Source: an uncultured Lachnospiraceae bacterium
GTDB taxonomy: Bacteria; Bacillota; Clostridia; Oscillospirales; CAG-272
Direction of reading: 5' to 3'
Assembly: GCA_964631595.1 (NCBI GenBank)
Contig: CAZVXL010000003.1
Span: 9,341-73,340 of the forward strand
Length of the DNA stretch: 64,000 nt
Positions within the stretch are counted from its first letter, which is position 1. Each line of letters starts with the position of its first letter. This document shows positions 1-64,000 of this stretch, one piece after another. Below the pieces are notes generated by a model. It did not search any database. It had not been told where the DNA came from and was given only the letters and a program-made list of their open reading frames with translations. Both the position numbers and the translations under genes were made by a program.

Positions 1-1230
1 CTCGGGCACGAATTTGATCTCACCGCTTCTGACGGCATCAATCGCGGGCTTTGCAAGCGGCTCCATGCGAACGAACCACTGCTTTGAGATCATCGGCTCG
101 ATCACGTGGTGACAGCGGTAGCAGGTACCGACATTATGCGTGAGCGGCTCTACCTCTTTGAGAAGTCCGGCTTTCTCAAGATCGGCAAGGATAGCCTTTC
201 TTGCCTCTGCCGCGGTCATTCCGGCGTATTTGCCGCAATCAAGCACCTCGGGCTCACCGACAGCGGCGGCTCCGCTGTTTATGAGCTTATCTGCGGCAGC
301 CTTATCCTCGGCGCCGGTCATTCTTCCGTCATAGGTGAATACACGTACCGTCGGAAGCGAATGACGCTGTCCGACCTCGTAGTCGTTCGGGTCGTGCGCG
401 GGAGTGATCTTTACGACGCCTGTACCCTTCGTCATATCGGCGTGCTCATCGCATACGATCGGTATTTCCTTATTGATAAGCGGCAGAATGACATGACAGC
501 CGTGAAGATGTGCATAACGCGGATCGTCCGCATTTATGGCAACGGCGGTATCTCCGAGCATTGTCTCCGGTCTTGTGGTGGCAAGCTCCAGCATCTCTCC
601 CGTTTCCTTTACGGGATAAAGGATATGATAGAAATTTCCGGCATGATCCTCGTATTCCACCTCGGCATCGGAAATGGAGGTCATACATGATGTACACCAG
701 TTGACCATACGGTTTCCGCGGTAGATCAGCCCCTTTTCGTAGAGCTTCATAAATACGGTTCTGACCGCATCGGAGCATCCCTCATCAAGAGTAAAGCGCT
801 CTCGCGACCAGTCGCAGGAGGAGCCGAGCTTTTTAAGCTGTTCAACTATCCTTCCGCCATACTGCTCCTTCCACGCCCATGCTCTCTCAAGGAAGCCGTC
901 TCTGCCGATGTCGTCCTTGGTGATGCCCTCTTTACGCATTGCCTCTACGATCTTTGCCTCGGTCGCAATGGAAGCATGATCTGTGCCGGGCAACCACAGT
1001 GTGCAGAAGCCGTCCATTCTCTTATAGCGGATAAGGATATCCTGAAGCGTATTGTCAAGCGCATGACCCATGTGGAGCTGACCGGTAATATTCGGAGGCG
1101 GGATCACTATGGTATAGCTCTCCTTTTTCGCATCCATGTTCGGAGAGAAGTATCCGTTTTTCTGCCAATCGGCATAGATCCGTTCCTCAAAATCCGAGGG
1201 GTCGTATGTCTTGGGTAATTCCTTTTTCAT
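1..1230 (-). CDS. valS: valyl-tRNA synthetase, N-terminal ~410 codons (gene continues beyond the left window edge)
   Basis: My translation of the minus strand from the ATG at 1228-1230 reads MKKELPKTYDPSDFEERIYADWQKNGYFSPNMDAKKESYTIVIPPPNITGQLHMGHALDNTLQDILIRYK. This is a class-I aaRS HIGH-type motif in a ValRS-typical context. The gene is absent from the ORF track because it is open at position 1. A T-box leader lies directly upstream. Confidence 0.85.
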   Translation of the reverse strand, partial: MKKELPKTYDPSDFEERIYADWQKNGYFSPNMDAKKESYTIVIPPPNITGQLHMGHALDNTLQDILIRYKRMDGFCTLWLPGTDHASIATEAKIVEAMRKEGITKDDIGRDGFLERAWAWKEQYGGRIVEQLKKLGSSCDWSRERFTLDEGCSDAVRTVFMKLYEKGLIYRGNRMVNWCTSCMTSISDAEVEYEDHAGNFYHILYPVKETGEMLELATTRPETMLGDTAVAINADDPRYAHLHGCHVILPLINKEIPIVCDEHADMTKGTGVVKITPAHDPNDYEVGQRHSLPTVRVFTYDGRMTGAEDKAAADKLINSGAAAVGEPEVLDCGKYAGMTAAEARKAILADLEKAGLLKEVEPLTHNVGTCYRCHHVIEPMISKQWFVRMEPLAKPAIDAVRSGEIKFVPE

Positions 1231-1254
1231 GTTTTTATCCTTTCTTTATTATTA

Positions 1255-1480
1255 CGAAAATAAAAAAGCCCCGCAAAATCAGGGTGCAAATGCACGGTAC
1301 CACCTGACTTCGCCCAAGGGCGCAGCTCTTAGCTCCTTAACGCGGAATACGGCAGATTCTCGGAGCAAAGCCCTTTTTTCTGCGGCTTTGGGATGACAAA
1401 GCCCGACACCTGCCGCGGCATTCCACCAATCGCCGCTCTCTGGAGACCGTTTTCCGAGCTTACTTCCCGTCATTGCTTTT
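1255..1480 (-). promoter_or_regulatory. T-box leader (tRNA-sensing transcription attenuator) of valS
   Basis: The minus-strand RNA contains AAUGACGGGAAGUA (GA-motif-like), CCAGAGAGC (AGAGA motif) and GAAGUCAGGUGGUACCGUG (T-box consensus; plus-strand cacggtaccacct at 1293-1305). A UCAGGUG/CACCCUGA hairpin and U-tracts (about 1255-1285) follow, just before the valS RBS. The element sits immediately 5-prime of an aaRS gene. Confidence 0.8.
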
Positions 1481-1662
1481 GGAATATTGAAATGTTTTTT
1501 CGATGCCGTGCATCACACAGCGGACGTGCGAAGCACGCAATATATTTCTTCGAAGCATATCACCGCGGCAATTATACCACCGTTTCCGACTCTTGTCAAG
1601 AACGAAACGATCTGTATTTTCTCGAAGCTCCCGCCCGAGCGACGGACAGGAGCTCCGATGGA

Positions 1663-2487
1663 TCACTCCTTACCGGAATTGCTTCCGTGTTCACCGTAAT
1701 TGCCGTAGGCTCCGTAGCTTCCGTATCCGCCGTAGCCGTATTTACCGTACGCACGCTTGCCGTAGCCGTATTTTTTGTAATACGAGCGGTAATTCTTGTA
1801 ATTATAGTAGCGGTTCGATCTATACTCCACATTATTGAGGACTGCGCCGAGGATACGGCATCCGCTCTTTTCAAGCTGTGCCTTTACATTCTTTGCGAGC
1901 TTTGCGCTTACCGAGTTTGCCGAGATGACCATTATAGCGCTGTCGCAAAGACGCGCGACAACGGCGGCATCTATAACGCTTCCGAGAGGCGGACAGTCGA
2001 TTATGATATAGTCAAAGGTGTTTTTCGCGTTTGTGATAAAATCCTTGAATTTAGGCTTGTTCAAAAGCTCAACGGGATTCGGCGGGAATACGCCGCTGAA
2101 TATGATATAGAAATTCGGGTACTGCGTCGCGTAGAGCACATCCTGAAGCACTGCCTGTCCGGAGAGGAACTGGCTGAGTCCCTCCACGCCGGATATATCG
2201 GCATATTTGCTCGCAAACATTGATTTACGGAGATCCCCGTCTATAAGCAGAACCTTCTTTCCGAGCTCCGCAAGGCTTTTTCCGAGCTCAAGCGAAATGG
2301 TGCTCTTTCCCTCATTCGGCATACAGCTTGTTACGGCGATAACACGCACGTCGTCTCCGCAGAACTGAAGATTCGTGCGGAAGGTCTTGTATGCCTCCTT
2401 CATGAAGTAATCGTTCTTAATGAAGGACTTCAGATTCACACTCTTAGTTGAAGCCCTGCCTCCGTTTTTGAGTTCTTCTTCCATCAC
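1663..2487 (-). CDS. Firmicutes-type cytoplasmic tyrosine-protein kinase (BY-kinase, CpsD/YwqD-like)
   Basis: Motifs present are Walker A SCMPNEGKST, Walker A-prime LLIDGDLRKS and Walker B IIIDCPP. The C-terminus has a tyrosine cluster, YYNYKNYRSYYKKYGYGKRAYGKYGYGGYGSYGAYGNYG. The first codon is GTG at 2487 and an ATG follows at 2484. Confidence 0.85.
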   Translation of the reverse strand: MMEEELKNGGRASTKSVNLKSFIKNDYFMKEAYKTFRTNLQFCGDDVRVIAVTSCMPNEGKSTISLELGKSLAELGKKVLLIDGDLRKSMFASKYADISGVEGLSQFLSGQAVLQDVLYATQYPNFYIIFSGVFPPNPVELLNKPKFKDFITNAKNTFDYIIIDCPPLGSVIDAAVVARLCDSAIMVISANSVSAKLAKNVKAQLEKSGCRILGAVLNNVEYRSNRYYNYKNYRSYYKKYGYGKRAYGKYGYGGYGSYGAYGNYGEHGSNSGKE

Positions 2488-2671
2488 CCTGATCCTTTCC
2501 GATCACGCCGAGGCGCGGCTTTATCCGCAACGCCTCTCCGACATTTCGCCGCGCACTGCCGTACACAGCAAAAGCTTTCGATTGAAAATCCGTACAATTT
2601 CCGATGTTATATGCGACTCATCAAAGCCCGACAGACCGACGATCGACCTGTCCCGCGCGACCGCCGCGCGG

Positions 2672-3385
2672 CTACTGTCCGAGAATAGACAACGGAGTCC
2701 TGACAAAAAGCTTTATTGCGACATCCTCCCCGAATTTTCGGCATACGGCGTTGTACGCCTCGGCAAGGCACGGCGGCTTATCTGTCACATCGTGGCAGTC
2801 ATCCGCTATCACATCGACCAAGCCCTTCTTTATGAGGTGCAGGACATAGTGCTTCTCGAAAAAGCCGTACTTTCCCATTACGGCGGCGGCGTTCACCTGA
2901 ATACCCGCGCCGAGCGCTCTCAGCTTTTTGATGAGCTCCGGCTTTGCGGTGATCGCGCTGTATCTTTCGATATGAGCTATAAGCGGTATGAATCCGCTTG
3001 CAAGCAGGCGCGATGCTCCTCCGATGATCTCGTTTCCGTCTGCATACGGATCAAATTCCAGAAGGACATTTCGGGTCTTATTCAGAGTAAGGCATTTTCC
3101 ATTGATAAGATCTGCAACGGAATCATGACAGCAGTACAGCTCCTGCCCGAGAAAAAGCGTCATATCCGGATACTTCTCCCTCGCATACCGAACAGCCCGT
3201 TCGTAGCTGTCGGCAATTCTTTCGGGTACGGAGTGAAAATACCGCGGATTATGGTGCGGTGTCATGCAGACGGTCCTGACTCCGCTCCTGTAGGAGATAT
3301 CAAGCATCCGTTGCATCATTTTCTCGTCAGCAGCTCCGTCATCCACTCCGTACAGCATATGGCAGTGAATATTAACGAGCTTCAT
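2672..3385 (-). CDS. PHP-family protein-tyrosine phosphatase (CpsB/YwqE-like)
   Basis: The sequence MKLVNIHCHMLYGVDDGA...CMTPHH shows the histidine-rich PHP motifs. The track ORF extends to 3436. The ATG at 3385 (M18) has an AGAGGT RBS and lies downstream of the predicted promoter at 3453-3481. Confidence 0.8.
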   Translation of the reverse strand: MKLVNIHCHMLYGVDDGAADEKMMQRMLDISYRSGVRTVCMTPHHNPRYFHSVPERIADSYERAVRYAREKYPDMTLFLGQELYCCHDSVADLINGKCLTLNKTRNVLLEFDPYADGNEIIGGASRLLASGFIPLIAHIERYSAITAKPELIKKLRALGAGIQVNAAAVMGKYGFFEKHYVLHLIKKGLVDVIADDCHDVTDKPPCLAEAYNAVCRKFGEDVAIKLFVRTPLSILGQ

Positions 3386-3452
3386 AAAGCCACATACCTC
3401 TGTATTAGAATGTCTGATAAGCCAAAACATGAACACTTGTACGCGTGATTTT

Positions 3453-3481
3453 ATTATATCACACTATTTTCCGCAAGTCAA
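3453..3481 (-). promoter_or_regulatory. sigma-A-type promoter for the phosphatase/kinase pair
   Basis: The minus strand reads TTGACT - 17 nt - TATAAT with TGn immediately upstream (ttgacttgcggaaaatagtgtgatataat). Confidence 0.5.
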
Positions 3482-3591
3482 GAATTTATAGATTCCCTCT
3501 CAAAAAATCGGCGCGATACCGGCGAGAGAGATTGGGGGAAATAAAGGTCAAATCCGCTCATGCGAATACGTACTTTAACACGGCAAACAGA

Positions 3592-4173
3592 TTATTTCAC
3601 TTGTTTTTTTCTCATGACAAATCTTTTGATAAACAAAATCACGCCCAACGGCCAAAAGATGAAAAATGCCAGAATAATCATCGGCCATGAATACAAAATG
3701 CGTATTTTTCCATTTTTACGGAATTTTTCCTCATCAATAGATCTTGTATCTCCCACAAAAGGCACAGCTTCATAACTTCCCAGTATCGCCTTTATCTCTT
3801 TGATCATCTTTTCTGCGGCAAGAGCTTTGTTTTCGTATGCTGTATACCGCTGAACATTTGTAAGATAAAAGTCAAAATCATCCCTTAATGCACAGTTTTC
3901 AAGCATAAACGGCAGTATTATTTTTCTTTGAGTGATTGCCATATCCACTTCCTTGGAAACCCATTGCGATGATTGAGCCTTTGCGGACAATATGAGCACA
4001 AAAACCTTTGCCTGTTTTATCGCCCGCGGTATTTCCACTGCATAGCTCGAACCTCCCGGTATACACGCCGGTGCCATCCAACACGATATTCCATTATTTT
4101 CAAGAACGGATCTCACCCAGTTTGCTTCCTCTATTTCTTCAGCTTTATAACTGATAAAAACATCTCTATTCAT
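3592..4173 (-). CDS. TIR-domain protein with C-terminal transmembrane helix
   Basis: The N-terminus reads DVFISYKAEE...ISCWMAP...VFVLILSAKAQSSQWVSKEVDMA, a TIR-like layout with the conserved Glu retained. The C-terminus has a hydrophobic helix, ILYSWPMIILAFFIFWPLGVILFI. The start overlaps the upstream stop by 8 nt (4166-4173). Confidence 0.75.
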   Translation of the reverse strand: MNRDVFISYKAEEIEEANWVRSVLENNGISCWMAPACIPGGSSYAVEIPRAIKQAKVFVLILSAKAQSSQWVSKEVDMAITQRKIILPFMLENCALRDDFDFYLTNVQRYTAYENKALAAEKMIKEIKAILGSYEAVPFVGDTRSIDEEKFRKNGKIRILYSWPMIILAFFIFWPLGVILFIKRFVMRKKQVK

Positions 4174-7135
4174 AAGCCGTTTCCCCTGTATTTAATAATT
4201 CAAAAGCATATTTAAAATCCGAGTTACAGTCTATCAGCCTTTCAAACAACTGATAGCCTATATCCGTCTTAAGACTTGCCTTTTCGTTGATCCACATTTT
4301 CACCTGTTCTTTAGAAAACTTCTCCGGCGATTTGCAGCAATACTCGCAAAACGTGTATACTGTTTGCACAAGATTAATATCTCTTGCTATTCGTGCATTC
4401 GTATTTGTGCCGTTATAATAACCGGTCCAAATATTATAATAATAAGTCAAATTAGCAATATTCGGATAAGTTCCCTTTAAGAAAAGCTTTCTTAAAACAT
4501 CATTTTGTTCTCTAAGCTCTTTTTGAGGTTCGATCAAGCTGGTCGTCTGATCTCCTATTGATGCTTCAGCCATATCATGTACCAAAAGCATATCCAGTAT
4601 TTCTTTCTTACAATAGCCTTCCATACTGTGCTCTTCCGGCAAGAAAAACATTGCCACTAGCCAAGCGCTGTACGAATGTTCCGCTATGCTCTCCGGATCT
4701 TCAACACCGAACCTCAGCCATTGTTGCCGTTTTATTTGTTTGAGATCTCTGTATTGATTGTATATCCTTGTAGAAACATCAAACGCTTTATCTTTCAGAT
4801 AAAGATTCAGATCTTCCTCAACACTTCTGAAATAATACAACAACTTGCCCGAAACAATATTTTGCGGTCTTGTTTGATAAACCCTCAAATACTCAAGAGC
4901 TTTGTTAACGTAATAAGATATATTAAACCTCACCGCACATTTTTTATCTTGAATTCTCGCTTGCAGCAAGGTCAGCATACTGACAAGGTTATTTTCAACA
5001 AACTTACCGGTATTATTATACAGGCCGACCTCTATTCGACTATTCAATATCTTTATAGCTTGTTCTCCCGCAGATAGATCTGTATCAAAGTAGTAAGCAT
5101 CGTGTGCCGCCATTTGATAATCATCGCCAAAGTATTCGATTGTTGCGCCACGATTGATAGCATTTGCGACATCATTGGCTACAACAACAGACAGATACTC
5201 ATCCATCATATTAGCCTGACCTTGAAAAAGCAATCCTGTACATATTGCTCTAAACAAAAAATGATTATCGCAATTTTCTTGATTGAACTTATTGTTAGTC
5301 TTAACAAGGGGCTTATATTTAGCAAATTCCCGAGCCAGCATATCGATCGCTTCATTAGCAAGATTACTGAACGATATACGTCCCAACCAATATACCGCAT
5401 TGCTTTTTTGTCGAATATCAAAAGCCTCGTAATTGTCCTTAATAAAGCTCAAAAACATCTCTTGCAGCTCATAGTTATCTTTAAGAAACGATACCAGAAA
5501 ATGATTGGCTGTTGCCGTAAGCATTGTTCCGAAAAAGCTATGCTCATCAAACTTATGATAATTCTTGATCCTATAGACAAAATAGTAGGCTATCAAAAAC
5601 TCAAGATATGTATTGTGTTTATGAGGCAAAGACCACATTGCCCCATTATATTCAATACTGTTCCCGACGCCGGATTGAATAAACACGTAATTATATAACT
5701 CTTGCGAAATTTCAACAAGCTTGTCCTCATCACCATATGTTTCCGACAGCGCCAATTTCTCATACACATCAGTTAGAATCAGATCGGACATACTGTATGA
5801 AGAAAGCATTTCCTTCGCAATAAGTCTCACAATAAATATATCTATCATCGGAAATTTCAGTGCCTTTATACAATTATACACTTCTTCCGCATTCAAATCG
5901 TAATCGTATATTTTAATAACACTCTCGATTATCGCAATAGCAGATGCTTTAGCCTCGATTGGAACCTGATTCAAAACAAATATGTATCCTTTTCCATCGC
6001 CCAGTATCGGAATAACTCGCTTTAACTTAGAACGGTTTTTAATCAGTCCTTTGTCAACAGTGCAAACTCTATTAAATTTGGGAAGGCCTTTCCATAAACT
6101 CAAAACAATACTTTCGGGAGAAATTTTGGAAACATTATGCTCTCGAATCGCCTCGATAAACAGAACCGGTTTTACATCATGGTTGTCATTTACATACCCA
6201 AAAAATTCACAGAACTCCTTCTGTAAAATTTCGGTCATCTGCTCTTGAACATTATTACTGTTATAGGGCAGCTTTTCATAATAACTAGCCGACACATAAA
6301 ACGGTAATGCATTTGATACACCGGATTTGAAGTTTTGCAGCATTTTATAAAACGCAAGCTGGAGGATCATATTTTTAGCACTGCCGGGCAACCCATGCAC
6401 TTGAACACTTGAATCTGCGGCAGAAGACATTTCCTCTACAAGAATCTTAACACAGTCCGCGCCCGAATCAAGTGTTTCTTTATGTTTGTATATAGATACA
6501 GTTTCCTTGAATAATCTTTGAGCATTTGAAAGAACAAATTCAAATCCCTCATCATCCCGTACCTTATCATACAAATTATATGGATATTTTTTGCTCTTTT
6601 CGATAATAATACTTACTATTTCATCGCGCGAAAAATCAAATTTCCGAACACGGTCGGCAGGCGCAGAGGGCTCATGAATTTCCGGTTGCAATACAGTTGA
6701 AGAAATTTCGGATACAGTGATAGGTTTCTCTTTATCAGCAAAAGATCTAATCGTATCGACCAAAGTATTTAAGCCATTATTGATATCATTGTAAGCTTCT
6801 ATCCAATGCTTTCTGCCGAGAAAATAGAGATATTCATCCGTAAACACAAAATCTTGAATTTTAAACGGAATAATGATTTTTTTATTATCAAATGCAATGC
6901 TCACTTCATTGCTGACATGGCCGGAATTATTTGTATTTTCCGAAGCCAAAAGAACCAATAAATCACATTTTTTAATTGCATTAACGATCTGTGTCGCATA
7001 GTTACTGCCGGCTTCCACATTTCTGGGTGCTATCCAACATTTGAAACCATTACTTTCCAAATACTCACAGACTTTTAATGCGACATCTAATTCTTTGGAA
7101 GAATAACTTATAAAAACATGATTCATTACATTCAT
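4166..7135 (-). CDS. TIR / degenerate P-loop NTPase-like (STAND/NACHT-like, tentative) / YfbR-type HD-domain fusion protein, 989 aa
   Basis: The N-terminal TIR reads HVFISYSSKE...FKCWIAPRNV...LLVLLASENTNNSGHVSNEVSIA. A Walker-A-like VHGLPGSAKN lies at nt 6371-6394 and a Walker-B-like PVLFIEAI follows it. The middle region is long and looks helical. The C-terminal HD motifs are ESIAEHSYSAWLVA and LLVHDMAEASIGD (HD codons at 4574-4579), matching the H...HDxxE..GD pattern of 5-prime-deoxynucleotidase-type HD domains. An AGGTGA RBS precedes the ATG at 7135. Confidence 0.7.
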   Translation of the reverse strand: MNVMNHVFISYSSKELDVALKVCEYLESNGFKCWIAPRNVEAGSNYATQIVNAIKKCDLLVLLASENTNNSGHVSNEVSIAFDNKKIIIPFKIQDFVFTDEYLYFLGRKHWIEAYNDINNGLNTLVDTIRSFADKEKPITVSEISSTVLQPEIHEPSAPADRVRKFDFSRDEIVSIIIEKSKKYPYNLYDKVRDDEGFEFVLSNAQRLFKETVSIYKHKETLDSGADCVKILVEEMSSAADSSVQVHGLPGSAKNMILQLAFYKMLQNFKSGVSNALPFYVSASYYEKLPYNSNNVQEQMTEILQKEFCEFFGYVNDNHDVKPVLFIEAIREHNVSKISPESIVLSLWKGLPKFNRVCTVDKGLIKNRSKLKRVIPILGDGKGYIFVLNQVPIEAKASAIAIIESVIKIYDYDLNAEEVYNCIKALKFPMIDIFIVRLIAKEMLSSYSMSDLILTDVYEKLALSETYGDEDKLVEISQELYNYVFIQSGVGNSIEYNGAMWSLPHKHNTYLEFLIAYYFVYRIKNYHKFDEHSFFGTMLTATANHFLVSFLKDNYELQEMFLSFIKDNYEAFDIRQKSNAVYWLGRISFSNLANEAIDMLAREFAKYKPLVKTNNKFNQENCDNHFLFRAICTGLLFQGQANMMDEYLSVVVANDVANAINRGATIEYFGDDYQMAAHDAYYFDTDLSAGEQAIKILNSRIEVGLYNNTGKFVENNLVSMLTLLQARIQDKKCAVRFNISYYVNKALEYLRVYQTRPQNIVSGKLLYYFRSVEEDLNLYLKDKAFDVSTRIYNQYRDLKQIKRQQWLRFGVEDPESIAEHSYSAWLVAMFFLPEEHSMEGYCKKEILDMLLVHDMAEASIGDQTTSLIEPQKELREQNDVLRKLFLKGTYPNIANLTYYYNIWTGYYNGTNTNARIARDINLVQTVYTFCEYCCKSPEKFSKEQVKMWINEKASLKTDIGYQLFERLIDCNSDFKYAFELLNTGETAYE

Positions 7136-7143
7136 TTTTTCAC

Positions 7144-8025
7144 CTAATTGTTTATCAAAGTTTTTTCATTCTCACTTGTATTTGCCATTGCCAAATACGG
7201 GTATTTTTTCAGTATCATAGCGGCGGAATATGTCGTATCTTCCATATCATGTTTTGACATATTCTTAATTCGCTTGAAACAATATATATAGAGAAAAACA
7301 ACAAATGCACAAAGAACACCTGTCGCTACCGTTGTTTCGATTGCGCAGCAATAATCATACAAGCCATGAGCTAATACCGGTATCAATAAACTCAGTAAAA
7401 AATAAGTTTTACCGGAAAACTCCACAGCATCTTTACTCACAATTCCCGCTTGTTTCAAAGCCCGTTCCTGTTGCTTTGCTTTCTCATATATGTGCCAAAA
7501 GCTATAATAATACCCCATTAAAACAGCAAAGAACATATGTCCGGGCACAGACATCACTGCGCGCATTAATGCGTTTATCCAGCCGTTTTCCAAAACATAA
7601 AATACATTTTCCAATGCAGCAAAACCAAGTGAAACGAAAACCGCGTATATCAATCCGTCAAACAAGCTGTTAAAGTTTCTGTTTTTTCGAGTGACAAAAA
7701 ACAGGACAAGAAACTTCACCCCCTCCTCAACCAAAGCAACACCAATAAAATACTTACATGCAGTATATACCTTGTAAGTATTTCCGACAAGGTAAAGTCC
7801 ATCCTCGTATTCTACAGCAAACGGGGTAAAAGCTCTGTGAATCAAGTCAAAAAGCACTGACTCGATTTCGGCAGCCGGAAGACAGATCATTGCTCCCAAA
7901 AGAAGAAGACACACTAACAGTCCGATCGGCTCTTTCTCAACACGATCTTTTTTAAAAACGTATATACATAATGTGAAAGCGGGAAACAATGCAGCACAAA
8001 TCAACAGTATTTCATTCAATCCCAT
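7144..8025 (-). CDS. PrsW-family intramembrane metalloprotease
   Basis: The protein is polytopic. It carries the PrsW signature motifs ALVEEGVKF (nt 7711-7737) and AHGLYDY (about nt 7351-7371). A GAGGAG RBS precedes the start. Confidence 0.75.
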   Translation of the reverse strand: MGLNEILLICAALFPAFTLCIYVFKKDRVEKEPIGLLVCLLLLGAMICLPAAEIESVLFDLIHRAFTPFAVEYEDGLYLVGNTYKVYTACKYFIGVALVEEGVKFLVLFFVTRKNRNFNSLFDGLIYAVFVSLGFAALENVFYVLENGWINALMRAVMSVPGHMFFAVLMGYYYSFWHIYEKAKQQERALKQAGIVSKDAVEFSGKTYFLLSLLIPVLAHGLYDYCCAIETTVATGVLCAFVVFLYIYCFKRIKNMSKHDMEDTTYSAAMILKKYPYLAMANTSENEKTLINN

Positions 8026-8041
8026 TACACATCTCCTCGTA

Positions 8042-8605
8042 TTATAACAGTTTAATTAAAAACATAAATCCGGTAAGTATGATCAAAAAAGCGAAATTAA
8101 ACAATGAAAACATTCCGATATAGTATCCTGTTTTATCGGGATTATGCTTTACGTACTCACGGAACGTGATCAAGCTTGCCAGAGAAGAAATAAGTGTACC
8201 TACTCCTCCTATATTAACACCGACAAGTAGATCCGCATAATTATTTGTAAACTGAGACAACAGTATTGCGGACGGAACATTACTGATACACTGACAAGAC
8301 AAAACGCTAAACAACAAGGTGCTCTTATTCAAAAGAGTTGAAAACAGATTTTGGACTGCATCTATCCGCGCCATGTTACCGGCGAAGATAAAGAAGAACA
8401 CAAATGTAAACAGCAATCCGTAATCAACCATCTTTAAGGCTTTTCTATCAGCGAAAACAAGAACCGCCGGAATGACTATCAAACCTATCAAGTAAGGAAT
8501 CCCGCGAAAAACGATCAAAATCGACAGTGCAAACAATATCAAATACAAGACTGTTTTCTTCGGGTCTAATACTATCTTTTCATCGGACAGTTTTAACGGC
8601 TCCGA
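8042..8605 (-). pseudogene. 5-prime-truncated remnant of an ArsB/NhaD-superfamily anion permease (C-terminal half only)
   Basis: The sequence ...MVDYGLLFTFVFFFIFAGNM...CISNVPSAILLSQF...GVNIGGVGTLISSLASLITF resembles the C-terminal repeat of ArsB/NhaD/CitMHS-type permeases. Only about 190 aa of homology are present, against roughly 400 aa expected. The first 43 codons of track ORF 8042..8734 merely read through the 3-prime end of the TIR gene in another frame. Confidence 0.55.
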
Positions 8606-8606
8606 C

Positions 8607-9074
8607 TTAACAAATATAAAGCAGCAAACAGTTATCCGTTGTGCTATGATGAGTATTTGCGAGCAGTATTTGAAATGCCGGAGGCACTGCCGCATTGTCC
8701 AGATAAATAGGATATAAACGCTTGCCGTTCTCACGCGCTACAATTATCTCCATTCCGCAAAAAGGAGAATTCATTGAAGCTTCTGAAACAAACAGCAAAA
8801 CAGCCTCGGAGCCTTCAATACGCTGGCGAAGTTCATCCCTAAAATCATTGCCCGTTTCACATGACTCATCATACCAAAGCCTGTATTTACGGTCATTTAA
8901 GGCATCCAGAATGGGATATACCTTTTCAGTGTCCCTGTGAGAATAGCTTACAAAAAGATAAGGTTCATTGCCTATATATGCCTCAAACTTCGTTTGCATA
9001 TTCACATACCCCTCAATTTCAATATTGTGAATCTTTTCTGTGATCTGGTTTGCCATAACGATCTCTCCTTTCAT
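8607..9074 (-). CDS. small stand-alone TIR-domain protein
   Basis: The sequence YLFVSYSHRDTEKVYPILDALNDRKYRLWYDE...AVLLFVSEASMNSPFCGMEIIVA shows a TIR layout with a conserved Glu. The more likely start is the ATG at 9056 (MANQITEK), preceded by AAGGAGAG. Confidence 0.7.
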   Translation of the reverse strand: MKGEIVMANQITEKIHNIEIEGYVNMQTKFEAYIGNEPYLFVSYSHRDTEKVYPILDALNDRKYRLWYDESCETGNDFRDELRQRIEGSEAVLLFVSEASMNSPFCGMEIIVARENGKRLYPIYLDNAAVPPAFQILLANTHHSTTDNCLLLYIC

Positions 9075-9077
9075 TTG

Positions 9078-10883
9078 TTAATCATCATCTTTTTCTTGCT
9101 CTCTTAACGGAAGTTCAGCAAATGGAACAAGACAGTTATGCATCTTTGCCAAATCGTTTCTTCCGGATTTTTCCACTGTACCGCCGTATACATACCCCTC
9201 CGAACGCATATACGCATTCCAACGACGATGTTCCAAAATTCTTAAAGGCCACAATTCATCTTGCGTACGGTCTTTAGGGGCTTTTTCGATTCCCGGTATG
9301 CGGCATAGTATCTTCATCTTGCGATGTATAGCTGATGCGATAGACGACCTGTAATTATAGTCATACTGCCAAAACTCATTTTCATTACCCCACTTCAAGT
9401 GACGCTTCAGCGCTTCTTCTTCAATATCCGAGCTGAGAATAACATCTTCGGAATAAGATGACCGCATATCCCCGATAAAATCAATATTATACTTTTCCCC
9501 TTTGAAATTTGTAATACCGAAAAGCGCTTCCCTTTTGTCGGTACTGTATACAACAGCTTGTATTTCGGGCGTATATCCTACTCTGGCAAAAGCAGCACGA
9601 AGGTTTATGGCTGTAGTAATATTCTTCTCATCGTTTCCCAGCGCCACAAAAACATATGTTGTTATCGGCAAAGCCAAAACCGTATCATAGAAACTTTTTG
9701 TTTCCACATCTATTCCGGAATGAACTGCAATTTTGTACTTTGCTTCACCCTCAATATCATACACTCCATTATATTTTGAATCCATTAATTCCGGACAAAG
9801 AGCAGCAAACCTATCGTCTGCCATTTTATCCATATCAAAAGCGTTGATTTCGACTTGATAACCATCCATCTGACAAAACCAAGCCAGTGACTTTGTCATC
9901 TCGGTTCCGTGCTGTCCCATGCCAATCACGACAGCATTGATTTTTTTGGTATCTGTACCGTCATCATAAGCACTTTTAAACACTTTCTCATAACCGTTTT
10001 CATAAAGATTACGCATAACAAGCGATTGAACATCGTTTATGCGGCGCACCTTTATTTTAATACCATCCCCCATTCCGTTGAAAATACTTGCCAACAGCAT
10101 TTCCGATTCCGCCTGAGTTGCAAAAACATACAAATTTGTGTTTTCTCTATATTTGAATTTTTCAAAAATTCCAAGTGCCTGACTTATATTTTCAGACTGA
10201 TCATCGCCTATAGCAAAGAAATTCAAATCTTTATTCTTACTGTGAAACGAAAAATCAACAGTAGTAATATCATTCTTAAAGCATACAGCTCCAAATTCTT
10301 TTGCATTTTCAATGAGTTCGCTGTTTTGTTCTTCTTCCTTATCATATACATCGGTAAATAACAAAAAACGGTTTTTCCTATCATTTTTACGCAAACTTTC
10401 CGCTAATGCCAATGATTTTTCATTAAGCTCCGAAAAAATAAAAACATTCGAATTATAATGAGTGATATAACGTTTGTACGCCGATATATTCTTAAAAAAC
10501 GACAGCACAAAGCCAAATGTCAACATCGGAGCCAGAACGAATAAAATCGAAAAAAGTGTTGTGTATCCTTTAAAGATCAAGCCCTGCGATGCACTCAAAT
10601 TAGATGTTATAAATTCAAATTCTCCATCCACAATAAAAAGTCTGATCATATTGTGAACTGAAATAAGGATCGTTTCAACAATTCCGCATTCATAAGCATC
10701 AAAAACATTCATGTAAATCGGTATAAACAATATGACAGATGACAGGGCAACACCGATAAACAGTATTTTGGAAGGATCAAGTAATCTTCCTCTCTTGTAA
10801 GTAGACTTGATCCTGACTACCGCAAAAACGACAGAGCCCAAAAAGCATATTGCTGAAACAGCAAAAAATACGATCCACTTCAT
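9078..10883 (-). CDS. membrane protein with Rossmann-like (TrkA-N/RCK-like) domain(s) and a C-terminal RyR-like domain
   Basis: The N-terminus has about four hydrophobic helices (MKWIVFFAVSAICFLGSVVFAVV..., GYTTLFSILFVLAPMLTFGFVLSFF). A GxGxxG motif, VVIGMGQHG, lies at nt 9905-9931. The C-terminal LEHRRWNAYMRSEGYVYGG...KMHNCLVPFAELPLREQEKDDD resembles bacterial RyR (PF02026-type) domains. The track ORF starts at a TTG at 10961, but the ATG at 10883 is preceded by GGAGGA. Confidence 0.6.
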   Translation of the reverse strand: MKWIVFFAVSAICFLGSVVFAVVRIKSTYKRGRLLDPSKILFIGVALSSVILFIPIYMNVFDAYECGIVETILISVHNMIRLFIVDGEFEFITSNLSASQGLIFKGYTTLFSILFVLAPMLTFGFVLSFFKNISAYKRYITHYNSNVFIFSELNEKSLALAESLRKNDRKNRFLLFTDVYDKEEEQNSELIENAKEFGAVCFKNDITTVDFSFHSKNKDLNFFAIGDDQSENISQALGIFEKFKYRENTNLYVFATQAESEMLLASIFNGMGDGIKIKVRRINDVQSLVMRNLYENGYEKVFKSAYDDGTDTKKINAVVIGMGQHGTEMTKSLAWFCQMDGYQVEINAFDMDKMADDRFAALCPELMDSKYNGVYDIEGEAKYKIAVHSGIDVETKSFYDTVLALPITTYVFVALGNDEKNITTAINLRAAFARVGYTPEIQAVVYSTDKREALFGITNFKGEKYNIDFIGDMRSSYSEDVILSSDIEEEALKRHLKWGNENEFWQYDYNYRSSIASAIHRKMKILCRIPGIEKAPKDRTQDELWPLRILEHRRWNAYMRSEGYVYGGTVEKSGRNDLAKMHNCLVPFAELPLREQEKDDD

Positions 10884-11052
10884 ATTTCCTCCAACAACAC
10901 TGTACCGTACAGATTCCAAGTATTCATGCAATAGCAACTCAACCGATCTATATCTTTCCAATTACAACAGAGTATCCGTCAAAAGACGATCAATTCAGCA
11001 AATATTTGAAATTTCACTATGACTTATCAGTTCAAGCAAGCGCCAAAAGGCA

Positions 11053-11081
11053 AGTATAAAATATTTATTTCTTCTTGACAA
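11053..11081 (-). promoter_or_regulatory. candidate internal sigma-A-type promoter upstream of the RyR-domain gene
   Basis: The minus strand reads TTGTCA - 17 nt - TATACT (ttgtcaagaagaaataaatattttatact). AT-rich DNA makes chance matches likely. Confidence 0.3.
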
Positions 11082-11210
11082 AAAGCTAATATCCGGATTT
11101 CGACAAGCTCATTATCCCCAATAAAAGAACTTTATCGGGGATAATGAATAAAGAAGTAATCTTGTTTCTATCGTGATTCAATTATAGAATTCGGCAAAAA
11201 CACAATAGCA

Positions 11211-14200
11211 TCATAACTTTGTCATAAAAAATGTTATTGTTGATCTATCATCGTGAGCTGAATACGCATAATTTGAATTCAACTTCACATTTGCTTTCAA
11301 ACCCGCAAATTGAATAACTTCTCTAAACCTGCCATCATCCGCCAACCGTTTCTTTGCTTCACTGAATGCCTTTACAGAACTGAACTTAAAAGACACATCA
11401 AGCTTATTTCTTTTAACACTTTCGCAAACGATACTTTTTATCCGTTCCAAATCATACGTTTCAAAATACACCCCCTGCCGTCTGTAATAATTGCATTTTG
11501 TTGCCGTACATTCGGGCAATGGGAAGTCACTCTCAGGTGTATGAGCTTCAAGACGAGTCAATTCCTCGGTCGTTATACAAAAGCAATCATAGCTGACCGC
11601 ATCAGTCCGTGCCTTATCTTTCTTGGTATCAGAACCATCACCCCATGTAACATCAATGTGGTAATAATCCCCCTCCAATTTGATCAGGTTCCAAGCATGA
11701 GTATCGCTGGTCACATAAGTACATTCGATACCGCAAAGATTAAGCAAATACTGCATAGCCTTAGCATATCCTGCACACACGGCCTTTTTGTTAACAAACA
11801 CGCCGTAAATCGAACGCAAATCATCAGGAACTTCCGGAGATACGGTGTCTTTCTTTTGCCGTTCCAAACCGATCGTATCATAATCAACCAATTGGATAAT
11901 GTTCTCGTAAATACGAAGTGTAACTTCATAATCGCTCATCGTATCGGTAACTGAAGTCAAAAACGATTTTGTTGCAACATCGATCTTATCCTGACGTTTT
12001 TCAGCCTCATCTTGTGTCATACAGTACTTGAATTCAAGTTTGTTTACAACATGAGTCGCGCTATCAAAGAAAAACGTCGTTCCGTGCTGAAACCAGAATA
12101 TTTCAGGATGATCCCTTTGAATATAATCAATAATCTTTTTGATTTGAGCATCTGTTACGGAAGCGTTGAAATCACTTATTTCAGTGCTAAAAGTATTTAT
12201 CGTCTCCAGCACAGTATCGTAAACCGCTTTTTCATCGTTATTCAGAAGGCTGTAAGCATATCTGTTGAGCGAATCGGGATCACGCTGAATTGTTCCTTTA
12301 ATTGGACCTATAGGAACAGTAACACCTGTACCCGATGTGGGAGTCTCACTTTCGGTATCCCCGGGGTCGATTTCGTTCGTGGGCATCGCAACTGCAAATG
12401 AGCCACAGAATTCCGGAGCAAGTGGAGTATCCACATTCATAAAAGGTGTTATCTTTGTAATAACAGTACCCAAAGAGAACGGATAATTAGCACGGTAACG
12501 CAAAAAGCCATGACCGTACTCATCATCACGATACGAAGTGATGATTTCCTCTCTTTTTGCTGTTGCAGGCTCATTGATCAGGTAAGCATACTGGATCTCG
12601 ACCCACTTTGCCATACCCTCATAAATCTCCAAACGCATCTTTTTTCCGTATTTTTTACGGATAGCCTTATCATTCCAATTAATATACTGCCAAATATGCG
12701 TGAGCTCGTGAGCCATCGAAAGCATGGATGCCATACGTGGGGACCCGTTTTCTACCAGCAATGTATATCCGTTCTTATCACTAATTGCAACACCGAGAAC
12801 CCGTCCATCACTCTTAGGTGTGGGAATAAACGCCTTTCCCAAGCGCTTATGAAGAATTTTTGAGTTGACCATTTCAACCTTAATACCCGCATTAATTCGA
12901 ATGCCAAAGAAAGACTCCATGTTTCTCTTTACATCCTCAAAAATTCTGCGGAATTCTTCTCCGGTCTTAATCGCTGTTCTTCCACAATTCAAGCATCTGT
13001 CGCGACCGTCCGCAAGAGTTTCATACTCAACTCCAAAAATTTCCGTCCCGCAAAAATCGCAGTATCTCACATCAGGTTTTCCGGGCTTATAAGTTGCTTC
13101 AACAAATTCGGCAATCTTCTTGCTCTCTCTTACTTGCTTTAGTGAATTTTTTTGCATACCCATTTCCGAGAGATAATCAAGTGTTCCCGAAAGGTCTATG
13201 GAAGCAGGCTCACACTCTTTACCGTAAAGCATATAGTAACGTTCATGATAAGGTCTACGCTCGGAATAAAAAGCCGGAGTAGCATCGGTGTCATTTTCCA
13301 CAGAGTAAAAAGCATCGCTCATCATCGGTGATTCGACCATTTCAACAGGCTCCTTAACAACATCCGTTTCAGAAGTTTCAGCAGTCTCTATTGTATCATC
13401 TTCCGATGTGCCGTCATCATTTGTGTTTTCCGGAGATATATCATCTTCAGAATCGGAAGTATCTTCAATTTGCTTCTTTTTCCGTTTAAGCCAATCAAAG
13501 ATTCTTTTTTTCTTCTTTTCCGAACCGGTCTTTTCTCCGGTGTTTTGAGTTCCGGCTTCATTCTCTATGGGGTTTTCATCTTCCGTCTTTGCTGGCGGGG
13601 TCATGGAAATATCTGTAGGAACCTCATCGGTTGGCTGCTCTTCACCATGCGTTTTTTTATCCTTCCTTGGTTTTTTCTTAAACCACCCCTTAACCTTATC
13701 AAATATCCTCTTAAATCCTCGACCTATTGCCGAAAATATTCCCTTTATGCCCTTTTTCTTCGATTTAACAGCATCGTCCGGATCCGTAAACACGACAGGC
13801 GGCTGAGGATCCGGTTGCGGGTCAAGACTTGATTCAAGCATTTCCATATGCCAGTCAAGATAATCGTGAATAATGCTGAAAATTCTTTGAAGATTTCTTT
13901 CCACGGCTACCGTCAATCCAAGATCAAGCTGACTGTCTTCAATAATGTATATTGCATTCTTTTGAAGCTGGCAGCTGTCGCTTTTCAATGAATACGTCAA
14001 TGGTTCGTCCACATCTGTTCCGGTCAGAAAAGAATGATCGGTAACTGCGCAAATATATGGCTGATTTTCAGCGAAAATAGTTCTGAATACCTCATTAAAC
14101 AAAACAGTAATTGTATATCGAACATTATCATTTAATCGTCCGTTAAACTCGGGCAATTCAATACGAAGAATCTCTTTATTCCGATAGATACGTCTCGGTA

Positions 14201-16928
14201 TTCCGCTTTTTTCTCCTTCAAAGGTAATTCGCTTTGCAGTGCCAAAATCATTGTACTTTTTCATACGATAGTATCCGGTAGTATCAACACTGATATCGGC
14301 AAATTCTTTGACAACTTTCATTCCCGCGATATTCTGCTGTGCCCCGATCTTATCCGACTGTCTTATACCATGAATAACATATTCGCGTATTTGCCTATAT
14401 GAAGGGCGATCCACAATATGATCGGCAGCTCTACGCACTAAAACCTGACCGTCGGCAGTTAAATATTGCATTTCATAATACTTGCCGCCAAACGTAAAAA
14501 ACTGACCCGGCAAATACTTTTGATAAATTTGCCCGCAAAGTTCGGAACCAAGGTAATATCGCTCTCCTTTTTCGTCTTCGGAAATGTATCCGGCAGAACG
14601 AAGTTCTGACACACACAAGCTCAAAAACTCGCGATCAACAATAGAATATGTTGTTTCCAATTTACCGATCTTCAAATTAAATGTCTCTTCCACTTTAATT
14701 ATATCATGCGTCCATTCGGTATCCCCGAGCTTGAGTGCTTTGGAATAAACTTTATTGACAGCCTGACGATAATCGTCAGGAAGTTCAGTGTTTTTCGAAA
14801 CTTCCGAATAACAGTTATACAGTTCGAACCAAAGCTGCTTTTTTAAGTCAAAAACATCAACTCCGAGCAATGACAGTTCCTTATCCAAAATATCAGAGCA
14901 AACGGGGAAAGTACTCATCATCAATACAAGGCGGAGAATTGTATTGCGATTACTTCTTGTATAATCCGCAACAATAAACGGAATCGCCTTTGCATCGGTC
15001 TCAAAAACAGAAGCATTATCCGCCATATAATCCCTTAAAAGGTATTCCGAAGAGATTACATTAATAAAGCCTTGCTCTGTGGTTCTGGTGGAAAAATCAC
15101 GAAGTATCTCAAACATATTATACGACTCATCTTCAATAGTCATATAATTGTTTTTTTTCACTTCGGCACTCCAAAAATTAGAAGTCGTAACAAATCTCTC
15201 ATCCATGATCTCTTGACTTGTCGGCAAGCCGGCATATTTCGTAAGATCATAATAATATTGTTTGTCGATCCACCGAATATCAGTTACAGGAAAAGCTTCG
15301 CCTCCGTACCATTTTGTTTTTGAAACCTGATTTTTCAGTGCGGCAAATGATAACTCAGTACCCATTCCAAGATATCTTGAAATATTAGGCACAAGGCGAT
15401 GATGCAGATAATCCTCATCTGCTTCCCAACACATATACGAAGAAGTCCCGAGATGCTTTTTGGTAGCCGACACCTCCGTTATACTTGTCATCAGCGCATG
15501 TGACATCGCATCAACCAAGCCATCGCAGTTCTTATCGCATATACAGTATACTACACTTTTGTTTACTTCGGTCTTGCACTTCTTGACAAGCAGATTCAGA
15601 CCTATCTGTGCAGTTGAAATCAGCTTGGATGGTTCAATTATTACAAAAAATCCCACATTTTCAAGAAATTCAGAATTTGCATTTTGAAGTTCAATATTTA
15701 AAACGTCAGATCTTGTAACGATACCTATATCAATATCTTGCTTTTCGGATGTCAAAACGCCAACATTCCACATATACGGAATATCAGTCACCGATTCAAC
15801 ACCCTTTTCCACCCAATCTTTAATATCATCTTCAATGGAATGTCGTCCCAAAACAATTAAAACCTTCTGATGACTCAAAAGAACACGGTTCATCGGATAA
15901 AAGGCATACGGTATCAAATCGTTATAAAACGGATTATTGAATAAAATGCTTTTTCCGTTCAACATATCGAGAGAAGAATAGAGATAGTTATGATCAAGCG
16001 AATATCCGGTTCGGTTCAATGCATCAAAATAAGAAGCAAAGGAAACGACCTTCGGGTCCTCGCTTTTTTCAAGTTCACGAATAATTTCATCAGTCGTAAC
16101 ATCATAAGCAAGTGCATTGTTAACACCGGTATTTTCCGCAAGCAGTTTATCACCGAAAACAGATCGCAAAAACTTCCGCAGTAAAGAATAGTTGACAATT
16201 TTATATGCATCTTCATCTTCACCTAAAATGTACTTGGAATACTCTCGTTTTGTTGCTCCGTCAAGATAAAATCCAAGTTCTCCAATAACAAAAATACCGA
16301 AAACAGGATAAAAAACCGATTTCATTAGTCCTTCGTAGTAAAAATGCCGACTTGCGATCATTAACAGTACCGATAATACTACAGCACTGTTATAGAAAAA
16401 ATTGAACATACTCCGAACCTGAACATAGCTTTCCTTAATACACCACTTGTTCTTGTCCGAAAAATACTCATAAAAATTCCCAGCCACTTTTGTGTGAAGC
16501 TTTCCGTCGGTTTTTACAGCCTTAGACATAATTTGAATGCAAATCTTTTTGAGCACCATGTAAGCCAAGATCATAACCGTATTTGCAACAAAGAAGACCC
16601 AAAAATTCAAATTAAGCCCTGCTATCAATGATCCCACAAACCTTCCAATCCGTCCGATCACATTTCCGGCTTGTGTCGGCATCCATGAGGATCCGGATAA
16701 TGCCAATATCCATTTGGATAAATTGTTCATAAGCTTTATAAGCCACTCGTTTAGAGAATCCATCAGAAGCATTCCAACGATAGCATAAACCAATGCAATA
16801 ACAGGCATAAAAAACTGTTTGCTTCGATCTATCTTCGGAAGATTCAACTTCTTGCCGGCTAAACAAAGAATTACAAAAGGGAGGATCATCGATATCATTT
16901 TTGCAATATTAAGAATTACCTCAATCAT
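11211..16928 (-). CDS. 1905-aa polytopic membrane protein with Zn-ribbon, HExxH metallopeptidase-like and transglutaminase-like cysteine protease-like modules
   Basis: The first ~230 aa are hydrophobic and contain several predicted helices. A K/E/D-rich low-complexity linker spans about nt 13300-13830. The Zn-ribbon reads CDFCG...CLNCG (nt about 12981-13064). The HExxH motif is SMAHELTHIWQ (HELTH at nt 12696-12710) with a downstream EGMAKWVE. The transglutaminase-like core reads KAVCAGYAKAMQYLL / DTHAWNLIKL / HIDVTWGD, with Cys at 11775-11777, His at 11697-11699 and Asp at 11652-11654. The start overlaps the upstream stop by 8 nt. Confidence 0.65.
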   Translation of the reverse strand: MIEVILNIAKMISMILPFVILCLAGKKLNLPKIDRSKQFFMPVIALVYAIVGMLLMDSLNEWLIKLMNNLSKWILALSGSSWMPTQAGNVIGRIGRFVGSLIAGLNLNFWVFFVANTVMILAYMVLKKICIQIMSKAVKTDGKLHTKVAGNFYEYFSDKNKWCIKESYVQVRSMFNFFYNSAVVLSVLLMIASRHFYYEGLMKSVFYPVFGIFVIGELGFYLDGATKREYSKYILGEDEDAYKIVNYSLLRKFLRSVFGDKLLAENTGVNNALAYDVTTDEIIRELEKSEDPKVVSFASYFDALNRTGYSLDHNYLYSSLDMLNGKSILFNNPFYNDLIPYAFYPMNRVLLSHQKVLIVLGRHSIEDDIKDWVEKGVESVTDIPYMWNVGVLTSEKQDIDIGIVTRSDVLNIELQNANSEFLENVGFFVIIEPSKLISTAQIGLNLLVKKCKTEVNKSVVYCICDKNCDGLVDAMSHALMTSITEVSATKKHLGTSSYMCWEADEDYLHHRLVPNISRYLGMGTELSFAALKNQVSKTKWYGGEAFPVTDIRWIDKQYYYDLTKYAGLPTSQEIMDERFVTTSNFWSAEVKKNNYMTIEDESYNMFEILRDFSTRTTEQGFINVISSEYLLRDYMADNASVFETDAKAIPFIVADYTRSNRNTILRLVLMMSTFPVCSDILDKELSLLGVDVFDLKKQLWFELYNCYSEVSKNTELPDDYRQAVNKVYSKALKLGDTEWTHDIIKVEETFNLKIGKLETTYSIVDREFLSLCVSELRSAGYISEDEKGERYYLGSELCGQIYQKYLPGQFFTFGGKYYEMQYLTADGQVLVRRAADHIVDRPSYRQIREYVIHGIRQSDKIGAQQNIAGMKVVKEFADISVDTTGYYRMKKYNDFGTAKRITFEGEKSGIPRRIYRNKEILRIELPEFNGRLNDNVRYTITVLFNEVFRTIFAENQPYICAVTDHSFLTGTDVDEPLTYSLKSDSCQLQKNAIYIIEDSQLDLGLTVAVERNLQRIFSIIHDYLDWHMEMLESSLDPQPDPQPPVVFTDPDDAVKSKKKGIKGIFSAIGRGFKRIFDKVKGWFKKKPRKDKKTHGEEQPTDEVPTDISMTPPAKTEDENPIENEAGTQNTGEKTGSEKKKKRIFDWLKRKKKQIEDTSDSEDDISPENTNDDGTSEDDTIETAETSETDVVKEPVEMVESPMMSDAFYSVENDTDATPAFYSERRPYHERYYMLYGKECEPASIDLSGTLDYLSEMGMQKNSLKQVRESKKIAEFVEATYKPGKPDVRYCDFCGTEIFGVEYETLADGRDRCLNCGRTAIKTGEEFRRIFEDVKRNMESFFGIRINAGIKVEMVNSKILHKRLGKAFIPTPKSDGRVLGVAISDKNGYTLLVENGSPRMASMLSMAHELTHIWQYINWNDKAIRKKYGKKMRLEIYEGMAKWVEIQYAYLINEPATAKREEIITSYRDDEYGHGFLRYRANYPFSLGTVITKITPFMNVDTPLAPEFCGSFAVAMPTNEIDPGDTESETPTSGTGVTVPIGPIKGTIQRDPDSLNRYAYSLLNNDEKAVYDTVLETINTFSTEISDFNASVTDAQIKKIIDYIQRDHPEIFWFQHGTTFFFDSATHVVNKLEFKYCMTQDEAEKRQDKIDVATKSFLTSVTDTMSDYEVTLRIYENIIQLVDYDTIGLERQKKDTVSPEVPDDLRSIYGVFVNKKAVCAGYAKAMQYLLNLCGIECTYVTSDTHAWNLIKLEGDYYHIDVTWGDGSDTKKDKARTDAVSYDCFCITTEELTRLEAHTPESDFPLPECTATKCNYYRRQGVYFETYDLERIKSIVCESVKRNKLDVSFKFSSVKAFSEAKKRLADDGRFREVIQFAGLKANVKLNSNYAYSAHDDRSTITFFMTKL

Positions 16929-19137
16929 ATAACTCCTCCCTTGTAAGCATTACTGATTCCACATAATCAACCGGAATAACGACCTTGTTCCCCTCTTGGA
17001 GAAAATCAATCTTCTTTTTAGAATATATACTCGGCATTTCATACTCGTAATCTTTCAACACTGTAAAATCGAATTCGTATGGAGCACATTCACTGATGTG
17101 GATTTTTTCAAAATCAACATATTTAGAGAACATTTCATAAATGCTCTTAATGCGATCAGATATTTGCATATCATGATAAGAAAGTATTCGTTTTGTTTTA
17201 GTAACAGCCGAATCTTTTTTCTTTAAGACAGAAAAATCTCTCATAAGATTGCAAACACAACTTAAATAATAGGACAGTTGCGACAAAGCACTATTGATCT
17301 GAAGGCAAATTCCACTCATCGTATAATTGAAATGCTTAAAACGATCGACAAGTTTTTTTCTGAGAACAAACAAATAAACAAAGCCAACAGCGAAAAAGGC
17401 TGCCATTGTAACTCCTGTTAGCATTAACGAAAACAAAAACGATCTTGTTGTATTCAAGTTACCAAATATCAACGGCAAAAATCCTATGAAATATGCAAGC
17501 AAAGCCGACAATCCGACGAATACAGTTTTCTTTTTTGTCATTCTCTGAGAGATCATGTCGGTGATTTCTTTATTGGATCTTTGTATTTGCTCTGTGAATT
17601 TCTTTGTATCAAACAGATGAGTCGCAGCAACCTCTACCATTTTTTGCTCCAATTCATCAATATGGTAGCCCACATCTTCAATTTGATTTTCAGACAGTAA
17701 TAAAGTCCTGTCATCATCAATGAAATTGTTTTCACGAAGCCCTTCAAAAACTGCAGTTTTCACGGCTCTTCTGGGCTCCCGCAAATATCTTACAAAGCGC
17801 TTACTTATATTTCTGTATTGCTTCGACCAATAAACAGTCTCATCGATAGGACAGTCAGAAGACAATCCGATTCCTTTATACTCAGCATACAATTCATTCT
17901 CGTCAGTTTGGGAATTTATTTTAACCGGTATATTGATATCTGATTCAAAAAGTCTTTGAGCCGTACGATCATCAACAAACGCTTCGCTGTCACGATCCAA
18001 TTGTAAATTGATATCTTTTAACGATAATTGTGTGGACTTTAATTTGCTAATATATTTTTCACAGATCTCTGTTATGATCTCGGAATTGAATTCAATCTGA
18101 GCCCTATATACATTATTGGGATTTATTATACCTTTCGGCGTATCATTATTCGCAATAACGAGTAGTAGGCAGAAAAATTCGATCTGCTTAAATCTATACT
18201 GCTTATTATCTTTCGGAAGCATATCAAACAGAATAAATTTAAGTTTATCACTATATAGATTAAACTCAGTAAATCTTGACGAAGAATTCTCGTCTTTCTT
18301 TTTCCATTTAATATCTTGTTCAACTTTTTCGAAGTCGAATATTCTCGGAGAAATACAAATCACCTCTAATGGCAATTTATCTTTCAACGAAAAGTTGTCG
18401 GCAATGTTTTTTAGCAATTCTTGCTTTTTCGTGTTTTCAATTAAGCACTCAGTGTATTCCGGATCAAAATACATCGGATCATTACCAATAAATTTGATAA
18501 AATCGAGTATTTCTGCATCGGGAATCAAATCAATGATTCCCGATACATCACCCAACTTAATAAAAGAGATCAATAGATCGATCTTATCTTCTGCAATGAA
18601 CCTTCTCAAAGCATCGCGCTGATACTTATCAAGTCTTGTCGCTGTTTCCAAACAATTCAAAGCATTGAGTTGCTTCTCCAACATATACTTATATGTTGGC
18701 ATACGGTCTGAAATCAACAATGAATACTCATCATTGGGAATCACAGATCTACATCCAAGGTTACCGCTTAATGCAACCGTGAATTTAACTAATGGATTTG
18801 AAGCAGCTTTTTCATAGGCCGATATCCTTTGCTCGCGCCTACTTTTCAAACAATCCCAGCTTCTGTCTTTTCTCGAATAGAAGGATTCGCTATATTCGGT
18901 AAAATCAAACGGGTTTAGTTTTTCACAGCCATTATTGCAAATTATAAGTGCACGCCACTCATCCTGATGCTCAATCAAACTATATATATCCGGCACCATA
19001 GTATCAATGTCAGCTGCGTCTTTATTCCATTCGCAAAAAGCCACCTGCTCCGAATTGTATAGCGGTCCAAAAAACATTTTAGTTTCTTCGAAGAGTTCTA
19101 TTGTTTCTTTTTCGGCAAAAATCACCGTAAACATCAT
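16921..19137 (-). CDS. 738-aa protein of unknown function with a C-terminal transmembrane hairpin
   Basis: This is a long ORF with a GGAGG RBS. It has two adjacent hydrophobic helices (VFVGLSALLAYFIGFLPLIFG and FLFSLMLTGVTMAAFFAVGFVYLFVL). I recognise no catalytic motif. Confidence 0.6.
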   Translation of the reverse strand: MMFTVIFAEKETIELFEETKMFFGPLYNSEQVAFCEWNKDAADIDTMVPDIYSLIEHQDEWRALIICNNGCEKLNPFDFTEYSESFYSRKDRSWDCLKSRREQRISAYEKAASNPLVKFTVALSGNLGCRSVIPNDEYSLLISDRMPTYKYMLEKQLNALNCLETATRLDKYQRDALRRFIAEDKIDLLISFIKLGDVSGIIDLIPDAEILDFIKFIGNDPMYFDPEYTECLIENTKKQELLKNIADNFSLKDKLPLEVICISPRIFDFEKVEQDIKWKKKDENSSSRFTEFNLYSDKLKFILFDMLPKDNKQYRFKQIEFFCLLLVIANNDTPKGIINPNNVYRAQIEFNSEIITEICEKYISKLKSTQLSLKDINLQLDRDSEAFVDDRTAQRLFESDINIPVKINSQTDENELYAEYKGIGLSSDCPIDETVYWSKQYRNISKRFVRYLREPRRAVKTAVFEGLRENNFIDDDRTLLLSENQIEDVGYHIDELEQKMVEVAATHLFDTKKFTEQIQRSNKEITDMISQRMTKKKTVFVGLSALLAYFIGFLPLIFGNLNTTRSFLFSLMLTGVTMAAFFAVGFVYLFVLRKKLVDRFKHFNYTMSGICLQINSALSQLSYYLSCVCNLMRDFSVLKKKDSAVTKTKRILSYHDMQISDRIKSIYEMFSKYVDFEKIHISECAPYEFDFTVLKDYEYEMPSIYSKKKIDFLQEGNKVVIPVDYVESVMLTREELYD

Positions 19138-19167
19138 ATTACCTCCCCTAAAAACTTTAGTTTTATA

Positions 19168-22100
19168 TTATTTAATAAGTGAACGCAGTTCTTCGATTTT
19201 TTCATCAAACTTAAATGTGTTGAGCTTCTTGATCTTATTGCTCACCTTACGGAAAACCATATTAACAACACGATTATCGGTGATTTCGGTATTCTTTCTC
19301 ATAGTATCGTTCTCGTTGTAAGCATCATTGTTGAAATTATCAATAAACAACCTGAACTGAGCCTCCAATCGACTCGCAAGGAACGGATCGCGATCGGCTT
19401 CTTGTTCGTATTTACCCACTTCTTTTTCCAAAACAGCGATAACACTGTCGATCATGATCGAAAGCTCGTTATCATCCATCTTGGAGCGAGGCAAGGAATT
19501 ATAATATGCCAGCGGGATTTCAAATACACTGGTAGGAGCCGCATGGCCATCACCTATCTTAAAATTGGATGTGTCACGAACGAATGTGCTTTCTGCATAT
19601 CTATGATTAGAGTCAATGTCATACTTGCAACGTTCTTCCTGCATTTCATAAATTTTCGCAACAGAAGCTCTGTCTCTATAAAGAGAATCCAACACCTCGT
19701 AAAATTCATCACACTCCGTGTTGTTGGAAACAACAAGTGATGTTCTATCGCCTTCTGTATCCTCAAGAGCATAGATACGCTTTTGAGCATCATATCTCGA
19801 GGACGGATGAGTAATGATCATACCGTGCACAACGCCATACACCAATGCAGAATGGATCTTGACCATTTCGTCATAATGAGCACTGAGAGATATCTCGGGC
19901 ATTTCGGTAAGTGAATCCCAACGCTTATCAATATGCAAAGAAATAGTTGAGCTCTTGGTGGAATCAGGCCCAATATTCTTGATGTAATCGTGATAAGCCT
20001 GATAGTAAATACCCGCCTCTTCGTTATACTGTGCATCATCATTATATTCGTCAGGGCTTTTAAAACGAGACAACATATCAGGTGTAATATTATACATAGC
20101 ATTGAAGAAATGCATTTCGTATTTCGAAATTGTATTTGTTCCTGTTAATGAAATCTTGAAAGGCGCTGCCAATTTTTTGATATCGGTATCACGCAATTCA
20201 TCCAACTTTTTATTGTATGCACAAAGAGATACCAATCTGGGTTCATTAAAGTTTGCGTATCCAATTCCGGGGGATGCAAGTTTTTTTCCAAACTTGATCT
20301 TATCCCTAATATATTCATCTCTCTTAGAATCAGATATTTCGGGAGCAAACACAATTTCGTCTTCGTCAGCATTCTCGACTGCCTTAAAATATTCCTTGAA
20401 TGCACACTCTTGTTTAATAGCGGAAATAATGTTCATATTAAGAACACCGTCACACTCCTCGCGAACAGACTCCTTGAAGTAATCAATGAGAACTGTGTCG
20501 AAAATATCTATTGACGGTTTTGCAAGGACGGGATCATACCGGGCAACGCGCTTATTTTCAGCATTGGTCTTAATCGCATCGAAAATCCTAGCACATAAAT
20601 CAGAGGGCAACATCAAATTATCGCCACTCGTCGGGCATATTTGTGTCAATCTATCTAAGCAAGCACGGTCAGCACAAACATAGGAAATGCTGTTTCCTTC
20701 GCTGAACTTAAGCTTATCAACGATTTCATCCTGTGCTTTGGAAAGCAACATTACCTTACTTTCAAAAGAAGCATAGAATTTTTCAAACTCATCGCAAAGT
20801 TGCTGCAAGTAATCCTTAGCAACTTTATAAGACGATTCTTTGAGGGTACTTTCGCAATATTCCTTAACCAAATCAGAATAAGCCGCAAACAACTCATTCA
20901 ACTTTGTCCACAAAGCTTTGTATCCGCCGATTTTTTCAAAAAATGAAGGCTCACTCTTTTCAAGCTTACATACAGCATCAAAATTAACCTCAACATTTTT
21001 ACTTGTAAATCCGCCACGAACATCAAAATAATCCCTGTCATTTGCGCTGGGTGAATAAATAAGAAGTTCATTAAATGTTTTGGTTACATTTGCCTCGGCC
21101 GTCTTATGAGCTTCTTCAAACCTATCTTTTAACGTGTACAAAACATAGCGCATTGCATTAGGATGCATCACGCCCTCACTGCCATCAAGAAGTTTTTCAA
21201 TATGGAAAGATTCAACATCTGCCTGAATAGAAGGAGCATCAAACAATATGGAACGAGCCGCAGATTTTGCCGCAGATGCAGCATTTTTCTTGATCTCGTT
21301 TTCATAATTTCTGACCTCGCGAAGATTGGCTTCCGCCTTTCCTCTCAAAGCTTCATTGTTTTCATAATCCTTTGGCTCACCGTGCTTTTCTGCCTTTTCC
21401 TTCAGATTCTTAACTTGAGGATTACTTTCAAATGACTTACGAATTTCGGCATCAAAAGCAGCCATAAAAGCGCCCATTTTGACATTCATCTCAGCCTGAA
21501 CCTTATCAACATCATTTGCAAGGTTCCGCTTTATATCGGTATCAAAACGCGATTTTCCTTTATTAATACGATCCACATAAACTCCCGAAAGAGTCGGTGC
21601 AGCTTCAGTTGAATATGCTCTTCTCTTTTTGAACTCGGCTTTTTCTTTTTCAAAAGCTTTATCATACTTAAGCCATTCGCCTACGGTTTCACCGTCTCCG
21701 ATGCAAGAGATAGCTCTTGAATATGCCACATACTCAAGAATATCCTCATAAGGATACTTCAAAACAGAAGCACCGATACCGCCAAATCGGTTACGTCCCA
21801 AATTATCTCCATTGGCAAATTCTTTAATAATATTGTCCTCCATGCCGAAAGCATCCTTTTCCATAGGTCCGATATTTTGCTCATAAAGGCTCTGTGCGGC
21901 AAATTCTTTGTACTGATCAAGAGTCAGCATACTTTCCTGACTCTTATCAACTCTGTCAAGAAGGAAACAGAAATCAAACGGCAATCCCTCAAGCTTATCT
22001 ACACCTTTGGTTGTTGTCGGAATATCAATATAAAGATCTTTATATCTTTCCAGATCCTTGCGGACACCGCAAAATCCGCTTGCTTTGATCATGAATGCAT

Positions 22101-22767
22101 TGATTTCTTTGATCGTTGCATAACCATTTCTACGCAAGCTTTCTTTTTCGGTTTCCGTACTGATAACGGTATCCATAACGCCGGGGAGGAGCAAATAGCC
22201 GCGAATGATCGCAGATTTCTCGCGATAATGCTTATGCAAGTACTCACGAATCAGCATACCAACAGTCATAGCGATACCCGAGCCGGTACCGCCGGCGGCC
22301 GATGAAACGATAACAACTCTGAGTGTCTGCTTAAACTCACCGCCGTCTTTAAGGAAAAGGTCGTCAATCGCTTTGTATAATCCTTGAATTTCACCGGTTT
22401 TGATCGTTGCATTTAATGCAAGACGCGATATAGCGCGAACCTGACCTGCACCCTCCGATACAGTTTTAGAATAGAGTGTAGTATTATTCGGGAACCAGTT
22501 ATTGCGAGCATCATCGTCGTTTTTCAAATAATCGAGTACGCTTTGTGTTGAAGATGTTTGTATCCGAATTACATTCGCTTTGGAATTTTTGATCCACTTA
22601 AGATCATTTGCATTGGTATCCATGACAACAAACTTAATATTGTCGATTTCCGAACCTCTGCAACGCTCTGCGACCTTAGTAACAATATCGGAGCCAATAC
22701 CGCCGACTCCAACAAACAAAGTTTCCTTAGTAACATTAAATTGAATGTTCTCTTTTTTAACCGACAT
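19168..22767 (-). CDS. tubulin/FtsZ-superfamily GTPase-like protein (Tubulin_2/FtsZ-like family candidate), 1199 aa
   Basis: The N-terminal glycine loop reads LFVGVGGIGSDIV. A T3-like SEGAGQVRA follows. The signature SSAAGGTGSGIAMTV matches the tubulin pattern [SAG]-G-G-T-G-[SA]-G exactly. I verified it on the DNA at 22276-22296, whose reverse complement GCCGGCGGTACCGGCTCGGGT encodes AGGTGSG. A C-terminal extension of about 850 aa follows and looks largely helical and charged. A GGAGG RBS lies 21 nt after the vWA gene stop. Confidence 0.75.
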   Translation of the reverse strand: MSVKKENIQFNVTKETLFVGVGGIGSDIVTKVAERCRGSEIDNIKFVVMDTNANDLKWIKNSKANVIRIQTSSTQSVLDYLKNDDDARNNWFPNNTTLYSKTVSEGAGQVRAISRLALNATIKTGEIQGLYKAIDDLFLKDGGEFKQTLRVVIVSSAAGGTGSGIAMTVGMLIREYLHKHYREKSAIIRGYLLLPGVMDTVISTETEKESLRRNGYATIKEINAFMIKASGFCGVRKDLERYKDLYIDIPTTTKGVDKLEGLPFDFCFLLDRVDKSQESMLTLDQYKEFAAQSLYEQNIGPMEKDAFGMEDNIIKEFANGDNLGRNRFGGIGASVLKYPYEDILEYVAYSRAISCIGDGETVGEWLKYDKAFEKEKAEFKKRRAYSTEAAPTLSGVYVDRINKGKSRFDTDIKRNLANDVDKVQAEMNVKMGAFMAAFDAEIRKSFESNPQVKNLKEKAEKHGEPKDYENNEALRGKAEANLREVRNYENEIKKNAASAAKSAARSILFDAPSIQADVESFHIEKLLDGSEGVMHPNAMRYVLYTLKDRFEEAHKTAEANVTKTFNELLIYSPSANDRDYFDVRGGFTSKNVEVNFDAVCKLEKSEPSFFEKIGGYKALWTKLNELFAAYSDLVKEYCESTLKESSYKVAKDYLQQLCDEFEKFYASFESKVMLLSKAQDEIVDKLKFSEGNSISYVCADRACLDRLTQICPTSGDNLMLPSDLCARIFDAIKTNAENKRVARYDPVLAKPSIDIFDTVLIDYFKESVREECDGVLNMNIISAIKQECAFKEYFKAVENADEDEIVFAPEISDSKRDEYIRDKIKFGKKLASPGIGYANFNEPRLVSLCAYNKKLDELRDTDIKKLAAPFKISLTGTNTISKYEMHFFNAMYNITPDMLSRFKSPDEYNDDAQYNEEAGIYYQAYHDYIKNIGPDSTKSSTISLHIDKRWDSLTEMPEISLSAHYDEMVKIHSALVYGVVHGMIITHPSSRYDAQKRIYALEDTEGDRTSLVVSNNTECDEFYEVLDSLYRDRASVAKIYEMQEERCKYDIDSNHRYAESTFVRDTSNFKIGDGHAAPTSVFEIPLAYYNSLPRSKMDDNELSIMIDSVIAVLEKEVGKYEQEADRDPFLASRLEAQFRLFIDNFNNDAYNENDTMRKNTEITDNRVVNMVFRKVSNKIKKLNTFKFDEKIEELRSLIK

Positions 22768-22788
22768 GATATATTCCTCCCAGAATAA

Positions 22789-25023
22789 TTATTTTATTGT
22801 TTTTATTTTACATACCAGTGTAGCCACTCCGTCAGATCTGGAAAGTTCAAACCGAGGAGCGCAACTTAATTCTTGGTTGATCGGAGCGATTGATTGTCCT
22901 CTTTCGGCATTTCTTACATCTGTAGATTTCATCCACTGCCCATCGTAGTTTATATACTTTGTTCCGGCCACTTTCATTTCATCGCAGGGTGAATCGATCC
23001 CTATCACAGCCACTCGTCTGCGATTAGATTTAGTGAAGTGATTATCCACAGCTCGCAAATCAAATGTAACCGAGCATTGTTCACCGAAATCAACCGCAGA
23101 AGGACCATTGATCGTCAAGATTTTTCCTTTACGTGCGTATAAAACCTCAACAAACTCCGAATCCAACTCGCCCGTCGATATTGACGTAAAACTGGCTGTA
23201 TCCTTTACGATCATCTTAGGCAAGGATTTTTGGAGCATATAGAACAGCCAAATCAAGAACAAAGCCAAGATCAAAAGTATCCACCAAAGATTTCTTATAA
23301 GCCAAGACAAAAACGCTCCATACTTTCCTATCTCAAACTCAACAGACACTTCCTGCGCCTTGACTTCATTGTCATATTCATCTACATAAGTGGCAGTTGC
23401 CGATAATTTGTATTTTCCTGTATTGGGCTCCGTATACTCTCCCGACTCATTTTGAGCTATGTAAACATTATAAGCGGACTCACCTTGAATCGGCTCACAT
23501 CGGTATTTCAAATCACCCGATGCTGTAATGGTCAAATCAATGCTTGCCAGCTGTTCTTCGGTCAAAGGCTGACCATCGATCAACAAAGAAATTTTTACAG
23601 GTTTCCATTCATCATGATCCTTCAATTTGTACCATGTTTGTTCCGCCGATACGCTTAGTTTGATATCAACCGATGACTTCTTGACATATAGACCTGTTAA
23701 CCAATCAAATCTCGAATCATCTTTACTGGTGATCTTATATTTCTCGAGGTATTTGCCTTCAATATAAATGTCAACAGACTCATTTGGTTCAAAAGTTATT
23801 GTCGCTTCTTCGGGATATTCGGTATATCCGGAATCATTTGATTTCTTTACGTATGTTTTTAGCTCAACATCTTTTCCCATCAATTCATGAGAAGTCACAT
23901 CTTCGCCTGTCGAAGCATCTACTATCTTGCTGGAGACCGTATATTCTCCGGACACAAAATCATCCGAATTATCCACTATTTGACCGTCGCTGTTTACAAA
24001 TGATATATCCACATCAACATTTGGCTCATAAAATATCTCGATCGTATCGGCGCCGCTATATGATAATGTATACTCACCCTTTGGACAGCCGGAAAATGTC
24101 ACTACCTGTCCGGCAAGTGAAGTATCAACTAAAGCTTGTGCATAGCCTGTTGCCTTAATGTTGCTGTATCTACGCTGCCCGCTATCTAATGAGATCGCGA
24201 CCTCATTTCCGTTTGAATCTTTCAATGAAGTGATCTTTGCGTTTTCTCCCTGAGCAAATACGATTACATTTTTCATTGATAGATCAAGATTTAATACCTC
24301 ACCGTTCAAACGGTCACTCGGAAGGACAGAACGCTGAAAGATCAAATTGCAAATGTCTATCAAATCATCTTTAAGGCTTACATCCGAGCTTTTCTTGGCA
24401 AAGAAATTATTTGCCTCATCAGCCTGCAACTCCATAGCCCCGTCAAATCCCAAATACTGAATTTTAACGTCATCCGAAGCCAACCCCGATACTCTTGCTT
24501 GCAGATCGAAATTACTTCCTTGACCGCGGGCATCCTGATTAAAAGCACCGTCCGTCAGAATTATCAACCATTTTTCATTCGCATTCGAAGACCCGCTGAG
24601 GTACTCGTACGCCTCAGTGATCGGAGCAAATGGTGTATTTGACGGATTTACAGTATAAAGGTTCGAGATTTTATCTATGTCGCTTTTACTTTTTATTTCT
24701 ATAGGAGCGTAGCTTCCTCCGGAGCTGGGCTGAGAGCCGTCCGTAGTCACCTCCCACATAGGGTATACATAGAGCTTATCTTTATCATAATTAAGCATAG
24801 AGGCAAATATCTCCATTGCATACTTTGCCCTACACCAGCCATAGCTTTGATAGTACATAGATCCGGAATTATCGAAAACCACAGCTATATCATAGCTTTT
24901 CTCAACCTTGGTCACATCTGCCGCACTTACCCTCAGCGGGATCGTGGCTAATGTCCCAATCATTATTAACATCAGCAACAGCGATGAAAGAGCCCGATAA
25001 AAAGTCTTTGATTTTTTTCTCAT
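22789..25023 (-). CDS. secreted/surface vWA-domain protein with a single C-proximal TM helix and ~140-aa cytoplasmic tail
   Basis: The signal peptide reads LSSLLLMLIMIGTLATIPLRVSA/AD. The vWA MIDAS motif is DIAVVFDNSGSM (DNSGS at nt 24859-24873) and a later LIILTDGAFN follows. A beta-rich middle region precedes the TM helix NLWWILLILALFLIWLFYML, which is followed by a soluble tail. An AGGAGG RBS precedes the start. Confidence 0.75.
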   Translation of the reverse strand: MRKKSKTFYRALSSLLLMLIMIGTLATIPLRVSAADVTKVEKSYDIAVVFDNSGSMYYQSYGWCRAKYAMEIFASMLNYDKDKLYVYPMWEVTTDGSQPSSGGSYAPIEIKSKSDIDKISNLYTVNPSNTPFAPITEAYEYLSGSSNANEKWLIILTDGAFNQDARGQGSNFDLQARVSGLASDDVKIQYLGFDGAMELQADEANNFFAKKSSDVSLKDDLIDICNLIFQRSVLPSDRLNGEVLNLDLSMKNVIVFAQGENAKITSLKDSNGNEVAISLDSGQRRYSNIKATGYAQALVDTSLAGQVVTFSGCPKGEYTLSYSGADTIEIFYEPNVDVDISFVNSDGQIVDNSDDFVSGEYTVSSKIVDASTGEDVTSHELMGKDVELKTYVKKSNDSGYTEYPEEATITFEPNESVDIYIEGKYLEKYKITSKDDSRFDWLTGLYVKKSSVDIKLSVSAEQTWYKLKDHDEWKPVKISLLIDGQPLTEEQLASIDLTITASGDLKYRCEPIQGESAYNVYIAQNESGEYTEPNTGKYKLSATATYVDEYDNEVKAQEVSVEFEIGKYGAFLSWLIRNLWWILLILALFLIWLFYMLQKSLPKMIVKDTASFTSISTGELDSEFVEVLYARKGKILTINGPSAVDFGEQCSVTFDLRAVDNHFTKSNRRRVAVIGIDSPCDEMKVAGTKYINYDGQWMKSTDVRNAERGQSIAPINQELSCAPRFELSRSDGVATLVCKIKTIK

Positions 25024-25307
25024 TAGTTCCTCCTGATAATGCCGTAAAGTTGCATGGTCTCATTTTTATAAATCGGATTCCCTTCAAAAACGAGAATCCT
25101 AAAAAAACAAAGTCGGAGTATCGGATGTTTACAGCTAATCCGTATTTTATATTCTTCAACCGTAAGTTCGATCAATAGTTCAACCGACTCGAAAATATTA
25201 CGCAAATATTAATTCATCCACATAGAATATATCCGGTATAGCAATGATTAGTTATTAATTATAATTGGTATAAAAAACAAAAACAAATATTTCGACATTT
25301 TTCTTAC

Positions 25308-25336
25308 AGTATACATTAAAATTATATGTTTGTCAA
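25308..25336 (-). promoter_or_regulatory. candidate sigma-A-type promoter of the island operon
   Basis: The minus strand reads TTGACA - 17 nt - TATACT (ttgacaaacatataattttaatgtatact), about 285 nt upstream of the vWA start codon. The context is AT-rich, so the call is only moderately supported. Confidence 0.4.
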
Positions 25337-25469
25337 TATAATTAAGTCTTATAATTTAATATTTTATGTACGGATGAAGCAAATAAACTACACGGTATAT
25401 CAATGTATAAATTAAAAAAATATTAACGAACCACTCTTGATCAATACAAGTAAAAGTCCTATACATAGG

Positions 25470-25515
25470 AAACACAAAAACGCATAAACTCCCGATAAAA
25501 TCGGGAGTTTATGCG
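25470..25515 (-). terminator. rho-independent terminator insulating the island from upstream (tRNA-side) transcription
   Basis: A perfect 15-bp stem (cgcataaactcccga / tcgggagtttatgcg, 25481-25495 and 25501-25515) closes a 5-nt loop. On the minus strand it is followed by UUUUUGUGUUU. Confidence 0.8.
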
Positions 25516-25706
25516 TATACATTACACAGTATTTACGACCGAATACAGTGGCTTTTGAAAGCCGCTTCCCTTTCATGGCGGATCCATGGTGCTTTTATGT
25601 ATCAGTCACAGCGGATCGTTATTTTACAGCTATCCGATATTTTGTTTATCCGGGCGGCTGTCATACACGCTTGGAATTTACTGAGTGCGGGTGTGTACAC
25701 GATGCT

Positions 25707-25868
25707 TTAGTCGTCCATCTCGGCATTCTCTGCCGGAGCCTCAAGTCCTTTCCGGATCTCATCGCAAAGCGATTTCATCCACCGAAGGTGGATTTCTTCC
25801 GCAAAGCCATCGTTTCCCCCGTTCGCAAACGCCGACGTATTTGCTTCGCAAATCCGTGCGGTTCTCAT
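25707..25868 (-). CDS. small hypothetical ORF (53 aa), function unknown
   Basis: My translation is MRTARICEANTSAFANGGNDGFAEEIHLRWMKSLCDEIRKGLEAPAENAEMDD. A GAAGGA RBS lies about 11 nt upstream. The ORF is below the size cut-off of the track and has no recognisable family. Confidence 0.3.
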   Translation of the reverse strand: MRTARICEANTSAFANGGNDGFAEEIHLRWMKSLCDEIRKGLEAPAENAEMDD

Positions 25869-25924
25869 CTACTTATATTCCTTCAATAAACAAAACCACC
25901 CTATGGGTGGTTTTGTTTATTGAA

Positions 25925-25995
25925 GGAGACAACCGGAATCTGAACCACTTCCGCGGTGAGGTTTTTGCAAAATATTACCTATGCCTATCGCGGAA
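25925..25995 (-). pseudogene. decayed tRNA-Val-like remnant
   Basis: The minus strand reads GATAGGCATAGGTAATATTTTGCAAAAACCTCACCGCGGAAGTGGTTCAGATTCCGGTTGTCTCCTTCA. It shares the 5-prime GGCATAG and the 3-prime GGTTC(A)GATTCC(G)GTTGTCTCC with the intact tRNA-Val 150 nt away. It lacks D and anticodon arms and the CCA. Confidence 0.45.
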
Positions 25996-26044
25996 GATAT
26001 CCTTTGCTTCGCAAAGGAGCCGGTTCGTTCGACTCAGCTTCGTC

Positions 26045-26077
26045 AAACAACAAAGCCCGCCATAGGCGGGCTTTGTT
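26045..26077 (-). terminator. hairpin/terminator just 3-prime of tRNA-Val
   Basis: A 13-bp stem (aacaaagcccgcc / ggcgggctttgtt, 26049-26061 and 26065-26077) is followed on the minus strand by a U-rich GUUUG. Confidence 0.55.
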
Positions 26078-26080
26078 ATT

Positions 26081-26157
26081 TGGTGGAGACAACTGGAATC
26101 GAACCAGTGACCTCTTGCATGTCAAGCAAGCACTCTAACCAGCTGAGCTATGCCTCC
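26081..26157 (-). tRNA. tRNA-Val (anticodon GAC)
   Basis: The minus strand reads GGAGGCATAGCTCAGCTGGTTAGAGTGCTTGCTTGACATGCAAGAGGTCACTGGTTCGATTCCAGTTGTCTCCACCA. It folds by hand into a full cloverleaf with a 7-bp acceptor stem. The anticodon stem is CTTGC/GCAAG with loop TTGACAT, the T-arm is ACTGG-TTCGATT-CCAGT, and the CCA is encoded. Confidence 0.95.
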
Positions 26158-26229
26158 GTTTACAGCGGATCTCTCCGCTGTTTATTATTTTACCATATTA
26201 CAGATCAAATTGCAACAGTTTTTGCAAAT

Positions 26230-27444
26230 TTATCTGCCTAATTTATCCTTTTGCTTTTCGGGAATGCTCGGCGCATCGGTGCCAGTGAGAAATCTGTAAG
26301 CATCGTTATATCTCCTCGCCGCCGAGGGGTCGGGATCTCCCGACAGGCAGGCGCGAAGCATCACATTCTTCGGCGTATCCTCGGGATCGGTAAATTCCAC
26401 GGCATCCGCCCTGTATCCGGCGGCTCTCAGCCTGAGAAGTCTCAGAGCATCTGTTGCCGCAGAGCAGAGCTTTTGCTTCAAAACAGAGCTCTCGGCAATA
26501 AAATCAAGCTCACCGCAATCAAATAGCTCCGACAGCTCTCTGTGACAGCACGGTGTGGACAACACCGTCAGCGCGCCGCTCCGTATCGCAAAATCAAGCA
26601 CGATATCCGTTGCCGTATCGCAGGCATGAAGCGACACTACCATATGCGGCGGCTCGTCCACAGAGAAATTAGAAATATCCTCACAGAAAAAGCTCATTCC
26701 GTCGAAGCCGCAAGCCTTCGCCGCGGCAGCCGTATCCTCAATGACGCTCTTTTTCAGATCGACGCATACCATTCTGCACTGCTTACCCAGCAGCTCCGTA
26801 ACGGCATAGTACAGGGCAAAGCTGAGGTAGCTTTTTCCGCAGCACATATCCGCTACTCTGATCTCGTCATCGGTTACCTTCCGAAGCTGATCGACGGCGT
26901 ATTCGGCAAAACGATTTATCTGGCGGAATTTCGCGCGCCGCTTATCGTGGACTCTGCCGTTTTTATCCGATATTCCGAGGATCGCGAGAAACGGTGCATC
27001 CTCGGGGATCATATAATTCTTTTCTCTGTTATTCCCGCGGATCTCGGAGACGTTGCCCGCATTCTTCACAAGCTCATCAAAGTTCCGAGGGCAAAGCAGG
27101 GCCTCCTTTCCCTTCTTCGACACCAGAAGTGATGCCGTGCCTCCCTCGACATACAGCTCGATCCTTGCAAAGCCCAGCTCTGTCAGCTCAAGAAGCCTTG
27201 CGGCAACTCCGCCGTCTTCGACCGGAACATTCTCGTGGCGCAGTCTGCCCTCCGTAAGTCCGTATTCAAGCTGGAGCACGCGCGCTCCGCCGATGAGACG
27301 AAGCTCACCTCTGATCCTTCGTATCTCATTCTCCTTCGATCTCGGGGAGGAGAACGTAATGCAACGGAGCGAGCCACAGGTCGCCGCTCTCTCCGCATAT
27401 TCGGCAAGCAGTGCTTTATTCTCCATCTCCGTCCTCATCCTCAT
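26230..27444 (-). CDS. SAM-dependent methyltransferase (class I fold, substrate unknown)
   Basis: The sequences VADMCCGKSYLSFALYY and VVSLHACDTATD are typical of a methyltransferase-domain family. The likely start is the ATG at 27426 (MENKALL), overlapping the plsY stop. Confidence 0.65.
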   Translation of the reverse strand: MRMRTEMENKALLAEYAERAATCGSLRCITFSSPRSKENEIRRIRGELRLIGGARVLQLEYGLTEGRLRHENVPVEDGGVAARLLELTELGFARIELYVEGGTASLLVSKKGKEALLCPRNFDELVKNAGNVSEIRGNNREKNYMIPEDAPFLAILGISDKNGRVHDKRRAKFRQINRFAEYAVDQLRKVTDDEIRVADMCCGKSYLSFALYYAVTELLGKQCRMVCVDLKKSVIEDTAAAAKACGFDGMSFFCEDISNFSVDEPPHMVVSLHACDTATDIVLDFAIRSGALTVLSTPCCHRELSELFDCGELDFIAESSVLKQKLCSAATDALRLLRLRAAGYRADAVEFTDPEDTPKNVMLRACLSGDPDPSAARRYNDAYRFLTGTDAPSIPEKQKDKLGR

Positions 27445-28147
27445 TCTTTTTTTTCTTAAAGGAGACCTTTGATTCCGTGCCGTTATATATCCTCTTAATA
27501 TTGGCGCGGTGCAGATATATGCCGAGAGCCGCCATCATAAAGGCAGGCAGCACCACTATGCTCGGCATACGTCCCTCATTCATGCGGGACAGGAGCAGAG
27601 GGAAAAGGAAAAACACGGTGACCGAGCCGAGTGAGATAAACTTTGTCCACCAAACGATCAGAGCAAACACCGCAATGAGTATCAGAAAAAGGCGCCAATC
27701 AAGGATAAACACGGCTCCCGCACTGACAGCCACGCCCTTTCCGCCCTTAAATCCGTAAAAGCAGGGGAAAGCGTGTCCGAGCATACAGGCGAATGCGGCG
27801 GTATATCCGCCGATACCGCCGAGAACGCATATACCGAGGGCGGTCGCTATCGCCGCCTTGAGAAAATCTCCGATAAAGGTAAACAGCGCGGTCTTTGTGC
27901 CGTATGTACGGAGCATATTGGTGGCTCCGGCGTTTCCGCTTCCCTTTGTCCGTATATCCTCATGGTATTTACCGTTTGAAATAATGATGCCGAAATTCAG
28001 GCACCCGATAAAGTACGCCGCGACAGCGCACGCAAGCATGAGTGCAAGAAATACCGCATAATATACAGCCGCATTGTCGGCAATGCTGCTTGTGTTGTAG
28101 AGAAATCTGCCCGCAAATCCGCTGTAAATTATCTCATAATAGGTCAT
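27416..28147 (-). CDS. plsY: glycerol-3-phosphate acyltransferase PlsY
   Basis: The protein is polytopic and carries the GSGNAGATN motif. It has an acidic C-terminal tail. Confidence 0.85.
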   Translation of the reverse strand: MTYYEIIYSGFAGRFLYNTSSIADNAAVYYAVFLALMLACAVAAYFIGCLNFGIIISNGKYHEDIRTKGSGNAGATNMLRTYGTKTALFTFIGDFLKAAIATALGICVLGGIGGYTAAFACMLGHAFPCFYGFKGGKGVAVSAGAVFILDWRLFLILIAVFALIVWWTKFISLGSVTVFFLFPLLLSRMNEGRMPSIVVLPAFMMAALGIYLHRANIKRIYNGTESKVSFKKKKNEDEDGDGE

Positions 28148-28182
28148 ATTAGCAGAATAGCCCCCTTAAATTATAGGAATGA

Positions 28183-29532
28183 TCACTTTTCGCCGTCGTC
28201 GCCCTTCTGGCGGACGATGAGCCTTATCGGAGTACCTCTGAAGCCGAAGGTGGTCCTGAGGCAATTTTCCAGATACCGCTGGTACGAGAAATGGAACAGC
28301 TCGGCGCTGTTACAGAAGGTGACAAAGGTCGGCGGTGCAACGGCGGTCTGTGTCATATAGTAGATCTTCAGTCTGCGACCCTTATCCGACGGCGGCTGTA
28401 CTCTTGCCACGGCATCGGCAAGCACGTCGTTGAGCATTCCCGTGGAAATACGCAGCAGCGACTGCTGATGCACATAATTGATATGCTCGAAAAGCTTCGG
28501 CAAGCGCTGACCCGTTTTTGCCGATACAAAAAGTATCGGGGCATAGGTCATATATCCGAGTGCGTTGTACACATTTTTCGTAAAGCTGTTCACGGTGGAG
28601 TTATCCTTATCCACCAGATCCCACTTATTTACGACGATTATCGACGGCTTTCCCGCCTCATGCGCTATTCCCGCTATCTTTTCATCCTGCTCCGTGATAC
28701 CGACGGAGGCATCTATCATGATAACGCACACGTCGGCACGCTCGACAGCCATCTTCGCACGAAGAACGCTGTACTTCTCGATTCTGTCCTCCACCCTGCT
28801 CTGCCGTCTGATTCCGGCAGTATCAATGAAGCAGTATTTTCCGAATTCGTTATCGCACACCGTGTCGATGGCATCGCGCGTCGTTCCGGCGATATCGGAA
28901 ACGATGAGCCTGTCATCACCGATTATCTTATTTATAATGGAGGATTTTCCGGCATTGGGCTTGCCGATCACTGCAACCTTCACGCGGTCGTCGTCCTCTT
29001 CATGCTCATCCGCCTCGGGCAGTGCGTCTATCACCGCATCAAGCACATCTCCCGAGCCGCTTCCGTGAAGTGCCGACAGCGCTATCGGATCCGTCTTGAA
29101 GCCCAGCTCGTAAAACTCGTAAAACTCGGGTGCCACCGTACCTATCCTGTCGGATTTGTTTATGCACGGGATAACGGGCTTTCCGCTCTTTTTGAGCATT
29201 ACGGCAATATCAAGATCATCCGCGACAAGCCCCGCGCGTATATCGCACATAAACAGGATAACGTCTGCTGTATCTATTGCGATCTGCGCCTGTGCCCTCA
29301 TCTTCTTCAAAATGAGATCGTCTGTCTTGGGCTCTATTCCGCCGGTATCTATCACGGCGAAATGTCTGCCGCGCCACTCGGTCTCTCCGTATATTCTGTC
29401 CCTCGTTATTCCGGGGGTATCCTCAACTATAGCGCGTCTCTCACCGACAAGCTTATTGAAAAGCGTCGATTTACCCACGTTGGGGCGACCCACTATGGCA
29501 ATTACCTGCTTTGACATTTTTATACCTCTCAA
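28183..29532 (-). CDS. der: ribosome-associated GTPase Der/EngA
   Basis: It has two tandem GTPase domains (GRPNVGKSTLFN and GKPNAGKSSIIN, with DTGG/DTAG motifs) plus a KH-like C-terminus. The probable start is the ATG at 29517 (MSKQVIAIVG). Confidence 0.95.
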   Translation of the reverse strand: MRGIKMSKQVIAIVGRPNVGKSTLFNKLVGERRAIVEDTPGITRDRIYGETEWRGRHFAVIDTGGIEPKTDDLILKKMRAQAQIAIDTADVILFMCDIRAGLVADDLDIAVMLKKSGKPVIPCINKSDRIGTVAPEFYEFYELGFKTDPIALSALHGSGSGDVLDAVIDALPEADEHEEDDDRVKVAVIGKPNAGKSSIINKIIGDDRLIVSDIAGTTRDAIDTVCDNEFGKYCFIDTAGIRRQSRVEDRIEKYSVLRAKMAVERADVCVIMIDASVGITEQDEKIAGIAHEAGKPSIIVVNKWDLVDKDNSTVNSFTKNVYNALGYMTYAPILFVSAKTGQRLPKLFEHINYVHQQSLLRISTGMLNDVLADAVARVQPPSDKGRRLKIYYMTQTAVAPPTFVTFCNSAELFHFSYQRYLENCLRTTFGFRGTPIRLIVRQKGDDGEK

Positions 29533-30356
29533 TCACCTGCCGCCAAAAGTCTTGCGGCATCGTTTATCATATTCCCCGCCTCGGAAAGAGGAAGCTCAAA
29601 GCCGGCATAGCCGCCGAGCACATTCGGAAGCTCCGCCAGCACACCGAGGCAGTCCTCTGTAAAGTAGATGCTCGGGAATATCCCGTAATCCCTTCTCCAG
29701 CCTCCGGTCATATCCTCGGCTGTGATCTCACCGAGCACTCCCGGAGTACCGAGCCTCTGCACAAACCGTCCGTCGGCTATCGCGGGGCCGATAGCCTCAA
29801 GCTCATCTATCAGCTCATCCGAGGCGTAAATTCTGCCGGTTCTCGGATCCGCATTGACCGAATACGCAAAGCCGCTCTCGTTTGCGGAGACAGTGTTTAT
29901 TATATGCCCCGTCAGCACCGCGGAAACAAGTGTGGCGGACTCATGGGTTATAAGGCAAGCCGTTATCTCATACACCGAGTTCTCATCGGAGACCGCTCCG
30001 CTGTCGGACAGCTTATTTACGGCATAGCTGTGCATACTGATATCAAACAGCTCATGCTCGCCGTCGCCGTAGCGCGGATACATGAGCGTGACCGAGCATT
30101 CTCCTCGAACAAAGCTCTCCGTATACGGTGAGAGATGAGAGCCGTTTTCCGACGGCTCGGCTTCCGTCTGCCGTACCGTCTCACTCTCGGACACGGGAGA
30201 TGTCGACGTATCGGCAAGAGTGATCCCCGAGGTCTTCTCATTGCTCTTTTCCGTCGATGCTCCGTCGGAGCGGCTCTTTCGTGAGCATCCTACAGCACCC
30301 GTCAGGGCAAGCGCCAAAACAACAAACGCCGCCGTCGCTTTTACATATGATCTCAT
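29529..30356 (-). CDS. putative lipoprotein, function unknown
   Basis: A signal peptide with a lipobox-like LTGAVGC is followed by an S/T/E-rich linker. Confidence 0.55.
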   Translation of the reverse strand: MRSYVKATAAFVVLALALTGAVGCSRKSRSDGASTEKSNEKTSGITLADTSTSPVSESETVRQTEAEPSENGSHLSPYTESFVRGECSVTLMYPRYGDGEHELFDISMHSYAVNKLSDSGAVSDENSVYEITACLITHESATLVSAVLTGHIINTVSANESGFAYSVNADPRTGRIYASDELIDELEAIGPAIADGRFVQRLGTPGVLGEITAEDMTGGWRRDYGIFPSIYFTEDCLGVLAELPNVLGGYAGFELPLSEAGNMINDAARLLAAGD

Positions 30357-30368
30357 ACCTTTCTCCTT

Positions 30369-31697
30369 TCACTCGATCCCGAGAACGGAATACAAAAAGT
30401 CGGCACCGTCATTATCGGTGAACACGATAGGCACGCCGAGCTTCTCGGACAGCTCCGACGGCGTCATGCCGCACAGGAAAAGATCGCCCTCGCTTCTCAG
30501 CATTGATGAGGAAAGAAGAAGTCTCTCTCCGAGGGGCTCTCCGCCGAGCTGCTCCGCAAGATCCTTTCCGGTAAGGAGTCCCGTAACGGTTATTCCTCCG
30601 CCGAAGAAGCGATTCTCTATTTTATAGACCCTGCATTTTACTCTCTTGCATACGGAGCATATTTTTTCGACCTCGCGGCAAATGAACTCATACGCCGCCT
30701 CGCCCGTGGCGATAGACACATCCGCCTTTGTCTCAAGCTCATCCTCATACAGCGTCGGCAAAGCAAGGCTGAGCTCGGAATCAAACGACGAGAGCATTCC
30801 CACGCCGTTCTCTATCTGCGTATATTCTCCCCAAAATTCGGGCGGCGGTATCGGTGTGCCGGATTTCACGTAAAGCTCATCCGCCGCATAAAATATGCGC
30901 TCGCCGTGACGTTCAAGGCAGCCGTCGGAATACTCCGTGACCTGGCGTATGATCTCGGCGCACTCCTCCGGAGTGTATTCCTCAAGAGGATAGAGCCCTC
31001 GGCGGTATCGCGTGATCCCCGCCGGAACGACCGACACGCTGTCCATCGCAGGATACAGCAGCTCCAGCTCCTCAAGCGATCGTCTCAGCTCATCTCCGTC
31101 ATTGACGTTTTTGCAGAGCACTATCTGCCCGCGGAGCTTTATCCCCGCATCGGCAAGAAGCCTCAGATATGACAGCACCTCTCCGGCGCGCTTGTTCTTC
31201 ATCATCTTGACGCGCAGCTCCGGATTGGTCGTGTGCACCGACACGTTAACCGGTGAGATACGCATCTCGATTATTCTGTCTATATCGCGTCTTTCAAGAT
31301 TTGTGAGAGTTATATAATTCCCGTGAAGGAACGAGAGGCGAGAGTCGTCATCCTTGAAGTACAGGCTCTCCCTAAGACCCTCGGGAAGCTGATCTATAAA
31401 GCAGAATATACACTTGTTCTCGCATCTGTGCTTTTTATCCATGAGAGGGGTTTCAAACTCAAGCCCGATGTCATCGTACATTGCCTTGACGATATGCACC
31501 GTATACTGCTCCTCGCCGCGAAGCAGAAGAAGCTCGACAGACTCCTCGGCAAGATAAAATCTGTAATCTATAACATCGGACACCGTATGTCCGTTGATGC
31601 TGACAAGCACATCTCCCGCGGCTATTCCCTTCTTCGCCGCTCTTGAGCCCGAATACACATCGGTTATGCTGACCACGCCGTCACCTCCCACGCACAC
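30369..31697 (-). CDS. PDZ-domain / radical-SAM-like DUF512-type protein
   Basis: The N-terminus is PDZ-like (GIAAGDVLVSINGHTV). A CxxxCxxC cluster (CENKCIFC) follows. The position upstream of der matches what I recall for other Clostridia. Confidence 0.65.
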   Translation of the reverse strand: MCVGGDGVVSITDVYSGSRAAKKGIAAGDVLVSINGHTVSDVIDYRFYLAEESVELLLLRGEEQYTVHIVKAMYDDIGLEFETPLMDKKHRCENKCIFCFIDQLPEGLRESLYFKDDDSRLSFLHGNYITLTNLERRDIDRIIEMRISPVNVSVHTTNPELRVKMMKNKRAGEVLSYLRLLADAGIKLRGQIVLCKNVNDGDELRRSLEELELLYPAMDSVSVVPAGITRYRRGLYPLEEYTPEECAEIIRQVTEYSDGCLERHGERIFYAADELYVKSGTPIPPPEFWGEYTQIENGVGMLSSFDSELSLALPTLYEDELETKADVSIATGEAAYEFICREVEKICSVCKRVKCRVYKIENRFFGGGITVTGLLTGKDLAEQLGGEPLGERLLLSSSMLRSEGDLFLCGMTPSELSEKLGVPIVFTDNDGADFLYSVLGIE

Positions 31698-31842
31698 TTT
31701 TACATAATAATTATATCACGGTTTGCCGAAAATCGCAAGACAAAACCGCGCTCATTCAAAATTATCTTACAATTCGGAGACAGGAAAAGCCTCTGCATAA
31801 CTTCAAGCGCCGCGCCGCATAATAAATAAAAACGAACGGAGA

Positions 31843-32523
31843 GTGAAAATGGATATTTTATACGTTGCCCTCACCTCCCTGCTCTCGGCAATCGTGCTGT
31901 TTGCAACAACAAAGATCATGGGGCACAGGCAGATAGCTCAGCTCGGCTTTTTCGATTACATCACGGGGATAACCATCGGCTCGATCGCGGCAGAGCTTGC
32001 GACGGAGCTCGAGAAGCCGTGGAAGCCTCTTATCGCAATGCTCGTCTACGGTGCTGTCTCCGTTATTCTCAGCACATCATCGAAGAAGCTGCCGCGGCTG
32101 CGGAAATACATCAACGGCACTCCGACGGTGATAATGGACGGCGGCAAGCTGTACCGCAAAAGCATGAAGAAGGCAAAGCTTGAGCTTGGCGAATTTCTGA
32201 TGCTGTGCAGGCAGGCGGGGTACTTCCACCTTAACTCGGTGCAGACCGCGATCCTCGAATACAACGGCAAGCTCTCCGTTCTGCCGACCGCCGAGACGCA
32301 CCCGGTAACGCCGAAGGAGCTCGATATCAAGACAGAGCAGGACTCGCCGGAGACAGAGGTGATAATGGACGGGCGCATACTTGAGGACAATCTGAGGCGC
32401 ATGGGGTTCGATGTGACTTGGCTGAAGCGGCAGCTGAAGGAATCGGGCGGCGGCGACCCGAGGGACATTTTTCTTGCGACCTGCGACAAAAGCGGCAGGC
32501 TGTATATTTACAAGGCGGACTGA
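31843..32523 (+). CDS. YetF/DUF421-family membrane protein
   Basis: N-terminal TM helices and the motif FFDYITGITIGSIAAELA are present. The ATG at 31849 is the likely start, with a GGAGAG RBS. Confidence 0.65.
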   Translation: MKMDILYVALTSLLSAIVLFATTKIMGHRQIAQLGFFDYITGITIGSIAAELATELEKPWKPLIAMLVYGAVSVILSTSSKKLPRLRKYINGTPTVIMDGGKLYRKSMKKAKLELGEFLMLCRQAGYFHLNSVQTAILEYNGKLSVLPTAETHPVTPKELDIKTEQDSPETEVIMDGRILEDNLRRMGFDVTWLKRQLKESGGGDPRDIFLATCDKSGRLYIYKAD

Positions 32524-32768
32524 GACGTATTCGGCAGTCCGTCACGGCACGTTCCGCATGGGGCGGTCTGCCTCAAATAGGCTGTCATCATTACGGGGCA
32601 TATTTGCCCGCAAGCGCCGCTTTTGACGGCAAAAAGGCTCACCGCGCGGTGAGCCTTTTTTTGCTCCTTGTTCCGTCAACGAGAGCCTGAAGATGTCGCC
32701 CGACATAGCATCATCCCTTTACAAAAATCCCCCGAAGCCGTGCTTCGGGGGATCGTTTCATATTCGGA

Positions 32769-34850
32769 TCACTCGGCGTCCTCTGCCTCGAAATCGGCAT
32801 AGGTGGAGGGATCATCGGTGGAGTATACTGCGGGAGCGGCATCCTCATCGGAATCGTCGGAGTCCTCGGGGAGATCCTCATCGACTACAGCCGCAGGCTG
32901 CATAAGTGCTCTGATAGAGAGGCTGACCTTATGGCGGTCCTCATCAATATCGGTGATCATAGCCTCGACAGTCTGTCCGACGGAAAGAACCTCGTCGGGC
33001 TTGCCGATCTTGTGGTCGGTGATCTGGCTGATATGTATCAGGCCGTCAACACCGGGAACGATCTCGGCAAATGCTCCGAAGGGCATCAGGCTGACGATCT
33101 TGACCTCGGCAACGGAGTCGATGCCGTACTTATTTGTAAAGATGACCCAAGGATTGGTATCATCGGTCTTGTAGCCGAGAGAAATTCTTCTCTTTTCCTT
33201 ATCCACGCCCTTTACGAATACGTGGATGACCTCTCCGACCTTAACGACATCGGAGGGATGCTTGATGTGCTTCCAAGACAGCTCGGTCACGTGAACCATA
33301 CCGTCAACACCGCCGAGATCCACGAAAGCGCCGTAGCTTGTCAGGCTTCTTACCTCGCCGTCAAACTCCATGCCCTCCTCGATGGTGCTCCAGAAGGCCT
33401 CCTCCTTCGCCTTGCGCTCCTCTCTTGCAACAACGCGGATAGAAGCGTATGCCTTCTTGCGCTCGGACTTGATCTCAATGATCTTAACTCTCTGAGTTGT
33501 TCCGACAAGTGTGGAAAGATCACCGTCTCTCGGAATACCGGTGTGTGCTCCGGGGATAAATACGCGAACGGAGCTGAGAGAGATGATCACGCCGCCCTTA
33601 ACGGCTTCGACGATCTTACCCTCAAGGATATCGCCGTTTTCATATGCGGCAACGATCCTATCCCAGTTCTTATCGGAATCGACGCGCTTCTTGGAGAGAG
33701 TGGCGATTCCGTCCACATCGCTGACCTTAATGACAAAGGCCTCGATCTCGTCTCCCACCTTAAACATCTCGGACAGTGACGCAGAGGTATCATCGGTGAT
33801 CTGATCGTGTACGATAACACCGGTGGTCTTGGCGCCGAGATCAAGATGGATCTCGTTCTGTCCGATAGAAGTAACGGTACCGACAACTACGTCTCCTGTA
33901 TTTAATGTTTTCATTGATTGCTCGAGCATTTCTGCAAAGTTTTCAGTCATCTGCTCATTCATGGCTTTTTCTACCTCCTGTATTACACTGAACGGTGTCG
34001 ATGCACCGGCAGTAATCGAAATTTTATCGTTCGGACGAACGGTCACGCCCTCCATATGCGCGGCATCCTCGACAAGATACGTCCTCGGACACACGCCCGC
34101 ACATATTTCGTAAAGCTTCATCGTATTTGAGCTTCCGCGGCTTCCGATGACAAGCATGACGTCGGATCTTGCGGCAAGAGAATACGCTTCAAGCTGCCTT
34201 TCTTCCGTAACATTACATATTGTATCAAAAATCTGCGGATTTGTATATACTTTTTCGATAATTTCTAAACATTTTTTCCATTCGTTCAGATTTTGGGTCG
34301 TTTGTGCGGCTATCGAAACGGTTTTTTCGGCGGATCTCACGTATTCGTCGGAGGAAAGATACCTCATGAGCTCCTCCGAATCATTTACGACCACCCCGTT
34401 GCCCTCGGTACAGCTCATGATACCCATGACCTCGGGATGCTCCTTCGCACCGATGAGGATAAAGAGCTTACCCTCTCCGGAATTTTCTCCCGCAATACGT
34501 CTGACCTTATTCACATACGGGCAGGTGCAGTCAAGTATCCGCAACCCCTCATGCCGCTCGGCACACTCCCGAAGCTTCACAAGATTCTCTCTGACCTCAC
34601 CGTGTGCGCGTATGACCACGGTTATTCTCTGCCCCGCGGCGGCATCGGCGCAGATACGCTCTATATCGTCGCCCGACAGTTCCTCCACCCCGCGTCTGCG
34701 GAGATATTCGACATATCCGTCGTTATGGATAAGTCTTCCGAGAGTGCATATCCTGCCGTCCTTCTTTTCAAGGAGCTTTTCGATCTCATCCGTGGCGCGT
34801 CTCACACCGAAGCAAAAGCCCGCATGATCGGCGATATACACTCCGCTCAT
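32769..34850 (-). CDS. ispH: bifunctional 4-hydroxy-3-methylbut-2-enyl diphosphate reductase (IspH) / ribosomal protein S1 fusion
   Basis: The N-terminal AGFCFGVRRA, the further Cys motif LDCTCPYV and the later TICNVT are IspH-like. Four S1-type repeats (GxVxxxxxxGxxVDLG-like) and an acidic tail follow. Confidence 0.9.
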   Translation of the reverse strand: MSGVYIADHAGFCFGVRRATDEIEKLLEKKDGRICTLGRLIHNDGYVEYLRRRGVEELSGDDIERICADAAAGQRITVVIRAHGEVRENLVKLRECAERHEGLRILDCTCPYVNKVRRIAGENSGEGKLFILIGAKEHPEVMGIMSCTEGNGVVVNDSEELMRYLSSDEYVRSAEKTVSIAAQTTQNLNEWKKCLEIIEKVYTNPQIFDTICNVTEERQLEAYSLAARSDVMLVIGSRGSSNTMKLYEICAGVCPRTYLVEDAAHMEGVTVRPNDKISITAGASTPFSVIQEVEKAMNEQMTENFAEMLEQSMKTLNTGDVVVGTVTSIGQNEIHLDLGAKTTGVIVHDQITDDTSASLSEMFKVGDEIEAFVIKVSDVDGIATLSKKRVDSDKNWDRIVAAYENGDILEGKIVEAVKGGVIISLSSVRVFIPGAHTGIPRDGDLSTLVGTTQRVKIIEIKSERKKAYASIRVVAREERKAKEEAFWSTIEEGMEFDGEVRSLTSYGAFVDLGGVDGMVHVTELSWKHIKHPSDVVKVGEVIHVFVKGVDKEKRRISLGYKTDDTNPWVIFTNKYGIDSVAEVKIVSLMPFGAFAEIVPGVDGLIHISQITDHKIGKPDEVLSVGQTVEAMITDIDEDRHKVSLSIRALMQPAAVVDEDLPEDSDDSDEDAAPAVYSTDDPSTYADFEAEDAE

Positions 34851-35470
34851 GACTTTCCCGCCTCTTTATGTGTATCTCTGAGGCTGCATATCCTGTCAAA
34901 GATATATTCCGCCGCCCTCGCGTACTCCTCCTTACCGCCCTGCTCAAGCGGGAGCTCCTCATAGGGTATCGGATCTCCGCAAATGATCTCGGTGCGTCCG
35001 AAGGGAAAAACATGATGCTTTTTTGTACGTATGTACACCGGAACCACCGGTGCCTTGGTATGATACGCTATCATACCGATACCGCTTTTGGGCTTTGTCC
35101 TTGCGGGGTCGATTCCCTTTTGGCGTGTTCCCTGCGGGAACACCGTCACCGCCTCACCCGATCTCACAAGCGATATCGCGGTCTTCAGAGCCCCGACATC
35201 GGCTCTGCCGCGCTCTATCGGAAATGCGCCGAGAGCTGTTATGAGCCGCCGCAGGAGCGGTATCTTGAACAGCTCCTTCTTAGCCATATATCTCGGCTGA
35301 CGGTTCATGCAGGCGGCAAGAACTATCACATCGTGAAAGCCCGTATGATTTGAGCAGACTATGCATCCGCCGCTTTCCGGCATCTTATCCGCATCATACA
35401 CACTTGCTCTGTACACCCACTTTACCGCTCCCGAGAAGTGCCTGTATATTCCGTTATAGAACTCACTCAT
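34847..35470 (-). CDS. plsC: 1-acyl-sn-glycerol-3-phosphate acyltransferase
   Basis: The NHxxxxD motif (SNHTGFHD) and an FPQGTR motif are present. Confidence 0.8.
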   Translation of the reverse strand: MSEFYNGIYRHFSGAVKWVYRASVYDADKMPESGGCIVCSNHTGFHDVIVLAACMNRQPRYMAKKELFKIPLLRRLITALGAFPIERGRADVGALKTAISLVRSGEAVTVFPQGTRQKGIDPARTKPKSGIGMIAYHTKAPVVPVYIRTKKHHVFPFGRTEIICGDPIPYEELPLEQGGKEEYARAAEYIFDRICSLRDTHKEAGKS

Positions 35471-35499
35471 TACGACAGTCTCCTTCCGTACAGCCGATA

Positions 35500-36180
35500 T
35501 CAGCCGTCTCTCCCGTTCATCGCAAGCTCGCCTATCCTATCGACGGTCTCATCAAGTCCCATCTCGGAATTGTCGAAAACTATCGCATCCTCCGCCGGTA
35601 TCGCGGGAGCTATCTCCCTCTCCGAATCCTGCGTATCGCGTCTCACGATATCGGAAAGCACCTCCTCAAGCGTACATTCCTCTCCCTTGGCTCTGAGCTC
35701 CGCAAAGCGGCGGCGCGCCCTTGCCTCCGGAGAAGCCGTGAGGAATATTTTCAGATCGGCATCGGGCATTATGACCGTACCGATATCTCTGCCGTCCATT
35801 ATGACGTTGCCGCCGTTTGCCATGTCCTTTTGCAGGTCGAGCAGGAATCGGCGCACAGTGGGGATCGACGACACCGCCGAGGCGTCCATCGACGCCTCTG
35901 GTGTACGGATCGCCTCGCTCACATCGTCATCACCGAGGATCACCCGCTGACCGTCATCCGTCCAGCGAAGCTCAAGTCTCACTCCCGAAAGAGCAGCCCC
36001 CACATCATCCGCGGATGCGACATCAACGCCTCCGCGTCTCATATAAAGTCCGACCGCGCGGTACAGCGCCCCCGTATCAACATATACGAGCCCGAGCTTT
36101 GCGGCAAGAGCCTTTGCCACGGAGCTTTTTCCGGCTCCGCCCGGTCCGTCAATAGCTATTTTCATAATTGCCTCCGGCAT
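35500..36180 (-). CDS. cmk: cytidylate kinase
   Basis: The sequence MKIAIDGPGGAGKSSVAKALA...YVDTGALYR is diagnostic. The probable start is the ATG at 36165. Confidence 0.9.
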   Translation of the reverse strand: MPEAIMKIAIDGPGGAGKSSVAKALAAKLGLVYVDTGALYRAVGLYMRRGGVDVASADDVGAALSGVRLELRWTDDGQRVILGDDDVSEAIRTPEASMDASAVSSIPTVRRFLLDLQKDMANGGNVIMDGRDIGTVIMPDADLKIFLTASPEARARRRFAELRAKGEECTLEEVLSDIVRRDTQDSEREIAPAIPAEDAIVFDNSEMGLDETVDRIGELAMNGRDG

Positions 36181-36297
36181 TTGTAATTTTCACGCATCCC
36201 GCACCCGAGATATCCCGCCATTAACACACACGGGGGATGTGCGGAAAAGTCCTCTCATCCCCCTTAGTATTCGGCACAGCCGAATACCTTATTCATA

Positions 36298-37377
36298 TCA
36301 GTCAAGGTATCCCTTGCGGTACAGAAGCTCGGCTGTGAGCATAGCTCCGCCGGCGGCACCGCGGAGAGTATTGTGCGACAGCGCAACAAACTTATAGTCA
36401 AACATGGTATCCTCGCGGAGACGTCCGACGCTGACTCCCATTCCGCCGTAAATATCGCGGTCAAGACCGGTCTGAGGACGATTGTCCTCCTCAAAATACG
36501 TAATAAACTGCTCGGGTGCCGAGGGCAAGCCGAGAAGCTGGGGTGCGCCCTTGAAGTTCTTCCAAGCCTCAAGGATAGCCTCCTTTGAGGGCTTTCTCTC
36601 AAAATTCACAAACACTGCCGCCAGATGTCCGTCGGACACGGGAACTCTGATGCACTGCGTGGTGATCAGAGGAGATGTCGCGGGGACGATCTTGCCATTT
36701 TCCACAGTACCCCAAACACGGAGAGGCTCCTTTTCGCTCTTTTCCTCCTCGCCGCCGATATAGGGGATCACGTTGTCATTCATCTCGGGCCAGTCGGCAA
36801 AGGTCTTGCCTGCACCGGAGATCGCCTGATACGTAGTGGCAACAACCTCCTTCACGCCGTACTCCATAAGAGGAGTGAGCGCGGGAACATAGCTCTGAAT
36901 GGAGCAGTTCGGCTTTACGGCAATAAAGCCCTTCTTTGTTCCGAGACGGCGTCTCTGAGCCTCTATCACCGAAAGATGAGAGTCATTTACCTCGGGAACG
37001 ATCATGGGAACGTCCTCGGTCCAGCGGTTTGCCGAATTGTTGGACATTACGGGCACCTCCGCCTTCGCGTATGCCTCCTCCAGCTTTTTGATCTCGTCCT
37101 TGGGCATATCGACAGCACAGAACACAATGTCAAGTCCCTCGGCAACAGTCTCTACCTCGGAAGCATCGTATACGGGCATGCCGGCAACCTTCTCGGGCAT
37201 GGCGGTCTTCATCTTCCATCTTCCGTTCAATGCCTCGGCATAGGTCTTGCCTGCGGAACGGCTGCTTGCCGCAAGGCGCACAAGCTCAAAATAGGGGTGC
37301 TCCTGCAAAAGCAGAATGAAGCGCTGTCCGACCATTCCGGTCGCACCGATAACACCGGCTCTCAGCTTTTTACTCAT
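36298..37377 (-). CDS. asd: aspartate-semialdehyde dehydrogenase
   Basis: The motifs GVIGATGMVGQ, PNCSIQ (active-site Cys) and SHNTLRGAAG are present. Confidence 0.9.
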   Translation of the reverse strand: MSKKLRAGVIGATGMVGQRFILLLQEHPYFELVRLAASSRSAGKTYAEALNGRWKMKTAMPEKVAGMPVYDASEVETVAEGLDIVFCAVDMPKDEIKKLEEAYAKAEVPVMSNNSANRWTEDVPMIVPEVNDSHLSVIEAQRRRLGTKKGFIAVKPNCSIQSYVPALTPLMEYGVKEVVATTYQAISGAGKTFADWPEMNDNVIPYIGGEEEKSEKEPLRVWGTVENGKIVPATSPLITTQCIRVPVSDGHLAAVFVNFERKPSKEAILEAWKNFKGAPQLLGLPSAPEQFITYFEEDNRPQTGLDRDIYGGMGVSVGRLREDTMFDYKFVALSHNTLRGAAGGAMLTAELLYRKGYLD

Positions 37378-37535
37378 ATCAAATCCTCCGGTCGCCCCGT
37401 ATCTCTCGGGGCTTATTTTATTTACAGTATAACATTTTAATTATATCACATCAAAGCCGTGTTGTCAATTCATCGAAAGCTATAAATTTACGCCCCTCCG
37501 TATGCCGCACACTTGCCGCATTTCCCGAAAAGCAT

Positions 37536-38276
37536 CTATATCCGCGCCTCTATCGACTCCTTCAGCCTTTCTATTATCTTCTTTTCGAGACGTGAGATAT
37601 ACGACTGCGATATGCCGAGCATATCCGCCACCTCCTTCTGCGTGCGCTCTCCGCCGCCGTCAAGCCCGTACCGCAATCTTATTATCACGCGCTCGCGCTC
37701 GCAAAGGCCGTCCACCGCCGCGCGTATCTCCCTCTCGTCCTCGTCCTTCTCCATATTGCGGCCGACCGCATCTCCGTCCGTGCCGAGGATATCCGACAGG
37801 AGAAGCTCGTTCCCGTCCCAATCCACGCTCAGCGGCTCATCTATGGATATCTCCGAGCGCAGAGGACTTGTCTTTCTCATGTACATGAGGATCTCGTTTT
37901 CGATACAGCGTGAGGCATATGTCGCAAGCTTTATATTCTTGTCCGCCCTGTAGGTATTCACCGCCTTGATAAGCCCGATAGTGCCTATCGAAATGAGATC
38001 CTCGATCCCGCTTCCGGTGTTTTCGAACTTCCTTGCGATATAGACCACAAGTCTCAGATTGTGCTCTATGAGCAGTGAGCGCGCCTCCGAGTCTCCCTTC
38101 TCAAGCCGTTCTATGGCCTCCGTCTCGTCCTCTGCCCCGAGCGGCGGAGGAAGCGCCGTCGGGCCGTTTATGTAGAATACGTTTCCCTCGCTTCCGCCGC
38201 CCGTGAGCAGCCTTGCCGCCTCGCACACCCACAGGTGTAATTTCTTCAAAAAATCAAGCTTTATGTACAGCTTCAT
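37536..38276 (-). CDS. sigE: sporulation sigma factor SigE (pro-sigma-E)
   Basis: A pro-sequence is followed by ALPPPL...[41 protein letters not shown]...[20 protein letters not shown], almost identical in pattern to B. subtilis SigE. The gene lies directly downstream of spoIIGA. Confidence 0.95.
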
Positions 38277-38298
38277 CTGCCTATCTCCTTTTAAGCTT

Positions 38299-39117
38299 TT
38301 ATCGGAGCAATACCGTCGGCGCGTTTGCGGGATAGCCGCCGAAGAAGGTACTGCCCGTGTCCGACACGGCTATCACCGCCCCACATTCTCTTGCCCTGCC
38401 GTTTTCGATAACCGAGACAGTCTCGGGAATAAAGCCGGTAAGAAGCCCGTCCCCTCCGACCCCCTTTATCGGGATCATTCGCACCCTCGGCGCGACCGTA
38501 TCGGTAAGCTCCGCCGGATCGGTGCAAAGCTCCGGCACGATACGGCGAAGCACGGAGCGGTCGGCAATGATCACCGGAGCTCCCGAAAGCGGCTCCACGG
38601 CAAGGTTACCGCTGTCGCAAAGGGCATCGAATTCCGCCGTGCGTGTACCGAATGAGACGCGGACACGCACCGACCGTCTGCCCCTCAGACGCGCGATCAG
38701 CCTTATCAGCAGGAGGCACAGCGTGCTTCCGACAAAAAGCAGCGCCGTGCCGCTCTGCGGACTGCTCGGCACGGTGGCTCCTCCCCCGAGTGAGCAGAGT
38801 GCCGTCATCGCTCCGCCGAGAAGTGCCGATACTCCCCAAAAGACCGCGGAGCGCCTGAGAAGCAGCCGCACATCGCCGAAGCCGAAGGCTGTCAGCATCA
38901 TAAGCACAGCCACGCCACCCGCCGAGGCAACACCGAGAATACCGTCCGTCCCGAGCGCCGTCGCCGCAGTTCCGTAGATCCCGCCGAGTGCGGCGGAGAG
39001 AGCGCTTCTGACTCCCGTCGGCGGACCGGAGGTAAGACGAGAGGTCAGGTACAGTGCTATGAGATCCATACTGAAATTTACGAAAAACAGGATGTCCGCA
39101 TAAAGAACATACGTCAT
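38299..39117 (-). CDS. spoIIGA: sigma-E processing peptidase SpoIIGA
   Basis: The membrane N-terminus reads [21 protein letters not shown]-terminal aspartic-protease-like region (ALCDSGN) follows. Synteny with sigE supports the call. Confidence 0.85.
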
Positions 39118-39244
39118 TGCAAATCACCTCTGACCTTTATTATATATTCGGAGCACGGGCGGATAATGTCACTGTGAGGCGGATATTTCGCAAAATGATG
39201 AGCGACGGCGGCGGGACGGATTCAGGCAAAAAGCAAATTCGGTA

Positions 39245-39273
39245 TTGACAAACCTATGTTCGCGTGATACAAT
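39245..39273 (+). promoter_or_regulatory. sigma-A-type promoter of dinB
   Basis: The sequence is TTGACA (39245-39250) - 17 nt - TACAAT (39268-39273) with TGn immediately upstream of the -10. Confidence 0.6.
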
Positions 39274-39282
39274 ACGCATTAG

Positions 39283-39294
39283 AAACAAGTGTTC
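39283..39294 (+). promoter_or_regulatory. candidate LexA (Cheo-box-like) operator
   Basis: The site AAAC-AAGT-GTTC differs from the Firmicutes consensus GAAC-N4-GTTC by one mismatch. It lies just downstream of the predicted -10 of a Y-family polymerase gene. Confidence 0.45.
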
Positions 39295-39308
39295 GGAGGT
39301 ATTCTGTC

Positions 39309-40463
39309 GTGCGAACGGTGCTTCATTGCGATATGAACAATTACTTTGCCTCGGTGGAGACTGTCGATATGCCGCAGCTCGCCAACGTGCCCATGGCAGT
39401 GTGCGGAGATCCGAGATTGCGGCACGGGATCGTTTTGGCGAAAAACGAGCTTGCGAAGAAATACGGTGTCTCCACCGGAGAGACGATCGGCGCGGCAAGG
39501 CTGAAATGCCCCAGGCTTGTCATCGTTCCGCCGCATTACAGAAAATATCACGCCTACACCGATATCACAAGGTCTATATTCAGGCGCTTTTCCTCGGAGG
39601 TATACCCCTACGGCATGGACGAGGCTTGGCTGGTGCTCCCCGAGGGTACTCCGCAAAAGGCGGGAGCATTTGTGGCGGATGAGCTGAGGCGCACGATAAA
39701 AAAAGAGCTGAGGATCACCGCCTCCGTCGGGGTGAGCTTCAATTACGTATTTTCAAAGCTTGCCTCCGATATGCAAAAGCCGGATGCCACGACACAGCTC
39801 CCGCCCGAGCTCATGCGCGACGTGATATGGAAGCGCCCCGCCTCCGAGCTTTTGTTCGTCGGGAAGGCGACTGACAGAACACTCGGTCAGCTCGGGCTTC
39901 ACACCATCGGGGATATCGCGCGGCAGGAGCCGTCCGTTTTGCAGAGTATTCTCGGAAAAAACGGGAGAACTCTGTGGCGCTTCGCGAACGGGGACGATTC
40001 CGATTTCGATCCGAGCCTTGACGGTGAGGACGATATGAGATCCATTGGAAACAGCGTTACACCGCCGAAGGATATCCTTACTCATGCCGATGCCTCGGTA
40101 TTTCTCTACGCCCTGAGCAGAGCCGTCTCCGACAGACTGCGCCGACGCGGGCTGAAGACCTCGTGCATATCCGTGAATGTCAGGCGTGAGGATTTTGTCA
40201 GATACACGAGGCAGTGTACCCTCATCAGACCGACGGACGACTGCAATGCGATATTTTTCCACGCAGACGGGCTTCTCGCGAAAAATCACAACTGGTCAAA
40301 GGGGATAAGGAGCATCGGCATCGGGCTTGACAAGCTCTCGGGAGCCTACGGAGAGCAGCTTTGTATGTTTCCGGAGAGCTATCCCGTGCCTGCGGCAGCC
40401 GAGCGCTTGGCGGAGGTCTCAGAGAGGTTCGGCGGGATATCTCTTGAGAGAGATCGAGATTGA
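39309..40463 (+). CDS. dinB: DNA polymerase IV (Y-family)
   Basis: The sequence VLHCDMNNYFASVE...GVSTGE...YPYGMDEAWL shows Y-family motifs. The track ORF starts at 39264, inside the predicted promoter. The GTG at 39309 follows a GGAGGT RBS. Confidence 0.85.
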   Translation: MRTVLHCDMNNYFASVETVDMPQLANVPMAVCGDPRLRHGIVLAKNELAKKYGVSTGETIGAARLKCPRLVIVPPHYRKYHAYTDITRSIFRRFSSEVYPYGMDEAWLVLPEGTPQKAGAFVADELRRTIKKELRITASVGVSFNYVFSKLASDMQKPDATTQLPPELMRDVIWKRPASELLFVGKATDRTLGQLGLHTIGDIARQEPSVLQSILGKNGRTLWRFANGDDSDFDPSLDGEDDMRSIGNSVTPPKDILTHADASVFLYALSRAVSDRLRRRGLKTSCISVNVRREDFVRYTRQCTLIRPTDDCNAIFFHADGLLAKNHNWSKGIRSIGIGLDKLSGAYGEQLCMFPESYPVPAAAERLAEVSERFGGISLERDRD

Positions 40464-40488
40464 CATACGATATTTTATATGATATAAT
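40460..40488 (+). promoter_or_regulatory. consensus sigma-A promoter for the dockerin-protein gene
   Basis: The sequence is TTGACA (40460-40465) - 17 nt - TATAAT (40483-40488) with an extended -10 TG. It overlaps the dinB stop codon. Confidence 0.65.
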
Positions 40489-40525
40489 TATGGGTGAAAT
40501 TTTTATCTGTAAAGGCGGAGACATC

Positions 40526-41893
40526 ATGAAACTGAAAAACATCCTGTGTCTTATTCTCGCGCTTACCTGTGTTCTCGGCACTCTTTGCATCGGTTCCGGT
40601 GCGGAGGTGAATATTTCAAGCATTACCGAGTCTCTTGAGTACGAGATCATTGAATCGTATTTTGATTCGTATTTGTTCTATGCGGAGTTTTGCTCCGGAT
40701 ATTTCTCCGAGGGAAATGCACCGTCGATGGACACGGTCCGTAATATGCTCACCTCCGACGTGATCATCGAATGTGATGAGTACTGTGTCAAGCCCGAGGA
40801 TACATACAGCTTTGCCGTATATGAGATTCCTGCCGATATCTACGAGAGCATGGCGGCGCGGTACTTTGTAAAGAACGAGGCGCTCCTCGTGCATATGCGC
40901 GGATCCTCGTATTACAAAACGGACAAAGCCGAGCCGTACTACAGGATCGAGGTAGGCGGAGGCTTCGGAGGAGTGAGACCGAGCCTTGAGCTTTGCGGCT
41001 TAACGGTGCGTGAGAGCGACGGATGTATTTTAGCATACGGCTATCTTGTACAGGATTGGGTCGAGAGCGCAGACGACTTTATTCTCTACTCTCCCGACAG
41101 TGATGATATTGAGGGAGTGGATTACATCACTCTCGGCAGAAATTATTACGACGAATCCGGCAACATCGTATTCTCATACAAGCCGTGGAAGATCGTCGGA
41201 GCCGTAAGAAGCGCGTTCTCTGTAAACGAAGAAGCCGTATGTATCCGACTTCATTCCTACGAAGAGATATCCGCCATTGATCTCCCCCCGATTCCGGAGC
41301 TTGACGTTACCGCTCCCGAGGAAGCTCTTTGCGCCTCCTTCGGCGGCGTGGCGGTCATCGAAAAAGACACCTTTGCCGAGGGTACCGTCATCGGCGGAGA
41401 ATACGTCATCAATGACGTAGAGCTTGCCGCGGCGGGAGCGGCTCTTGCCGGTCACGGTATGCTCGGAGGTCTTTTCAAGATCGAGGCAAGCAGACCCGAC
41501 GGTACTCCCGCAGAGCCCAAGAAGCCGTTTACCGTTTGCTTCGATATTCCGTTCGGCTTCTGTGATGACGTTAAGATATACAGACTCTCGGGCAGCAACG
41601 AGGTGACGGAGCTTCCGACCGAGCTTATCGACGGATACCTGTCGGTATGCACCGAGATCAACGCTCTCGGAAGATATGCCGTTGCGGGATCGCTGTACGG
41701 TGATGCAAACGGCGACAACGACATATCCCTCCCCGATATCACACTGATGCTCAAGTATCTTGCGAGCTGGGGCGTGGATATGAATCTCAAGGCCGGCGAC
41801 GTCAACGCCGACGGCGACGTATCCCTCCCCGATATCACGCTGATGCTCAAGTATCTTGCAGGCTGGGACGTTTACTTCGGCGCACAGGGATAA
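40526..41893 (+). CDS. secreted dockerin-containing protein of unknown function
   Basis: The signal peptide is MKLKNILCLILALTCVLGTLCIGSGA. The C-terminal type-I dockerin duplicate reads GDANGDNDISLPDITLMLKYLA and GDVNADGDVSLPDITLMLKYLA. An RBS (GGCGGAG) precedes the ATG at 40526. Confidence 0.8.
   Translation: MKLKNILCLILALTCVLGTLCIGSGAEVNISSITESLEYEIIESYFDSYLFYAEFCSGYFSEGNAPSMDTVRNMLTSDVIIECDEYCVKPEDTYSFAVYEIPADIYESMAARYFVKNEALLVHMRGSSYYKTDKAEPYYRIEVGGGFGGVRPSLELCGLTVRESDGCILAYGYLVQDWVESADDFILYSPDSDDIEGVDYITLGRNYYDESGNIVFSYKPWKIVGAVRSAFSVNEEAVCIRLHSYEEISAIDLPPIPELDVTAPEEALCASFGGVAVIEKDTFAEGTVIGGEYVINDVELAAAGAALAGHGMLGGLFKIEASRPDGTPAEPKKPFTVCFDIPFGFCDDVKIYRLSGSNEVTELPTELIDGYLSVCTEINALGRYAVAGSLYGDANGDNDISLPDITLMLKYLASWGVDMNLKAGDVNADGDVSLPDITLMLKYLAGWDVYFGAQG
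41723..41859 (+). repeat. near-identical 41-nt direct repeat (the two dockerin Ca-binding segments), period 96 nt
   Basis: Positions 41723-41763 and 41819-41859 differ at only 2 of 41 positions (atatccctccccgatatcacactgatgctcaagtatcttgc vs gtatccctccccgatatcacgctgatgctcaagtatcttgc). Confidence 0.85.
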
Positions 41894-41908
41894 TGATAAA
41901 AAACAATC

Positions 41909-41946
41909 GTGAGGGGTATGACTCGGTTCATACCCCTCACTTTTAT
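41909..41946 (+). terminator. rho-independent terminator after the dockerin-protein gene
   Basis: A 13-bp stem (gtgaggggtatga / tcatacccctcac) closes a 6-nt loop and is followed by TTTTAT. Confidence 0.8.
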
Positions 41947-42119
41947 GCAGGGACGCGATATTTACGTCCGAAAAAAGCGATTTTCGCAATATTTTACATT
42001 TATTCTCCGTTCCCGTCTTGCCATATTCACAAAATCATGATAAAATTGACCTGTGTGTCCTACATTACCGCTTGTCCGCATATATTTTTATATAACTCAC
42101 TCCGAAAGGCGGTATACCC

Positions 42120-42677
42120 ATGGACGATCTCGCAGATCCGCGCTGTGATATCCGCGGTGCGGGAGGGCGCAAGCCCTTTCGATGCTTCTATCTTCTTGCC
42201 GTGCTGTTTGCCGTATGCGCTGCACTCGGCATGAAGCTCTCTGAGGACACGGGTATGCTCTCGGGTCTTGAATTTTACGGTCGGTATGACGGGCTCCCCG
42301 ACATACGCGTGCTCGGTGACCTTATCACGTATTTCGAAGCCGTTCTGAGCCGATCCGCCCCGTTTCTCATATCATCGGCAGTGCTCCTTATCCTGTCGTC
42401 CTCCTCCCTGCTCATGCCGGCGGGCTTTATTTATGCAGGTATAAAGGGCTTTATCGCAGGAGGCGCGCTCTGCCTTGTGCGGACTCCGTCCGAGCTCGCA
42501 CAGCTCATACTGTACATCATCTCCGCGGTCGCGGGCTGTGTCATGTCCTCCGTCCTCATATCGCTTCGAGGTAACGGAGACGGCACCGTCGGGACGTTTT
42601 TCAAGAAGGCATCGGTGCTTCTTTGCACCAATGGGGGATATGTCTTATGTGAGTTTATTCTCTCACTGATCATATAG
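42120..42677 (+). CDS. hypothetical integral membrane protein
   Basis: The ORF has four or five hydrophobic segments and no motif I recognise. The start codon is uncertain. Confidence 0.4.
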   Translation: MDDLADPRCDIRGAGGRKPFRCFYLLAVLFAVCAALGMKLSEDTGMLSGLEFYGRYDGLPDIRVLGDLITYFEAVLSRSAPFLISSAVLLILSSSSLLMPAGFIYAGIKGFIAGGALCLVRTPSELAQLILYIISAVAGCVMSSVLISLRGNGDGTVGTFFKKASVLLCTNGGYVLCEFILSLII

Positions 42678-42722
42678 CCGCAGGCAGATCGCGGAAATAT
42701 CAAAGCAAAAGAGGTGTAAAGC

Positions 42723-43742
42723 TTGAAGGATTACAAAAACGATTTCGATGAAAACGAAGACATCGAGGAAGGCGCCGAAAACAAAAAGAAGAAATTCAAA
42801 TTATTCCGCAATGTATACGATAAGGACGGTCCCGGTGTCGAAAAGGACGAAATAAAAGCCATGGAGGATCCGTCGCTCATAAACTTTTTTAAGCTGGTCA
42901 AGCGGAAATTCGGGCGGCTCGTCTCCGTAAATGCGCTGTATCTGCTCGCCAATTTCCCGATAATCTTCTTCCTTATCCAGATGTCCGGCTACGTTCGCAC
43001 GGAATTTTCCGCCAATACGTACAGTATGTTCCCCGTCATATACGGCACGTCTCTCTTTGAGCCGTCCTCTCCCGCCGTGGCATCTCTCATGGGTATCTTC
43101 GGCAGAGTCACGACCGGATATGCACACACCACCCTTTCGATAATACTCATGCTCCTCTCCTTTCTTGTGGTATTCACCTTCGGCCCCGCCAACGTCGGTA
43201 CCACCTATATCCTCAGAAACATGGCGCGTGAGGAGCCCGTATTCCTGTGGACGGATTTCAAGTACGCCATAAAGCGCAATATAAAGCAAGCTCTGCCGAT
43301 GGGTATCATTGATGCCCTTCTGATCTTCCTCCTCGTTTACGATATCGCATGGTTCAACGTGAATATAGATCACAGCAGTCTTGTTACGCCGATGCTCATA
43401 ATCTCATGGGCGGCTCTTTTGCTCTACTTCTTCATGCGGCTCTACATCTATCTGATGATCGTGACCTTCGATCTGAAGCTTACGAAGATACTGAAGAACG
43501 CGGCATTTTTCGCCATTCTCGGCTTCAAGCGCAATTTCATGGCTCTCGTCGGTATCGTTCTCATGACAGTGCTCACCCTCGGGCTTTGCATCTTCTTCCT
43601 GCCGATAGGAATAGTCATCCCGTTCACGATAATGTTCTCCCTCGGCGGCTTCATGGGAGTCTATGCCGCATACCCCAAGATCAAGCAAATAATGATAGAT
43701 CCGTATTACGCCGAGCACCCCGACGAGGTGCCGAACGTATAA
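42723..43742 (+). CDS. YesL/DUF624-like membrane protein
   Basis: A charged N-terminus is followed by FGRLVSVNALYLLANFPIIFF and several TM helices. The assignment is from memory of the family pattern. The start codon is TTG. Confidence 0.5.
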   Translation: MKDYKNDFDENEDIEEGAENKKKKFKLFRNVYDKDGPGVEKDEIKAMEDPSLINFFKLVKRKFGRLVSVNALYLLANFPIIFFLIQMSGYVRTEFSANTYSMFPVIYGTSLFEPSSPAVASLMGIFGRVTTGYAHTTLSIILMLLSFLVVFTFGPANVGTTYILRNMAREEPVFLWTDFKYAIKRNIKQALPMGIIDALLIFLLVYDIAWFNVNIDHSSLVTPMLIISWAALLLYFFMRLYIYLMIVTFDLKLTKILKNAAFFAILGFKRNFMALVGIVLMTVLTLGLCIFFLPIGIVIPFTIMFSLGGFMGVYAAYPKIKQIMIDPYYAEHPDEVPNV

Positions 43743-43914
43743 TACTCGCATATATCCGCCAAGGCTCTTGATTTTCCGCCGAAAATAGGGTATAATATAC
43801 GGAGGGCGGGAAAACGGCTCCGCGCATTTCCCGTGCGGTGCAAAGGCACCGTTTTACGGACATTCGCCGCGGACTGTTCCGGCAACAGAGCTTTTCGGAA
43901 GCAGAGGTAATATT

Positions 43915-44127
43915 ATGTCAAGAAAGAAAGAGCAGGAGCTTGATCGCGCCTGTGTATACTGTGAAAACGCATCTCCGCTGACAGATCGCGATTTTATGCT
44001 TTGCAAAAGGCACGGTGTTGTCAGCGCAGGTCATCTGTGCCGCCGTTTTTCCTACGATCCGCTCAAAAGAGTCCCGATGCCGAGGAAGCGCATAAGCGCC
44101 GACACCGAGCTTCCTGAGCTGCCGTAG
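43915..44127 (+). CDS. small Cys-rich hypothetical protein (70 aa)
   Basis: The pattern CVYC...CKRHG...HLC suggests a possible Zn-binding protein. The gene sits directly upstream of prfB. Confidence 0.45.
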   Translation: MSRKKEQELDRACVYCENASPLTDRDFMLCKRHGVVSAGHLCRRFSYDPLKRVPMPRKRISADTELPELP

Positions 44128-44170
44128 GTCTCATATACAAGTCACAAAGTCTACATCGGAGGATTTCACC

Positions 44171-45280
44171 TTGATAATCGCCATAGAAGAAGCAATGCAC
44201 AAGCTAAACGCTTTCCGAGACAACGTCACGGAGCTTGCAAGCGCACTGAGAATAGACGAGCTGAGAGCCAAAGCTGATGAGCTTGAGGCATCCACTCAGG
44301 CTCCCGAATTTTGGAACGATCAGCAGAGCTCCGGCAAGGTATTGCAGGAGATAAAGCGTCTGCGCTCGAAGATCGAAAATTACGAAAAGCTTTCGCAAAA
44401 GCTGGAGGACGCCATCACTCTCGCAGAGCTCGCTCTTGAGGAGAACGACGAGAGCATGACCGACGAGATCCTCTCCGAGGTCACTCAGATCGAAGCCGAG
44501 GAGGAGCGTCAGAGGATAGAGGTACTGCTCTCCGGCGAATACGACAAGAACAACGCCATCATCAGCTTCCACCCCGGTGCGGGCGGCACCGAGGCGCAGG
44601 ACTGGGCTCTCATGCTGTACCGTATGTACACGCGCTGGGGCGAAAAGCACGGCTACAACGTCAAGCTCATAGACTGGCTTGACGGAGAGGAGGCGGGCAT
44701 CAAGAGTGCCACCATCACGGTGGAGGGCACCAACGCCTACGGCTATCTTAAAAGTGAGAACGGCGTTCACAGGCTCGTCCGCGTATCGCCCTTCGACAGC
44801 TCGGGACGTCGCCACACCTCCTTCGCATCTGTTGAGGTAATGCCCGAATTCGACGACGACAACACGATAGAGCTCCGCGACGAGGATCTTGAGATCACCG
44901 CTCACCGCTCCAGCGGCGCGGGCGGACAGCACATCAACAAGACCGACTCCGCGATCCGTATAACTCACATTCCCACGGGAATAGTCGTGGGCTGTCAGAC
45001 AGAGCGAAGCCAGCTTCAAAACAAGGAAACTGCGCTGAAGATGCTCAAGTCGAAGCTCATGGAGATCAAGGAGCGCGAAAAGCTTGAGAAGATCGACGAC
45101 ATCAAGGGCATCAAGACCAACATTGAGTGGGGCGCACAGATACGTTCCTATGTATTCATGCCCTACACTCTCGCCAAGGATACCCGTACCTCATACGAAG
45201 ACGGTAACATCCAAGCCGTCATGGACGGTGAGATCGACGGCTTCATCAACGCATATTTGAAGATGAACGCCGGTAAATAA
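44171..45280 (+). CDS. prfB: peptide chain release factor 2 (single uninterrupted ORF)
   Basis: The motifs SPF (RVSPFDS), SGAGGQHINKTDSAIRITHIPTG (GGQ) and WGAQIRSYV are present. The start is a TTG at 44171 after a GGAGGA RBS. Confidence 0.95.
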   Translation: MIIAIEEAMHKLNAFRDNVTELASALRIDELRAKADELEASTQAPEFWNDQQSSGKVLQEIKRLRSKIENYEKLSQKLEDAITLAELALEENDESMTDEILSEVTQIEAEEERQRIEVLLSGEYDKNNAIISFHPGAGGTEAQDWALMLYRMYTRWGEKHGYNVKLIDWLDGEEAGIKSATITVEGTNAYGYLKSENGVHRLVRVSPFDSSGRRHTSFASVEVMPEFDDDNTIELRDEDLEITAHRSSGAGGQHINKTDSAIRITHIPTGIVVGCQTERSQLQNKETALKMLKSKLMEIKEREKLEKIDDIKGIKTNIEWGAQIRSYVFMPYTLAKDTRTSYEDGNIQAVMDGEIDGFINAYLKMNAGK

Positions 45281-45335
45281 GAAAATAAAAATAAAACGGG
45301 GGGATCTCAGTCGCAGGCTGTATCCCCTTCTGTTT

Positions 45336-46133
45336 GTGGAGAGCACTGTGAAAAAAGAAGCTTCCGGACAAGTGGATTCCCTCATTTTCGAGGGAATGAC
45401 CTCCCTGAGAGCCGTGCTACGCTCAAATTCAAGAGAAATAAAGCAAGTTCTGTTCGATCGGGAGAAAACTAAAAAGAAAGCAAGAGAGCTTGATTTTATA
45501 AAGCAAATGAGCCGAGAGAGAGGCTTTGAGTCGGTACTCTGTGATAGGGAGCTCATCGACTCCGTTGCCACGGGCACATCTCACGGAGGCGTTATCTTCG
45601 AATGTGGGGACAGAGAGCTTCCCGACATATCGCGCCTTCCCTCCGCTCCGCCGTCGGACGGTATCGACGGCTTTTACGTAATGCTCGACGGGATAGAGGA
45701 TCCGTACAACTTCGGTTATGCTCTCAGGAGCATTTACGCTGCCGGTGCGGCAGGTGCGGTGCTGTCCCCCCGCAACTGGATGAGCGCCGCGGGAGTCGTG
45801 TGCAGAGCCTCCGCCGGAGCCTCCGAGCTGCTTCCTATGTACGTAGCCGAGCCGGAGGAGGCGGCAAGCTTCCTCAAAAGCATCGGATACACGATCGTCT
45901 GCGCGGGAATTCGCGATTCCGTATCCGTGTACGACTGCCGACTCACCACGCCGCTGCTTCTCATCGTCGGCGGCGAAAAAAGAGGGATATCCTCGAGACT
46001 GCTCTCTCTTGCCGACTGCGTTGTGCGGCTCGATTACGGGCGCCGCTTCTCCGGCTCCCTGTCCACCGCCTCCGCCGCCTCGATACTTGCATACGAGGTC
46101 ATGCGGCAGTGCAAAGGACGTGACGCGCTTTAG
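45336..46133 (+). CDS. SpoU/TrmH-family RNA 2-prime-O-methyltransferase
   Basis: The sequences LDGIEDPYNFGYALRS, LLIVGGEKRGIS and the C-terminal SLSTASAASILAYE show the SPOUT knot motifs. Confidence 0.75.
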   Translation: MESTVKKEASGQVDSLIFEGMTSLRAVLRSNSREIKQVLFDREKTKKKARELDFIKQMSRERGFESVLCDRELIDSVATGTSHGGVIFECGDRELPDISRLPSAPPSDGIDGFYVMLDGIEDPYNFGYALRSIYAAGAAGAVLSPRNWMSAAGVVCRASAGASELLPMYVAEPEEAASFLKSIGYTIVCAGIRDSVSVYDCRLTTPLLLIVGGEKRGISSRLLSLADCVVRLDYGRRFSGSLSTASAASILAYEVMRQCKGRDAL

Positions 46134-46186
46134 AGCATACCGCGCTCCGCGACGTCTCAGACCCCACATAAACCTCGGAGGTTCAA

Positions 46187-46744
46187 ATGAGTTTTTTTGA
46201 AATACTTCTGCTTGCCGCAGGGCTTTCAATGGATGCCTTTGCCGTATCTGTCTGCAAGGGACTCTCCGTAAGTCGCGTGAGCTTCAAGCATATGCTCAAA
46301 TGCGGCATTTACTTCGGCTTCTTCCAAGCCATCATGCCGACTCTCGGCTTCTTCCTCGGAGAGAGCTTCGGAAAATACATAACCGCCGTCGATCACTGGG
46401 TGGTATTCGTCCTCCTGTGCATCATAGGCATCGGTATGATAAAGGAGTCCTTTGAGGAGGAGGAGCAATCGCCCGATTTCGGTATGCGCGCCATGTTTCT
46501 CCTTGCGCTTGCGACGAGCATTGACGCTCTCGCCGCGGGACTGACGCTCTCCTTTCTCTCCGTGCCGATCCTCAAGGCGGCACTGACGATAGGCATTGTC
46601 ACCTTCGCCTTTTCCGCCGTCGGAGTCAAGCTCGGAAATCTTTTCGGCTCAAGGTACAAGACGATCTCCGAGCGCATCGGCGGAGGAATACTGATCTTCA
46701 TGGGTCTGAAAATACTGCTTGAGCATCTCGGCTTTATCTCATAG
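46187..46744 (+). CDS. mntP: manganese efflux pump MntP
   Basis: The sequence LLAAGLSMDAFAVSV is repeated as ALATSIDALAAG. The protein has six TM segments. Confidence 0.85.
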   Translation: MSFFEILLLAAGLSMDAFAVSVCKGLSVSRVSFKHMLKCGIYFGFFQAIMPTLGFFLGESFGKYITAVDHWVVFVLLCIIGIGMIKESFEEEEQSPDFGMRAMFLLALATSIDALAAGLTLSFLSVPILKAALTIGIVTFAFSAVGVKLGNLFGSRYKTISERIGGGILIFMGLKILLEHLGFIS

Positions 46745-46822
46745 CAGTGCTTTCGCGCACGGGCAAGGCCCCGACGAGCCCGACACTTTTCGCGCCTTCT
46801 CGCAAAATTCACATTTAATACA

Positions 46823-49510
46823 TTGAATAATGACAGTTTTTGTGATATAATTTTGAATTACGCGGCGGGATGTCAGTTCTCGGCACCTTATCCGTCGCCA
46901 CACAAGACAGGCTTTATGCCGATTTTAACGAAAGGTTTTGAGTCGATGTCAACATTCAGAAAAAAAGCGCTGAAACTGCTTCGGCATTTGCGGTTCTTTT
47001 ATTTCCCGCTGATGCTGTGCTATCTTGAGCTCATTACACATACATTCGCATACAGATCCTTCAACAGGAACATATCGTGGGTGATATTCTTCTCCCTCGG
47101 TCTCGGTTGCCTGTTCTCGTTCTTTACGTCCGTCTTCTCGCGGAGGATAAATGCGATACTTACATATCTTTTCTCCTTCGCGGTCACGCTGGTCTTCTCG
47201 GTACAGCTTGTTTATTTCCAGATATTCAAGGGCTTTGCCCCCGTATCCGCCGTAAAGCTCGGCGGTCAAGCCGTGACGAACTTTACGGGGGGAATGTTTG
47301 AGGGAATACGCTCCGCCGCGTGGTGGCTCGTGCTTCTCTTTATTCCCTTTCTCCTGCTTGTTGTATTCGGTATCCTGCTCAGACCGAAATTCAACCGTCC
47401 CGCAAAGCTCAGGTGTCTGTATCCGCTGGTCGCCTCTGCGGCGATCCTCTGCGGCACCGTCGGCGTTATGGCTTACTTCTTCTCCGGAATCCCGTCAATA
47501 TACAGAACCTTTTCAAGCTCAAGCACCTCAACCGATACGAGCATCAAGTATTTCGGTCTCAACATGACTGTTATACAGGAGACAAAGGGACTTCTGTTCC
47601 CCGAAAAGAAGGTCATAGCTCCCGTTGCACTTTCCACCTCCGAGGTCTCCGAGGAAGCCCAAGTAGACAGCGCAGTTGATTTCAAAGCGCTCTACAACAA
47701 GGCGGGTGACAATGAAACTCTGAAGAATCTCACCGCACAGCTCTCCAATATGCCCACAACTCAAAAGCACGAGTACACCGGCATATGTGAGGGATACAAC
47801 CTCATCTCGATCTGTGCCGAGGCATTCTCCCCCGAATTTATAGATCCCAAGCTCACCCCCACGCTCTACAAGCTCTCGACAAACGGATTTGTTTTCGATA
47901 ACTTCTACGCCACCTTCCCAAACACCACAACAAACGGTGAATACGCCTTCTGCATGGGACTTTTCCCCGATCTCTCGCGTGAAAAGACCGACTCCAGCTT
48001 CGGCGTGTCGGCAACGAATTATCTCCCGTATTGCTACGGAAATCTTTTCAGCGGCATAGGTGCAAATGCCTACGCATATCACAACTACGTTGCCGAGTTC
48101 TATTACCGCAATTTTACTCACCCCAACATGGGATATGAGTTCACCGCCGCAAACAGCGGTCTTGACATTGATATTTCTTGGCCCTCCTCGGATTACGACA
48201 TGATGGTCGCCTCGGTCGATGACTACATCGACAGCGGTGAGCAGTTTGCCGCATACTACATGACCTTCAGTGCTCACTACCAGTACACGCTCGACAATGC
48301 GATGAGCGCCAAAAACTGGGATATGGTCAAGGATCTTCCCTACTCCGACGGCGTTAAGGCTTATATCGCCTGCAATTTGGAGCTTGAGCGTGCTCTCACA
48401 TATCTCATGGAGCGCCTCGAGGCGGCTGGCATCGCAGACAAAACGGTGATCACGCTGACCGCCGATCACTACCCCTACGGTCTTACCGACAAGGAGTATG
48501 CTGAGCTTTCCGGTCGCAAGATAGCAAACATCTTCGACAAGCAGAAGAACAGCTTCATTTGCTACGTTCCGAATCTCCACGAGCCGGTTCACGTGGACTC
48601 CTACTGCTCTACGGTCGATATCCTTCCGACCGTGCTCAATCTGTTCGGCTTCACCTATGATTCCCGACTCCTCGCAGGTCAGGATATCCTCGCGCCCGAT
48701 GCGGAGCACATCGCCATCATCGCAGACGGCAGCTACATTGCCGAAGGTGTGCGGTACAACTCCTCCATTATCAGATATCAGTTCGACGAAAATTACGATG
48801 TATCAAGGGAGCGTGCCGAGGAGCTTTATCTGCTCGCAGAGAAGAAGCTCGAAATGAGCACCGAGATACTCTACAACGATTACTATTCCTTTGTTTACGA
48901 TAAGAAATCCGACTCTGCCGCGATCGACAACCTGACCGAGCAGTACACCGACGTCGGTATCATGACGCAGTCAGCCGTCTACTATATGCTGAAATACGAT
49001 ATCATGAGCCCCCTCACGGAGAACTCCTTCGGCGTTTCGACAAAAGCGACCGTGATCGAGGTCATCGACGGCATCTACCGTGCCGCCGGCAGACCCGAGA
49101 TCATCGCCTCGTCCGTGGATATACCGTTCTCCTTCCCCGAGGAGTATACCGATGCGGTGGCATGGTGCCGCGCTGTCGGCATCCTCACCGACGATGATCT
49201 TTTCGGAAACGATCTCTCCCGCAAGGTACGGCTAAAGCAGCTTGCCCTGCTCACCTATCGCACCGCGGCGTATTACGGAATCGATACGTCCGTAGACGAG
49301 ACTGAGTTTGCGGAGCTTTCGCAGGAATTCCGGCACATCGACGAGAGATTGCTTCGCGCGCTGATGTTCTGCCGCGACAGCATGATCATGACGGGTGACG
49401 GAGACGAGGAATACGTATTCACCTCTGCCGATTCCACCAAGAATCGCAAATACGTCGCCAATACGCTCTACAGACTGTGCTCCTACTACATATTCAAGGA
49501 CAGACAGTAG
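46823..49510 (+). CDS. LTA-synthase/sulfatase-family (alkaline-phosphatase superfamily) membrane enzyme with extended C-terminus
   Basis: N-terminal TM helices are followed by a sulfatase-like core (ICAEAFSP...NTTTNGEYAF...LTADHYPYG). The C-terminal ~270 aa contain three SLH-like segments (tentative). The likely start is the ATG at 46946 (MSTFRKKAL). Confidence 0.7.
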   Translation: MNNDSFCDIILNYAAGCQFSAPYPSPHKTGFMPILTKGFESMSTFRKKALKLLRHLRFFYFPLMLCYLELITHTFAYRSFNRNISWVIFFSLGLGCLFSFFTSVFSRRINAILTYLFSFAVTLVFSVQLVYFQIFKGFAPVSAVKLGGQAVTNFTGGMFEGIRSAAWWLVLLFIPFLLLVVFGILLRPKFNRPAKLRCLYPLVASAAILCGTVGVMAYFFSGIPSIYRTFSSSSTSTDTSIKYFGLNMTVIQETKGLLFPEKKVIAPVALSTSEVSEEAQVDSAVDFKALYNKAGDNETLKNLTAQLSNMPTTQKHEYTGICEGYNLISICAEAFSPEFIDPKLTPTLYKLSTNGFVFDNFYATFPNTTTNGEYAFCMGLFPDLSREKTDSSFGVSATNYLPYCYGNLFSGIGANAYAYHNYVAEFYYRNFTHPNMGYEFTAANSGLDIDISWPSSDYDMMVASVDDYIDSGEQFAAYYMTFSAHYQYTLDNAMSAKNWDMVKDLPYSDGVKAYIACNLELERALTYLMERLEAAGIADKTVITLTADHYPYGLTDKEYAELSGRKIANIFDKQKNSFICYVPNLHEPVHVDSYCSTVDILPTVLNLFGFTYDSRLLAGQDILAPDAEHIAIIADGSYIAEGVRYNSSIIRYQFDENYDVSRERAEELYLLAEKKLEMSTEILYNDYYSFVYDKKSDSAAIDNLTEQYTDVGIMTQSAVYYMLKYDIMSPLTENSFGVSTKATVIEVIDGIYRAAGRPEIIASSVDIPFSFPEEYTDAVAWCRAVGILTDDDLFGNDLSRKVRLKQLALLTYRTAAYYGIDTSVDETEFAELSQEFRHIDERLLRALMFCRDSMIMTGDGDEEYVFTSADSTKNRKYVANTLYRLCSYYIFKDRQ

Positions 49511-49652
49511 TGCGACCGACACTTAACTTGACAGAAATTTCACCAAAGTCAAATATTTTTCCGATTTGGTATTGCTTTTTCGATACCTCTGTGATATAAT
49601 ATTTGCTGTATGATTTTTGTAAATTTTCAACTCATTTACGGAGGTAACTGAT

Positions 49653-49838
49653 ATGGCTAAATGTAGCATTTGCGGAAAAGGCGTAGTCTTCGGACAGAAC
49701 GTCTCTCACTCACACCGCAGAACCAACAGAGCTTGGAAGCCTAACATTAGAAAGGTTAAAGCTGTTGTAAACGGAACACATACCACTGTTCATGTTTGTT
49801 CCCGTTGCCTGCGCTCCGGCAAAATAGAGCGAGTATAA
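49653..49838 (+). CDS. rpmB: 50S ribosomal protein L28
   Basis: The sequence MAKCSICGKGVVFGQNVSHSHRRTNRAWKPNI is diagnostic. Confidence 0.9.
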   Translation: MAKCSICGKGVVFGQNVSHSHRRTNRAWKPNIRKVKAVVNGTHTTVHVCSRCLRSGKIERV

Positions 49839-49855
49839 GTTCACTTATCAGACTG

Positions 49856-49880
49856 AATGCTCCCTTTGGGAGCATTTTTC
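49856..49880 (+). terminator. rho-independent terminator after rpmB
   Basis: An atgctccc / gggagcat stem closes a ttt loop and is followed by TTTT. Confidence 0.75.
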
Positions 49881-49902
49881 TGTACTCGGAAAGGAGTTTA
49901 CC

Positions 49903-50727
49903 ATGCTTCACAAGATAATTCCTCTGAGAGAGGAAAACGGTGATGTCACGCTTGAGGTATTCTGCACTCGCATGGGCGATACCGATACACCCCCTCGTCC
50001 GGCATTTATCATATGCCCCGGCGGTGCTTACGAAATGTGCTGCTCGCGTGAGGGTGAGCCTATTGCGCTGAGCCTCATCTCGAAGGGCTTTCAGAGCTTT
50101 GTGCTCAATTACTCCGTCGGAGAGCACGCCGTATATCCCGCGCCTCTCGTCGATGTCTCCATGGCTGTCTGCCACGTTAAGGAAAATTCGCGGGAATACA
50201 ACGTAGATCCGGACAAGATATTCGTGCTCGGCTTCTCCGCAGGCGGTCATCTTGCCGCCGCATACGGCGTATTTTGGAATACCGATATGGCAAAATTCGA
50301 CGGAATGGAGAGCGGCGCCAACAAGCCCGCGGGCGCTGTTCCCTGCTATCCGGTCATCACTCCCGACGATAAGACCGGTCATTTCAAGAGCTATTCGAAC
50401 ATCTGCGGAGGAGACGACAAGGTTCCTCTGCTTGCCGCAGGATACGATCCCTCCCAAAACGTGTCCTCCGACACCGTTCCCATGTTTTTGTGGCACACCT
50501 TCAGTGACGGCTGTGTGCCCGTTGACAGCTCGCTGATAATGGCAAACGCTCTCAAATGTGCCGGTATCCCGTTTGAGCTCCACATCTATCCGAACGGTGG
50601 GCACGGTCTCTCTCTTGCGAATGCCGAGACCGCTTTCGGGAACGAGGGACTTATAAGCAGATCGGTCTCTCAGTGGCTCGGCTCCGTTGTTATCTGGGCA
50701 GAAGAACGCTGCAAGGAGCTCGGATAA
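49903..50727 (+). CDS. alpha/beta-hydrolase esterase
   Basis: The nucleophile elbow GFSAGGH, the upstream PGGAY and a C-terminal GGHG are present. Confidence 0.7.
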   Translation: MLHKIIPLREENGDVTLEVFCTRMGDTDTPPRPAFIICPGGAYEMCCSREGEPIALSLISKGFQSFVLNYSVGEHAVYPAPLVDVSMAVCHVKENSREYNVDPDKIFVLGFSAGGHLAAAYGVFWNTDMAKFDGMESGANKPAGAVPCYPVITPDDKTGHFKSYSNICGGDDKVPLLAAGYDPSQNVSSDTVPMFLWHTFSDGCVPVDSSLIMANALKCAGIPFELHIYPNGGHGLSLANAETAFGNEGLISRSVSQWLGSVVIWAEERCKELG

Positions 50728-50745
50728 GCCTCCGAAATAAGAATA

Positions 50746-50810
50746 AGCTATCCCCCGTTATCGTCCCGCCGCCGCAAGGCTTCGGACACCTCCGAGGGGA
50801 TAGCTTTTTT
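50746..50810 (+). terminator. stem-loop with T-tract after the esterase gene
   Basis: The stem agctatcccc (50746-50755) pairs with ggggatagct (50796-50805) and is followed by TTTTTTATT. The interior is large and can form a second hairpin. Confidence 0.55.
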
Positions 50811-50823
50811 ATTGACATAAAGC

Positions 50824-50853
50824 ACGGCGGCAAGGCATAAGCCTTGCCGCCGT
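50824..50853 (-). terminator. hairpin downstream of the fucosidase gene
   Basis: A 13-bp stem (acggcggcaaggc / gccttgccgccgt) closes a 4-nt loop. Only a weak U-tract (GCUUUAUG) follows on the minus strand. Confidence 0.5.
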
Positions 50854-50897
50854 ATTATACTTTGTCTGTGACGCGCTGTGCGCCTCTCAGAGCGATC

Positions 50898-52142
50898 TTA
50901 TTCGACCTCAGCCTCGGCTACGCGCACCACATAGTTTGCGCCGTACGGAAAGCCTGTGGCGAAGATCTCGGCACTGTCGCCCGTCTGCTTGAACTCAAGC
51001 GACTCGCCGTTATCTGTCCAGCGAACCGACTTCAGCTTTTTATCCACGCCCGTGAACTCTCTCCAGCCTATTCCGCTGCTCTCGACAGTTACGCTTGCAT
51101 CGCCCTGAATAGTCAGATCATGGATATAGAAGTAAAGCTTGCCGTCTGAAGCAAGAGCGAAATCCTTACTCTTACTCTTGCCGACCACGCCGGTCGGTCT
51201 GCCCGTGTGCATTGAGCTGTATCCGCACGTTCTTACCCACTCACCGAGTCCCTCAAGAAGCGCCTCCTGCATTTTCGGGATCTCACCGTGTCCGTCGGGG
51301 CCTATATTCAGCAGATAATTCGCGCCGACCTTTCTGCAAGCGCAGAGTATCTCTATAAGCTCCGCAAGCGACTTGTAATTCAGGTCTCTTGCGCCGAAGC
51401 CCCAGTGATCGTTCATCGTCTGGCACATCTCCGCCGCAAGGTATTTCGGTGCACCATCGCGGTCAAGCGGAGTCGGTCTTCCCTGCTCGAAGGTAACGCT
51501 GTCAAGCTCGATATGTCCGGCTGCTCCGCGCGCATCAAGTCCCGTATTATTTACAATGATGGCGTCGGGCTGGTATTTTCTTATCGTGGCGTAGAGGGCA
51601 TCCTCCTCCCAATCGGCTCCCTTATTGCTCCAGAAGCCGTCAAACCAAAGTCCGCCGATCTTTCCGTAATTCTTGCAAAGCACCTCCACGGAGTCACGGA
51701 AGAACTGAAGATATCCCTTGAAATCCTCTTTAAACAGCTCATGATACCAGTCAAACGTGGTATGATAGAACAGCGGACGGATCCCCTCGGCATTACACGC
51801 CTCTACAAATTCCGCGATAAGATCTCGCTTCGCCGGACTGTGCGGTGCATCAAAATCGCTGAGTCCGCAGGTGTCGTAAAGCGAAAAGCCGTCGTGGTGT
51901 CGGGTAGTGAGGGTTATGTATTTCATTCCGGCGTTTTTAGCGGTGCGCGCTATCTTTCTCGCATCGAACTTATCCGCCGTAAAGGTATCGAACAGCTTTA
52001 CATACTCCTCCTTCTCCATATGTTCAAGATTCCATACCCACTCGCCGCGTCCGAGCTGTGAATACAGCCCCCAATGAATAAACATACCGAAACCGAAGTT
52101 CTCGAATTCGGCGACTCTGGGAAGAATTGCAGGAATAGCCAT
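50898..52142 (-). CDS. alpha-L-fucosidase (GH29)
   Basis: The sequence FGMFIHWGLYS...AGMKYITLTTRHHDGFSLYD...WFDG shows the typical GH29 N-terminal motifs. Confidence 0.85.
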   Translation of the reverse strand: MAIPAILPRVAEFENFGFGMFIHWGLYSQLGRGEWVWNLEHMEKEEYVKLFDTFTADKFDARKIARTAKNAGMKYITLTTRHHDGFSLYDTCGLSDFDAPHSPAKRDLIAEFVEACNAEGIRPLFYHTTFDWYHELFKEDFKGYLQFFRDSVEVLCKNYGKIGGLWFDGFWSNKGADWEEDALYATIRKYQPDAIIVNNTGLDARGAAGHIELDSVTFEQGRPTPLDRDGAPKYLAAEMCQTMNDHWGFGARDLNYKSLAELIEILCACRKVGANYLLNIGPDGHGEIPKMQEALLEGLGEWVRTCGYSSMHTGRPTGVVGKSKSKDFALASDGKLYFYIHDLTIQGDASVTVESSGIGWREFTGVDKKLKSVRWTDNGESLEFKQTGDSAEIFATGFPYGANYVVRVAEAEVE

Positions 52143-52285
52143 AATTTGCTCCTTAGTTATGATTTTTTACTTATATGTGCCGCCCACGCGCTCCGTTCGG
52201 TCGCATAAGCACGGCAGTCCGAGACTCCCGGCACACCGACCGCACATCTGTACGTCTCGGTATGCGCCGCGTCTCCGCTCGCACG

Positions 52286-53242
52286 TCACACCTGTATCTC
52301 GTCAAGCATGACCTCTCTGCCGCCCTCGTTTCTGCTTCGAAGTCCGGCGACAACCATCTTCATGAGCTCGACCGACTCCTCAAACGGGAACGGCTCCTCG
52401 CCCGTGCGAAACCAATGCACAAACAGATCAAGCTGCTTTTTGAATGCGTAATACGAATCCCCGCACTCAACGTATTTTGAGCCGGCGCTTCCGATAAGCA
52501 GCATTCCGGCGCCGGACATTCCGATGCCCTGCGCTATATTCACGTTACAGCCGGAGGCGTGCTTGATATGCACCACCGTCCGCTCATACGTACCGGTATT
52601 TCTCACCGACACGAAGCCCTTACCGAGGAGGGGATACATCGCCTCAAGAGCGTGTATTCCGTAGGTCTCGTATTTCTTCGCCATGGGTGAGCAAATATAC
52701 ATAAGCTCACCGAGCTCATAGTGATTCTTATAGTAGATCTCGAATTCCTTACAGTACCGCATCGACGACGAGGTAAGGAATTTTGCGCCGTTATTGTGCC
52801 AATCGACGAACGTCCTGAGATCCTCCTCGTTATTCACCAGCGGCTTGTCGATAAACATGGGGATACCCGCCTCGATAAAGGGACGGCATCTCTCCACGTG
52901 CTCATCGCCCACATCTGTGGCAACGATCACGGCATCGACCTTGCCTATCATCTCAAGCGGATCGTCAAGCACCTCGGGGATCCTTGATGCCCTTGCAATA
53001 TGCTCCGCATTCCTTCTGTCTCCCCAGCCTGTACAGCAAATGCAGGTGATCCTTGCTCCGGGGATACCGATGGTATGCTCCGGCTGCTTTGACAGATACA
53101 CGGGGATTACCGGAAAGGGGCACTCCTTCATGTACTCAGGATCAAAGCCGTTGAACATCGCGCTCCACGAATACGGGTGTCCGTTTCCCTCGGTCATACC
53201 GAGGATACCTATACGAAGTTCCTTATCTCCAAGTGGAAACAT
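52286..53242 (-). CDS. Gfo/Idh/MocA-family oxidoreductase-like protein
   Basis: An N-terminal Rossmann-like RIGILGMTEGNGHPYSW and the overall length and pattern support the call. The assignment is moderate. Confidence 0.55.
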   Translation of the reverse strand: MFPLGDKELRIGILGMTEGNGHPYSWSAMFNGFDPEYMKECPFPVIPVYLSKQPEHTIGIPGARITCICCTGWGDRRNAEHIARASRIPEVLDDPLEMIGKVDAVIVATDVGDEHVERCRPFIEAGIPMFIDKPLVNNEEDLRTFVDWHNNGAKFLTSSSMRYCKEFEIYYKNHYELGELMYICSPMAKKYETYGIHALEAMYPLLGKGFVSVRNTGTYERTVVHIKHASGCNVNIAQGIGMSGAGMLLIGSAGSKYVECGDSYYAFKKQLDLFVHWFRTGEEPFPFEESVELMKMVVAGLRSRNEGGREVMLDEIQV

Positions 53243-53253
53243 AATATTTCTCC

Positions 53254-54195
53254 TTACTGTTTTTTGGATCTTGACAGAACCTTCATTATTTCGGGAATAT
53301 CGACACGCTCAAATTCGGTGCGTATCCGTGAGAGCGTGGTCTCGGACAGGCTCGGCGCATCAAAATATGCGATATTGCACGCCACCTGCTCGGGAGTGTC
53401 CGCGCCGAGCACAAGGCTCGTTACACCGGCGGCATCGCGCATAAAAGCGATGGCAAGCTGTGCAACGCTCATTCCCTCGGAGGCGGCAAGAGAGCGCAGG
53501 AGACGTATTCCGGACGATGCGTGCTCGATAAGTATGGGGTCCTCCAGCTTATCGGGATCAAGGAAAAAGAGCCCCTGCAAAAACACGCTTCTCACAAACA
53601 CCGTGATCTCACGCTCACGGAGCTTTTCGACAGTGCCGGAATTTATGAGCCTTTGGTCAAATATGCTCATCGGGATCTGCGTCGAGGTATACTCGGGATA
53701 TTTAAGCATCTCCTCGACCTCAGCGGCGCCGTAAACAGATGCTCCGACCGAATCGGTATAGCCGCGGCGAACGAGTGAATACATTGCCTCGGCTCCCGCT
53801 CTGCCGTACGCGGCGATATCTCCCGCAACGTGGAGCATTACGTTATTTACTTTGTCCACTCCGAGCCTTTCAAGAGAGGTCTCCATTTCGGACACAACGA
53901 ATTTTTCGATCTCTCCGGCGCTGTCGCCCTCAAGCTTCCGTATTTTCGTTGTGATATAGGGGGTCTCCCCCTCCCACGTCCTCAGAAATCTTCCGATGAC
54001 CTCCTCGGAATCGCCGTAAACTCTTGCGGTATCAATGGAGGTAACTCCGTTCTCAAGAGCGGTGCGAAGCATGGAAAAGCTCTTTTCTTCATCGGGCTTT
54101 CCGCCCTCATTGGCAATTCCGTAATTCATGCCGAGCTGTACGGTGCCGACAGTCATACCGGACAGCTTTTTTCCTTTAATGTCGGTATACTTCAT
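53254..54195 (-). CDS. aldo/keto reductase
   Basis: The sequence LGMNYG...GVTSIDTARVYGDSEEVIG and the typical AKR layout are present. Confidence 0.8.
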   Translation of the reverse strand: MKYTDIKGKKLSGMTVGTVQLGMNYGIANEGGKPDEEKSFSMLRTALENGVTSIDTARVYGDSEEVIGRFLRTWEGETPYITTKIRKLEGDSAGEIEKFVVSEMETSLERLGVDKVNNVMLHVAGDIAAYGRAGAEAMYSLVRRGYTDSVGASVYGAAEVEEMLKYPEYTSTQIPMSIFDQRLINSGTVEKLREREITVFVRSVFLQGLFFLDPDKLEDPILIEHASSGIRLLRSLAASEGMSVAQLAIAFMRDAAGVTSLVLGADTPEQVACNIAYFDAPSLSETTLSRIRTEFERVDIPEIMKVLSRSKKQ

Positions 54196-54196
54196 A

Positions 54197-54982
54197 TCAC
54201 TTCACATCGCAGATATCACGTCCGCTGACCCCTCCCGCAAGATCTCTGTAATACTGCCACAGGCCGACCACATCCGCGCCCGTGCTTATAAAGGTATAGC
54301 CCATTTCCACAAGTGAATCAAAGTTCGCGGGGCTGCCCACGGTGCCGGCAAATTTTCCGTTGGCGCGTGCCGTCTTTGCTATAAGGCGGCGCACACGGTC
54401 GATCTCGGGATCATTGCCGCAGGGGTCTCCGATACCCTGACTGAAATCGGCGGGGCCGAAAAAGATCATATCTATTCCGTCAAGAGCGCATATTTCCTCA
54501 AGCTCCGCAAGCGGCTCGGGATCCTCGATCTGCACCACGGTAAAGCGTTCTGCGTTCGCTTCTTTTATATAATCCGCGGCATCCACAAGGCAGTATTTTC
54601 CGTCGGCGTTTCCTCCGTCAAGAGGACGTCTGCCTATCGGGTGGAATTTGGTATAGTAAACTATGCGCTTTGCCTCCTCAAGGCTCATCAGGTGAGGCAC
54701 CATAACTCCGGTGGAATCTCCCTCAAGAGGGCATACGATATCGCTGTAACAGCCCTTGGATACTCTCGTGAGCGTATCCACGTCGTATATTTTCGCCGCT
54801 CTGACGGCATTCTCGATATACGAGTAGTCACTCGGAACGTGCTCCATATCAAGCCAAATGCAGTCAAATCCGCACATTGCGGCAATCTCGGCGTTTCGTG
54901 TGTCGGCAAGGTTGAGCTTCACGCAGGTGGCGACCTTGCCGTTTCTCATTTGCCGGAGAACACGGCTCTTTCTCATATGCAT
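54197..54982 (-). CDS. HpcH/HpaI-family 2-keto-3-deoxy-sugar-acid aldolase
   Basis: The motifs GFDCIWLDMEHV, VQIEDPE and FFGPADFS are present. Confidence 0.75.
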   Translation of the reverse strand: MHMRKSRVLRQMRNGKVATCVKLNLADTRNAEIAAMCGFDCIWLDMEHVPSDYSYIENAVRAAKIYDVDTLTRVSKGCYSDIVCPLEGDSTGVMVPHLMSLEEAKRIVYYTKFHPIGRRPLDGGNADGKYCLVDAADYIKEANAERFTVVQIEDPEPLAELEEICALDGIDMIFFGPADFSQGIGDPCGNDPEIDRVRRLIAKTARANGKFAGTVGSPANFDSLVEMGYTFISTGADVVGLWQYYRDLAGGVSGRDICDVK

Positions 54983-55007
54983 ATCGTCGATCTCCGTTAA
55001 TCAGTTT

Positions 55008-55805
55008 TTACTTTGCCGAATATCCGCCGTCGACCGGTATTACGGCTCCGGTCGTATATGCGGATGCTTCGGAGGCAAGATATACGAGAATTCCCTTGAT
55101 ATCCGTACCGCTTGCCATGCGGCGCAGGAAGGTCGCCTTTTTGTACTGCTCAAGGAATTCTTCCTTTTGGTTATTGAAAAGTCCTCCGAGGGAGAGGCAG
55201 TTACAGCGCACTCCCGACGGGCCGTAGTATGCCGCCATGAATCTTGTGAGATTGTGCATACCGCCCTTATGGAAATAGTAATCGGGTGCTCCGTTTGAGC
55301 TCATTTCGGGACAGCCCTCGTAGAGAGTGTCATTAAGTCCGAGATCACCCATATATGAGCCGATATTGATTATGGAACCGCTGCCCATCTCCGCCATATG
55401 ATCTCCGAAGGCGCGTGTGATCATAAACAGACCTGTCGCATTGACCGCCATGCTCTCGGCAAAGACCTCGGCGGGATCGCCGTAATGCTTGAACGGGCGA
55501 AGCACGGAATTATTCACAAGGATATCCACCCTGCCGTGCTTCTCTATCATACGGGAGAGCAATGCCCTTATGCTTTCCTCACTGCTCTGATCGTACTCAT
55601 CGGCATAAACGCTGTAGCCTCTTTCCCTCAGCTCTGCGGCATATTTCTCGTTTGCATCTATATGACGTGATGCGGTCCAGACTGTGGCGCCCGCCTCCGC
55701 AAGAGCCTCGGTCATCTGACGGCCGTAGTTACCGGCGCCGCCGGTAACGAGCGCCACCTTGCCGTCAAGCTTAAACATATCAAGTACAGTCATAATAATC
55801 TCCAT
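55008..55805 (-). CDS. short-chain dehydrogenase/reductase (SDR)
   Basis: The sequence GKVALVTGGAGNYG and the SDR catalytic layout are present. Confidence 0.8.
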   Translation of the reverse strand: MEIIMTVLDMFKLDGKVALVTGGAGNYGRQMTEALAEAGATVWTASRHIDANEKYAAELRERGYSVYADEYDQSSEESIRALLSRMIEKHGRVDILVNNSVLRPFKHYGDPAEVFAESMAVNATGLFMITRAFGDHMAEMGSGSIINIGSYMGDLGLNDTLYEGCPEMSSNGAPDYYFHKGGMHNLTRFMAAYYGPSGVRCNCLSLGGLFNNQKEEFLEQYKKATFLRRMASGTDIKGILVYLASEASAYTTGAVIPVDGGYSAK

Positions 55806-55819
55806 ACAGCCTTTGCTGT

Positions 55820-57088
55820 TTATTTATTAAGAAGCTCTGTTGCGACCTTTACGACCACGGCTCCCGCCTCGCCCGTAAAGGTGGAGTTTCCGACCTCGTA
55901 GCCGCCGTCATTCACCGCATCGGGTGTATAGATATATCCCGGCAGACTTCCGTTGGAGAGGCAGAAGACAAAGGTCTTCTTGTAGGGAGAGCCCGCCTTT
56001 ATGCCGAGTCCGTACTCAACAAAATGCTCGCCCTGTATTCCGACGATGGCGGTGTCACCGAGGATCACTGTCTGCACCTCACAGGGCACGTTCGGATCCA
56101 CGTAGCCCTTCTGTGCCTCCTTTAAGAGGTAGTATATATCCTCTGCGCCGAACATATCGAGCTCGGCATTACGCATGGTGATATAATCGGCATTTCTGAG
56201 AGACTCAAAGCGCGCCTGCGCCTTTAGCATTGCCTCATATGCTTCATTCTCGTCGGGCCATTCCTTTCTGGGAAGCTCTGTCTCGGTGCTGTCAACAGCG
56301 ATCTCGATATCTCCCGAGAACTCGATCTTGTCAAGGCAGGCGAATACGGCACAGCCGAGCGTCGTTCCGGCGCGGCAAGCCTCCTCGAAGTTCTGACCGA
56401 CACGGTGGTATCTTGAGCTTTGGTTTCCGGATGCGCCCTGTGCAAACATAAACACGGCATCGGGGCAGGCAAAGCTCAGATAACGTCTGATAAATCCGGG
56501 GTAATCCGCGGACACGAGCACGTTCTCCGCATGGAGATAAGTGGGATGAAGCGCATAATTCAGAAGGATACCGCGGATCTTCTTTTCGCTGTCGCGGGCT
56601 ACGATCAGATTCAAAGAGGGATCGGCAAGTCCGCCCTTTTCACGTCTGTTTCCGCCGATGCCCTGCTCTGCGCCGCAGCTTCCGACATACGTACCGATCT
56701 CGCCGTCAAAGGTATTCTCACTTGCTTCCTTTACGATCCTCGTTATGCTCTCAAGCAGGAAGCTCTCGTACTCGTCGTCATGACGCACGCCGTCGTTGTA
56801 CTCATGCTCATGCACATTGCCGATAAGCGGCGCGCAGTGTGTATGAGAGCAGGCGGTGATGATATCGAAATCAAAGCGACTGCGGAGCTCACGCACGAAC
56901 GGCTTACTGTACCAGAAAATATCCCCCGCAACTATCGCAACGCTCTTTTTTCCGTTGTCGATATACATACACGACACATAAAGAGGATCGTGTATTCCCT
57001 CATTGGGACGGGGGCAGTGAGGATAGCCCGCAAGTTGTACTCCGAGCTTCGGAGAGACCTCCGTGATGGATATACCGATTTTCAGCAT
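55820..57088 (-). CDS. hypothetical hydrolase, neutral-ceramidase-N-terminal-like
   Basis: The N-terminal MLKIGISITEVSPKLGVQLAGY pattern is recalled from ceramidase-like bacterial proteins. The assignment is weak. Confidence 0.4.
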   Translation of the reverse strand: MLKIGISITEVSPKLGVQLAGYPHCPRPNEGIHDPLYVSCMYIDNGKKSVAIVAGDIFWYSKPFVRELRSRFDFDIITACSHTHCAPLIGNVHEHEYNDGVRHDDEYESFLLESITRIVKEASENTFDGEIGTYVGSCGAEQGIGGNRREKGGLADPSLNLIVARDSEKKIRGILLNYALHPTYLHAENVLVSADYPGFIRRYLSFACPDAVFMFAQGASGNQSSRYHRVGQNFEEACRAGTTLGCAVFACLDKIEFSGDIEIAVDSTETELPRKEWPDENEAYEAMLKAQARFESLRNADYITMRNAELDMFGAEDIYYLLKEAQKGYVDPNVPCEVQTVILGDTAIVGIQGEHFVEYGLGIKAGSPYKKTFVFCLSNGSLPGYIYTPDAVNDGGYEVGNSTFTGEAGAVVVKVATELLNK

Positions 57089-57113
57089 TTTTTATTCCTT
57101 CCTTCAGGCAAGC

Positions 57114-58214
57114 TTATCTTGCTTTATATATTTTCTTTATGTTGATATCCTCATCAATAATGAGGATATCTCCGCGTCTGCCCTCTCTCAGACTTCCGAC
57201 CTTATCGCTCATGCGAACAGCCCTTGCCGGATTTTCCGAGGTTATCTTGAATACCTCGGGAAGCGACAGACCGAGAGCCTTGAAATTGCGCGCGACGGCA
57301 TCCATTGTGAGCTTTGAGCCCATGAGCTCATCTCCGAGGAAGTTGACATCGGAATCGTCGATACTGCCCGTGCAGGCATCGGTTATTCCGACAATGCGAT
57401 CCACTCCCACGGTTTTCAGCGTGAGCTTTATCATATCGTGACGGACGTGGATACCGAGTCGGTCGCAAATGATCTCGTAACACATCCCGTCGCACAGAAG
57501 TGCCGCGGAGTTAAACGAGGTCTCGATCGTTCCGCCCCACCTTGTGGGAGAGATCGACGAGCCGGTGGCATCGTACAAATGAGTCACGATGCGCGCGCCG
57601 CCCCTGTATGCATTATAGACCTGCTCGGGGGAGGCGGCGGAATGTCCTATCGCGGGGACTATGCCGCAGGACACGATGTATTTGAGGAATTCCTCCGTGC
57701 CCTCGACCTCGGGCGCAAATGTCCACTGGCGAATAATGCCCGTGCTTGCGAATTCCATATACTTTTTCTCATCAACAGGTGTCTCGAAGCCCGCCTTTGC
57801 GCCGTACATGGGATTGAGATACGGTCCCTCAAGGTGAACGCCCATCACGTTTGAGCCGGAGCTCATAAGAGCCTTAACGGCGTTTATGTATCCGAGGGTG
57901 TTCTCATGTCCGAGATCGCGGTAAAAGGTCATGAGCATTGCGGTAGTGCCACCGAAAAGGTGATGGCTTGCAACTGCCTTCGGATCCTCGTAGGCATAGC
58001 TGTCTCCGCCGGCGTGGCAGTGAATATCGACAAAGCCGGGCGCAATTATCCCGTCCGCCTTCACCGTATCACCGATCACGGGCGCTCCGGAGGCGGCACC
58101 GGAATATTTTATAATACCGCCCTCAACGGCAACAGCCCCGTCCTCGATGACAGAATCACCGAGGAGGAGCTTGCCGTAGACAGTATAATCCGATACATAT
58201 TCGAGCGAAGCCAT
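57114..58214 (-). CDS. NagA-like amidohydrolase (N-acetyl-hexosamine-6-phosphate deacetylase family)
   Basis: The motifs GFVDIHCHAGG, HLEGPYLNP, IGHSAA and THLYDA follow the NagA motif order. Confidence 0.65.
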   Translation of the reverse strand: MASLEYVSDYTVYGKLLLGDSVIEDGAVAVEGGIIKYSGAASGAPVIGDTVKADGIIAPGFVDIHCHAGGDSYAYEDPKAVASHHLFGGTTAMLMTFYRDLGHENTLGYINAVKALMSSGSNVMGVHLEGPYLNPMYGAKAGFETPVDEKKYMEFASTGIIRQWTFAPEVEGTEEFLKYIVSCGIVPAIGHSAASPEQVYNAYRGGARIVTHLYDATGSSISPTRWGGTIETSFNSAALLCDGMCYEIICDRLGIHVRHDMIKLTLKTVGVDRIVGITDACTGSIDDSDVNFLGDELMGSKLTMDAVARNFKALGLSLPEVFKITSENPARAVRMSDKVGSLREGRRGDILIIDEDINIKKIYKAR

Positions 58215-59146
58215 CAGTAGCCGACCTTCTCAAAGCAGCCGAAGGGCTTTGCGATATCCTCACTCATGTATACGTCGGTATCCATGAGCTGAAGGATAGA
58301 TGCGGGAACCTGAGGAGTCACCTCACCGTAGCAAACAAGGCGAGAGGTCATTCTCTGCCAGCTTGAGAACTGTCCCATGGTGACGAGATCGTGAGTCTCC
58401 ATACGCGCCTTTGCTCTCTTTACGTCGGCAGGTCCTATGGTTGCCGCCTTGGGAGGCACGTTTGCTATATCGCCGGAATTTCCGAATACTCCGTGGAGGG
58501 AGTTCTGCATAATGGTCATGGGATTCAGAGTGAGCACGCGGGCATCCATCTCAAGGAATTCCTCAAGTCCGGAGCAGGCAAATTCGGGAGTATCGGGATC
58601 TATAAATGCGATATGTCCCGCCCAGCCGGGTCCGGAATAGCAGATATCGGCGCCGCCCTCTCCGCACTCGGTGATCATCTTGGAGTAATCCCCGATATTC
58701 TCCGTGGTGGGATAGTGCACCTGCTCAAGAGGCATTCTGAGATCCTCTCTTATTGAGCCGTAGAAATACTTGAGCTGAGAATAGGTGAAGCCGGACTGAT
58801 ATGTGGCGGGTGCGATATTGCCCTGATCGTCTGCCCACTCGTCCATTGTGAAGATATGTACGTTGCGGCAGCTTATGTTGTGAAGATTGATTATCTCCGC
58901 AACCGTGCAGTAGATCACGGGACACGGATTGGGCACGATCATTACGCACTTCTGATCCATGATATCGGAAATGAGTATCCTCTTTACCATATCTCCGATC
59001 CAGATACCGCCCGGATTGTCAACAATGTGAATACGGAAATTGGGGTTCGGATGCTTTGTCATGTCCTCGCGCTTCATGTTCCGGCATCTCTCCAGAACCT
59101 CTTTGTTCTTGTACGGAACGAAATCCGCAGGCTTAAAAGTAAACAT
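58214..59146 (-). CDS. NagB/6-phosphogluconolactonase-superfamily sugar-phosphate deaminase/isomerase-like protein
   Basis: The motifs FTMDEW and GPGWAGHIAFIDP match the NagB motifs F.MDEY and G.G.DGHIAFNEP. Confidence 0.6.
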   Translation of the reverse strand: MFTFKPADFVPYKNKEVLERCRNMKREDMTKHPNPNFRIHIVDNPGGIWIGDMVKRILISDIMDQKCVMIVPNPCPVIYCTVAEIINLHNISCRNVHIFTMDEWADDQGNIAPATYQSGFTYSQLKYFYGSIREDLRMPLEQVHYPTTENIGDYSKMITECGEGGADICYSGPGWAGHIAFIDPDTPEFACSGLEEFLEMDARVLTLNPMTIMQNSLHGVFGNSGDIANVPPKAATIGPADVKRAKARMETHDLVTMGQFSSWQRMTSRLVCYGEVTPQVPASILQLMDTDVYMSEDIAKPFGCFEKVGY

Positions 59147-59186
59147 TGCTTTTCTCCTTTATATGTTTAGTAAATAATTTTTTATA

Positions 59187-60488
59187 TCAGACGGAGGGGA
59201 TATACTCCCGCACCGTTCCCGCCGCTCCGAGCCTACCCTCGGAGGCAAGGATCGCCGCACCGAGAGATGCCGTTTCCGGCGTATCGAGAACCGCTATGCG
59301 AAGACCGGATACATTTGCAAGTATTTTGCACCAGATCTCGCTTTTTGAGCCACCGCCGAATACGCAAAGTCTGTCCACGTCTCCCATGCGGTGAGCGTGA
59401 TCGGCTATCGCGCGCGACACGCCCTCAAAGAGAGCGTACACAATATTGCCCTCCGTCGTGCCGAGCGTAAGTCCGGATATTGTGCCGCCTGCGGTCAGCT
59501 CAGTGTCAAACGTAACGCCACACGAGGATCCGGCAGCCTCGGCAAGTCTGTCAAGCTCCTTATAGGATCTTCCGCCGAGAATGGTGCCCGATGCCCATCT
59601 GAGCACAGCTCCGCTCGTGCTGACGACTCCCTCATAGGAATAATACTCGTCGTTGAAGCGGAATACGGAAAAGCCCGTATCCCACTTGGGCTCACGTGTG
59701 AGCCTTGTCACCGCCGTCGCGGTGCCGAAGGATACCGTCACGGAATTGCCGTCGATACCCGCGCCGAGCGCCGCCAGCTTTTGATCCTGACCGCCGAGGT
59801 ATACCTTGCAGTGCTCGGACAGTCCCGTAGCAGCAGCCGCCTCCGGCAAAACGGTACCGAGAGCATCACCCATACATCCGACCTCGGGCAGGAGCGAAGC
59901 GTCGATCCCCGCGGCGGAAAGTATCTCTTTGTCATAGCATTTTTCGTTTATGTTATACGCCATCGTTCCGCCCGCTATCGTGTGATCGCAGACAGCACGA
60001 CCTGTCAGTCGCATATTGATAAAATCAAGCGGCAGCATGAAGCGGTGCGCGGAATAAAACAGCTCGGGCTCATGAGCCTTCAGCCACATAAGCTTCGGCA
60101 GTGTATAATCGGGGATACAGCGCTTTCCCGTTCTTCGGTATATCTTCCTTTCACCGATAAGAGTCTTCAGCCGCTCTGCCTCATCGACCGCTCTTGTATC
60201 AAGCCAGCTTATCGCATTTGAGAGAGTCCTTCCCTCTCTGTCAACGGGGACAACGGAGATGCCCTGTGTACTGACCGAGATACCGCGTACCTCTTTTCCG
60301 TCATGCTCCCTTGTAACATACCGTATTCCCTCCGTTACAAGCTCCCACCACAGCTCGGCATCCTGCTCCGTATAGCCATCTCTGCAAATAAGCGGATATT
60401 CCTTGTTAAATTCGCAAAGTCGGGCGCCGTCGGGCGCATACAGCACCGCCTTACAGCCCGTGGTACCCAGATCTATTCCGATATACAT
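59187..60488 (-). CDS. FGGY-family carbohydrate kinase
   Basis: The N-terminal MYIGIDLGTTGCKAVL and the C-terminal FGGGSKS are present. Confidence 0.8.
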   Translation of the reverse strand: MYIGIDLGTTGCKAVLYAPDGARLCEFNKEYPLICRDGYTEQDAELWWELVTEGIRYVTREHDGKEVRGISVSTQGISVVPVDREGRTLSNAISWLDTRAVDEAERLKTLIGERKIYRRTGKRCIPDYTLPKLMWLKAHEPELFYSAHRFMLPLDFINMRLTGRAVCDHTIAGGTMAYNINEKCYDKEILSAAGIDASLLPEVGCMGDALGTVLPEAAAATGLSEHCKVYLGGQDQKLAALGAGIDGNSVTVSFGTATAVTRLTREPKWDTGFSVFRFNDEYYSYEGVVSTSGAVLRWASGTILGGRSYKELDRLAEAAGSSCGVTFDTELTAGGTISGLTLGTTEGNIVYALFEGVSRAIADHAHRMGDVDRLCVFGGGSKSEIWCKILANVSGLRIAVLDTPETASLGAAILASEGRLGAAGTVREYIPSV

Positions 60489-60570
60489 AGCGTCTCCTCG
60501 GGACAGTCTCTCACAGACCGTCCGCCAATGTAAATTATATTATCACAATACCCTTTTGTCAAGTATAAGG

Positions 60571-61917
60571 CTACAATGAGAGCATGAGTCCCGCCACATT
60601 GACATAGATGAGCAGAGACAGGGCATCGACTATGGTCGTTATAAAGGGGCTCGCCATTACGGCGGGGTCAAGTCCGATACGCTTCACTAATATCGGGAGC
60701 GCACAGCCGACCGTTTTGGCAAGGATCACGGTCACGACAAGAGTCAGACTGACGGCGGCGGCAACAAGCACGGTCACTCCGTCAAAGACGAGCATTTTGC
60801 CGAAATTAACTGCTCCGAGCGCCGCGCCGCACATGACCGCCACTCTGATCTCCTTCCAGATAACGGTCAGTATATTTCTCAGCCTTATATCACCGAGTGA
60901 GAGTCCGCGGATAACCGTAACAGAGGACTGACCGCCGGCGTTTCCGCCCGTACCCATTATCATGGGGATATACGCGACCAGCGCCGCCTGTGCCGCAAGC
61001 GCGTTCTGGAATTTCAGAAGAATACTGCTCGTAAGCGTAGATGAAATCATGAGGAACAGAAGCCACGGAACTCTGTTGAGGAAGGTCTCGATGACTCCCG
61101 TGCGAAGATACGATTTTTCCGACGGAGTAATACCCGCCATGATCTCCATATCCTCGGTATCCTCCTCCCTCATGACGTCCATAGCATCGTCAAAGGTCAC
61201 GATACCGACAAGGCGCTCCTCCATATCGACAACGGGAAGTGCAAGAAAATCGTACCTGTCGAGGAGCTTTACTACCTCCTCCTTATCCATATGCGTACCT
61301 GCGGATATTATGGAGGTCTCCATTATGTCTCCGATCTCCATGGAGTTATCCCCGAGAAGCATATCCTTAACGGTCACCACTCCGATGAGCCGGCGGCTGT
61401 CATCGGTAACATAGCAGGTGTAGATGGTCTCCTTATCGGAGCCCGTGATACGTATTCTCTCAAATGCCTCCTCGACGGTGGTATGTGCGCGAAGCTCGAC
61501 AAACTCCGTGGTCATAATAGAGCCTGCGCTGTCCTTGGGATATTTCAAAAGCTGATTTATTATAGATCTTGCCTCGGGAGTGGAGTTGGAAAGTAATCGC
61601 TTTACCACATTTGCGGGCATTTCCTCGATAATATCGACGGTATCGTCCACAAACATCTCGTCAAGTATCTCGGTGATCTCTCGGTCGCTGAATTTTTCGA
61701 TAAAGGAGCGCTGGAGCTCCGAATCCATTTCGACAAAGGTCATCGCCGCAAGATCCTTCGGGATTATGCGAAACAAAAGGAGCGCTTCCTCATCACTGCA
61801 CTTCTGCATTACAGCCGCCACATCGGCGGGCTCCTCATCCTCCATTAAACGCTTGAGAGACGAAAAATCTCTGTTCTCGAACAACGTCTCAAGCTGCATT
61901 TCCTTCTTTTCGGTCAT
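60571..61917 (-). CDS. mgtE: magnesium transporter MgtE
   Basis: An MgtE N-domain and tandem CBS domains are followed by a TM domain containing GTGGNAGGQSS. Confidence 0.9.
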   Translation of the reverse strand: MTEKKEMQLETLFENRDFSSLKRLMEDEEPADVAAVMQKCSDEEALLLFRIIPKDLAAMTFVEMDSELQRSFIEKFSDREITEILDEMFVDDTVDIIEEMPANVVKRLLSNSTPEARSIINQLLKYPKDSAGSIMTTEFVELRAHTTVEEAFERIRITGSDKETIYTCYVTDDSRRLIGVVTVKDMLLGDNSMEIGDIMETSIISAGTHMDKEEVVKLLDRYDFLALPVVDMEERLVGIVTFDDAMDVMREEDTEDMEIMAGITPSEKSYLRTGVIETFLNRVPWLLFLMISSTLTSSILLKFQNALAAQAALVAYIPMIMGTGGNAGGQSSVTVIRGLSLGDIRLRNILTVIWKEIRVAVMCGAALGAVNFGKMLVFDGVTVLVAAAVSLTLVVTVILAKTVGCALPILVKRIGLDPAVMASPFITTIVDALSLLIYVNVAGLMLSL

Positions 61918-61953
61918 AATTTCACACTCCCCTCGGGAAAATTTTTCCGTATG

Positions 61954-62622
61954 TTAATCTCTGTATGCTTCCTCCGCCTCCGCGCGGATACTCTCCACGG
62001 CAGCTCTCATATCGGGAGCGCCGAAAGAGGCTGTTCCCACTACAAGGAGCGATGCTCCCGCGGCGGCAGCCTTCGATGCGGTTCCGGAGCCGATGCCCCC
62101 GTCCATTTGCACAGGGAAATCGCGCCCTGCAGCACTTCTTATCTCCTCCGCCTTATGAAGCACTCCCTCCATAAAGCGCTGTCCGCCGAAGCCGGGCTCA
62201 ACCGTCATCACAAGTGCCATATCCATATATTCGTAATACGGCAGAAGAAGCTCGGCGCTCTCCTGCGGCTTCACCGCCAGCGATGCCTTCATGCCGAGCG
62301 ATCTTATATCCTTCAGCACGGTTCTTGTTCCCTCGATATCTCTGAGCCCGAGGTGCACCGTCACGTTCCACGCGCCTGCCCGAGCCAGCACATCAAGGTA
62401 CTCCCACGGTCTGCACGTCATCATATGAACGTCAAGCGGGAGCTTCGTTATGCTCCCGATCCTCCTTATCACGTCAAAGCCGAAGCTGATATTCGGGACG
62501 TACACCCCGTCCATCACATCAAGGTGCAGTATATCCGCACCGGCGGCCTCCGCTCTTTTGATCTCATCTTCGATGCAGAGCATATTGCACGCCAGCACGG
62601 AAGGACATATCTTTATTTTCAT
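61954..62622 (-). CDS. rpe: ribulose-phosphate 3-epimerase
   Basis: The motifs ICPSVLA...LHLDVMDG..VPN, MTVEPGFGGQ and MDGGI are present. Confidence 0.9.
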   Translation of the reverse strand: MKIKICPSVLACNMLCIEDEIKRAEAAGADILHLDVMDGVYVPNISFGFDVIRRIGSITKLPLDVHMMTCRPWEYLDVLARAGAWNVTVHLGLRDIEGTRTVLKDIRSLGMKASLAVKPQESAELLLPYYEYMDMALVMTVEPGFGGQRFMEGVLHKAEEIRSAAGRDFPVQMDGGIGSGTASKAAAAGASLLVVGTASFGAPDMRAAVESIRAEAEEAYRD

Positions 62623-62881
62623 GTTTTCGTTTTGCCTTTCGGAATATTTACATTATCGAATACAAATCGGCACTGCTTTGTGCAAGACCGAGACACAGTG
62701 CCACGAAAGCCCTCACACGTCGGTGTCACCCCGAAATATCCGGCATATCCTGTTATCAGCGGTAACACCGCAAGCACGCACCGACGGCGGAGCCGACGGA
62801 AGTTTCAATAAAAGGACGTGGGATATCTCGGTCTCTGTCGGGTGCTTCATATACTGCCGTCTCACATGAGGCGGCAGAGCT

Positions 62882-63352
62882 TTATTCGGCAAGAATACAC
62901 ACTGCGTGCACTCTCACGCCCTCTCCGCGCCCCGTAAAGCCCATTTTTTCCTCTGTCGTTGCCTTTATATTGATGCGGGACACATCAATGCCTATCGCCC
63001 TCGCCGTATTCCTTCTCATCTCGTCAATATACGGCGCAAGCTTCGGCATCTGCGCGATAACGGTGACGTCTATATAGTCTATCGCAAACCCCGCCGCGCG
63101 AACGGTATCCGCACACTCGCGCATAAGGACGGCGCTGTCCGCGTTTTTGTATTTCTCATCGGTATCCGGAAAATGATATCCTATATCTCTCATGCCGGCG
63201 GCTCCGAACAGAGCATCCGACACGGCATGGAGCAGCACATCGCCGTCGGAATGTGCCAGAAAGCCGTACTCGCAGGCTATCTCCGTTGCACCCAAGAGCA
63301 TCCTCTTGTTTTCGCAAAATCTGTGGGCATCGTAGCCGTGACCTATTCTCAT
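62882..63352 (-). CDS. ispF: 2-C-methyl-D-erythritol 2,4-cyclodiphosphate synthase
   Basis: The sequence MRIGHGYDAHRF...LAHSDGDVLLHA is diagnostic. Confidence 0.9.
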   Translation of the reverse strand: MRIGHGYDAHRFCENKRMLLGATEIACEYGFLAHSDGDVLLHAVSDALFGAAGMRDIGYHFPDTDEKYKNADSAVLMRECADTVRAAGFAIDYIDVTVIAQMPKLAPYIDEMRRNTARAIGIDVSRINIKATTEEKMGFTGRGEGVRVHAVCILAE

Positions 63353-64000
63353 GCCTCTCCGTCCTCTCTGCCTCCGAGTATTCCCTCCGCGATGTGTATA
63401 TCCTCGGGAGAGGTGATCTTGATGTTCTCCCTGCCGATATCGACAAGTCTGACCTTGAAGCCGAGCCGCTCCGCCATCATGCAGTCATCGGTGACGACGG
63501 CACCGTCCTTTTTTGCCATATATATCGCGGCTCTGTACATATTCGCCTTAAATACCTGCGGTGTGCCTATGAGCCATATTTTGGAGCGATCCACCGTTTC
63601 GCCTATATACGTGCCGTCCTCCGAATATTTCACGGTATCGACGGAGGGATATCCTGCGGCGGCGGCTCCGCCGTCATAGGCGGCACGCAGTACCTTCTCA
63701 AGCTGTGTCGGAGTTATCAGGCACCGAGCGCCGTCATGCACAGCCACAAACTCCGCCTTATCCGACACCGCCTCGATTCCGGCAAGCGCCGACTCCATGC
63801 GCTCCGCTCCGCCCTCGGTAACAGTCATGGGCTTACAAAAGCCGTATCTTTCCGAAAATTCGCTGTACGCGGGCACATCCTCTCCCCTGCACACAAGCAC
63901 GATCTCATCCACAAGAGGACAGTGCTCAAATGCGCTCAGAGTGCGTACTATCACAGGGATCCCGCACAGCTCCCGATTCTGCTTTTCGCCGTCGATATCC
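63349..64000 (-). CDS. ispD: 2-C-methyl-D-erythritol 4-phosphate cytidylyltransferase (N-terminus beyond right window edge)
   Basis: The sequences VAVHDGARCL, GTPQVF and VTDDCMMAE are IspD motifs. The reading frame stays open to position 64000, and the gene overlaps the ispF start by 4 nt. Confidence 0.85.
   Translation of the reverse strand, partial: DIDGEKQNRELCGIPVIVRTLSAFEHCPLVDEIVLVCRGEDVPAYSEFSERYGFCKPMTVTEGGAERMESALAGIEAVSDKAEFVAVHDGARCLITPTQLEKVLRAAYDGGAAAAGYPSVDTVKYSEDGTYIGETVDRSKIWLIGTPQVFKANMYRAAIYMAKKDGAVVTDDCMMAERLGFKVRLVDIGRENIKITSPEDIHIAEGILGGREDGEA

What the first reader, a model, noticed from the sequence alone, without database searches (positions are those of the whole stretch)
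3440..25540. Sharp AT-rich ~22-kb island facing the 3-prime end of tRNA-Val, without any mobility genes
Hand counts of 60-nt lines give 16/60 and 20/60 G+C inside the island (20101-20160 and 7141-7200). Outside it they give 33/60 and 39/60 (33001-33060 and 45601-45660). The transition is abrupt at about 3.45-3.6 kb, next to the cps-like promoter, and at about 25.5 kb, at a strong terminator. All ten island genes are on the minus strand. The intact tRNA-Val gene lies 560 bp to the right with its 3-prime end pointing into the island, the classic integration side for genomic islands. Yet I see no integrase, recombinase, transposase, phage or conjugation gene, and no convincing flanking direct repeat. 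This points to horizontal acquisition from a low-GC donor followed by loss of the mobility module, or to acquisition by homologous replacement.
Basis: partly seen in the sequence, partly recalled or inferred. Interest (0 to 1): 0.7.

Follow-up and report, generated by a model that had tools for sequence, protein, structure and literature searches.

The report
Imported tubulin-like gene island beside tRNA-Val
A 22-kb block of foreign, AT-rich DNA sits between a tRNA gene and a capsule locus in some strains of an uncultured gut Clostridia species; it is an ordinary horizontally acquired island with no mobility genes, but it carries a conserved, uncharacterised tubulin-like membrane gene set plus TIR genes.

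Summary
Island G+C is 0.38 against 0.51-0.53 in the flanks. GC3 is 0.35-0.42 against 0.55-0.72, with no overlap, and the preferred codon differs for 17 of 18 amino acids. tRNA-Val(GAC) lies at 26081-26157 on the minus strand with its 3' end facing the island.

The proposed test could be run. Sister strains of the same species (flanks 95-98% identical) join tRNA-Val directly to the cps promoter. They have 166 nt where the window has 22,279 bp (3492-25770). There is no integrase, no att repeat and no target duplication. The junction lies about 310 nt beyond the tRNA.

The cargo is a mosaic:
- A four-gene core: vWA, a Tubulin_2/FtsZl1 protein, a 738-aa membrane protein, and a 1905-aa protein with HExxH and transglutaminase motifs. 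This order is conserved in the Clostridia genomes examined (74-82 of 86 loci).
- A channel-like RyR protein.
- Remnants of a TIR-LRR gene and a transporter gene, left by a deletion.
- PrsW, TIR-HD and TIR-TM genes.

Elsewhere the core matches its host's G+C (r=0.92) and sits among housekeeping genes, so here it is an unusually recent import. Its function is unknown. Verdict: an ordinary island mechanism with moderately interesting cargo.

The parts
3492..25770 (.). The island as defined by comparison: 22,279 bp present in the window where island-free sister strains have 166 nt
   Evidence: In L107/L108, homology to the window ends at 25771 and resumes at 3491. The second carrier L111 places the left end at about 3510.
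22789..25023 (-). vWA744: signal/anchor segment, extracytoplasmic vWA domain with a DxSxS MIDAS motif (VVFDNSGSM), one TM at 579-597 and a cytoplasmic tail of about 150 aa. First gene of the core cassette.
   Evidence: Pfam VWA E=1.3e-3, below the cut-off. The motif is read. A homologue lies upstream of the tubulin gene in 82 of 86 loci.
19168..22767 (-). Tub1199: FtsZl1-type tubulin-like GTPase (residues 17-350) with a helical C-terminal extension of about 850 aa. It has no TM segment.
   Evidence: Pfam Tubulin_2 E=1.5e-55. GGTGSG is invariant in A2. The AF2 model's N-terminal domain matches TubZ (E=2.6e-5), FtsZ and tubulins. There are 803 homologues.
16921..19137 (-). TM738: core protein of unknown family. 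A 538-aa cytoplasmic part, a TM hairpin (539-557 and 573-591), a very long helix and a small beta domain.
   Evidence: No Pfam, PADLOC or PDB match. Model pLDDT 84.6; best Foldseek E=0.09, to ClyA-type pore formers, not significant. Present in 78 of 86 loci.
11211..16928 (-). giant1905: about six N-terminal TM segments, a long unannotated region, a charged linker (1000-1200), a 4-Cys zinc ribbon (1290-1315), HExxH (1407-1411) and a transglutaminase-like Cys1718/His1744/Asp1759 core.
   Evidence: Pfam Transglut_core E=1e-5. PDB 9crn_A E=1.6e-18 over residues 1555-1849. All motif residues are invariant in 24 of 24 relatives. Present in 74 of 86 loci.
9078..10961 (-). TM627: multi-TM N-terminus, a Rossmann-like (TrkA_N-like) part and a C-terminal RyR domain. 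It is the frequent fifth gene of the cassette.
   Evidence: PDB bacterial-RyR chimera 6uhi E=2.9e-7. Pfam RyR and TrkA_N are sub-threshold. The family occurs in 29 of 83 loci, mostly directly after the giant gene.
8607..9074 (-). Remnant (N-terminal 155 aa, TIR domain) of a TIR-LRR gene
   Evidence: Pfam TIR_2 E=3e-19. The intact 549-aa homologue L072:3132-4781 has TIR_2 plus LRR_5 (E=5e-86). DNA homology stops at window 8631-8641.
8042..8635 (-). Remnant (3' half) of a CitMHS-family transporter gene, joined to the TIR remnant by a 1.77-kb deletion
   Evidence: Window 8635-8063 matches L035 15425-15945 and L072 5420-5902. The intact gene L072:4781-5929 is CitMHS, E=8e-29.
7144..8025 (-). PrsW-family intramembrane metalloprotease
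   Evidence: Pfam PrsW-protease E=5e-30.
4166..7135 (-). TIR-X-HD protein (989 aa): N-terminal TIR, an unannotated middle of about 650 aa, and a C-terminal HDDC2/YfbR-type HD phosphohydrolase
   Evidence: Pfam TIR_2 E=8e-19 and HD_3 E=1.5e-23. PDB HDDC2 4dmb E=4.5e-7.
3592..4173 (-). TIR-TM protein (193 aa): TIR domain with a C-terminal membrane anchor
   Evidence: Pfam TIR_2 E=1.2e-20, with weak ThsB-like PADLOC hits.
25308..25336 (-). Promoter-like site (TTGACA-17-TATACT, 11/12) in the 22-28% G+C zone upstream of the vWA gene. Probable island operon promoter.
25480..25516 (-). Intrinsic terminator (17-bp stem followed by a T-run). It lies inside the inserted DNA and insulates the island operon from read-through from the tRNA side.
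   Evidence: (I21).
25771..26080 (-). Host DNA next to the tRNA: hairpins (26044-26082 and 25879-25927), a degenerate copy of the tRNA 3' end (25925-25947) and a Gut-1-like element (25767-25843). It is shared with island-free strains and relatives.
26081..26157 (-). tRNA-Val(GAC), intact, with its 3' end towards the island
   Evidence: ARAGORN. Rfam tRNA 70.2 bits.
3453..3481 (-). cps promoter (TTGACT-17-TATAAT with extended TG). The left junction lies about 10 nt upstream of its -35 box.
2672..3436 (-). CpsB-type PHP tyrosine phosphatase, the first host gene to the left of the island
   Evidence: NCBIfam Cps4B E=1e-45. Pfam CpsB_CapC in L001.

Best explanation
SHOWN:
- Window 3492-25770 is a strain-variable genomic island of 22.3 kb. 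It lies in an uncultured gut Clostridia species whose island cassette is closest to those of Acutalibacteraceae MAGs.
- The island sits between the tRNA-Val downstream region and the promoter of a capsule locus, and replaces 166 nt found in island-free sister strains.
- Its base composition and codon usage are foreign to the host.
- It has no integrase, transposase, att repeats or target duplication.

INFERRED (origin):
- It came from a Clostridia lineage of about 38-40% G+C.
- It entered, and now moves between conspecific strains, by recombination across the conserved flanks, either homologous or homology-facilitated illegitimate recombination. A tRNA-targeting integrase was not involved.
- The tRNA's neighbourhood is a synteny breakpoint, not an att site for this element.

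CARGO (shown):
(a) A conserved four-gene core: an exported, membrane-anchored vWA protein; a soluble FtsZl1/Tubulin_2 GTPase with an 850-aa extension; a hairpin-anchored 738-aa protein; and a 1905-aa polytopic protein with a zinc ribbon, an HExxH zincin-like site and a transglutaminase-like Cys-His-Asp site.
(b) A channel-like TM-RyR protein.
(c) Add-ons: a deleted TIR-LRR/transporter pair, PrsW, TIR-X-HD and TIR-TM.

FUNCTION (inferred, about 0.4):
- The core is a membrane-bound, GTP-driven filament machine of the kind Makarova and Koonin predicted for vWA/FtsZl1 operons.
- The vWA domain engages a ligand outside the cell.
- The tubulin-like protein assembles under the membrane on the cytoplasmic parts of the vWA and TM738 proteins.
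- The membrane-tethered double peptidase then cleaves or cross-links envelope or partner proteins, giving envelope or membrane remodelling.
- The TIR genes are separate, probably NAD-consuming, conflict-type passengers.
For: Origin:
- Composition and codon discontinuity.
- Empty site in L107-L110, from four samples. L107 links to the Der-PlsY-MTase-tRNA contigs by a 30-nt (k-1) overlap in the same sample and by a 42-nt overlap with L007.
- Flanks of carriers and non-carriers are 95-98% identical.
- Flank genes of this species occur on 16-43 public contigs, while the vWA, PrsW and TIR-TM genes occur on one contig each and the tubulin gene on three.
- Cassette G+C tracks host G+C in 46 genomes (r=0.92, maximum difference 0.107); the difference here is 0.13.
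- The second carrier L111 has the same left junction, and its cps flank is 99.7% identical to island-free L107.
- No repeat of the tRNA 3' end at the far border. The local tRNA-like units also occur in island-free strains and relatives.

Cargo:
- Domain calls.
- Order vWA-Tub-TM738-giant in 74-82 of 86 loci.
- Catalytic motifs invariant in 24 of 24 relatives.
- TubZ/FtsZ-like fold.
- Three of the four core proteins are membrane-anchored.
- The vWA/FtsZl1 pairing and the membrane-remodelling proposal come from PMC2875224.
- Neighbours in 73 genomes are housekeeping genes, not defence or mobile-element genes.
Against: - The donor is not identified. The best relatives are only 71-77% identical in DNA and cover only 9078-25024.
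- The right junction is seen only in the window's own assembly. Independent contigs confirm only the left junction (L001, L111).
- The two carriers differ by about 5% in the island, the same as in the flanks. The island is therefore not very recent, and loss in some strains cannot be separated from gain in others.
- No recombination tract shows up as a divergence gradient in the flanks.
- The function has no experimental basis anywhere.
- Three TIR genes in this island, and TIR or NACHT genes next to a few other cassettes, fit a defence role equally well.
- The Pfam vWA score is below the curated cut-off.
Confidence: 0.8

Rival explanations
1. Integrase route. The island entered by site-specific integration into the 3' end of tRNA-Val, like classical tRNA-linked islands, and later lost its integrase and att sites.
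For: The tRNA 3' end faces the island. Degenerate copies of the tRNA 3' end with hairpins lie just downstream of the tRNA, as successive integrations would leave. In two other genomes (L027, L029) tRNA-Ser genes lie upstream of the cassette in the same orientation.
Against: The junction is 310 nt beyond the tRNA, and the intervening DNA is shared with island-free strains. The tRNA-like fragments also occur in island-free strains and in the more distant relatives (MTase 66% identical). There is no repeat at the left border. There is no integrase remnant in the island. No integrase or transposase family recurs among 138 neighbours of the cassette in 73 genomes.
Confidence: 0.1
2. Old resident, recently lost. 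The island was acquired before the sampled strains diverged, and the island-free allele arose by deletion or by replacement with another allele. The polymorphism would then reflect loss rather than gain.
For: Between the two carriers the island is about 95% identical, the same as the flanks. Carrier L111 and non-carrier L107 have cps flanks that are 99.7% identical.
Against: The 147-166-nt filler in L107 has no similarity to either island end or to any island DNA; scores equal those of shuffled sequence. A simple deletion therefore cannot produce that allele. GC3 is completely un-ameliorated. The more distant relatives lack the cassette at this locus. Either way the island is foreign in origin.
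Confidence: 0.2
3. Defence reading of the cargo. The vWA-tubulin-TM738-giant cassette, with its TIR and RyR partners, is an anti-phage or conflict system. In this reading a surface sensor triggers filament assembly, which activates proteases, an ion channel and NAD-degrading TIR effectors, causing abortive infection.
For: This island carries three TIR-domain genes with weak ThsB-like matches. All three keep a Glu at the position of the catalytic Glu in the SxWxxxE motif (read; the motif is from general knowledge of TIR NADases). TIR-LRR is a recurrent neighbour in 6 loci, TIR in 3, and a NACHT gene is upstream in L013. The cassette is patchily distributed and is strain-variable here.
Against: PADLOC has no model for any core protein. 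Only 4 of 138 nearest neighbours in 73 genomes hit a defence model, and the rest are housekeeping genes. The cassette's G+C is normally equilibrated with its host, which suggests long residence. There are no close plasmid or phage copies.
Confidence: 0.25
4. Artefact. The contig is a chimeric metagenomic assembly that joins DNA from a low-G+C organism to a high-G+C one.
For: The source appears to be a metagenome-assembled contig of 103,725 nt. The right junction has no independent confirmation.
Against: A chimera would need two precise junctions in intergenic DNA. The left junction is reproduced in independent assemblies of other runs: L001 at 100% identity and L111 at about 95%, which is a different strain. 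Host homology resumes exactly on both sides of the empty site.
Confidence: 0.02
5. Intrinsic composition. The cassette is AT-rich wherever it occurs, for example because of its amino-acid content or selection, so the G+C drop would not indicate transfer.
For: Several relatives are 2-5 points below their flanks in G+C (L009, L012, L086).
Against: Across 46 genomes cassette G+C ranges from 0.36 to 0.63 and follows host G+C (r=0.92, mean difference 0.009). Here GC3, which is largely free of protein constraint, differs by 0.25.
Confidence: 0.02

Closest known systems
vWA/FtsZl1 (Tubulin_2, PF13809) operons predicted by Makarova & Koonin 2010 (PMC2875224)
   Same: A Tubulin_2 protein lacking the FtsZ/tubulin C-terminal domain lies directly downstream of a vWA protein with an intact MIDAS motif and a signal peptide. 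The partners are mostly membrane proteins without recognisable domains. Distribution is patchy, with both vertical inheritance and transfer.
   Different: OmpA-like, P-loop GTPase and Ser/Thr kinase partners are absent. Instead there is a fixed pair: a 738-aa hairpin protein and a roughly 1900-aa polytopic protein with zinc ribbon, HExxH and transglutaminase motifs. The main text of that paper does not mention such partners. The tubulin-like protein has an 850-aa helical extension, and about half of the cassettes add a TM-RCK/RyR channel-like gene.
Classical tRNA-linked genomic or pathogenicity islands and integrative elements
   Same: The island is close to the 3' end of a tRNA gene, has deviant G+C and codon usage, is present in some strains of a species and absent in others, and carries accessory cargo.
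   Different: There is no tyrosine or serine recombinase and there are no tRNA-derived direct repeats at the borders. The insertion point is 310 nt downstream of the tRNA. 166 nt of resident DNA were replaced rather than duplicated.
Capsule-locus-type allelic replacement by homologous recombination of flanks (general knowledge from streptococcal cps switching and from homology-facilitated illegitimate recombination in transformable bacteria)
   Same: A large heterologous block lies between conserved flanks, no mobility genes are needed, and alternative alleles segregate in one species. The left flank here is itself a cps locus.
   Different: The exchanged block is not a cps allele. No recombination tract was detectable in the flanks. 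Competence of this organism is unknown.
Thoeris and other TIR-based anti-phage systems
   Same: Three proteins have TIR_2/ThsB-like domains that retain the putative catalytic Glu.
   Different: There is no ThsA (SIR2 or Macro-SLOG) partner, and no PADLOC system-level match. The architectures TIR-X-HD(HDDC2-type), TIR-TM and TIR-LRR are not those of the named systems.
TubZ / FtsZ / CetZ filament-forming GTPases
   Same: The fold of residues 1 to about 350 matches (Foldseek TubZ E=2.6e-5; FtsZ, CetZ and tubulins follow) and the GGTGSG nucleotide-binding loop is present.
   Different: Sequence identity is 12-16%. There is no canonical C-terminal domain. The gene context is not plasmid partition or cell division.

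Membership tests
Integrase-mediated tRNA-linked genomic island | Lies at the 3' end of a tRNA gene | tested here: inconclusive
   The tRNA-Val 3' end faces the island, but the comparative junction is 310 nt downstream of the tRNA, beyond DNA shared with island-free strains.
Integrase-mediated tRNA-linked genomic island | Encodes, or retains a remnant of, a site-specific recombinase | tested here: not met
   None of the ten ORFs has a recombinase or transposase domain. The ORFs fill the island.
Integrase-mediated tRNA-linked genomic island | Bounded by direct repeats derived from the tRNA 3' end (attL/attR) | tested here: not met
   No copy is found at the left border with up to 3 mismatches or by blastn-short. 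The local degenerate copy at 25925-25947 also exists in island-free genomes.
Genomic island in the broad sense (horizontally acquired, strain-variable block) | Composition and codon usage deviate from the host | tested here: met
   G+C 0.38 against 0.52; GC3 0.38 against 0.63 with no overlap; 17 of 18 preferred codons differ.
Genomic island in the broad sense (horizontally acquired, strain-variable block) | Present in some and absent from other closely related genomes at the same locus | tested here: met
   Empty site in L107-L110. Carriers are the window, L001 and L111.
vWA/FtsZl1 operon (Makarova & Koonin 2010) | Tubulin_2-type FtsZ-like GTPase with the nucleotide-binding loop and without the FtsZ_C or Tubulin_C domain | tested here: met
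   PF13809 E=1.5e-55, no C-terminal domain hit. GGTGSG is invariant. TubZ-like fold followed by a helical extension.
vWA/FtsZl1 operon (Makarova & Koonin 2010) | Adjacent gene for a vWA protein with an intact MIDAS motif, often secreted or membrane-bound | tested here: met
   The gene lies 22 nt upstream. DNSGS motif, signal/anchor segment and one TM. Pfam VWA is only E=1.3e-3, below the cut-off. The adjacency is conserved in 82 of 86 loci.
vWA/FtsZl1 operon (Makarova & Koonin 2010) | Frequent partners: diverged P-loop GTPase, Ser/Thr kinase, OmpA-like protein | tested here: not met
   None is present in the island or among recurrent neighbours.
Thoeris defence system | ThsB-type TIR protein together with a ThsA (SIR2 or Macro-SLOG) effector | tested here: not met
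   Only weak ThsB-model hits to the TIR domains (E=1e-6 to 1e-8) and no ThsA-like protein.
Tubulin/FtsZ superfamily | GTP-dependent polymerisation | not testable with these tools
   Only motif and fold evidence is available.

The most novel reading that the evidence does not exclude
The four-gene core (surface vWA sensor, tubulin-like GTPase with a giant helical extension, hairpin-anchored helical protein, and a polytopic zincin plus transglutaminase-like double peptidase) could be a previously unrecognised transmembrane machine based on a cytoskeletal filament. In this reading it would convert an extracellular binding event into filament-driven activation of proteases, channel-like proteins and TIR effectors. 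That would make it a new class of bacterial immune or cell-fate system, and one that can move between gut Clostridia without any mobility genes of its own.
Probability: 0.15. Interest if true: 0.75.

Novelty: new member of a known kind. Interest (0 to 1): 0.4.

Why it matters
As a transfer event this is a clean but ordinary case. It shows that a large block can enter and circulate in an uncultured gut species with no mobility genes. It also shows that closeness to a tRNA does not by itself mean integrase-mediated insertion.

The cargo is the more useful part:
- It defines a strictly conserved, experimentally untouched four-gene tubulin-like module, found in at least 114 species-level genomes of gut Clostridia.
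- All catalytic motifs are intact.
- There is a natural presence/absence polymorphism within one species. That provides a natural comparison for asking what FtsZl1 systems do, a question open since 2010.

Tried and rejected
- Genome scan with the 404-aa methyltransferase next to the tRNA found no relative.
- Exact look-ups of the methyltransferase and the tubulin protein failed. The cause may be the choice of start codon or gaps in the index.
- att-like repeats were searched three ways. Only a local degenerate copy was found, and it proved to be an old host feature.
- No gradient of divergence in the flanks, which would mark a co-transferred tract: identity is 94-98% throughout.
- No similarity between the 166-nt filler of the empty site and the island ends; scores equal those of shuffled sequence.
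- DNA homology to the closest cassettes cannot define the ends of the transferred unit. It is 71-77% and covers only 9078-25024.
- Plasmid and phage collections gave only distant hits of 24-28% identity. The Bacillus record has no annotation.
- Literature: nothing on FtsZl1 function after 2010, nothing linking it to TIR or defence, and no paper for 9CRN.
- The idea that the cassette is always AT-rich was rejected.
- The idea that it habitually sits in defence islands or next to integrases was rejected.

Full report
OBSERVATION. The compositional island is real.
- One-kb windows have 0.34-0.43 G+C from 4 to 26 kb and 0.49-0.61 elsewhere. Region 3441-25540 is 0.383, against 0.513 on the left and 0.530 on the right.
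- At 200-nt resolution the steps lie at about 3300-3500 and 25500-25600, with a zone of 22-28% G+C at 25100-25500.
- Codon statistics settle the point. GC3 is 0.35-0.42 in all ten island ORFs and 0.55-0.72 in 30 host ORFs (p=3e-6). The preferred codon differs for 17 of 18 amino acids. Tetranucleotide distance to the host profile is four times higher inside the island.
- tRNA-Val(GAC) lies at 26081-26157 on the minus strand, with its 3' end towards the island.
- The 'cps-like promoter' is TTGACT-17-TATAAT at 3481-3453.
- All island ORFs are on the minus strand and none has a mobility domain.

WHAT THE GENES ARE. Reading in the direction of transcription:
- vWA744: signal/anchor segment, a vWA domain with a DNSGS MIDAS motif, one TM and a cytoplasmic tail.
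- Tub1199: Tubulin_2 (E=1.5e-55), an invariant GGTGSG loop, no TM and an 850-aa helical extension.
- TM738: no family. A 538-aa cytoplasmic part followed by a TM hairpin.
- giant1905: about six TMs, a zinc ribbon, HExxH and a transglutaminase core. It matches PDB 9crn_A with E=1.6e-18.
- TM627: multi-TM with a C-terminal RyR domain (E=2.9e-7 to 6uhi).
- A 155-aa TIR ORF that overlaps a 230-aa ORF.
- PrsW.
- A 989-aa protein with TIR, an unannotated middle and an HDDC2-type HD domain.
- A 193-aa TIR-TM protein.

The overlapping pair is a deletion scar. In L072 and L035 the same DNA encodes an intact 549-aa TIR-LRR protein (LRR_5, E=5e-86) and a 382-aa CitMHS transporter. In the window 1.77 kb between them is missing.

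THE CORE CASSETTE ELSEWHERE.
- The tubulin-like protein has 803 homologues, with a continuum of 45-86% identity among the best 120, all about 1200 aa and all from Clostridia metagenomes.
- A scan of one genome per species found it in 114 species: Acutalibacteraceae, Oscillospiraceae, Ruminococcaceae, Lachnospiraceae and others, all uncultured gut MAGs. The closest, at 86%, are Acutalibacteraceae.
- In 86 loci the order vWA-Tub-TM738-giant is kept wherever the contig allows (82, 86, 78 and 74 loci respectively). TM627 follows in 29.
- Other recurrent partners are few: a TM protein with a Castor/Pollux-type RCK domain (13 loci), an 84-aa protein and a 155-aa protein (9 each), TIR-LRR (6), and an HTH regulator upstream (5).
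- The zinc-ribbon cysteines, HExxH and the transglutaminase Cys-His-Asp are invariant in 24 of 24 full-length relatives.
- The AF2 model of Tub1199 (pLDDT 75) has an N-terminal domain most like TubZ (E=2.6e-5), then FtsZ, CetZ and tubulins. Nothing solved matches the rest.
- TM738 models well (pLDDT 84.6) but has no significant structural relative. The best match, E=0.09, is to ClyA-type pore formers and is a lead only.
- A Bacillus genome keeps only the vWA/tubulin-like pair. The pair is therefore the old core and TM738 plus the giant are a Clostridial elaboration.
- The pairing was predicted in 2010 as a membrane-remodelling system (PMC2875224). I found no later functional work and no link to TIR or defence.

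IS IT FOREIGN HERE? Three lines of evidence say yes.
1. Composition. Across 46 genomes with adequate flanks, cassette G+C runs from 0.36 to 0.63 and follows the host's (r=0.92, mean difference 0.009, maximum 0.107). In the window the difference is about 0.13, outside that range. The cassette is thus not intrinsically AT-rich, and this copy has not equilibrated.
2. Context. In those other genomes the nearest non-partner neighbours are housekeeping genes. No integrase or transposase family recurs, and only 4 of 138 neighbours hit a defence model. None of the loci shares the window's flanks.
3. The empty site (the decisive evidence).
   - The species is sparsely sampled, but exact look-ups of its Der protein returned seven contigs, five of which (of those checked) end at tRNA-Val.
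   - A CpsB variant from the same samples lies on contigs that begin in the tRNA. L107 reads, in order: the tRNA-Val 3' end and hairpin (window 26112-26043, 97%); the small repeat and ORF region (to window 25771); 166 nt absent from the window; then window 3491-1 at 95.5%.
   - L005 and L107 come from the same sample and overlap by exactly 30 nt, as neighbouring unitigs of a 31-mer graph do. L007 overlaps L107 by 42 nt across the tRNA end.
   - Flanks of carriers and non-carriers are 94-98% identical on both sides, so they belong to one species.
   - The window therefore has 22,279 bp (3492-25770) where sister strains have 166 nt.
   - At 90% identity the flank genes were seen on 16-43 public contigs, the vWA, PrsW and TIR-TM genes on one each and the tubulin gene on three.
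   - More distant relatives, with MTase proteins 65-66% identical, keep rSAM-275aa-Der-PlsY-MTase-tRNA-Val. After the tRNA each lineage differs, and none has the cassette there.

HOW IT GOT THERE.
- There is no recombinase. No repeat of the tRNA 3' end occurs at the left border. There is no target duplication. The right junction is 310 nt beyond the tRNA.
- The one tRNA-like fragment (25925-25947) belongs to tandem units made of a hairpin, a conserved box and a tRNA-3'-like piece. These also occur, in varying copy number, in island-free strains and in the more distant relatives. They may be very old scars or an RNA element (sub-threshold Gut-1 hit). They do not bound this island.
- A second carrier (L111, from another run) has the same left junction, with the island end at about 3510. 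It differs from the window by about 5% in both island and flank. Yet its cps flank is 99.7% identical to island-free L107.
- The filler in L107 is unrelated to island DNA, so the empty allele is not a simple deletion product.
- The simplest reading has two steps. An import from a Clostridia lineage of about 38-40% G+C was fixed by recombination in or near the flanks. The island allele was then exchanged among conspecific strains by homologous recombination. Both steps are inferred.
- The donor is unknown. The best DNA relatives are 71-77% identical and cover only 9078-25024. The PrsW, TIR-HD and TIR-TM end and the promoter zone have essentially no relatives.
- A chimeric assembly is unlikely. 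It would need two exact junctions, and independent assemblies reproduce the left one.

HOW THE CARGO MAY WORK. All of this is inferred.
- Three of the four core proteins are membrane-anchored and the tubulin-like protein is soluble.
- I favour, at about 0.4, the picture of a membrane machine proposed in 2010. The exported vWA domain binds something outside the cell. The FtsZ-like GTPase assembles beneath the membrane on the cytoplasmic parts of vWA744 and TM738. The tethered zincin/transglutaminase-like peptidase then acts on envelope or partner proteins. A channel-like RyR or RCK protein is an optional fifth part.
- Long residence, host-like G+C and housekeeping neighbours elsewhere speak for a cellular role.
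- A defence or conflict role (about 0.25) is suggested by this island's three TIR genes, which keep the Glu of the SxWxxxE motif, by TIR-LRR as a recurrent neighbour, and by the strain variability. The neighbourhood statistics speak against it.
- The TIR genes look like separately acquired passengers. The TIR-LRR N-terminus is 74-83% identical in loci whose tubulin is only about 41% identical.

COMPARISON AND VERDICT.
- As an island, this is a broad-sense genomic island. It meets the composition and presence/absence criteria. It fails the integrase and att criteria of classical tRNA-linked islands.
- As cargo, it is a member of the vWA/FtsZl1 operon class with lineage-specific partners.
The caveat is that the tRNA is a neighbour, not a demonstrated target.
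- Novelty: new member of a known kind. Interest is moderate (0.4). The mechanism is ordinary, but the cargo is a well-defined, conserved, untested system with a natural within-species polymorphism.

Noticed in passing
window 25771-26082; L104 11290-11770; L105 11290-11620; L107 1-280: Downstream of tRNA-Val lie tandem units made of a terminator-like hairpin, a conserved box of about 60 nt and a degenerate copy of the tRNA 3' end. Copy number differs between strains and relatives. One unit gives a sub-threshold Rfam Gut-1 RNA match (25767-25843, 30.4 bits against a gathering score of 50, E=0.0013), and the island's right junction falls at its end.
   Followed up: partly
window 8042-9074; L072 3132-5929; L035 13252-16021: The 155-aa TIR ORF and the overlapping 230-aa ORF are the two ends of a 1.77-kb deletion. 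The deletion destroyed a bacterial TIR-LRR gene (549 aa, BspA-type LRR) and a CitMHS transporter gene.
   Followed up: yes
L052 15902-16279; L056 17472-17858; L071 22463-22834; L072 3120-3557: The TIR domain of the TIR-LRR gene is 74-83% identical to the window's in loci whose tubulin-like protein is only about 41% identical. The TIR-LRR module therefore seems to move, or be conserved, independently of the core cassette.
   Followed up: partly
L035 9383-13236: In this MAG the tubulin-like gene stops at about residue 1029 and abuts a TM627 homologue. TM738 and the giant gene are missing, so this appears to be a decayed cassette.
   Followed up: no
L031 (CANQTR010000011.1), cassette 4972-16676: Cassette G+C is 0.51 against a left flank of 0.62. 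This is the only other large mismatch among 46 genomes and may be a second recent transfer.
   Followed up: no
L002-L007 ends; L107/L108 starts: Public unitig assemblies of this species break at tRNA-Val (five of the seven Der-side contigs were checked). Same-sample contigs on the two sides overlap by k-1 = 30 nt. The assembly graph therefore branches at the tRNA, because of strain variation, a repeated tRNA, or both.
   Followed up: yes
window about 32000-33000: Identity to sister strains drops to about 85% in this 1-kb bin, against 94-99% around it. This is a second, small variable spot near the plus-strand ORF at 31843-32523.
   Followed up: no
L112 (NZ_CP093325.1 1865610-1892414): The PLSDB record 'plasmid p1' of Bacillus sp. 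N5-665 is 5.5 Mb and is evidently a chromosome. It carries a vWA (730 aa) and tubulin-like (1123 aa) pair, with no detectable homologues of TM738 or the giant protein.
   Followed up: partly
window 11211-12400 (giant residues 1555-1849): The transglutaminase-like end of the giant protein has a solved relative, PDB 9crn_A (E=1.6e-18). No paper could be found for it in the library.
   Followed up: partly
window 25711-25870 (minus strand): A 52-codon ORF with a plausible ribosome-binding site starts in host DNA and runs across the right junction (25771/25770) into island DNA. If it is real, its C-terminus was replaced by the insertion.
   Followed up: no
L013 3845-6313; L014 1105-3573: A NACHT-type NTPase gene (822 aa) lies upstream of the most distant cassette examined in detail (46% tubulin identity).
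   Followed up: no

What the first reader, a model, noticed from the sequence alone, without database searches (positions are those of the whole stretch)
4166..7135. TIR - degenerate P-loop NTPase-like - YfbR-type HD fusion (989 aa)
The sequence shows an N-terminal TIR and a glycine-rich GLPGSAKN (nt 6371-6394). This resembles Walker A but has Ala in place of the second Gly and Asn in place of Ser/Thr. A hydrophobic strand ending in acidic residues (VLFIEAI) follows, then a long helical region. The C-terminal HD domain has motifs (AEHS...; VHDMAEASIGD) that match the 5-prime-deoxynucleotidase (YfbR/HD_3) pattern H..HD..E..GD. TIR plus STAND architectures are known among bacterial NLR-like defence proteins. 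I do not recall a YfbR-type HD at the sensor end of such proteins. My inference is that the protein could couple NAD+ cleavage with dNMP or dNTP hydrolysis, giving nucleotide depletion. Alternatively the HD could sense or degrade a nucleotide signal.
Basis: partly seen in the sequence, partly recalled or inferred. Interest (0 to 1): 0.7.

Follow-up and report, generated by a model that had tools for sequence, protein, structure and literature searches.

The report
TIR–remodelled NACHT–HD_3 bacterial NLR-like protein
This gene encodes a bacterial relative of animal and plant NLR immune receptors, with an NAD-cleaving TIR domain at the front, an altered NACHT switch in the middle and, unusually, a nucleotide-phosphatase-like HD domain fixed at the end where such receptors normally carry their sensor.

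Summary
A 989-aa ORF lies at 4166-7135 on the minus strand. It has a TIR_2 domain (aa 7-123) and an HD_3 domain (aa 797-945), and GLPGSAKN sits exactly at nt 6371-6394.

The middle region is a STAND NTPase module of NACHT ancestry. AlphaFold models (pTM 0.71 and 0.84) hit NOD2, RPP1, NLRP3/9/14, NLRC4 and Apaf-1. A profile of the middle region finds 608 cluster representatives. Many of these carry canonical GxxGxGK[ST] plus the NACHT-specific DGxDE, and some are hit by Pfam's NACHT model.

The main new point is that NACHT plus C-terminal HD_3 is the constant core (121 of 143 distant relatives). The N-terminus swaps among defence effectors: TIR, PNP_UDP, caspase, trypsin, PRTase-CE, HD-CE and SMEK.

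In the window's clade the nucleotide pocket changed in concert: Walker A Ser/Thr to Asn, Walker B Asp to Arg, and Asp at the sensor-1 position.

The gene lies in a low-GC island next to tRNA-Val. It recurrently, but not obligately, neighbours an FtsZl1/vWA cluster.

Most likely it is an NLR-like abortive-infection protein whose HD module monitors nucleotides. I rate it a new variant of a known kind. No biochemistry has been done.

The parts
4166..7135 (-). Whole gene: TIR / remodelled NACHT (STAND) / helical region / HD_3, 989 aa
   Evidence: ORF list and translation; SD-like AGGTGA upstream; about 115 full-length homologue clusters
6737..7123 (-). TIR domain (aa 5-133), with conserved Glu77 in the S71-x5-E77 motif
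   Evidence: Pfam TIR_2 68.7 bits; E77 in 105 of 105; Foldseek matches SPARTA TIR-APAZ TIRs at rmsd ~3 A; most conserved domain, 63% mean pairwise identity
6641..6736 (-). Disordered, hypervariable linker (aa 134-165)
   Evidence: pLDDT <50 for aa 135-163; 10% mean pairwise identity
6416..6640 (-). Pre-NBD helical/beta-hairpin segment (aa 166-240), variable
   Evidence: AF2 secondary structure; 29% mean pairwise identity
5951..6415 (-). Nucleotide-binding domain of the STAND/NACHT module (aa 241-395), five-strand beta-alpha-beta core
   Evidence: AF2 models; Foldseek top hits NOD2 5irl at E 1.6e-6 and 7.2e-7, plus RPP1, NLRP3/9/14, NLRC4, Apaf-1, NAIP5
6371..6394 (-). Remodelled Walker A, GLPGSAKN (aa 248-255): Gly to Ala at position 6, Ser/Thr to Asn at position 8, Lys retained
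   Evidence: Coordinates; lies between strand E243-248 and helix H254-271; G248, G251 and K254 in 105 of 105, A253 in 85, N255 in 92; canonical GSGK[ST] in P0093/94/99/105
6137..6166 (-). Remodelled Walker B, VLFIEAIREH (aa 324-333), corresponding to hhhhD[GAS]hDE in relatives; invariant R331 replaces the second acidic residue
   Evidence: Strand E322-331; R331 in 105 of 105, position 328 = E 68 / D 34; relatives read ILIVDGIDEL and similar; N255 pairs with R331 in 120 of 128
6053..6055 (-). Asp361 at the end of beta-4 (sensor-1 position), where I expect Arg in STAND NTPases
   Evidence: D361 in 103 of 105; co-occurs with Walker A Asn in 122 of 128, while canonical-P-loop relatives vary here (G, D, R, S...)
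5621..5950 (-). Helical domain 1 plus winged-helix-like part of the STAND module (aa 396-505)
   Evidence: AF2 secondary structure; included in the NOD2/NLRP alignments spanning ~650 columns. Domain boundaries are approximate.
4766..5620 (-). Conserved all-alpha region (aa 506-790), including the near-invariant NRGxxxEYYGD motif; co-inherited with the NBD across the superfamily
   Evidence: Profile hits cover positions ~20-620 of 627 in distant relatives; motif nearly invariant in A3; 50% mean pairwise identity, as conserved as the NBD
4190..4747 (-). HD_3 phosphohydrolase-like domain (aa 797-982): R803, W806, H820, H853, D854, E857, D862, D919
   Evidence: Pfam HD_3 83.9 bits; profile against PDB gives HDDC2 at E 1.7e-16; Foldseek TMt 0.79 to HDDC2; residue conservation
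4373..4375 (-). Asn921 at the position of the fourth HD metal ligand (HDDC2 D143)
   Evidence: Ungapped, high-posterior phmmer alignment to HDDC2 with W903 = W125 and N921 = D143; N in 101 of 112 close relatives, D in 104 of 116 distant relatives
3592..4173 (-). Possible partner gene: 193-aa TIR_2 protein with a C-terminal transmembrane helix, overlapping the target's 3' end by 8 nt
   Evidence: Pfam TIR_2 E 1.2e-20; sequence; homologous TIR gene directly downstream of homologues in L001 (a 667-aa TIR-LRR), L021 and L023 at 61-74% identity. No functional link has been shown.
9078..25023 (-). Recurrently associated but non-obligate cluster: vWA (744 aa), Tubulin_2/FtsZl1 (1199 aa), 738 aa, 1905 aa with transglutaminase core, 627 aa
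   Evidence: Pfam; cluster parts lie within 10 kb of homologues in about 9-11 of 35 species loci and in L001-L006; absent next to P0030 and P0114
26081..26157 (-). tRNA-Val at the right edge of the low-GC island (~3500-26000) that carries the gene
   Evidence: ARAGORN; GC 35-42% inside against ~52% outside

Best explanation
The gene encodes a single-chain bacterial NLR-like (NACHT-clade STAND) immune protein carried on a horizontally acquired island.

Shown here:
- An N-terminal TIR domain with the conserved catalytic-position Glu.
- A central STAND module descended from canonical NACHT NTPases.
- A conserved helical region plus an HD_3 phosphohydrolase-like domain that is the constant C-terminal partner of this NACHT lineage, while the N-terminal domain is swapped among typical defence effectors.

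Inferred:
- In the resting state the protein is a monomer. An infection-linked cue acting on the C-terminal helical/HD_3 module releases the NACHT module to oligomerise. This brings TIR domains together to form composite NADase sites, as in SARM1, plant TNLs, SPARTA and TIR-bearing bacterial NLRs, and NAD+ depletion aborts the infection.
- The cue is most likely a (deoxy)nucleotide or nucleotide-pool change bound, and perhaps slowly turned over, by the HD_3 pocket. Candidates are a dNMP surge from host-DNA degradation or phage-specific nucleotides.
- In this clade the Asp-to-Asn change at the fourth metal ligand would favour binding over turnover.
- The concerted Walker A Ser/Thr to Asn, Walker B Asp to Arg and sensor-1 Asp changes, with the P-loop Lys kept, suggest the NACHT pocket still binds a phosphate-bearing ligand but no longer runs a normal Mg-dependent hydrolysis cycle.
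For: Domain identities: Pfam TIR_2 and HD_3 above cutoff; AF2 pLDDT 86 / pTM 0.71 and pLDDT 84 / pTM 0.84; Foldseek top hits NOD2, RPP1 (a TIR-NLR), NLRP3/9/14, NLRC4, Apaf-1, NAIP5, Avs5.

NACHT ancestry: the middle-region profile finds 608 representatives. These carry GxxGxGK[ST] in 68 of 123 plus hhhhDGxDE, which Kibby et al. give as the NACHT-defining motif. Pfam NACHT hits 12 of 47 and NPHP3_N hits 6 of 47.

NLR-like modularity: HD_3 is present in 121 of 143 distant representatives and this TIR in 21. N-termini include PNP_UDP_1, PRTase-CE, SMEK_N, TIR_2, caspase, trypsin, HD-CE and Metallophos.

TIR competence: E77 in 105 of 105.

HD pocket under selection: R803, W806, H820, H853, D854, E857 and D862 are conserved over sequences of ~20% identity.

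No hypervariable sensor: helical region 50% and HD_3 58% mean pairwise identity, against 48% for the NBD.

Concerted pocket remodelling: N255 with R331 in 120 of 128, N255 with D361 in 122 of 128.

Precedent for functional Avs with degenerate Walker motifs: KpAvs8 (PMC13581612).

Defence-like context: low-GC island next to tRNA-Val, with two other TIR ORFs; relatives in a prophage-like region and beside DUF4062, radical-SAM, kinase and NUDIX genes.

Autonomy: P0030 sits alone between FTHFS and uvrB.
Against: There are no experimental data. Defence, NADase activity, oligomerisation and nucleotide binding are all inferred.

No PADLOC or NCBIfam defence model matches beyond the TIR domain.

In the wider superfamily the HD tetrad H/HD/D is fully intact, as expected for an active enzyme. 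This fits an effector or catalytic role at least as well as a pure sensor role.

Some relatives have almost no N-terminal domain (for example P0209, 836 aa). There HD_3 might be the only enzymatic output.

Conserved sensors also occur in Avs proteins that recognise conserved phage proteins, so lack of hypervariability does not prove a small-molecule cue.

I could not inspect model coordinates, so whether N921 or D919 faces the metal site rests on sequence alignment alone.
Confidence: 0.45

Rival explanations
1. Dual-effector nucleotide depletion. The cue is sensed elsewhere, for example by the helical region. Oligomerisation then switches on two enzymes: TIR degrades NAD+ and HD_3 dephosphorylates dNMPs or dNTPs, starving phage DNA synthesis.
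For: The HD catalytic set is intact across the wider superfamily, with HHDD in 106 sequences. The closest relatives are nucleotide phosphohydrolases: HDDC2, the yeast YGL101W protein, and phage DatZ-type dATPases and 5'-deoxynucleotidases. Relatives lacking an N-terminal effector (P0209 and similar) would need HD_3 as their output. Nucleotide-pool depletion is an established defence strategy (dGTPase/Clover, PMC12265719).
Against: In NLR-like families effectors are the swappable part, whereas HD_3 here is constant and C-terminal. The window's clade has Asn at the fourth metal ligand, which should weaken catalysis exactly where a strong effector would be needed. From my own knowledge, YfbR-type 5'-nucleotidases are housekeeping enzymes and are not evidently toxic.
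Confidence: 0.27
2. The protein is not autonomous. It is the effector arm or 'third component' of the neighbouring vWA-FtsZl1 (Tubulin_2) system, analogous to the iSTAND protein of the vWA-MoxR ternary conflict systems. The tubulin-like GTPase would replace MoxR as the switch.
For: Homologues at 33-57% identity flank the same cluster, on the same strand and at either end. Cluster parts lie within 10 kb in about 9-11 of 35 species loci. Kaur et al. 2020 describe vWA plus an NTPase switch plus an inactive STAND fused to an N-terminal TIR. The window protein has a non-canonical P-loop.
Against: About 24 of 35 species loci have no cluster component within 10 kb. P0030 is inserted alone between housekeeping genes and P0114 has no tubulin neighbour. 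Distant superfamily members sit in unrelated contexts. There is no MoxR in the island. Co-location may simply reflect defence-island clustering.
Confidence: 0.15
3. HD_3 is a built-in off-switch or signal processor. It hydrolyses a TIR-derived nucleotide product (ADPR-type or cyclic ADPR isomers), or a second-messenger phosphate, to limit or tune signalling. The neighbouring small TIR proteins would be signal generators in a Thoeris-like arrangement.
For: There are three TIR ORFs within 5.5 kb. The TIR domains give partial hits to ThsB models. NUDIX genes recur beside superfamily members.
Against: HD_3 is equally constant in relatives whose N-terminal domain is a protease, PNP_UDP or PRTase and which therefore make no TIR product. 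No ThsA-like effector (SIR2/SLOG or Macro) is present in the island. From my own knowledge, HD_3/YfbR-type enzymes are phosphomonoesterases or triphosphohydrolases rather than pyrophosphatases or cyclic phosphodiesterases. The extra TIR genes are not conserved in most loci.
Confidence: 0.08
4. It has a non-immune role, for example a regulator of nucleotide metabolism or of the tubulin-like membrane-remodelling machinery. In that case TIR acts as a scaffold rather than an NADase.
For: Makarova and Koonin 2010 proposed membrane remodelling for FtsZl1 operons. No defence-database model recognises the protein beyond its TIR domain.
Against: E77 is invariant in the TIR domain. The N-terminal swapping partners are hallmark conflict effectors: caspase, trypsin, PNP_UDP, PRTase-CE, HD-CE. 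The gene has a patchy, island-borne, low-GC distribution next to a tRNA and relatives occur in prophage-like context.
Confidence: 0.05

Closest known systems
Bacterial NACHT proteins (bNACHT; Kibby et al., bioRxiv 10.1101/2022.07.19.500537) and antiviral STANDs (Avs)
   Same: Three-part logic: a swappable N-terminal effector (including TIR), a central STAND/NACHT oligomerisation module and a C-terminal input region. Relatives carry the NACHT D[GAS]hDE motif and Pfam NACHT hits. Structural best hits are NOD2/NLRP-type NACHTs.
   Different: The C-terminus ends in a conserved enzyme-like HD_3 domain instead of TPR, LRR, WD40, SNaCT or FGS sensors. HD is absent from the part of that paper's domain-abbreviation list that I could read. 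PADLOC gives hits only to TIR-containing models, over aa 3-130. In the window protein, Walker A (GLPGSAKN) and Walker B (EAIRE) fail the NACHT consensus, whereas bNACHT01 needs its Walker A lysine within a canonical motif.
iSTAND component of vWA-MoxR ternary conflict systems (Kaur et al. 2020, PMC7159879)
   Same: An inactive or deviant STAND NTPase with N-terminal TIR (or protease/EAD) fusions, genomically linked to a vWA protein and an NTPase 'switch'. The window gene lies in a cluster with a vWA protein and a tubulin-like GTPase.
   Different: There is no MoxR AAA+ partner. The linkage to the vWA cluster is facultative (~30% of species loci). The P-loop Lys is retained and the changes co-vary rather than being lost. 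A C-terminal HD_3 is not described for iSTAND. The taxonomy also differs: gut Clostridia here, against cyanobacteria, proteobacteria and bacteroidetes for iSTAND.
HDDC2 / YfbR / YGL101W-type HD_3 5'-(deoxy)nucleotidases and phage DatZ dATPase
   Same: The fold (TMt 0.79 to HDDC2) and the motifs LKxxxRxxW, PESxxxH, LxHDxAExxxGD and W...K/R-x-x-[D]. All substrate and catalytic positions I could map are conserved, apart from the fourth ligand.
   Different: It is fused to the end of a ~790-aa TIR-NACHT protein instead of being a ~200-aa stand-alone enzyme. The fourth metal ligand is Asn in this clade. An extra invariant acidic residue (D919) sits two residues upstream. PF12917 (YfbR-like) scores below its cutoff.
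Plant TIR-NLRs (e.g. RPP1) and SARM1/SPARTA-type oligomerisation-activated TIR NADases
   Same: An N-terminal TIR joined to a STAND module. RPP1 is among the top structural hits covering TIR plus NB-ARC. The TIR resembles SPARTA TIRs, which are activated by tetramerisation.
   Different: The NOD is of NACHT rather than NB-ARC type. There is no LRR/C-JID sensor. Activation by oligomerisation is inferred here, not shown.
KpAvs8 (PMC13581612)
   Same: A STAND defence protein whose Walker A/B motifs are degenerate, interpreted by the authors as lacking ATPase activity.
   Different: It belongs to a different STAND family with a different sensor (a phage-protein sensor) and has no HD_3. The specific Asn/Arg/Asp co-substitution pattern is not reported there.

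Membership tests
TIR domain (Pfam TIR_2, PF13676) | Profile match above the curated cutoff | tested here: met
   68.7 bits against a cutoff of 28, aa 7-123; 35 of 35 aligned homologues match
TIR domain (catalytically competent NADase-type) | Conserved catalytic glutamate | tested here: met
   E77 is in 105 of 105 members, within S71-x5-E77. Assigning it as the catalytic Glu rests on motif position (my own knowledge) and on fold similarity to SPARTA TIRs. Activity was not tested.
STAND NTPase superfamily | AAA+-like P-loop core followed by helical and winged-helix domains, structurally similar to known STANDs | tested here: met
   Foldseek against PDB: NOD2 at E 1.6e-6 and 7.2e-7 (prob 1.0), then RPP1, NLRP3/9/14, NLRC4, Apaf-1, NAIP5, SAMD9 and Avs5. 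TM-scores are modest (0.35 or less).
NACHT clade of STAND | Canonical Walker A GxxxxGK[ST] | tested here: not met
   The window protein has GLPGSAKN (Ala at position 6, Asn at position 8). The motif is met in relatives: P0093/94/99/105 within the family and 68 of 123 distant representatives.
NACHT clade of STAND | Walker B with the D[GAS]hDE signature (Kibby et al.) | tested here: not met
   The window protein has E328-A-I-R331-E332. The first acidic residue is conservatively kept, and the second (Asp) is replaced by an invariant Arg. Relatives read DGIDE, DGADE and similar.
NACHT clade of STAND | Match to Pfam NACHT (PF05729), or demonstrable homology to proteins that match it | tested here: inconclusive
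   None of the 35 close members hits PF05729, even at E up to 1. However, the middle-region profile retrieves relatives at E 1e-40 to 1e-60, of which 12 of 47 hit NACHT (best E 6.7e-7) and 6 of 47 hit NPHP3_N. I conclude descent from NACHT. Membership by the family's own motifs fails.
HD_3 (PF13023) phosphohydrolases | Profile match above cutoff and HD fold | tested here: met
   83.9 bits against 22.5; HDDC2 at E 1.7e-16 by profile; TMt 0.79
HD_3 / HD superfamily (active enzyme) | Metal-ligand tetrad H...HD...D | tested here: not met
   H820, H853 and D854 are present. The fourth ligand position (HDDC2 D143) is N921. It is N in 101 of 112 close relatives and D in 104 of 116 distant relatives. 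Asn could still ligate a metal, so activity remains unknown.
YfbR-like 5'-deoxynucleotidase (PF12917) | Profile match above the curated cutoff | tested here: not met
   22.8 bits against a cutoff of 25.9, and only aa 796-877 are matched
YfbR-like 5'-deoxynucleotidase (PF12917) | dNMP-specific phosphatase activity | not testable with these tools
   Needs an enzyme assay
Thoeris (ThsA/ThsB) | A ThsB-type TIR together with a ThsA effector (SIR2/SLOG or Macro/TM) | tested here: not met
   Only partial ThsB-model hits over the TIR domain (E 1e-6 or weaker). Thoeris type III ThcB4 scores 27.7 bits against a cutoff of 220. No ThsA-like gene is in the island.
iSTAND vWA-MoxR ternary system (Kaur 2020) | Co-encoded MoxR AAA+ and vWA proteins with an inactive STAND third component | tested here: not met
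   A vWA protein is present (weak, 19.4 bits) but no MoxR. A Tubulin_2 protein is there instead. Linkage is absent in about two thirds of species loci.
Avs / other catalogued defence STANDs (PADLOC-DB v2) | Match to a catalogued defence-system protein model outside the TIR domain | tested here: not met
   All nine PADLOC hits cover only aa 3-130, the TIR domain

The most novel reading that the evidence does not exclude
This could be the founding example of an NLR-like receptor class that uses a (pseudo)enzyme, an HD_3 nucleotidase-like domain, as its ligand sensor. Such receptors would detect infection through the (deoxy)nucleotide pool, for example dNMPs released by phage nucleases or phage-modified nucleotides, rather than through phage proteins. 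Its NACHT pocket would have been converted, by a co-evolved Asn/Arg/Asp triad, into a Mg-independent, non-hydrolysing nucleotide latch. A corollary is that its recurrent linkage would mark the long-enigmatic FtsZl1-vWA-transglutaminase clusters as immune systems.
Probability: 0.2. Interest if true: 0.85.

Novelty: new variant of a known kind. Interest (0 to 1): 0.62.

Why it matters
Bacterial NLR-like proteins studied so far sense phage proteins, or host chaperones, through repeat or helical sensors. A large NACHT lineage with a nucleotide-phosphohydrolase-like domain fixed at the sensor end would be different: at least 608 clusters at 50% identity, with many effector types. It would point to metabolite or nucleotide-pool surveillance by NLRs, linking two major themes of bacterial immunity, namely STAND receptors and nucleotide depletion or sensing.

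The concerted Walker A / Walker B / sensor-1 substitutions also offer a natural experiment on how STAND switches work without ATP hydrolysis. This is relevant to 'degenerate' NLRs in plants and animals.

Finally, the recurrent linkage to FtsZl1-vWA clusters gives a testable lead on operons whose function has been unknown since 2010.

All of this is computational. The value lies in a clear, cheap set of experiments.

Tried and rejected
- Sequence-level identification of the middle region failed. Pfam at E up to 1 on 35 members, and PDB phmmer/hmmsearch with the full-length profile, found only TIR and HD. Identification needed structure prediction plus a deep profile search.
- I first assumed the invariant D919 was the fourth HD ligand. 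I rejected this after the HDDC2 alignment and the KDLD/KQLD comparison placed the ligand at position 921.
- I considered that P-loop remodelling and the HD Asp-to-Asn change were coupled. I rejected this because 28 sequences have the Asn P-loop with an Asp ligand, and 8 have a canonical P-loop with an Asn ligand.
- Thoeris-like system: rejected (no ThsA; ThcB4 far below cutoff).
- Obligate membership of the tubulin/vWA operon: rejected.
- PrsW and the TM230 ORF as partners: rejected, as they are never conserved near homologues.
- The Clover dGTPase paper is unrelated. It concerns a SAMHD1-like HD, and its 'STAND' hits were the word 'standard'.
- Literature searches for TIR/STAND/HD, YfbR/HDDC2 in defence, PRTase-CE/HD-CE and FtsZl1 in defence found no description of this architecture. 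One query was rejected for syntax.
- The supplements of the 2026 STAND survey are not held, so I cannot exclude that the lineage is listed there.
- An exact-sequence contig look-up for the window protein returned nothing. The database gives it no name.
- The GNAT assignment of the extra ~220-aa modules is only weakly supported (E 0.03).

Full report
**1. Observation**

The window contains a 989-codon ORF at 4166-7135 on the minus strand. It starts with ATG, preceded by an AGGTGA Shine-Dalgarno sequence.

- GLPGSAKN: aa 248-255, nt 6371-6394.
- VLFIEAI: aa 324-330.
- AEHS: aa 818-821.
- VHDMAEASIGD: aa 852-862.

Pfam confirms TIR_2 (aa 7-123, 68.7 bits against a cutoff of 28) and HD_3 (aa 797-945, 83.9 bits against 22.5). 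The narrower YfbR-like model PF12917 falls below its cutoff (22.8 against 25.9).

The gene is real and under selection. About 115 clusters at 90% identity share the whole architecture. All named genomes carrying it belong to gut-associated Clostridia, including Lachnospiraceae, Christensenellales, Oscillospiraceae and Acutalibacteraceae. Public databases call the proteins only 'HD domain-containing' or 'TIR domain-containing'.

**2. The middle region is a STAND NTPase of NACHT ancestry**

Sequence profiles alone saw nothing between the TIR and HD domains.

An AlphaFold2 model built on a 35-sequence alignment is confident (pLDDT 86, pTM 0.71). It shows a beta-alpha-beta core in which GLPGSAKN forms the loop between strand 243-248 and helix 254-271. 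VLFIEAIRE forms the next-but-one strand, 322-331.

Independent sequence evidence closes the gap. A profile of aa 165-790, searched against 1.84 billion representatives, finds 608 proteins at E up to 1e-3, of which 209 are at E up to 1e-30. The distant ones carry canonical GxxGxGK[ST] in 68 of 123 sequences, together with hhhhDGxDE. Kibby et al. name this motif as the one that distinguishes NACHT from other STANDs. Pfam's NACHT model hits 12 of 47 of them, and NPHP3_N hits 6 of 47.

**3. The P-loop is remodelled in concert, not merely decayed**

Inside the close family there is a graded series:

| Walker A form | Where found |
|---|---|
| GxPGSGK[ST] | P0093, P0094, P0099, P0105 |
| GSAKS, GSGKN | intermediates |
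| GSAKN | 81 of 105 members, including the window protein |
| G(N/S)xG(S/T)(E/D)KN | most divergent clade |

K254, G248 and G251 are invariant in 105 of 105.

Across the superfamily, three substitutions co-vary:
- Asn at Walker A position 8 pairs with Arg at Walker B+3 (R331) in 120 of 128 sequences.
- Ser/Thr at that position pairs with Asp/Glu at Walker B+3 in 63 of 85.
- Asn also pairs with Asp at the end of beta-4 (D361, the sensor-1 position) in 122 of 128.

My inference is as follows. Losing the Mg-ligating hydroxyl while gaining a cationic side chain, and keeping the phosphate-binding Lys, looks like conversion to Mg-independent ligand binding without hydrolysis. A functional Avs with degenerate Walker motifs (KpAvs8) is a published precedent.

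**4. HD_3 is the constant partner and TIR is one of many effectors**

Of the 143 distant representatives, 121 carry this HD domain. That is essentially every one that is complete at its C-terminus. Only 21 carry this TIR.

Pfam scans of 47 non-TIR members found HD_3 in 45. Their N-termini were PNP_UDP_1 (8), PRTase-CE (3), SMEK_N (2), TIR_2 (2), caspase (2), HD-CE, calcineurin-like phosphoesterase and trypsin. This is the classic NLR/Avs pattern of swappable N-terminal effectors on a conserved NOD-plus-C-terminal unit.

The HD domain therefore occupies the position that is normally the sensor.

Within the close family there is no hypervariable region apart from the linker and the pre-NBD helices. 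Mean pairwise identities are: TIR 63%, HD_3 58%, helical region 50%, NBD 48%. This is unlike the fast-evolving SNaCT sensor of bNACHT01.

**5. HD active site**

The closest solved relative is human HDDC2 (profile E 1.7e-16; TMt 0.79). The deposited HDDC2 mutants H77A, D78A and D143A mark its metal ligands.

In the alignment, H853/D854 match H77/D78. R803, W806, H820, E857 and D862 all have counterparts. However, D143 aligns, ungapped and with high posterior probability, to N921, not to the invariant D919.

The most divergent family members read KDLD, matching HDDC2 KQLD. This confirms the register. The position is Asn in 101 of 112 close relatives and Asp in 104 of 116 distant ones. This change is independent of the P-loop state.

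So the wider lineage has a fully intact HD site. The TIR-bearing clade in the window has a neutral fourth ligand. Catalysis may be weakened, but the pocket is clearly maintained.

Phage relatives of the domain include DatZ-type dATPases and 5'-deoxynucleotidases, though these matches are weak.

**6. Genomic context**

The gene lies in a 22-kb island of 35-42% GC, within a genome of about 52% GC. The right edge of the island abuts tRNA-Val. The flanking genes are housekeeping genes: Der, PlsY and an IspH-S1 fusion.

The island also encodes:
- Two further TIR ORFs.
- A PrsW protease.
- A five-gene vWA / Tubulin_2 / transglutaminase cluster, of the FtsZl1-vWA type described but not explained by Makarova and Koonin.

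Homologues at 33-57% identity also flank that cluster. By tblastn, about 9-11 of 35 species-level loci have cluster parts within 10 kb, and about 24 have none. P0030 is inserted alone between FTHFS and uvrB.

The protein is therefore self-sufficient in principle, and the linkage is recurrent but facultative.

Distant members sit in other conflict-like settings:
- A prophage-like region.
- Between DUF4062 / radical-SAM / thymidylate-kinase-like genes and a NUDIX gene that overlaps its 3' end.
- With an M48 peptidase.

**7. Mechanism**

The shown steps are the domain identities, the NACHT ancestry, the modular architecture, the residue conservation and the island context.

The inferred steps are these:
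- An infection cue acts on the helical/HD_3 module.
- This licenses NACHT-mediated oligomerisation.
- Oligomerisation assembles TIR NADase sites and depletes NAD+.

I favour a nucleotide cue bound by the HD pocket, for three reasons. The HD is constant while effectors vary. The pocket is conserved while the fourth ligand is neutralised in this clade. There is no hypervariable surface.

It is supported by the intact catalytic tetrad in the wider lineage and by relatives that lack any N-terminal effector. I cannot separate the two models computationally.

Lesser rivals are a role as the effector arm of the vWA-tubulin system, an HD that trims TIR products, and a non-immune role.

**8. Comparison and novelty**

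The protein works like a bNACHT/Avs-type NLR, and it descends from NACHT. [quoted passage not shown] I therefore file it as NACHT-derived rather than as a canonical member.

It resembles the iSTAND idea of Kaur et al., but it lacks MoxR and has a different taxonomy.

I found nothing that describes a NACHT-HD_3 lineage in any of the following:
- PADLOC.
- NCBIfam.
- The part of the bNACHT paper's domain catalogue that I could read.
- The main text of the 2026 survey of 589 STAND clades.
- Targeted literature searches.

Verdict: a new variant of a known kind, of moderately high interest, and entirely dependent on follow-up experiments.

Noticed in passing
window 9078-25023 (-); also L001-L006, L012, L013, L017, L021, L023, L024, L029, L031, L043: This is a five-gene cluster: vWA (744 aa), Tubulin_2/FtsZl1 (1199 aa), 738 aa, 1905 aa with a transglutaminase core, and 627 aa. 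It is of the uncharacterised FtsZl1-vWA operon type (PMC2875224) and has no PADLOC hit. TIR-NACHT-HD_3 genes recurrently sit beside it, on the same strand and at either end. That hints the cluster may itself be a conflict system.
   Followed up: partly
window 3592-4173 (-): This 193-aa TIR_2 protein ends in a hydrophobic transmembrane helix and overlaps the target's stop codon by 8 nt. A homologous TIR gene (61-74% identity) lies directly downstream of homologues in L001, L021 and L023. In L001 it is a 667-aa TIR-LRR protein, so the window copy may be a short or truncated form at the island edge.
   Followed up: partly
window 8042-9074 (-): A 155-aa TIR ORF (8607-9074) and a membrane-protein ORF (8042-8734) overlap by 128 nt in different frames, with no convincing internal start. 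This may be a frameshifted TIR-transmembrane gene, or a sequencing error.
   Followed up: partly
window 7144-8025 (-): A PrsW-family intramembrane protease gene sits between the TIR genes. It is never conserved next to homologues of the target, so it is probably unrelated cargo.
   Followed up: partly
P0005, P0009, P0043, P0092-P0110 etc.; L005 9436-9957: Longer family members (1200-1466 aa) carry extra ~220-aa modules at the N-terminus, the C-terminus or both. These look weakly GNAT-like (Acetyltransf_1, E 0.03). In L005 a separate 173-aa GNAT gene (25 bits, above cutoff) lies immediately upstream of the homologue. Their role is unknown.
   Followed up: partly
L049 4047-11523; L002 958-4909: Nucleotide-themed neighbours lie next to superfamily members. 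Upstream are genes for DUF4062 (a reported TIR-like NADase family), an NTP-transferase, a radical-SAM protein and a thymidylate-kinase-like protein. A NUDIX gene overlaps the 3' end. Elsewhere there is a NUDIX gene plus a second TIR-AAA_16/NPHP3_N-TPR STAND gene, in divergent orientation.
   Followed up: no
L048 471-14235: The PNP_UDP-NACHT-HD_3 relative P0206 lies in a prophage-like region with RadC, Rad52/22, PD-(D/E)XK, MerR and DksA/TraR zinc-finger genes. Some members of the lineage may therefore be phage-borne.
   Followed up: no
window ~3500-26160: The whole 22-kb low-GC island (35-42% against ~52%) is encoded on one strand and ends at tRNA-Val (26081-26157). No integrase turned up among the ORFs I scanned, and I did not search for flanking direct repeats.
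   Followed up: partly
window 4766-5620 (-), aa ~655-670: The motif NRG(A/F)x(I/L)EYYGD in the helical region is nearly invariant across the whole superfamily, even at ~20% overall identity. Its role is unknown. It could be an interface with the HD domain or a ligand site.
   Followed up: no
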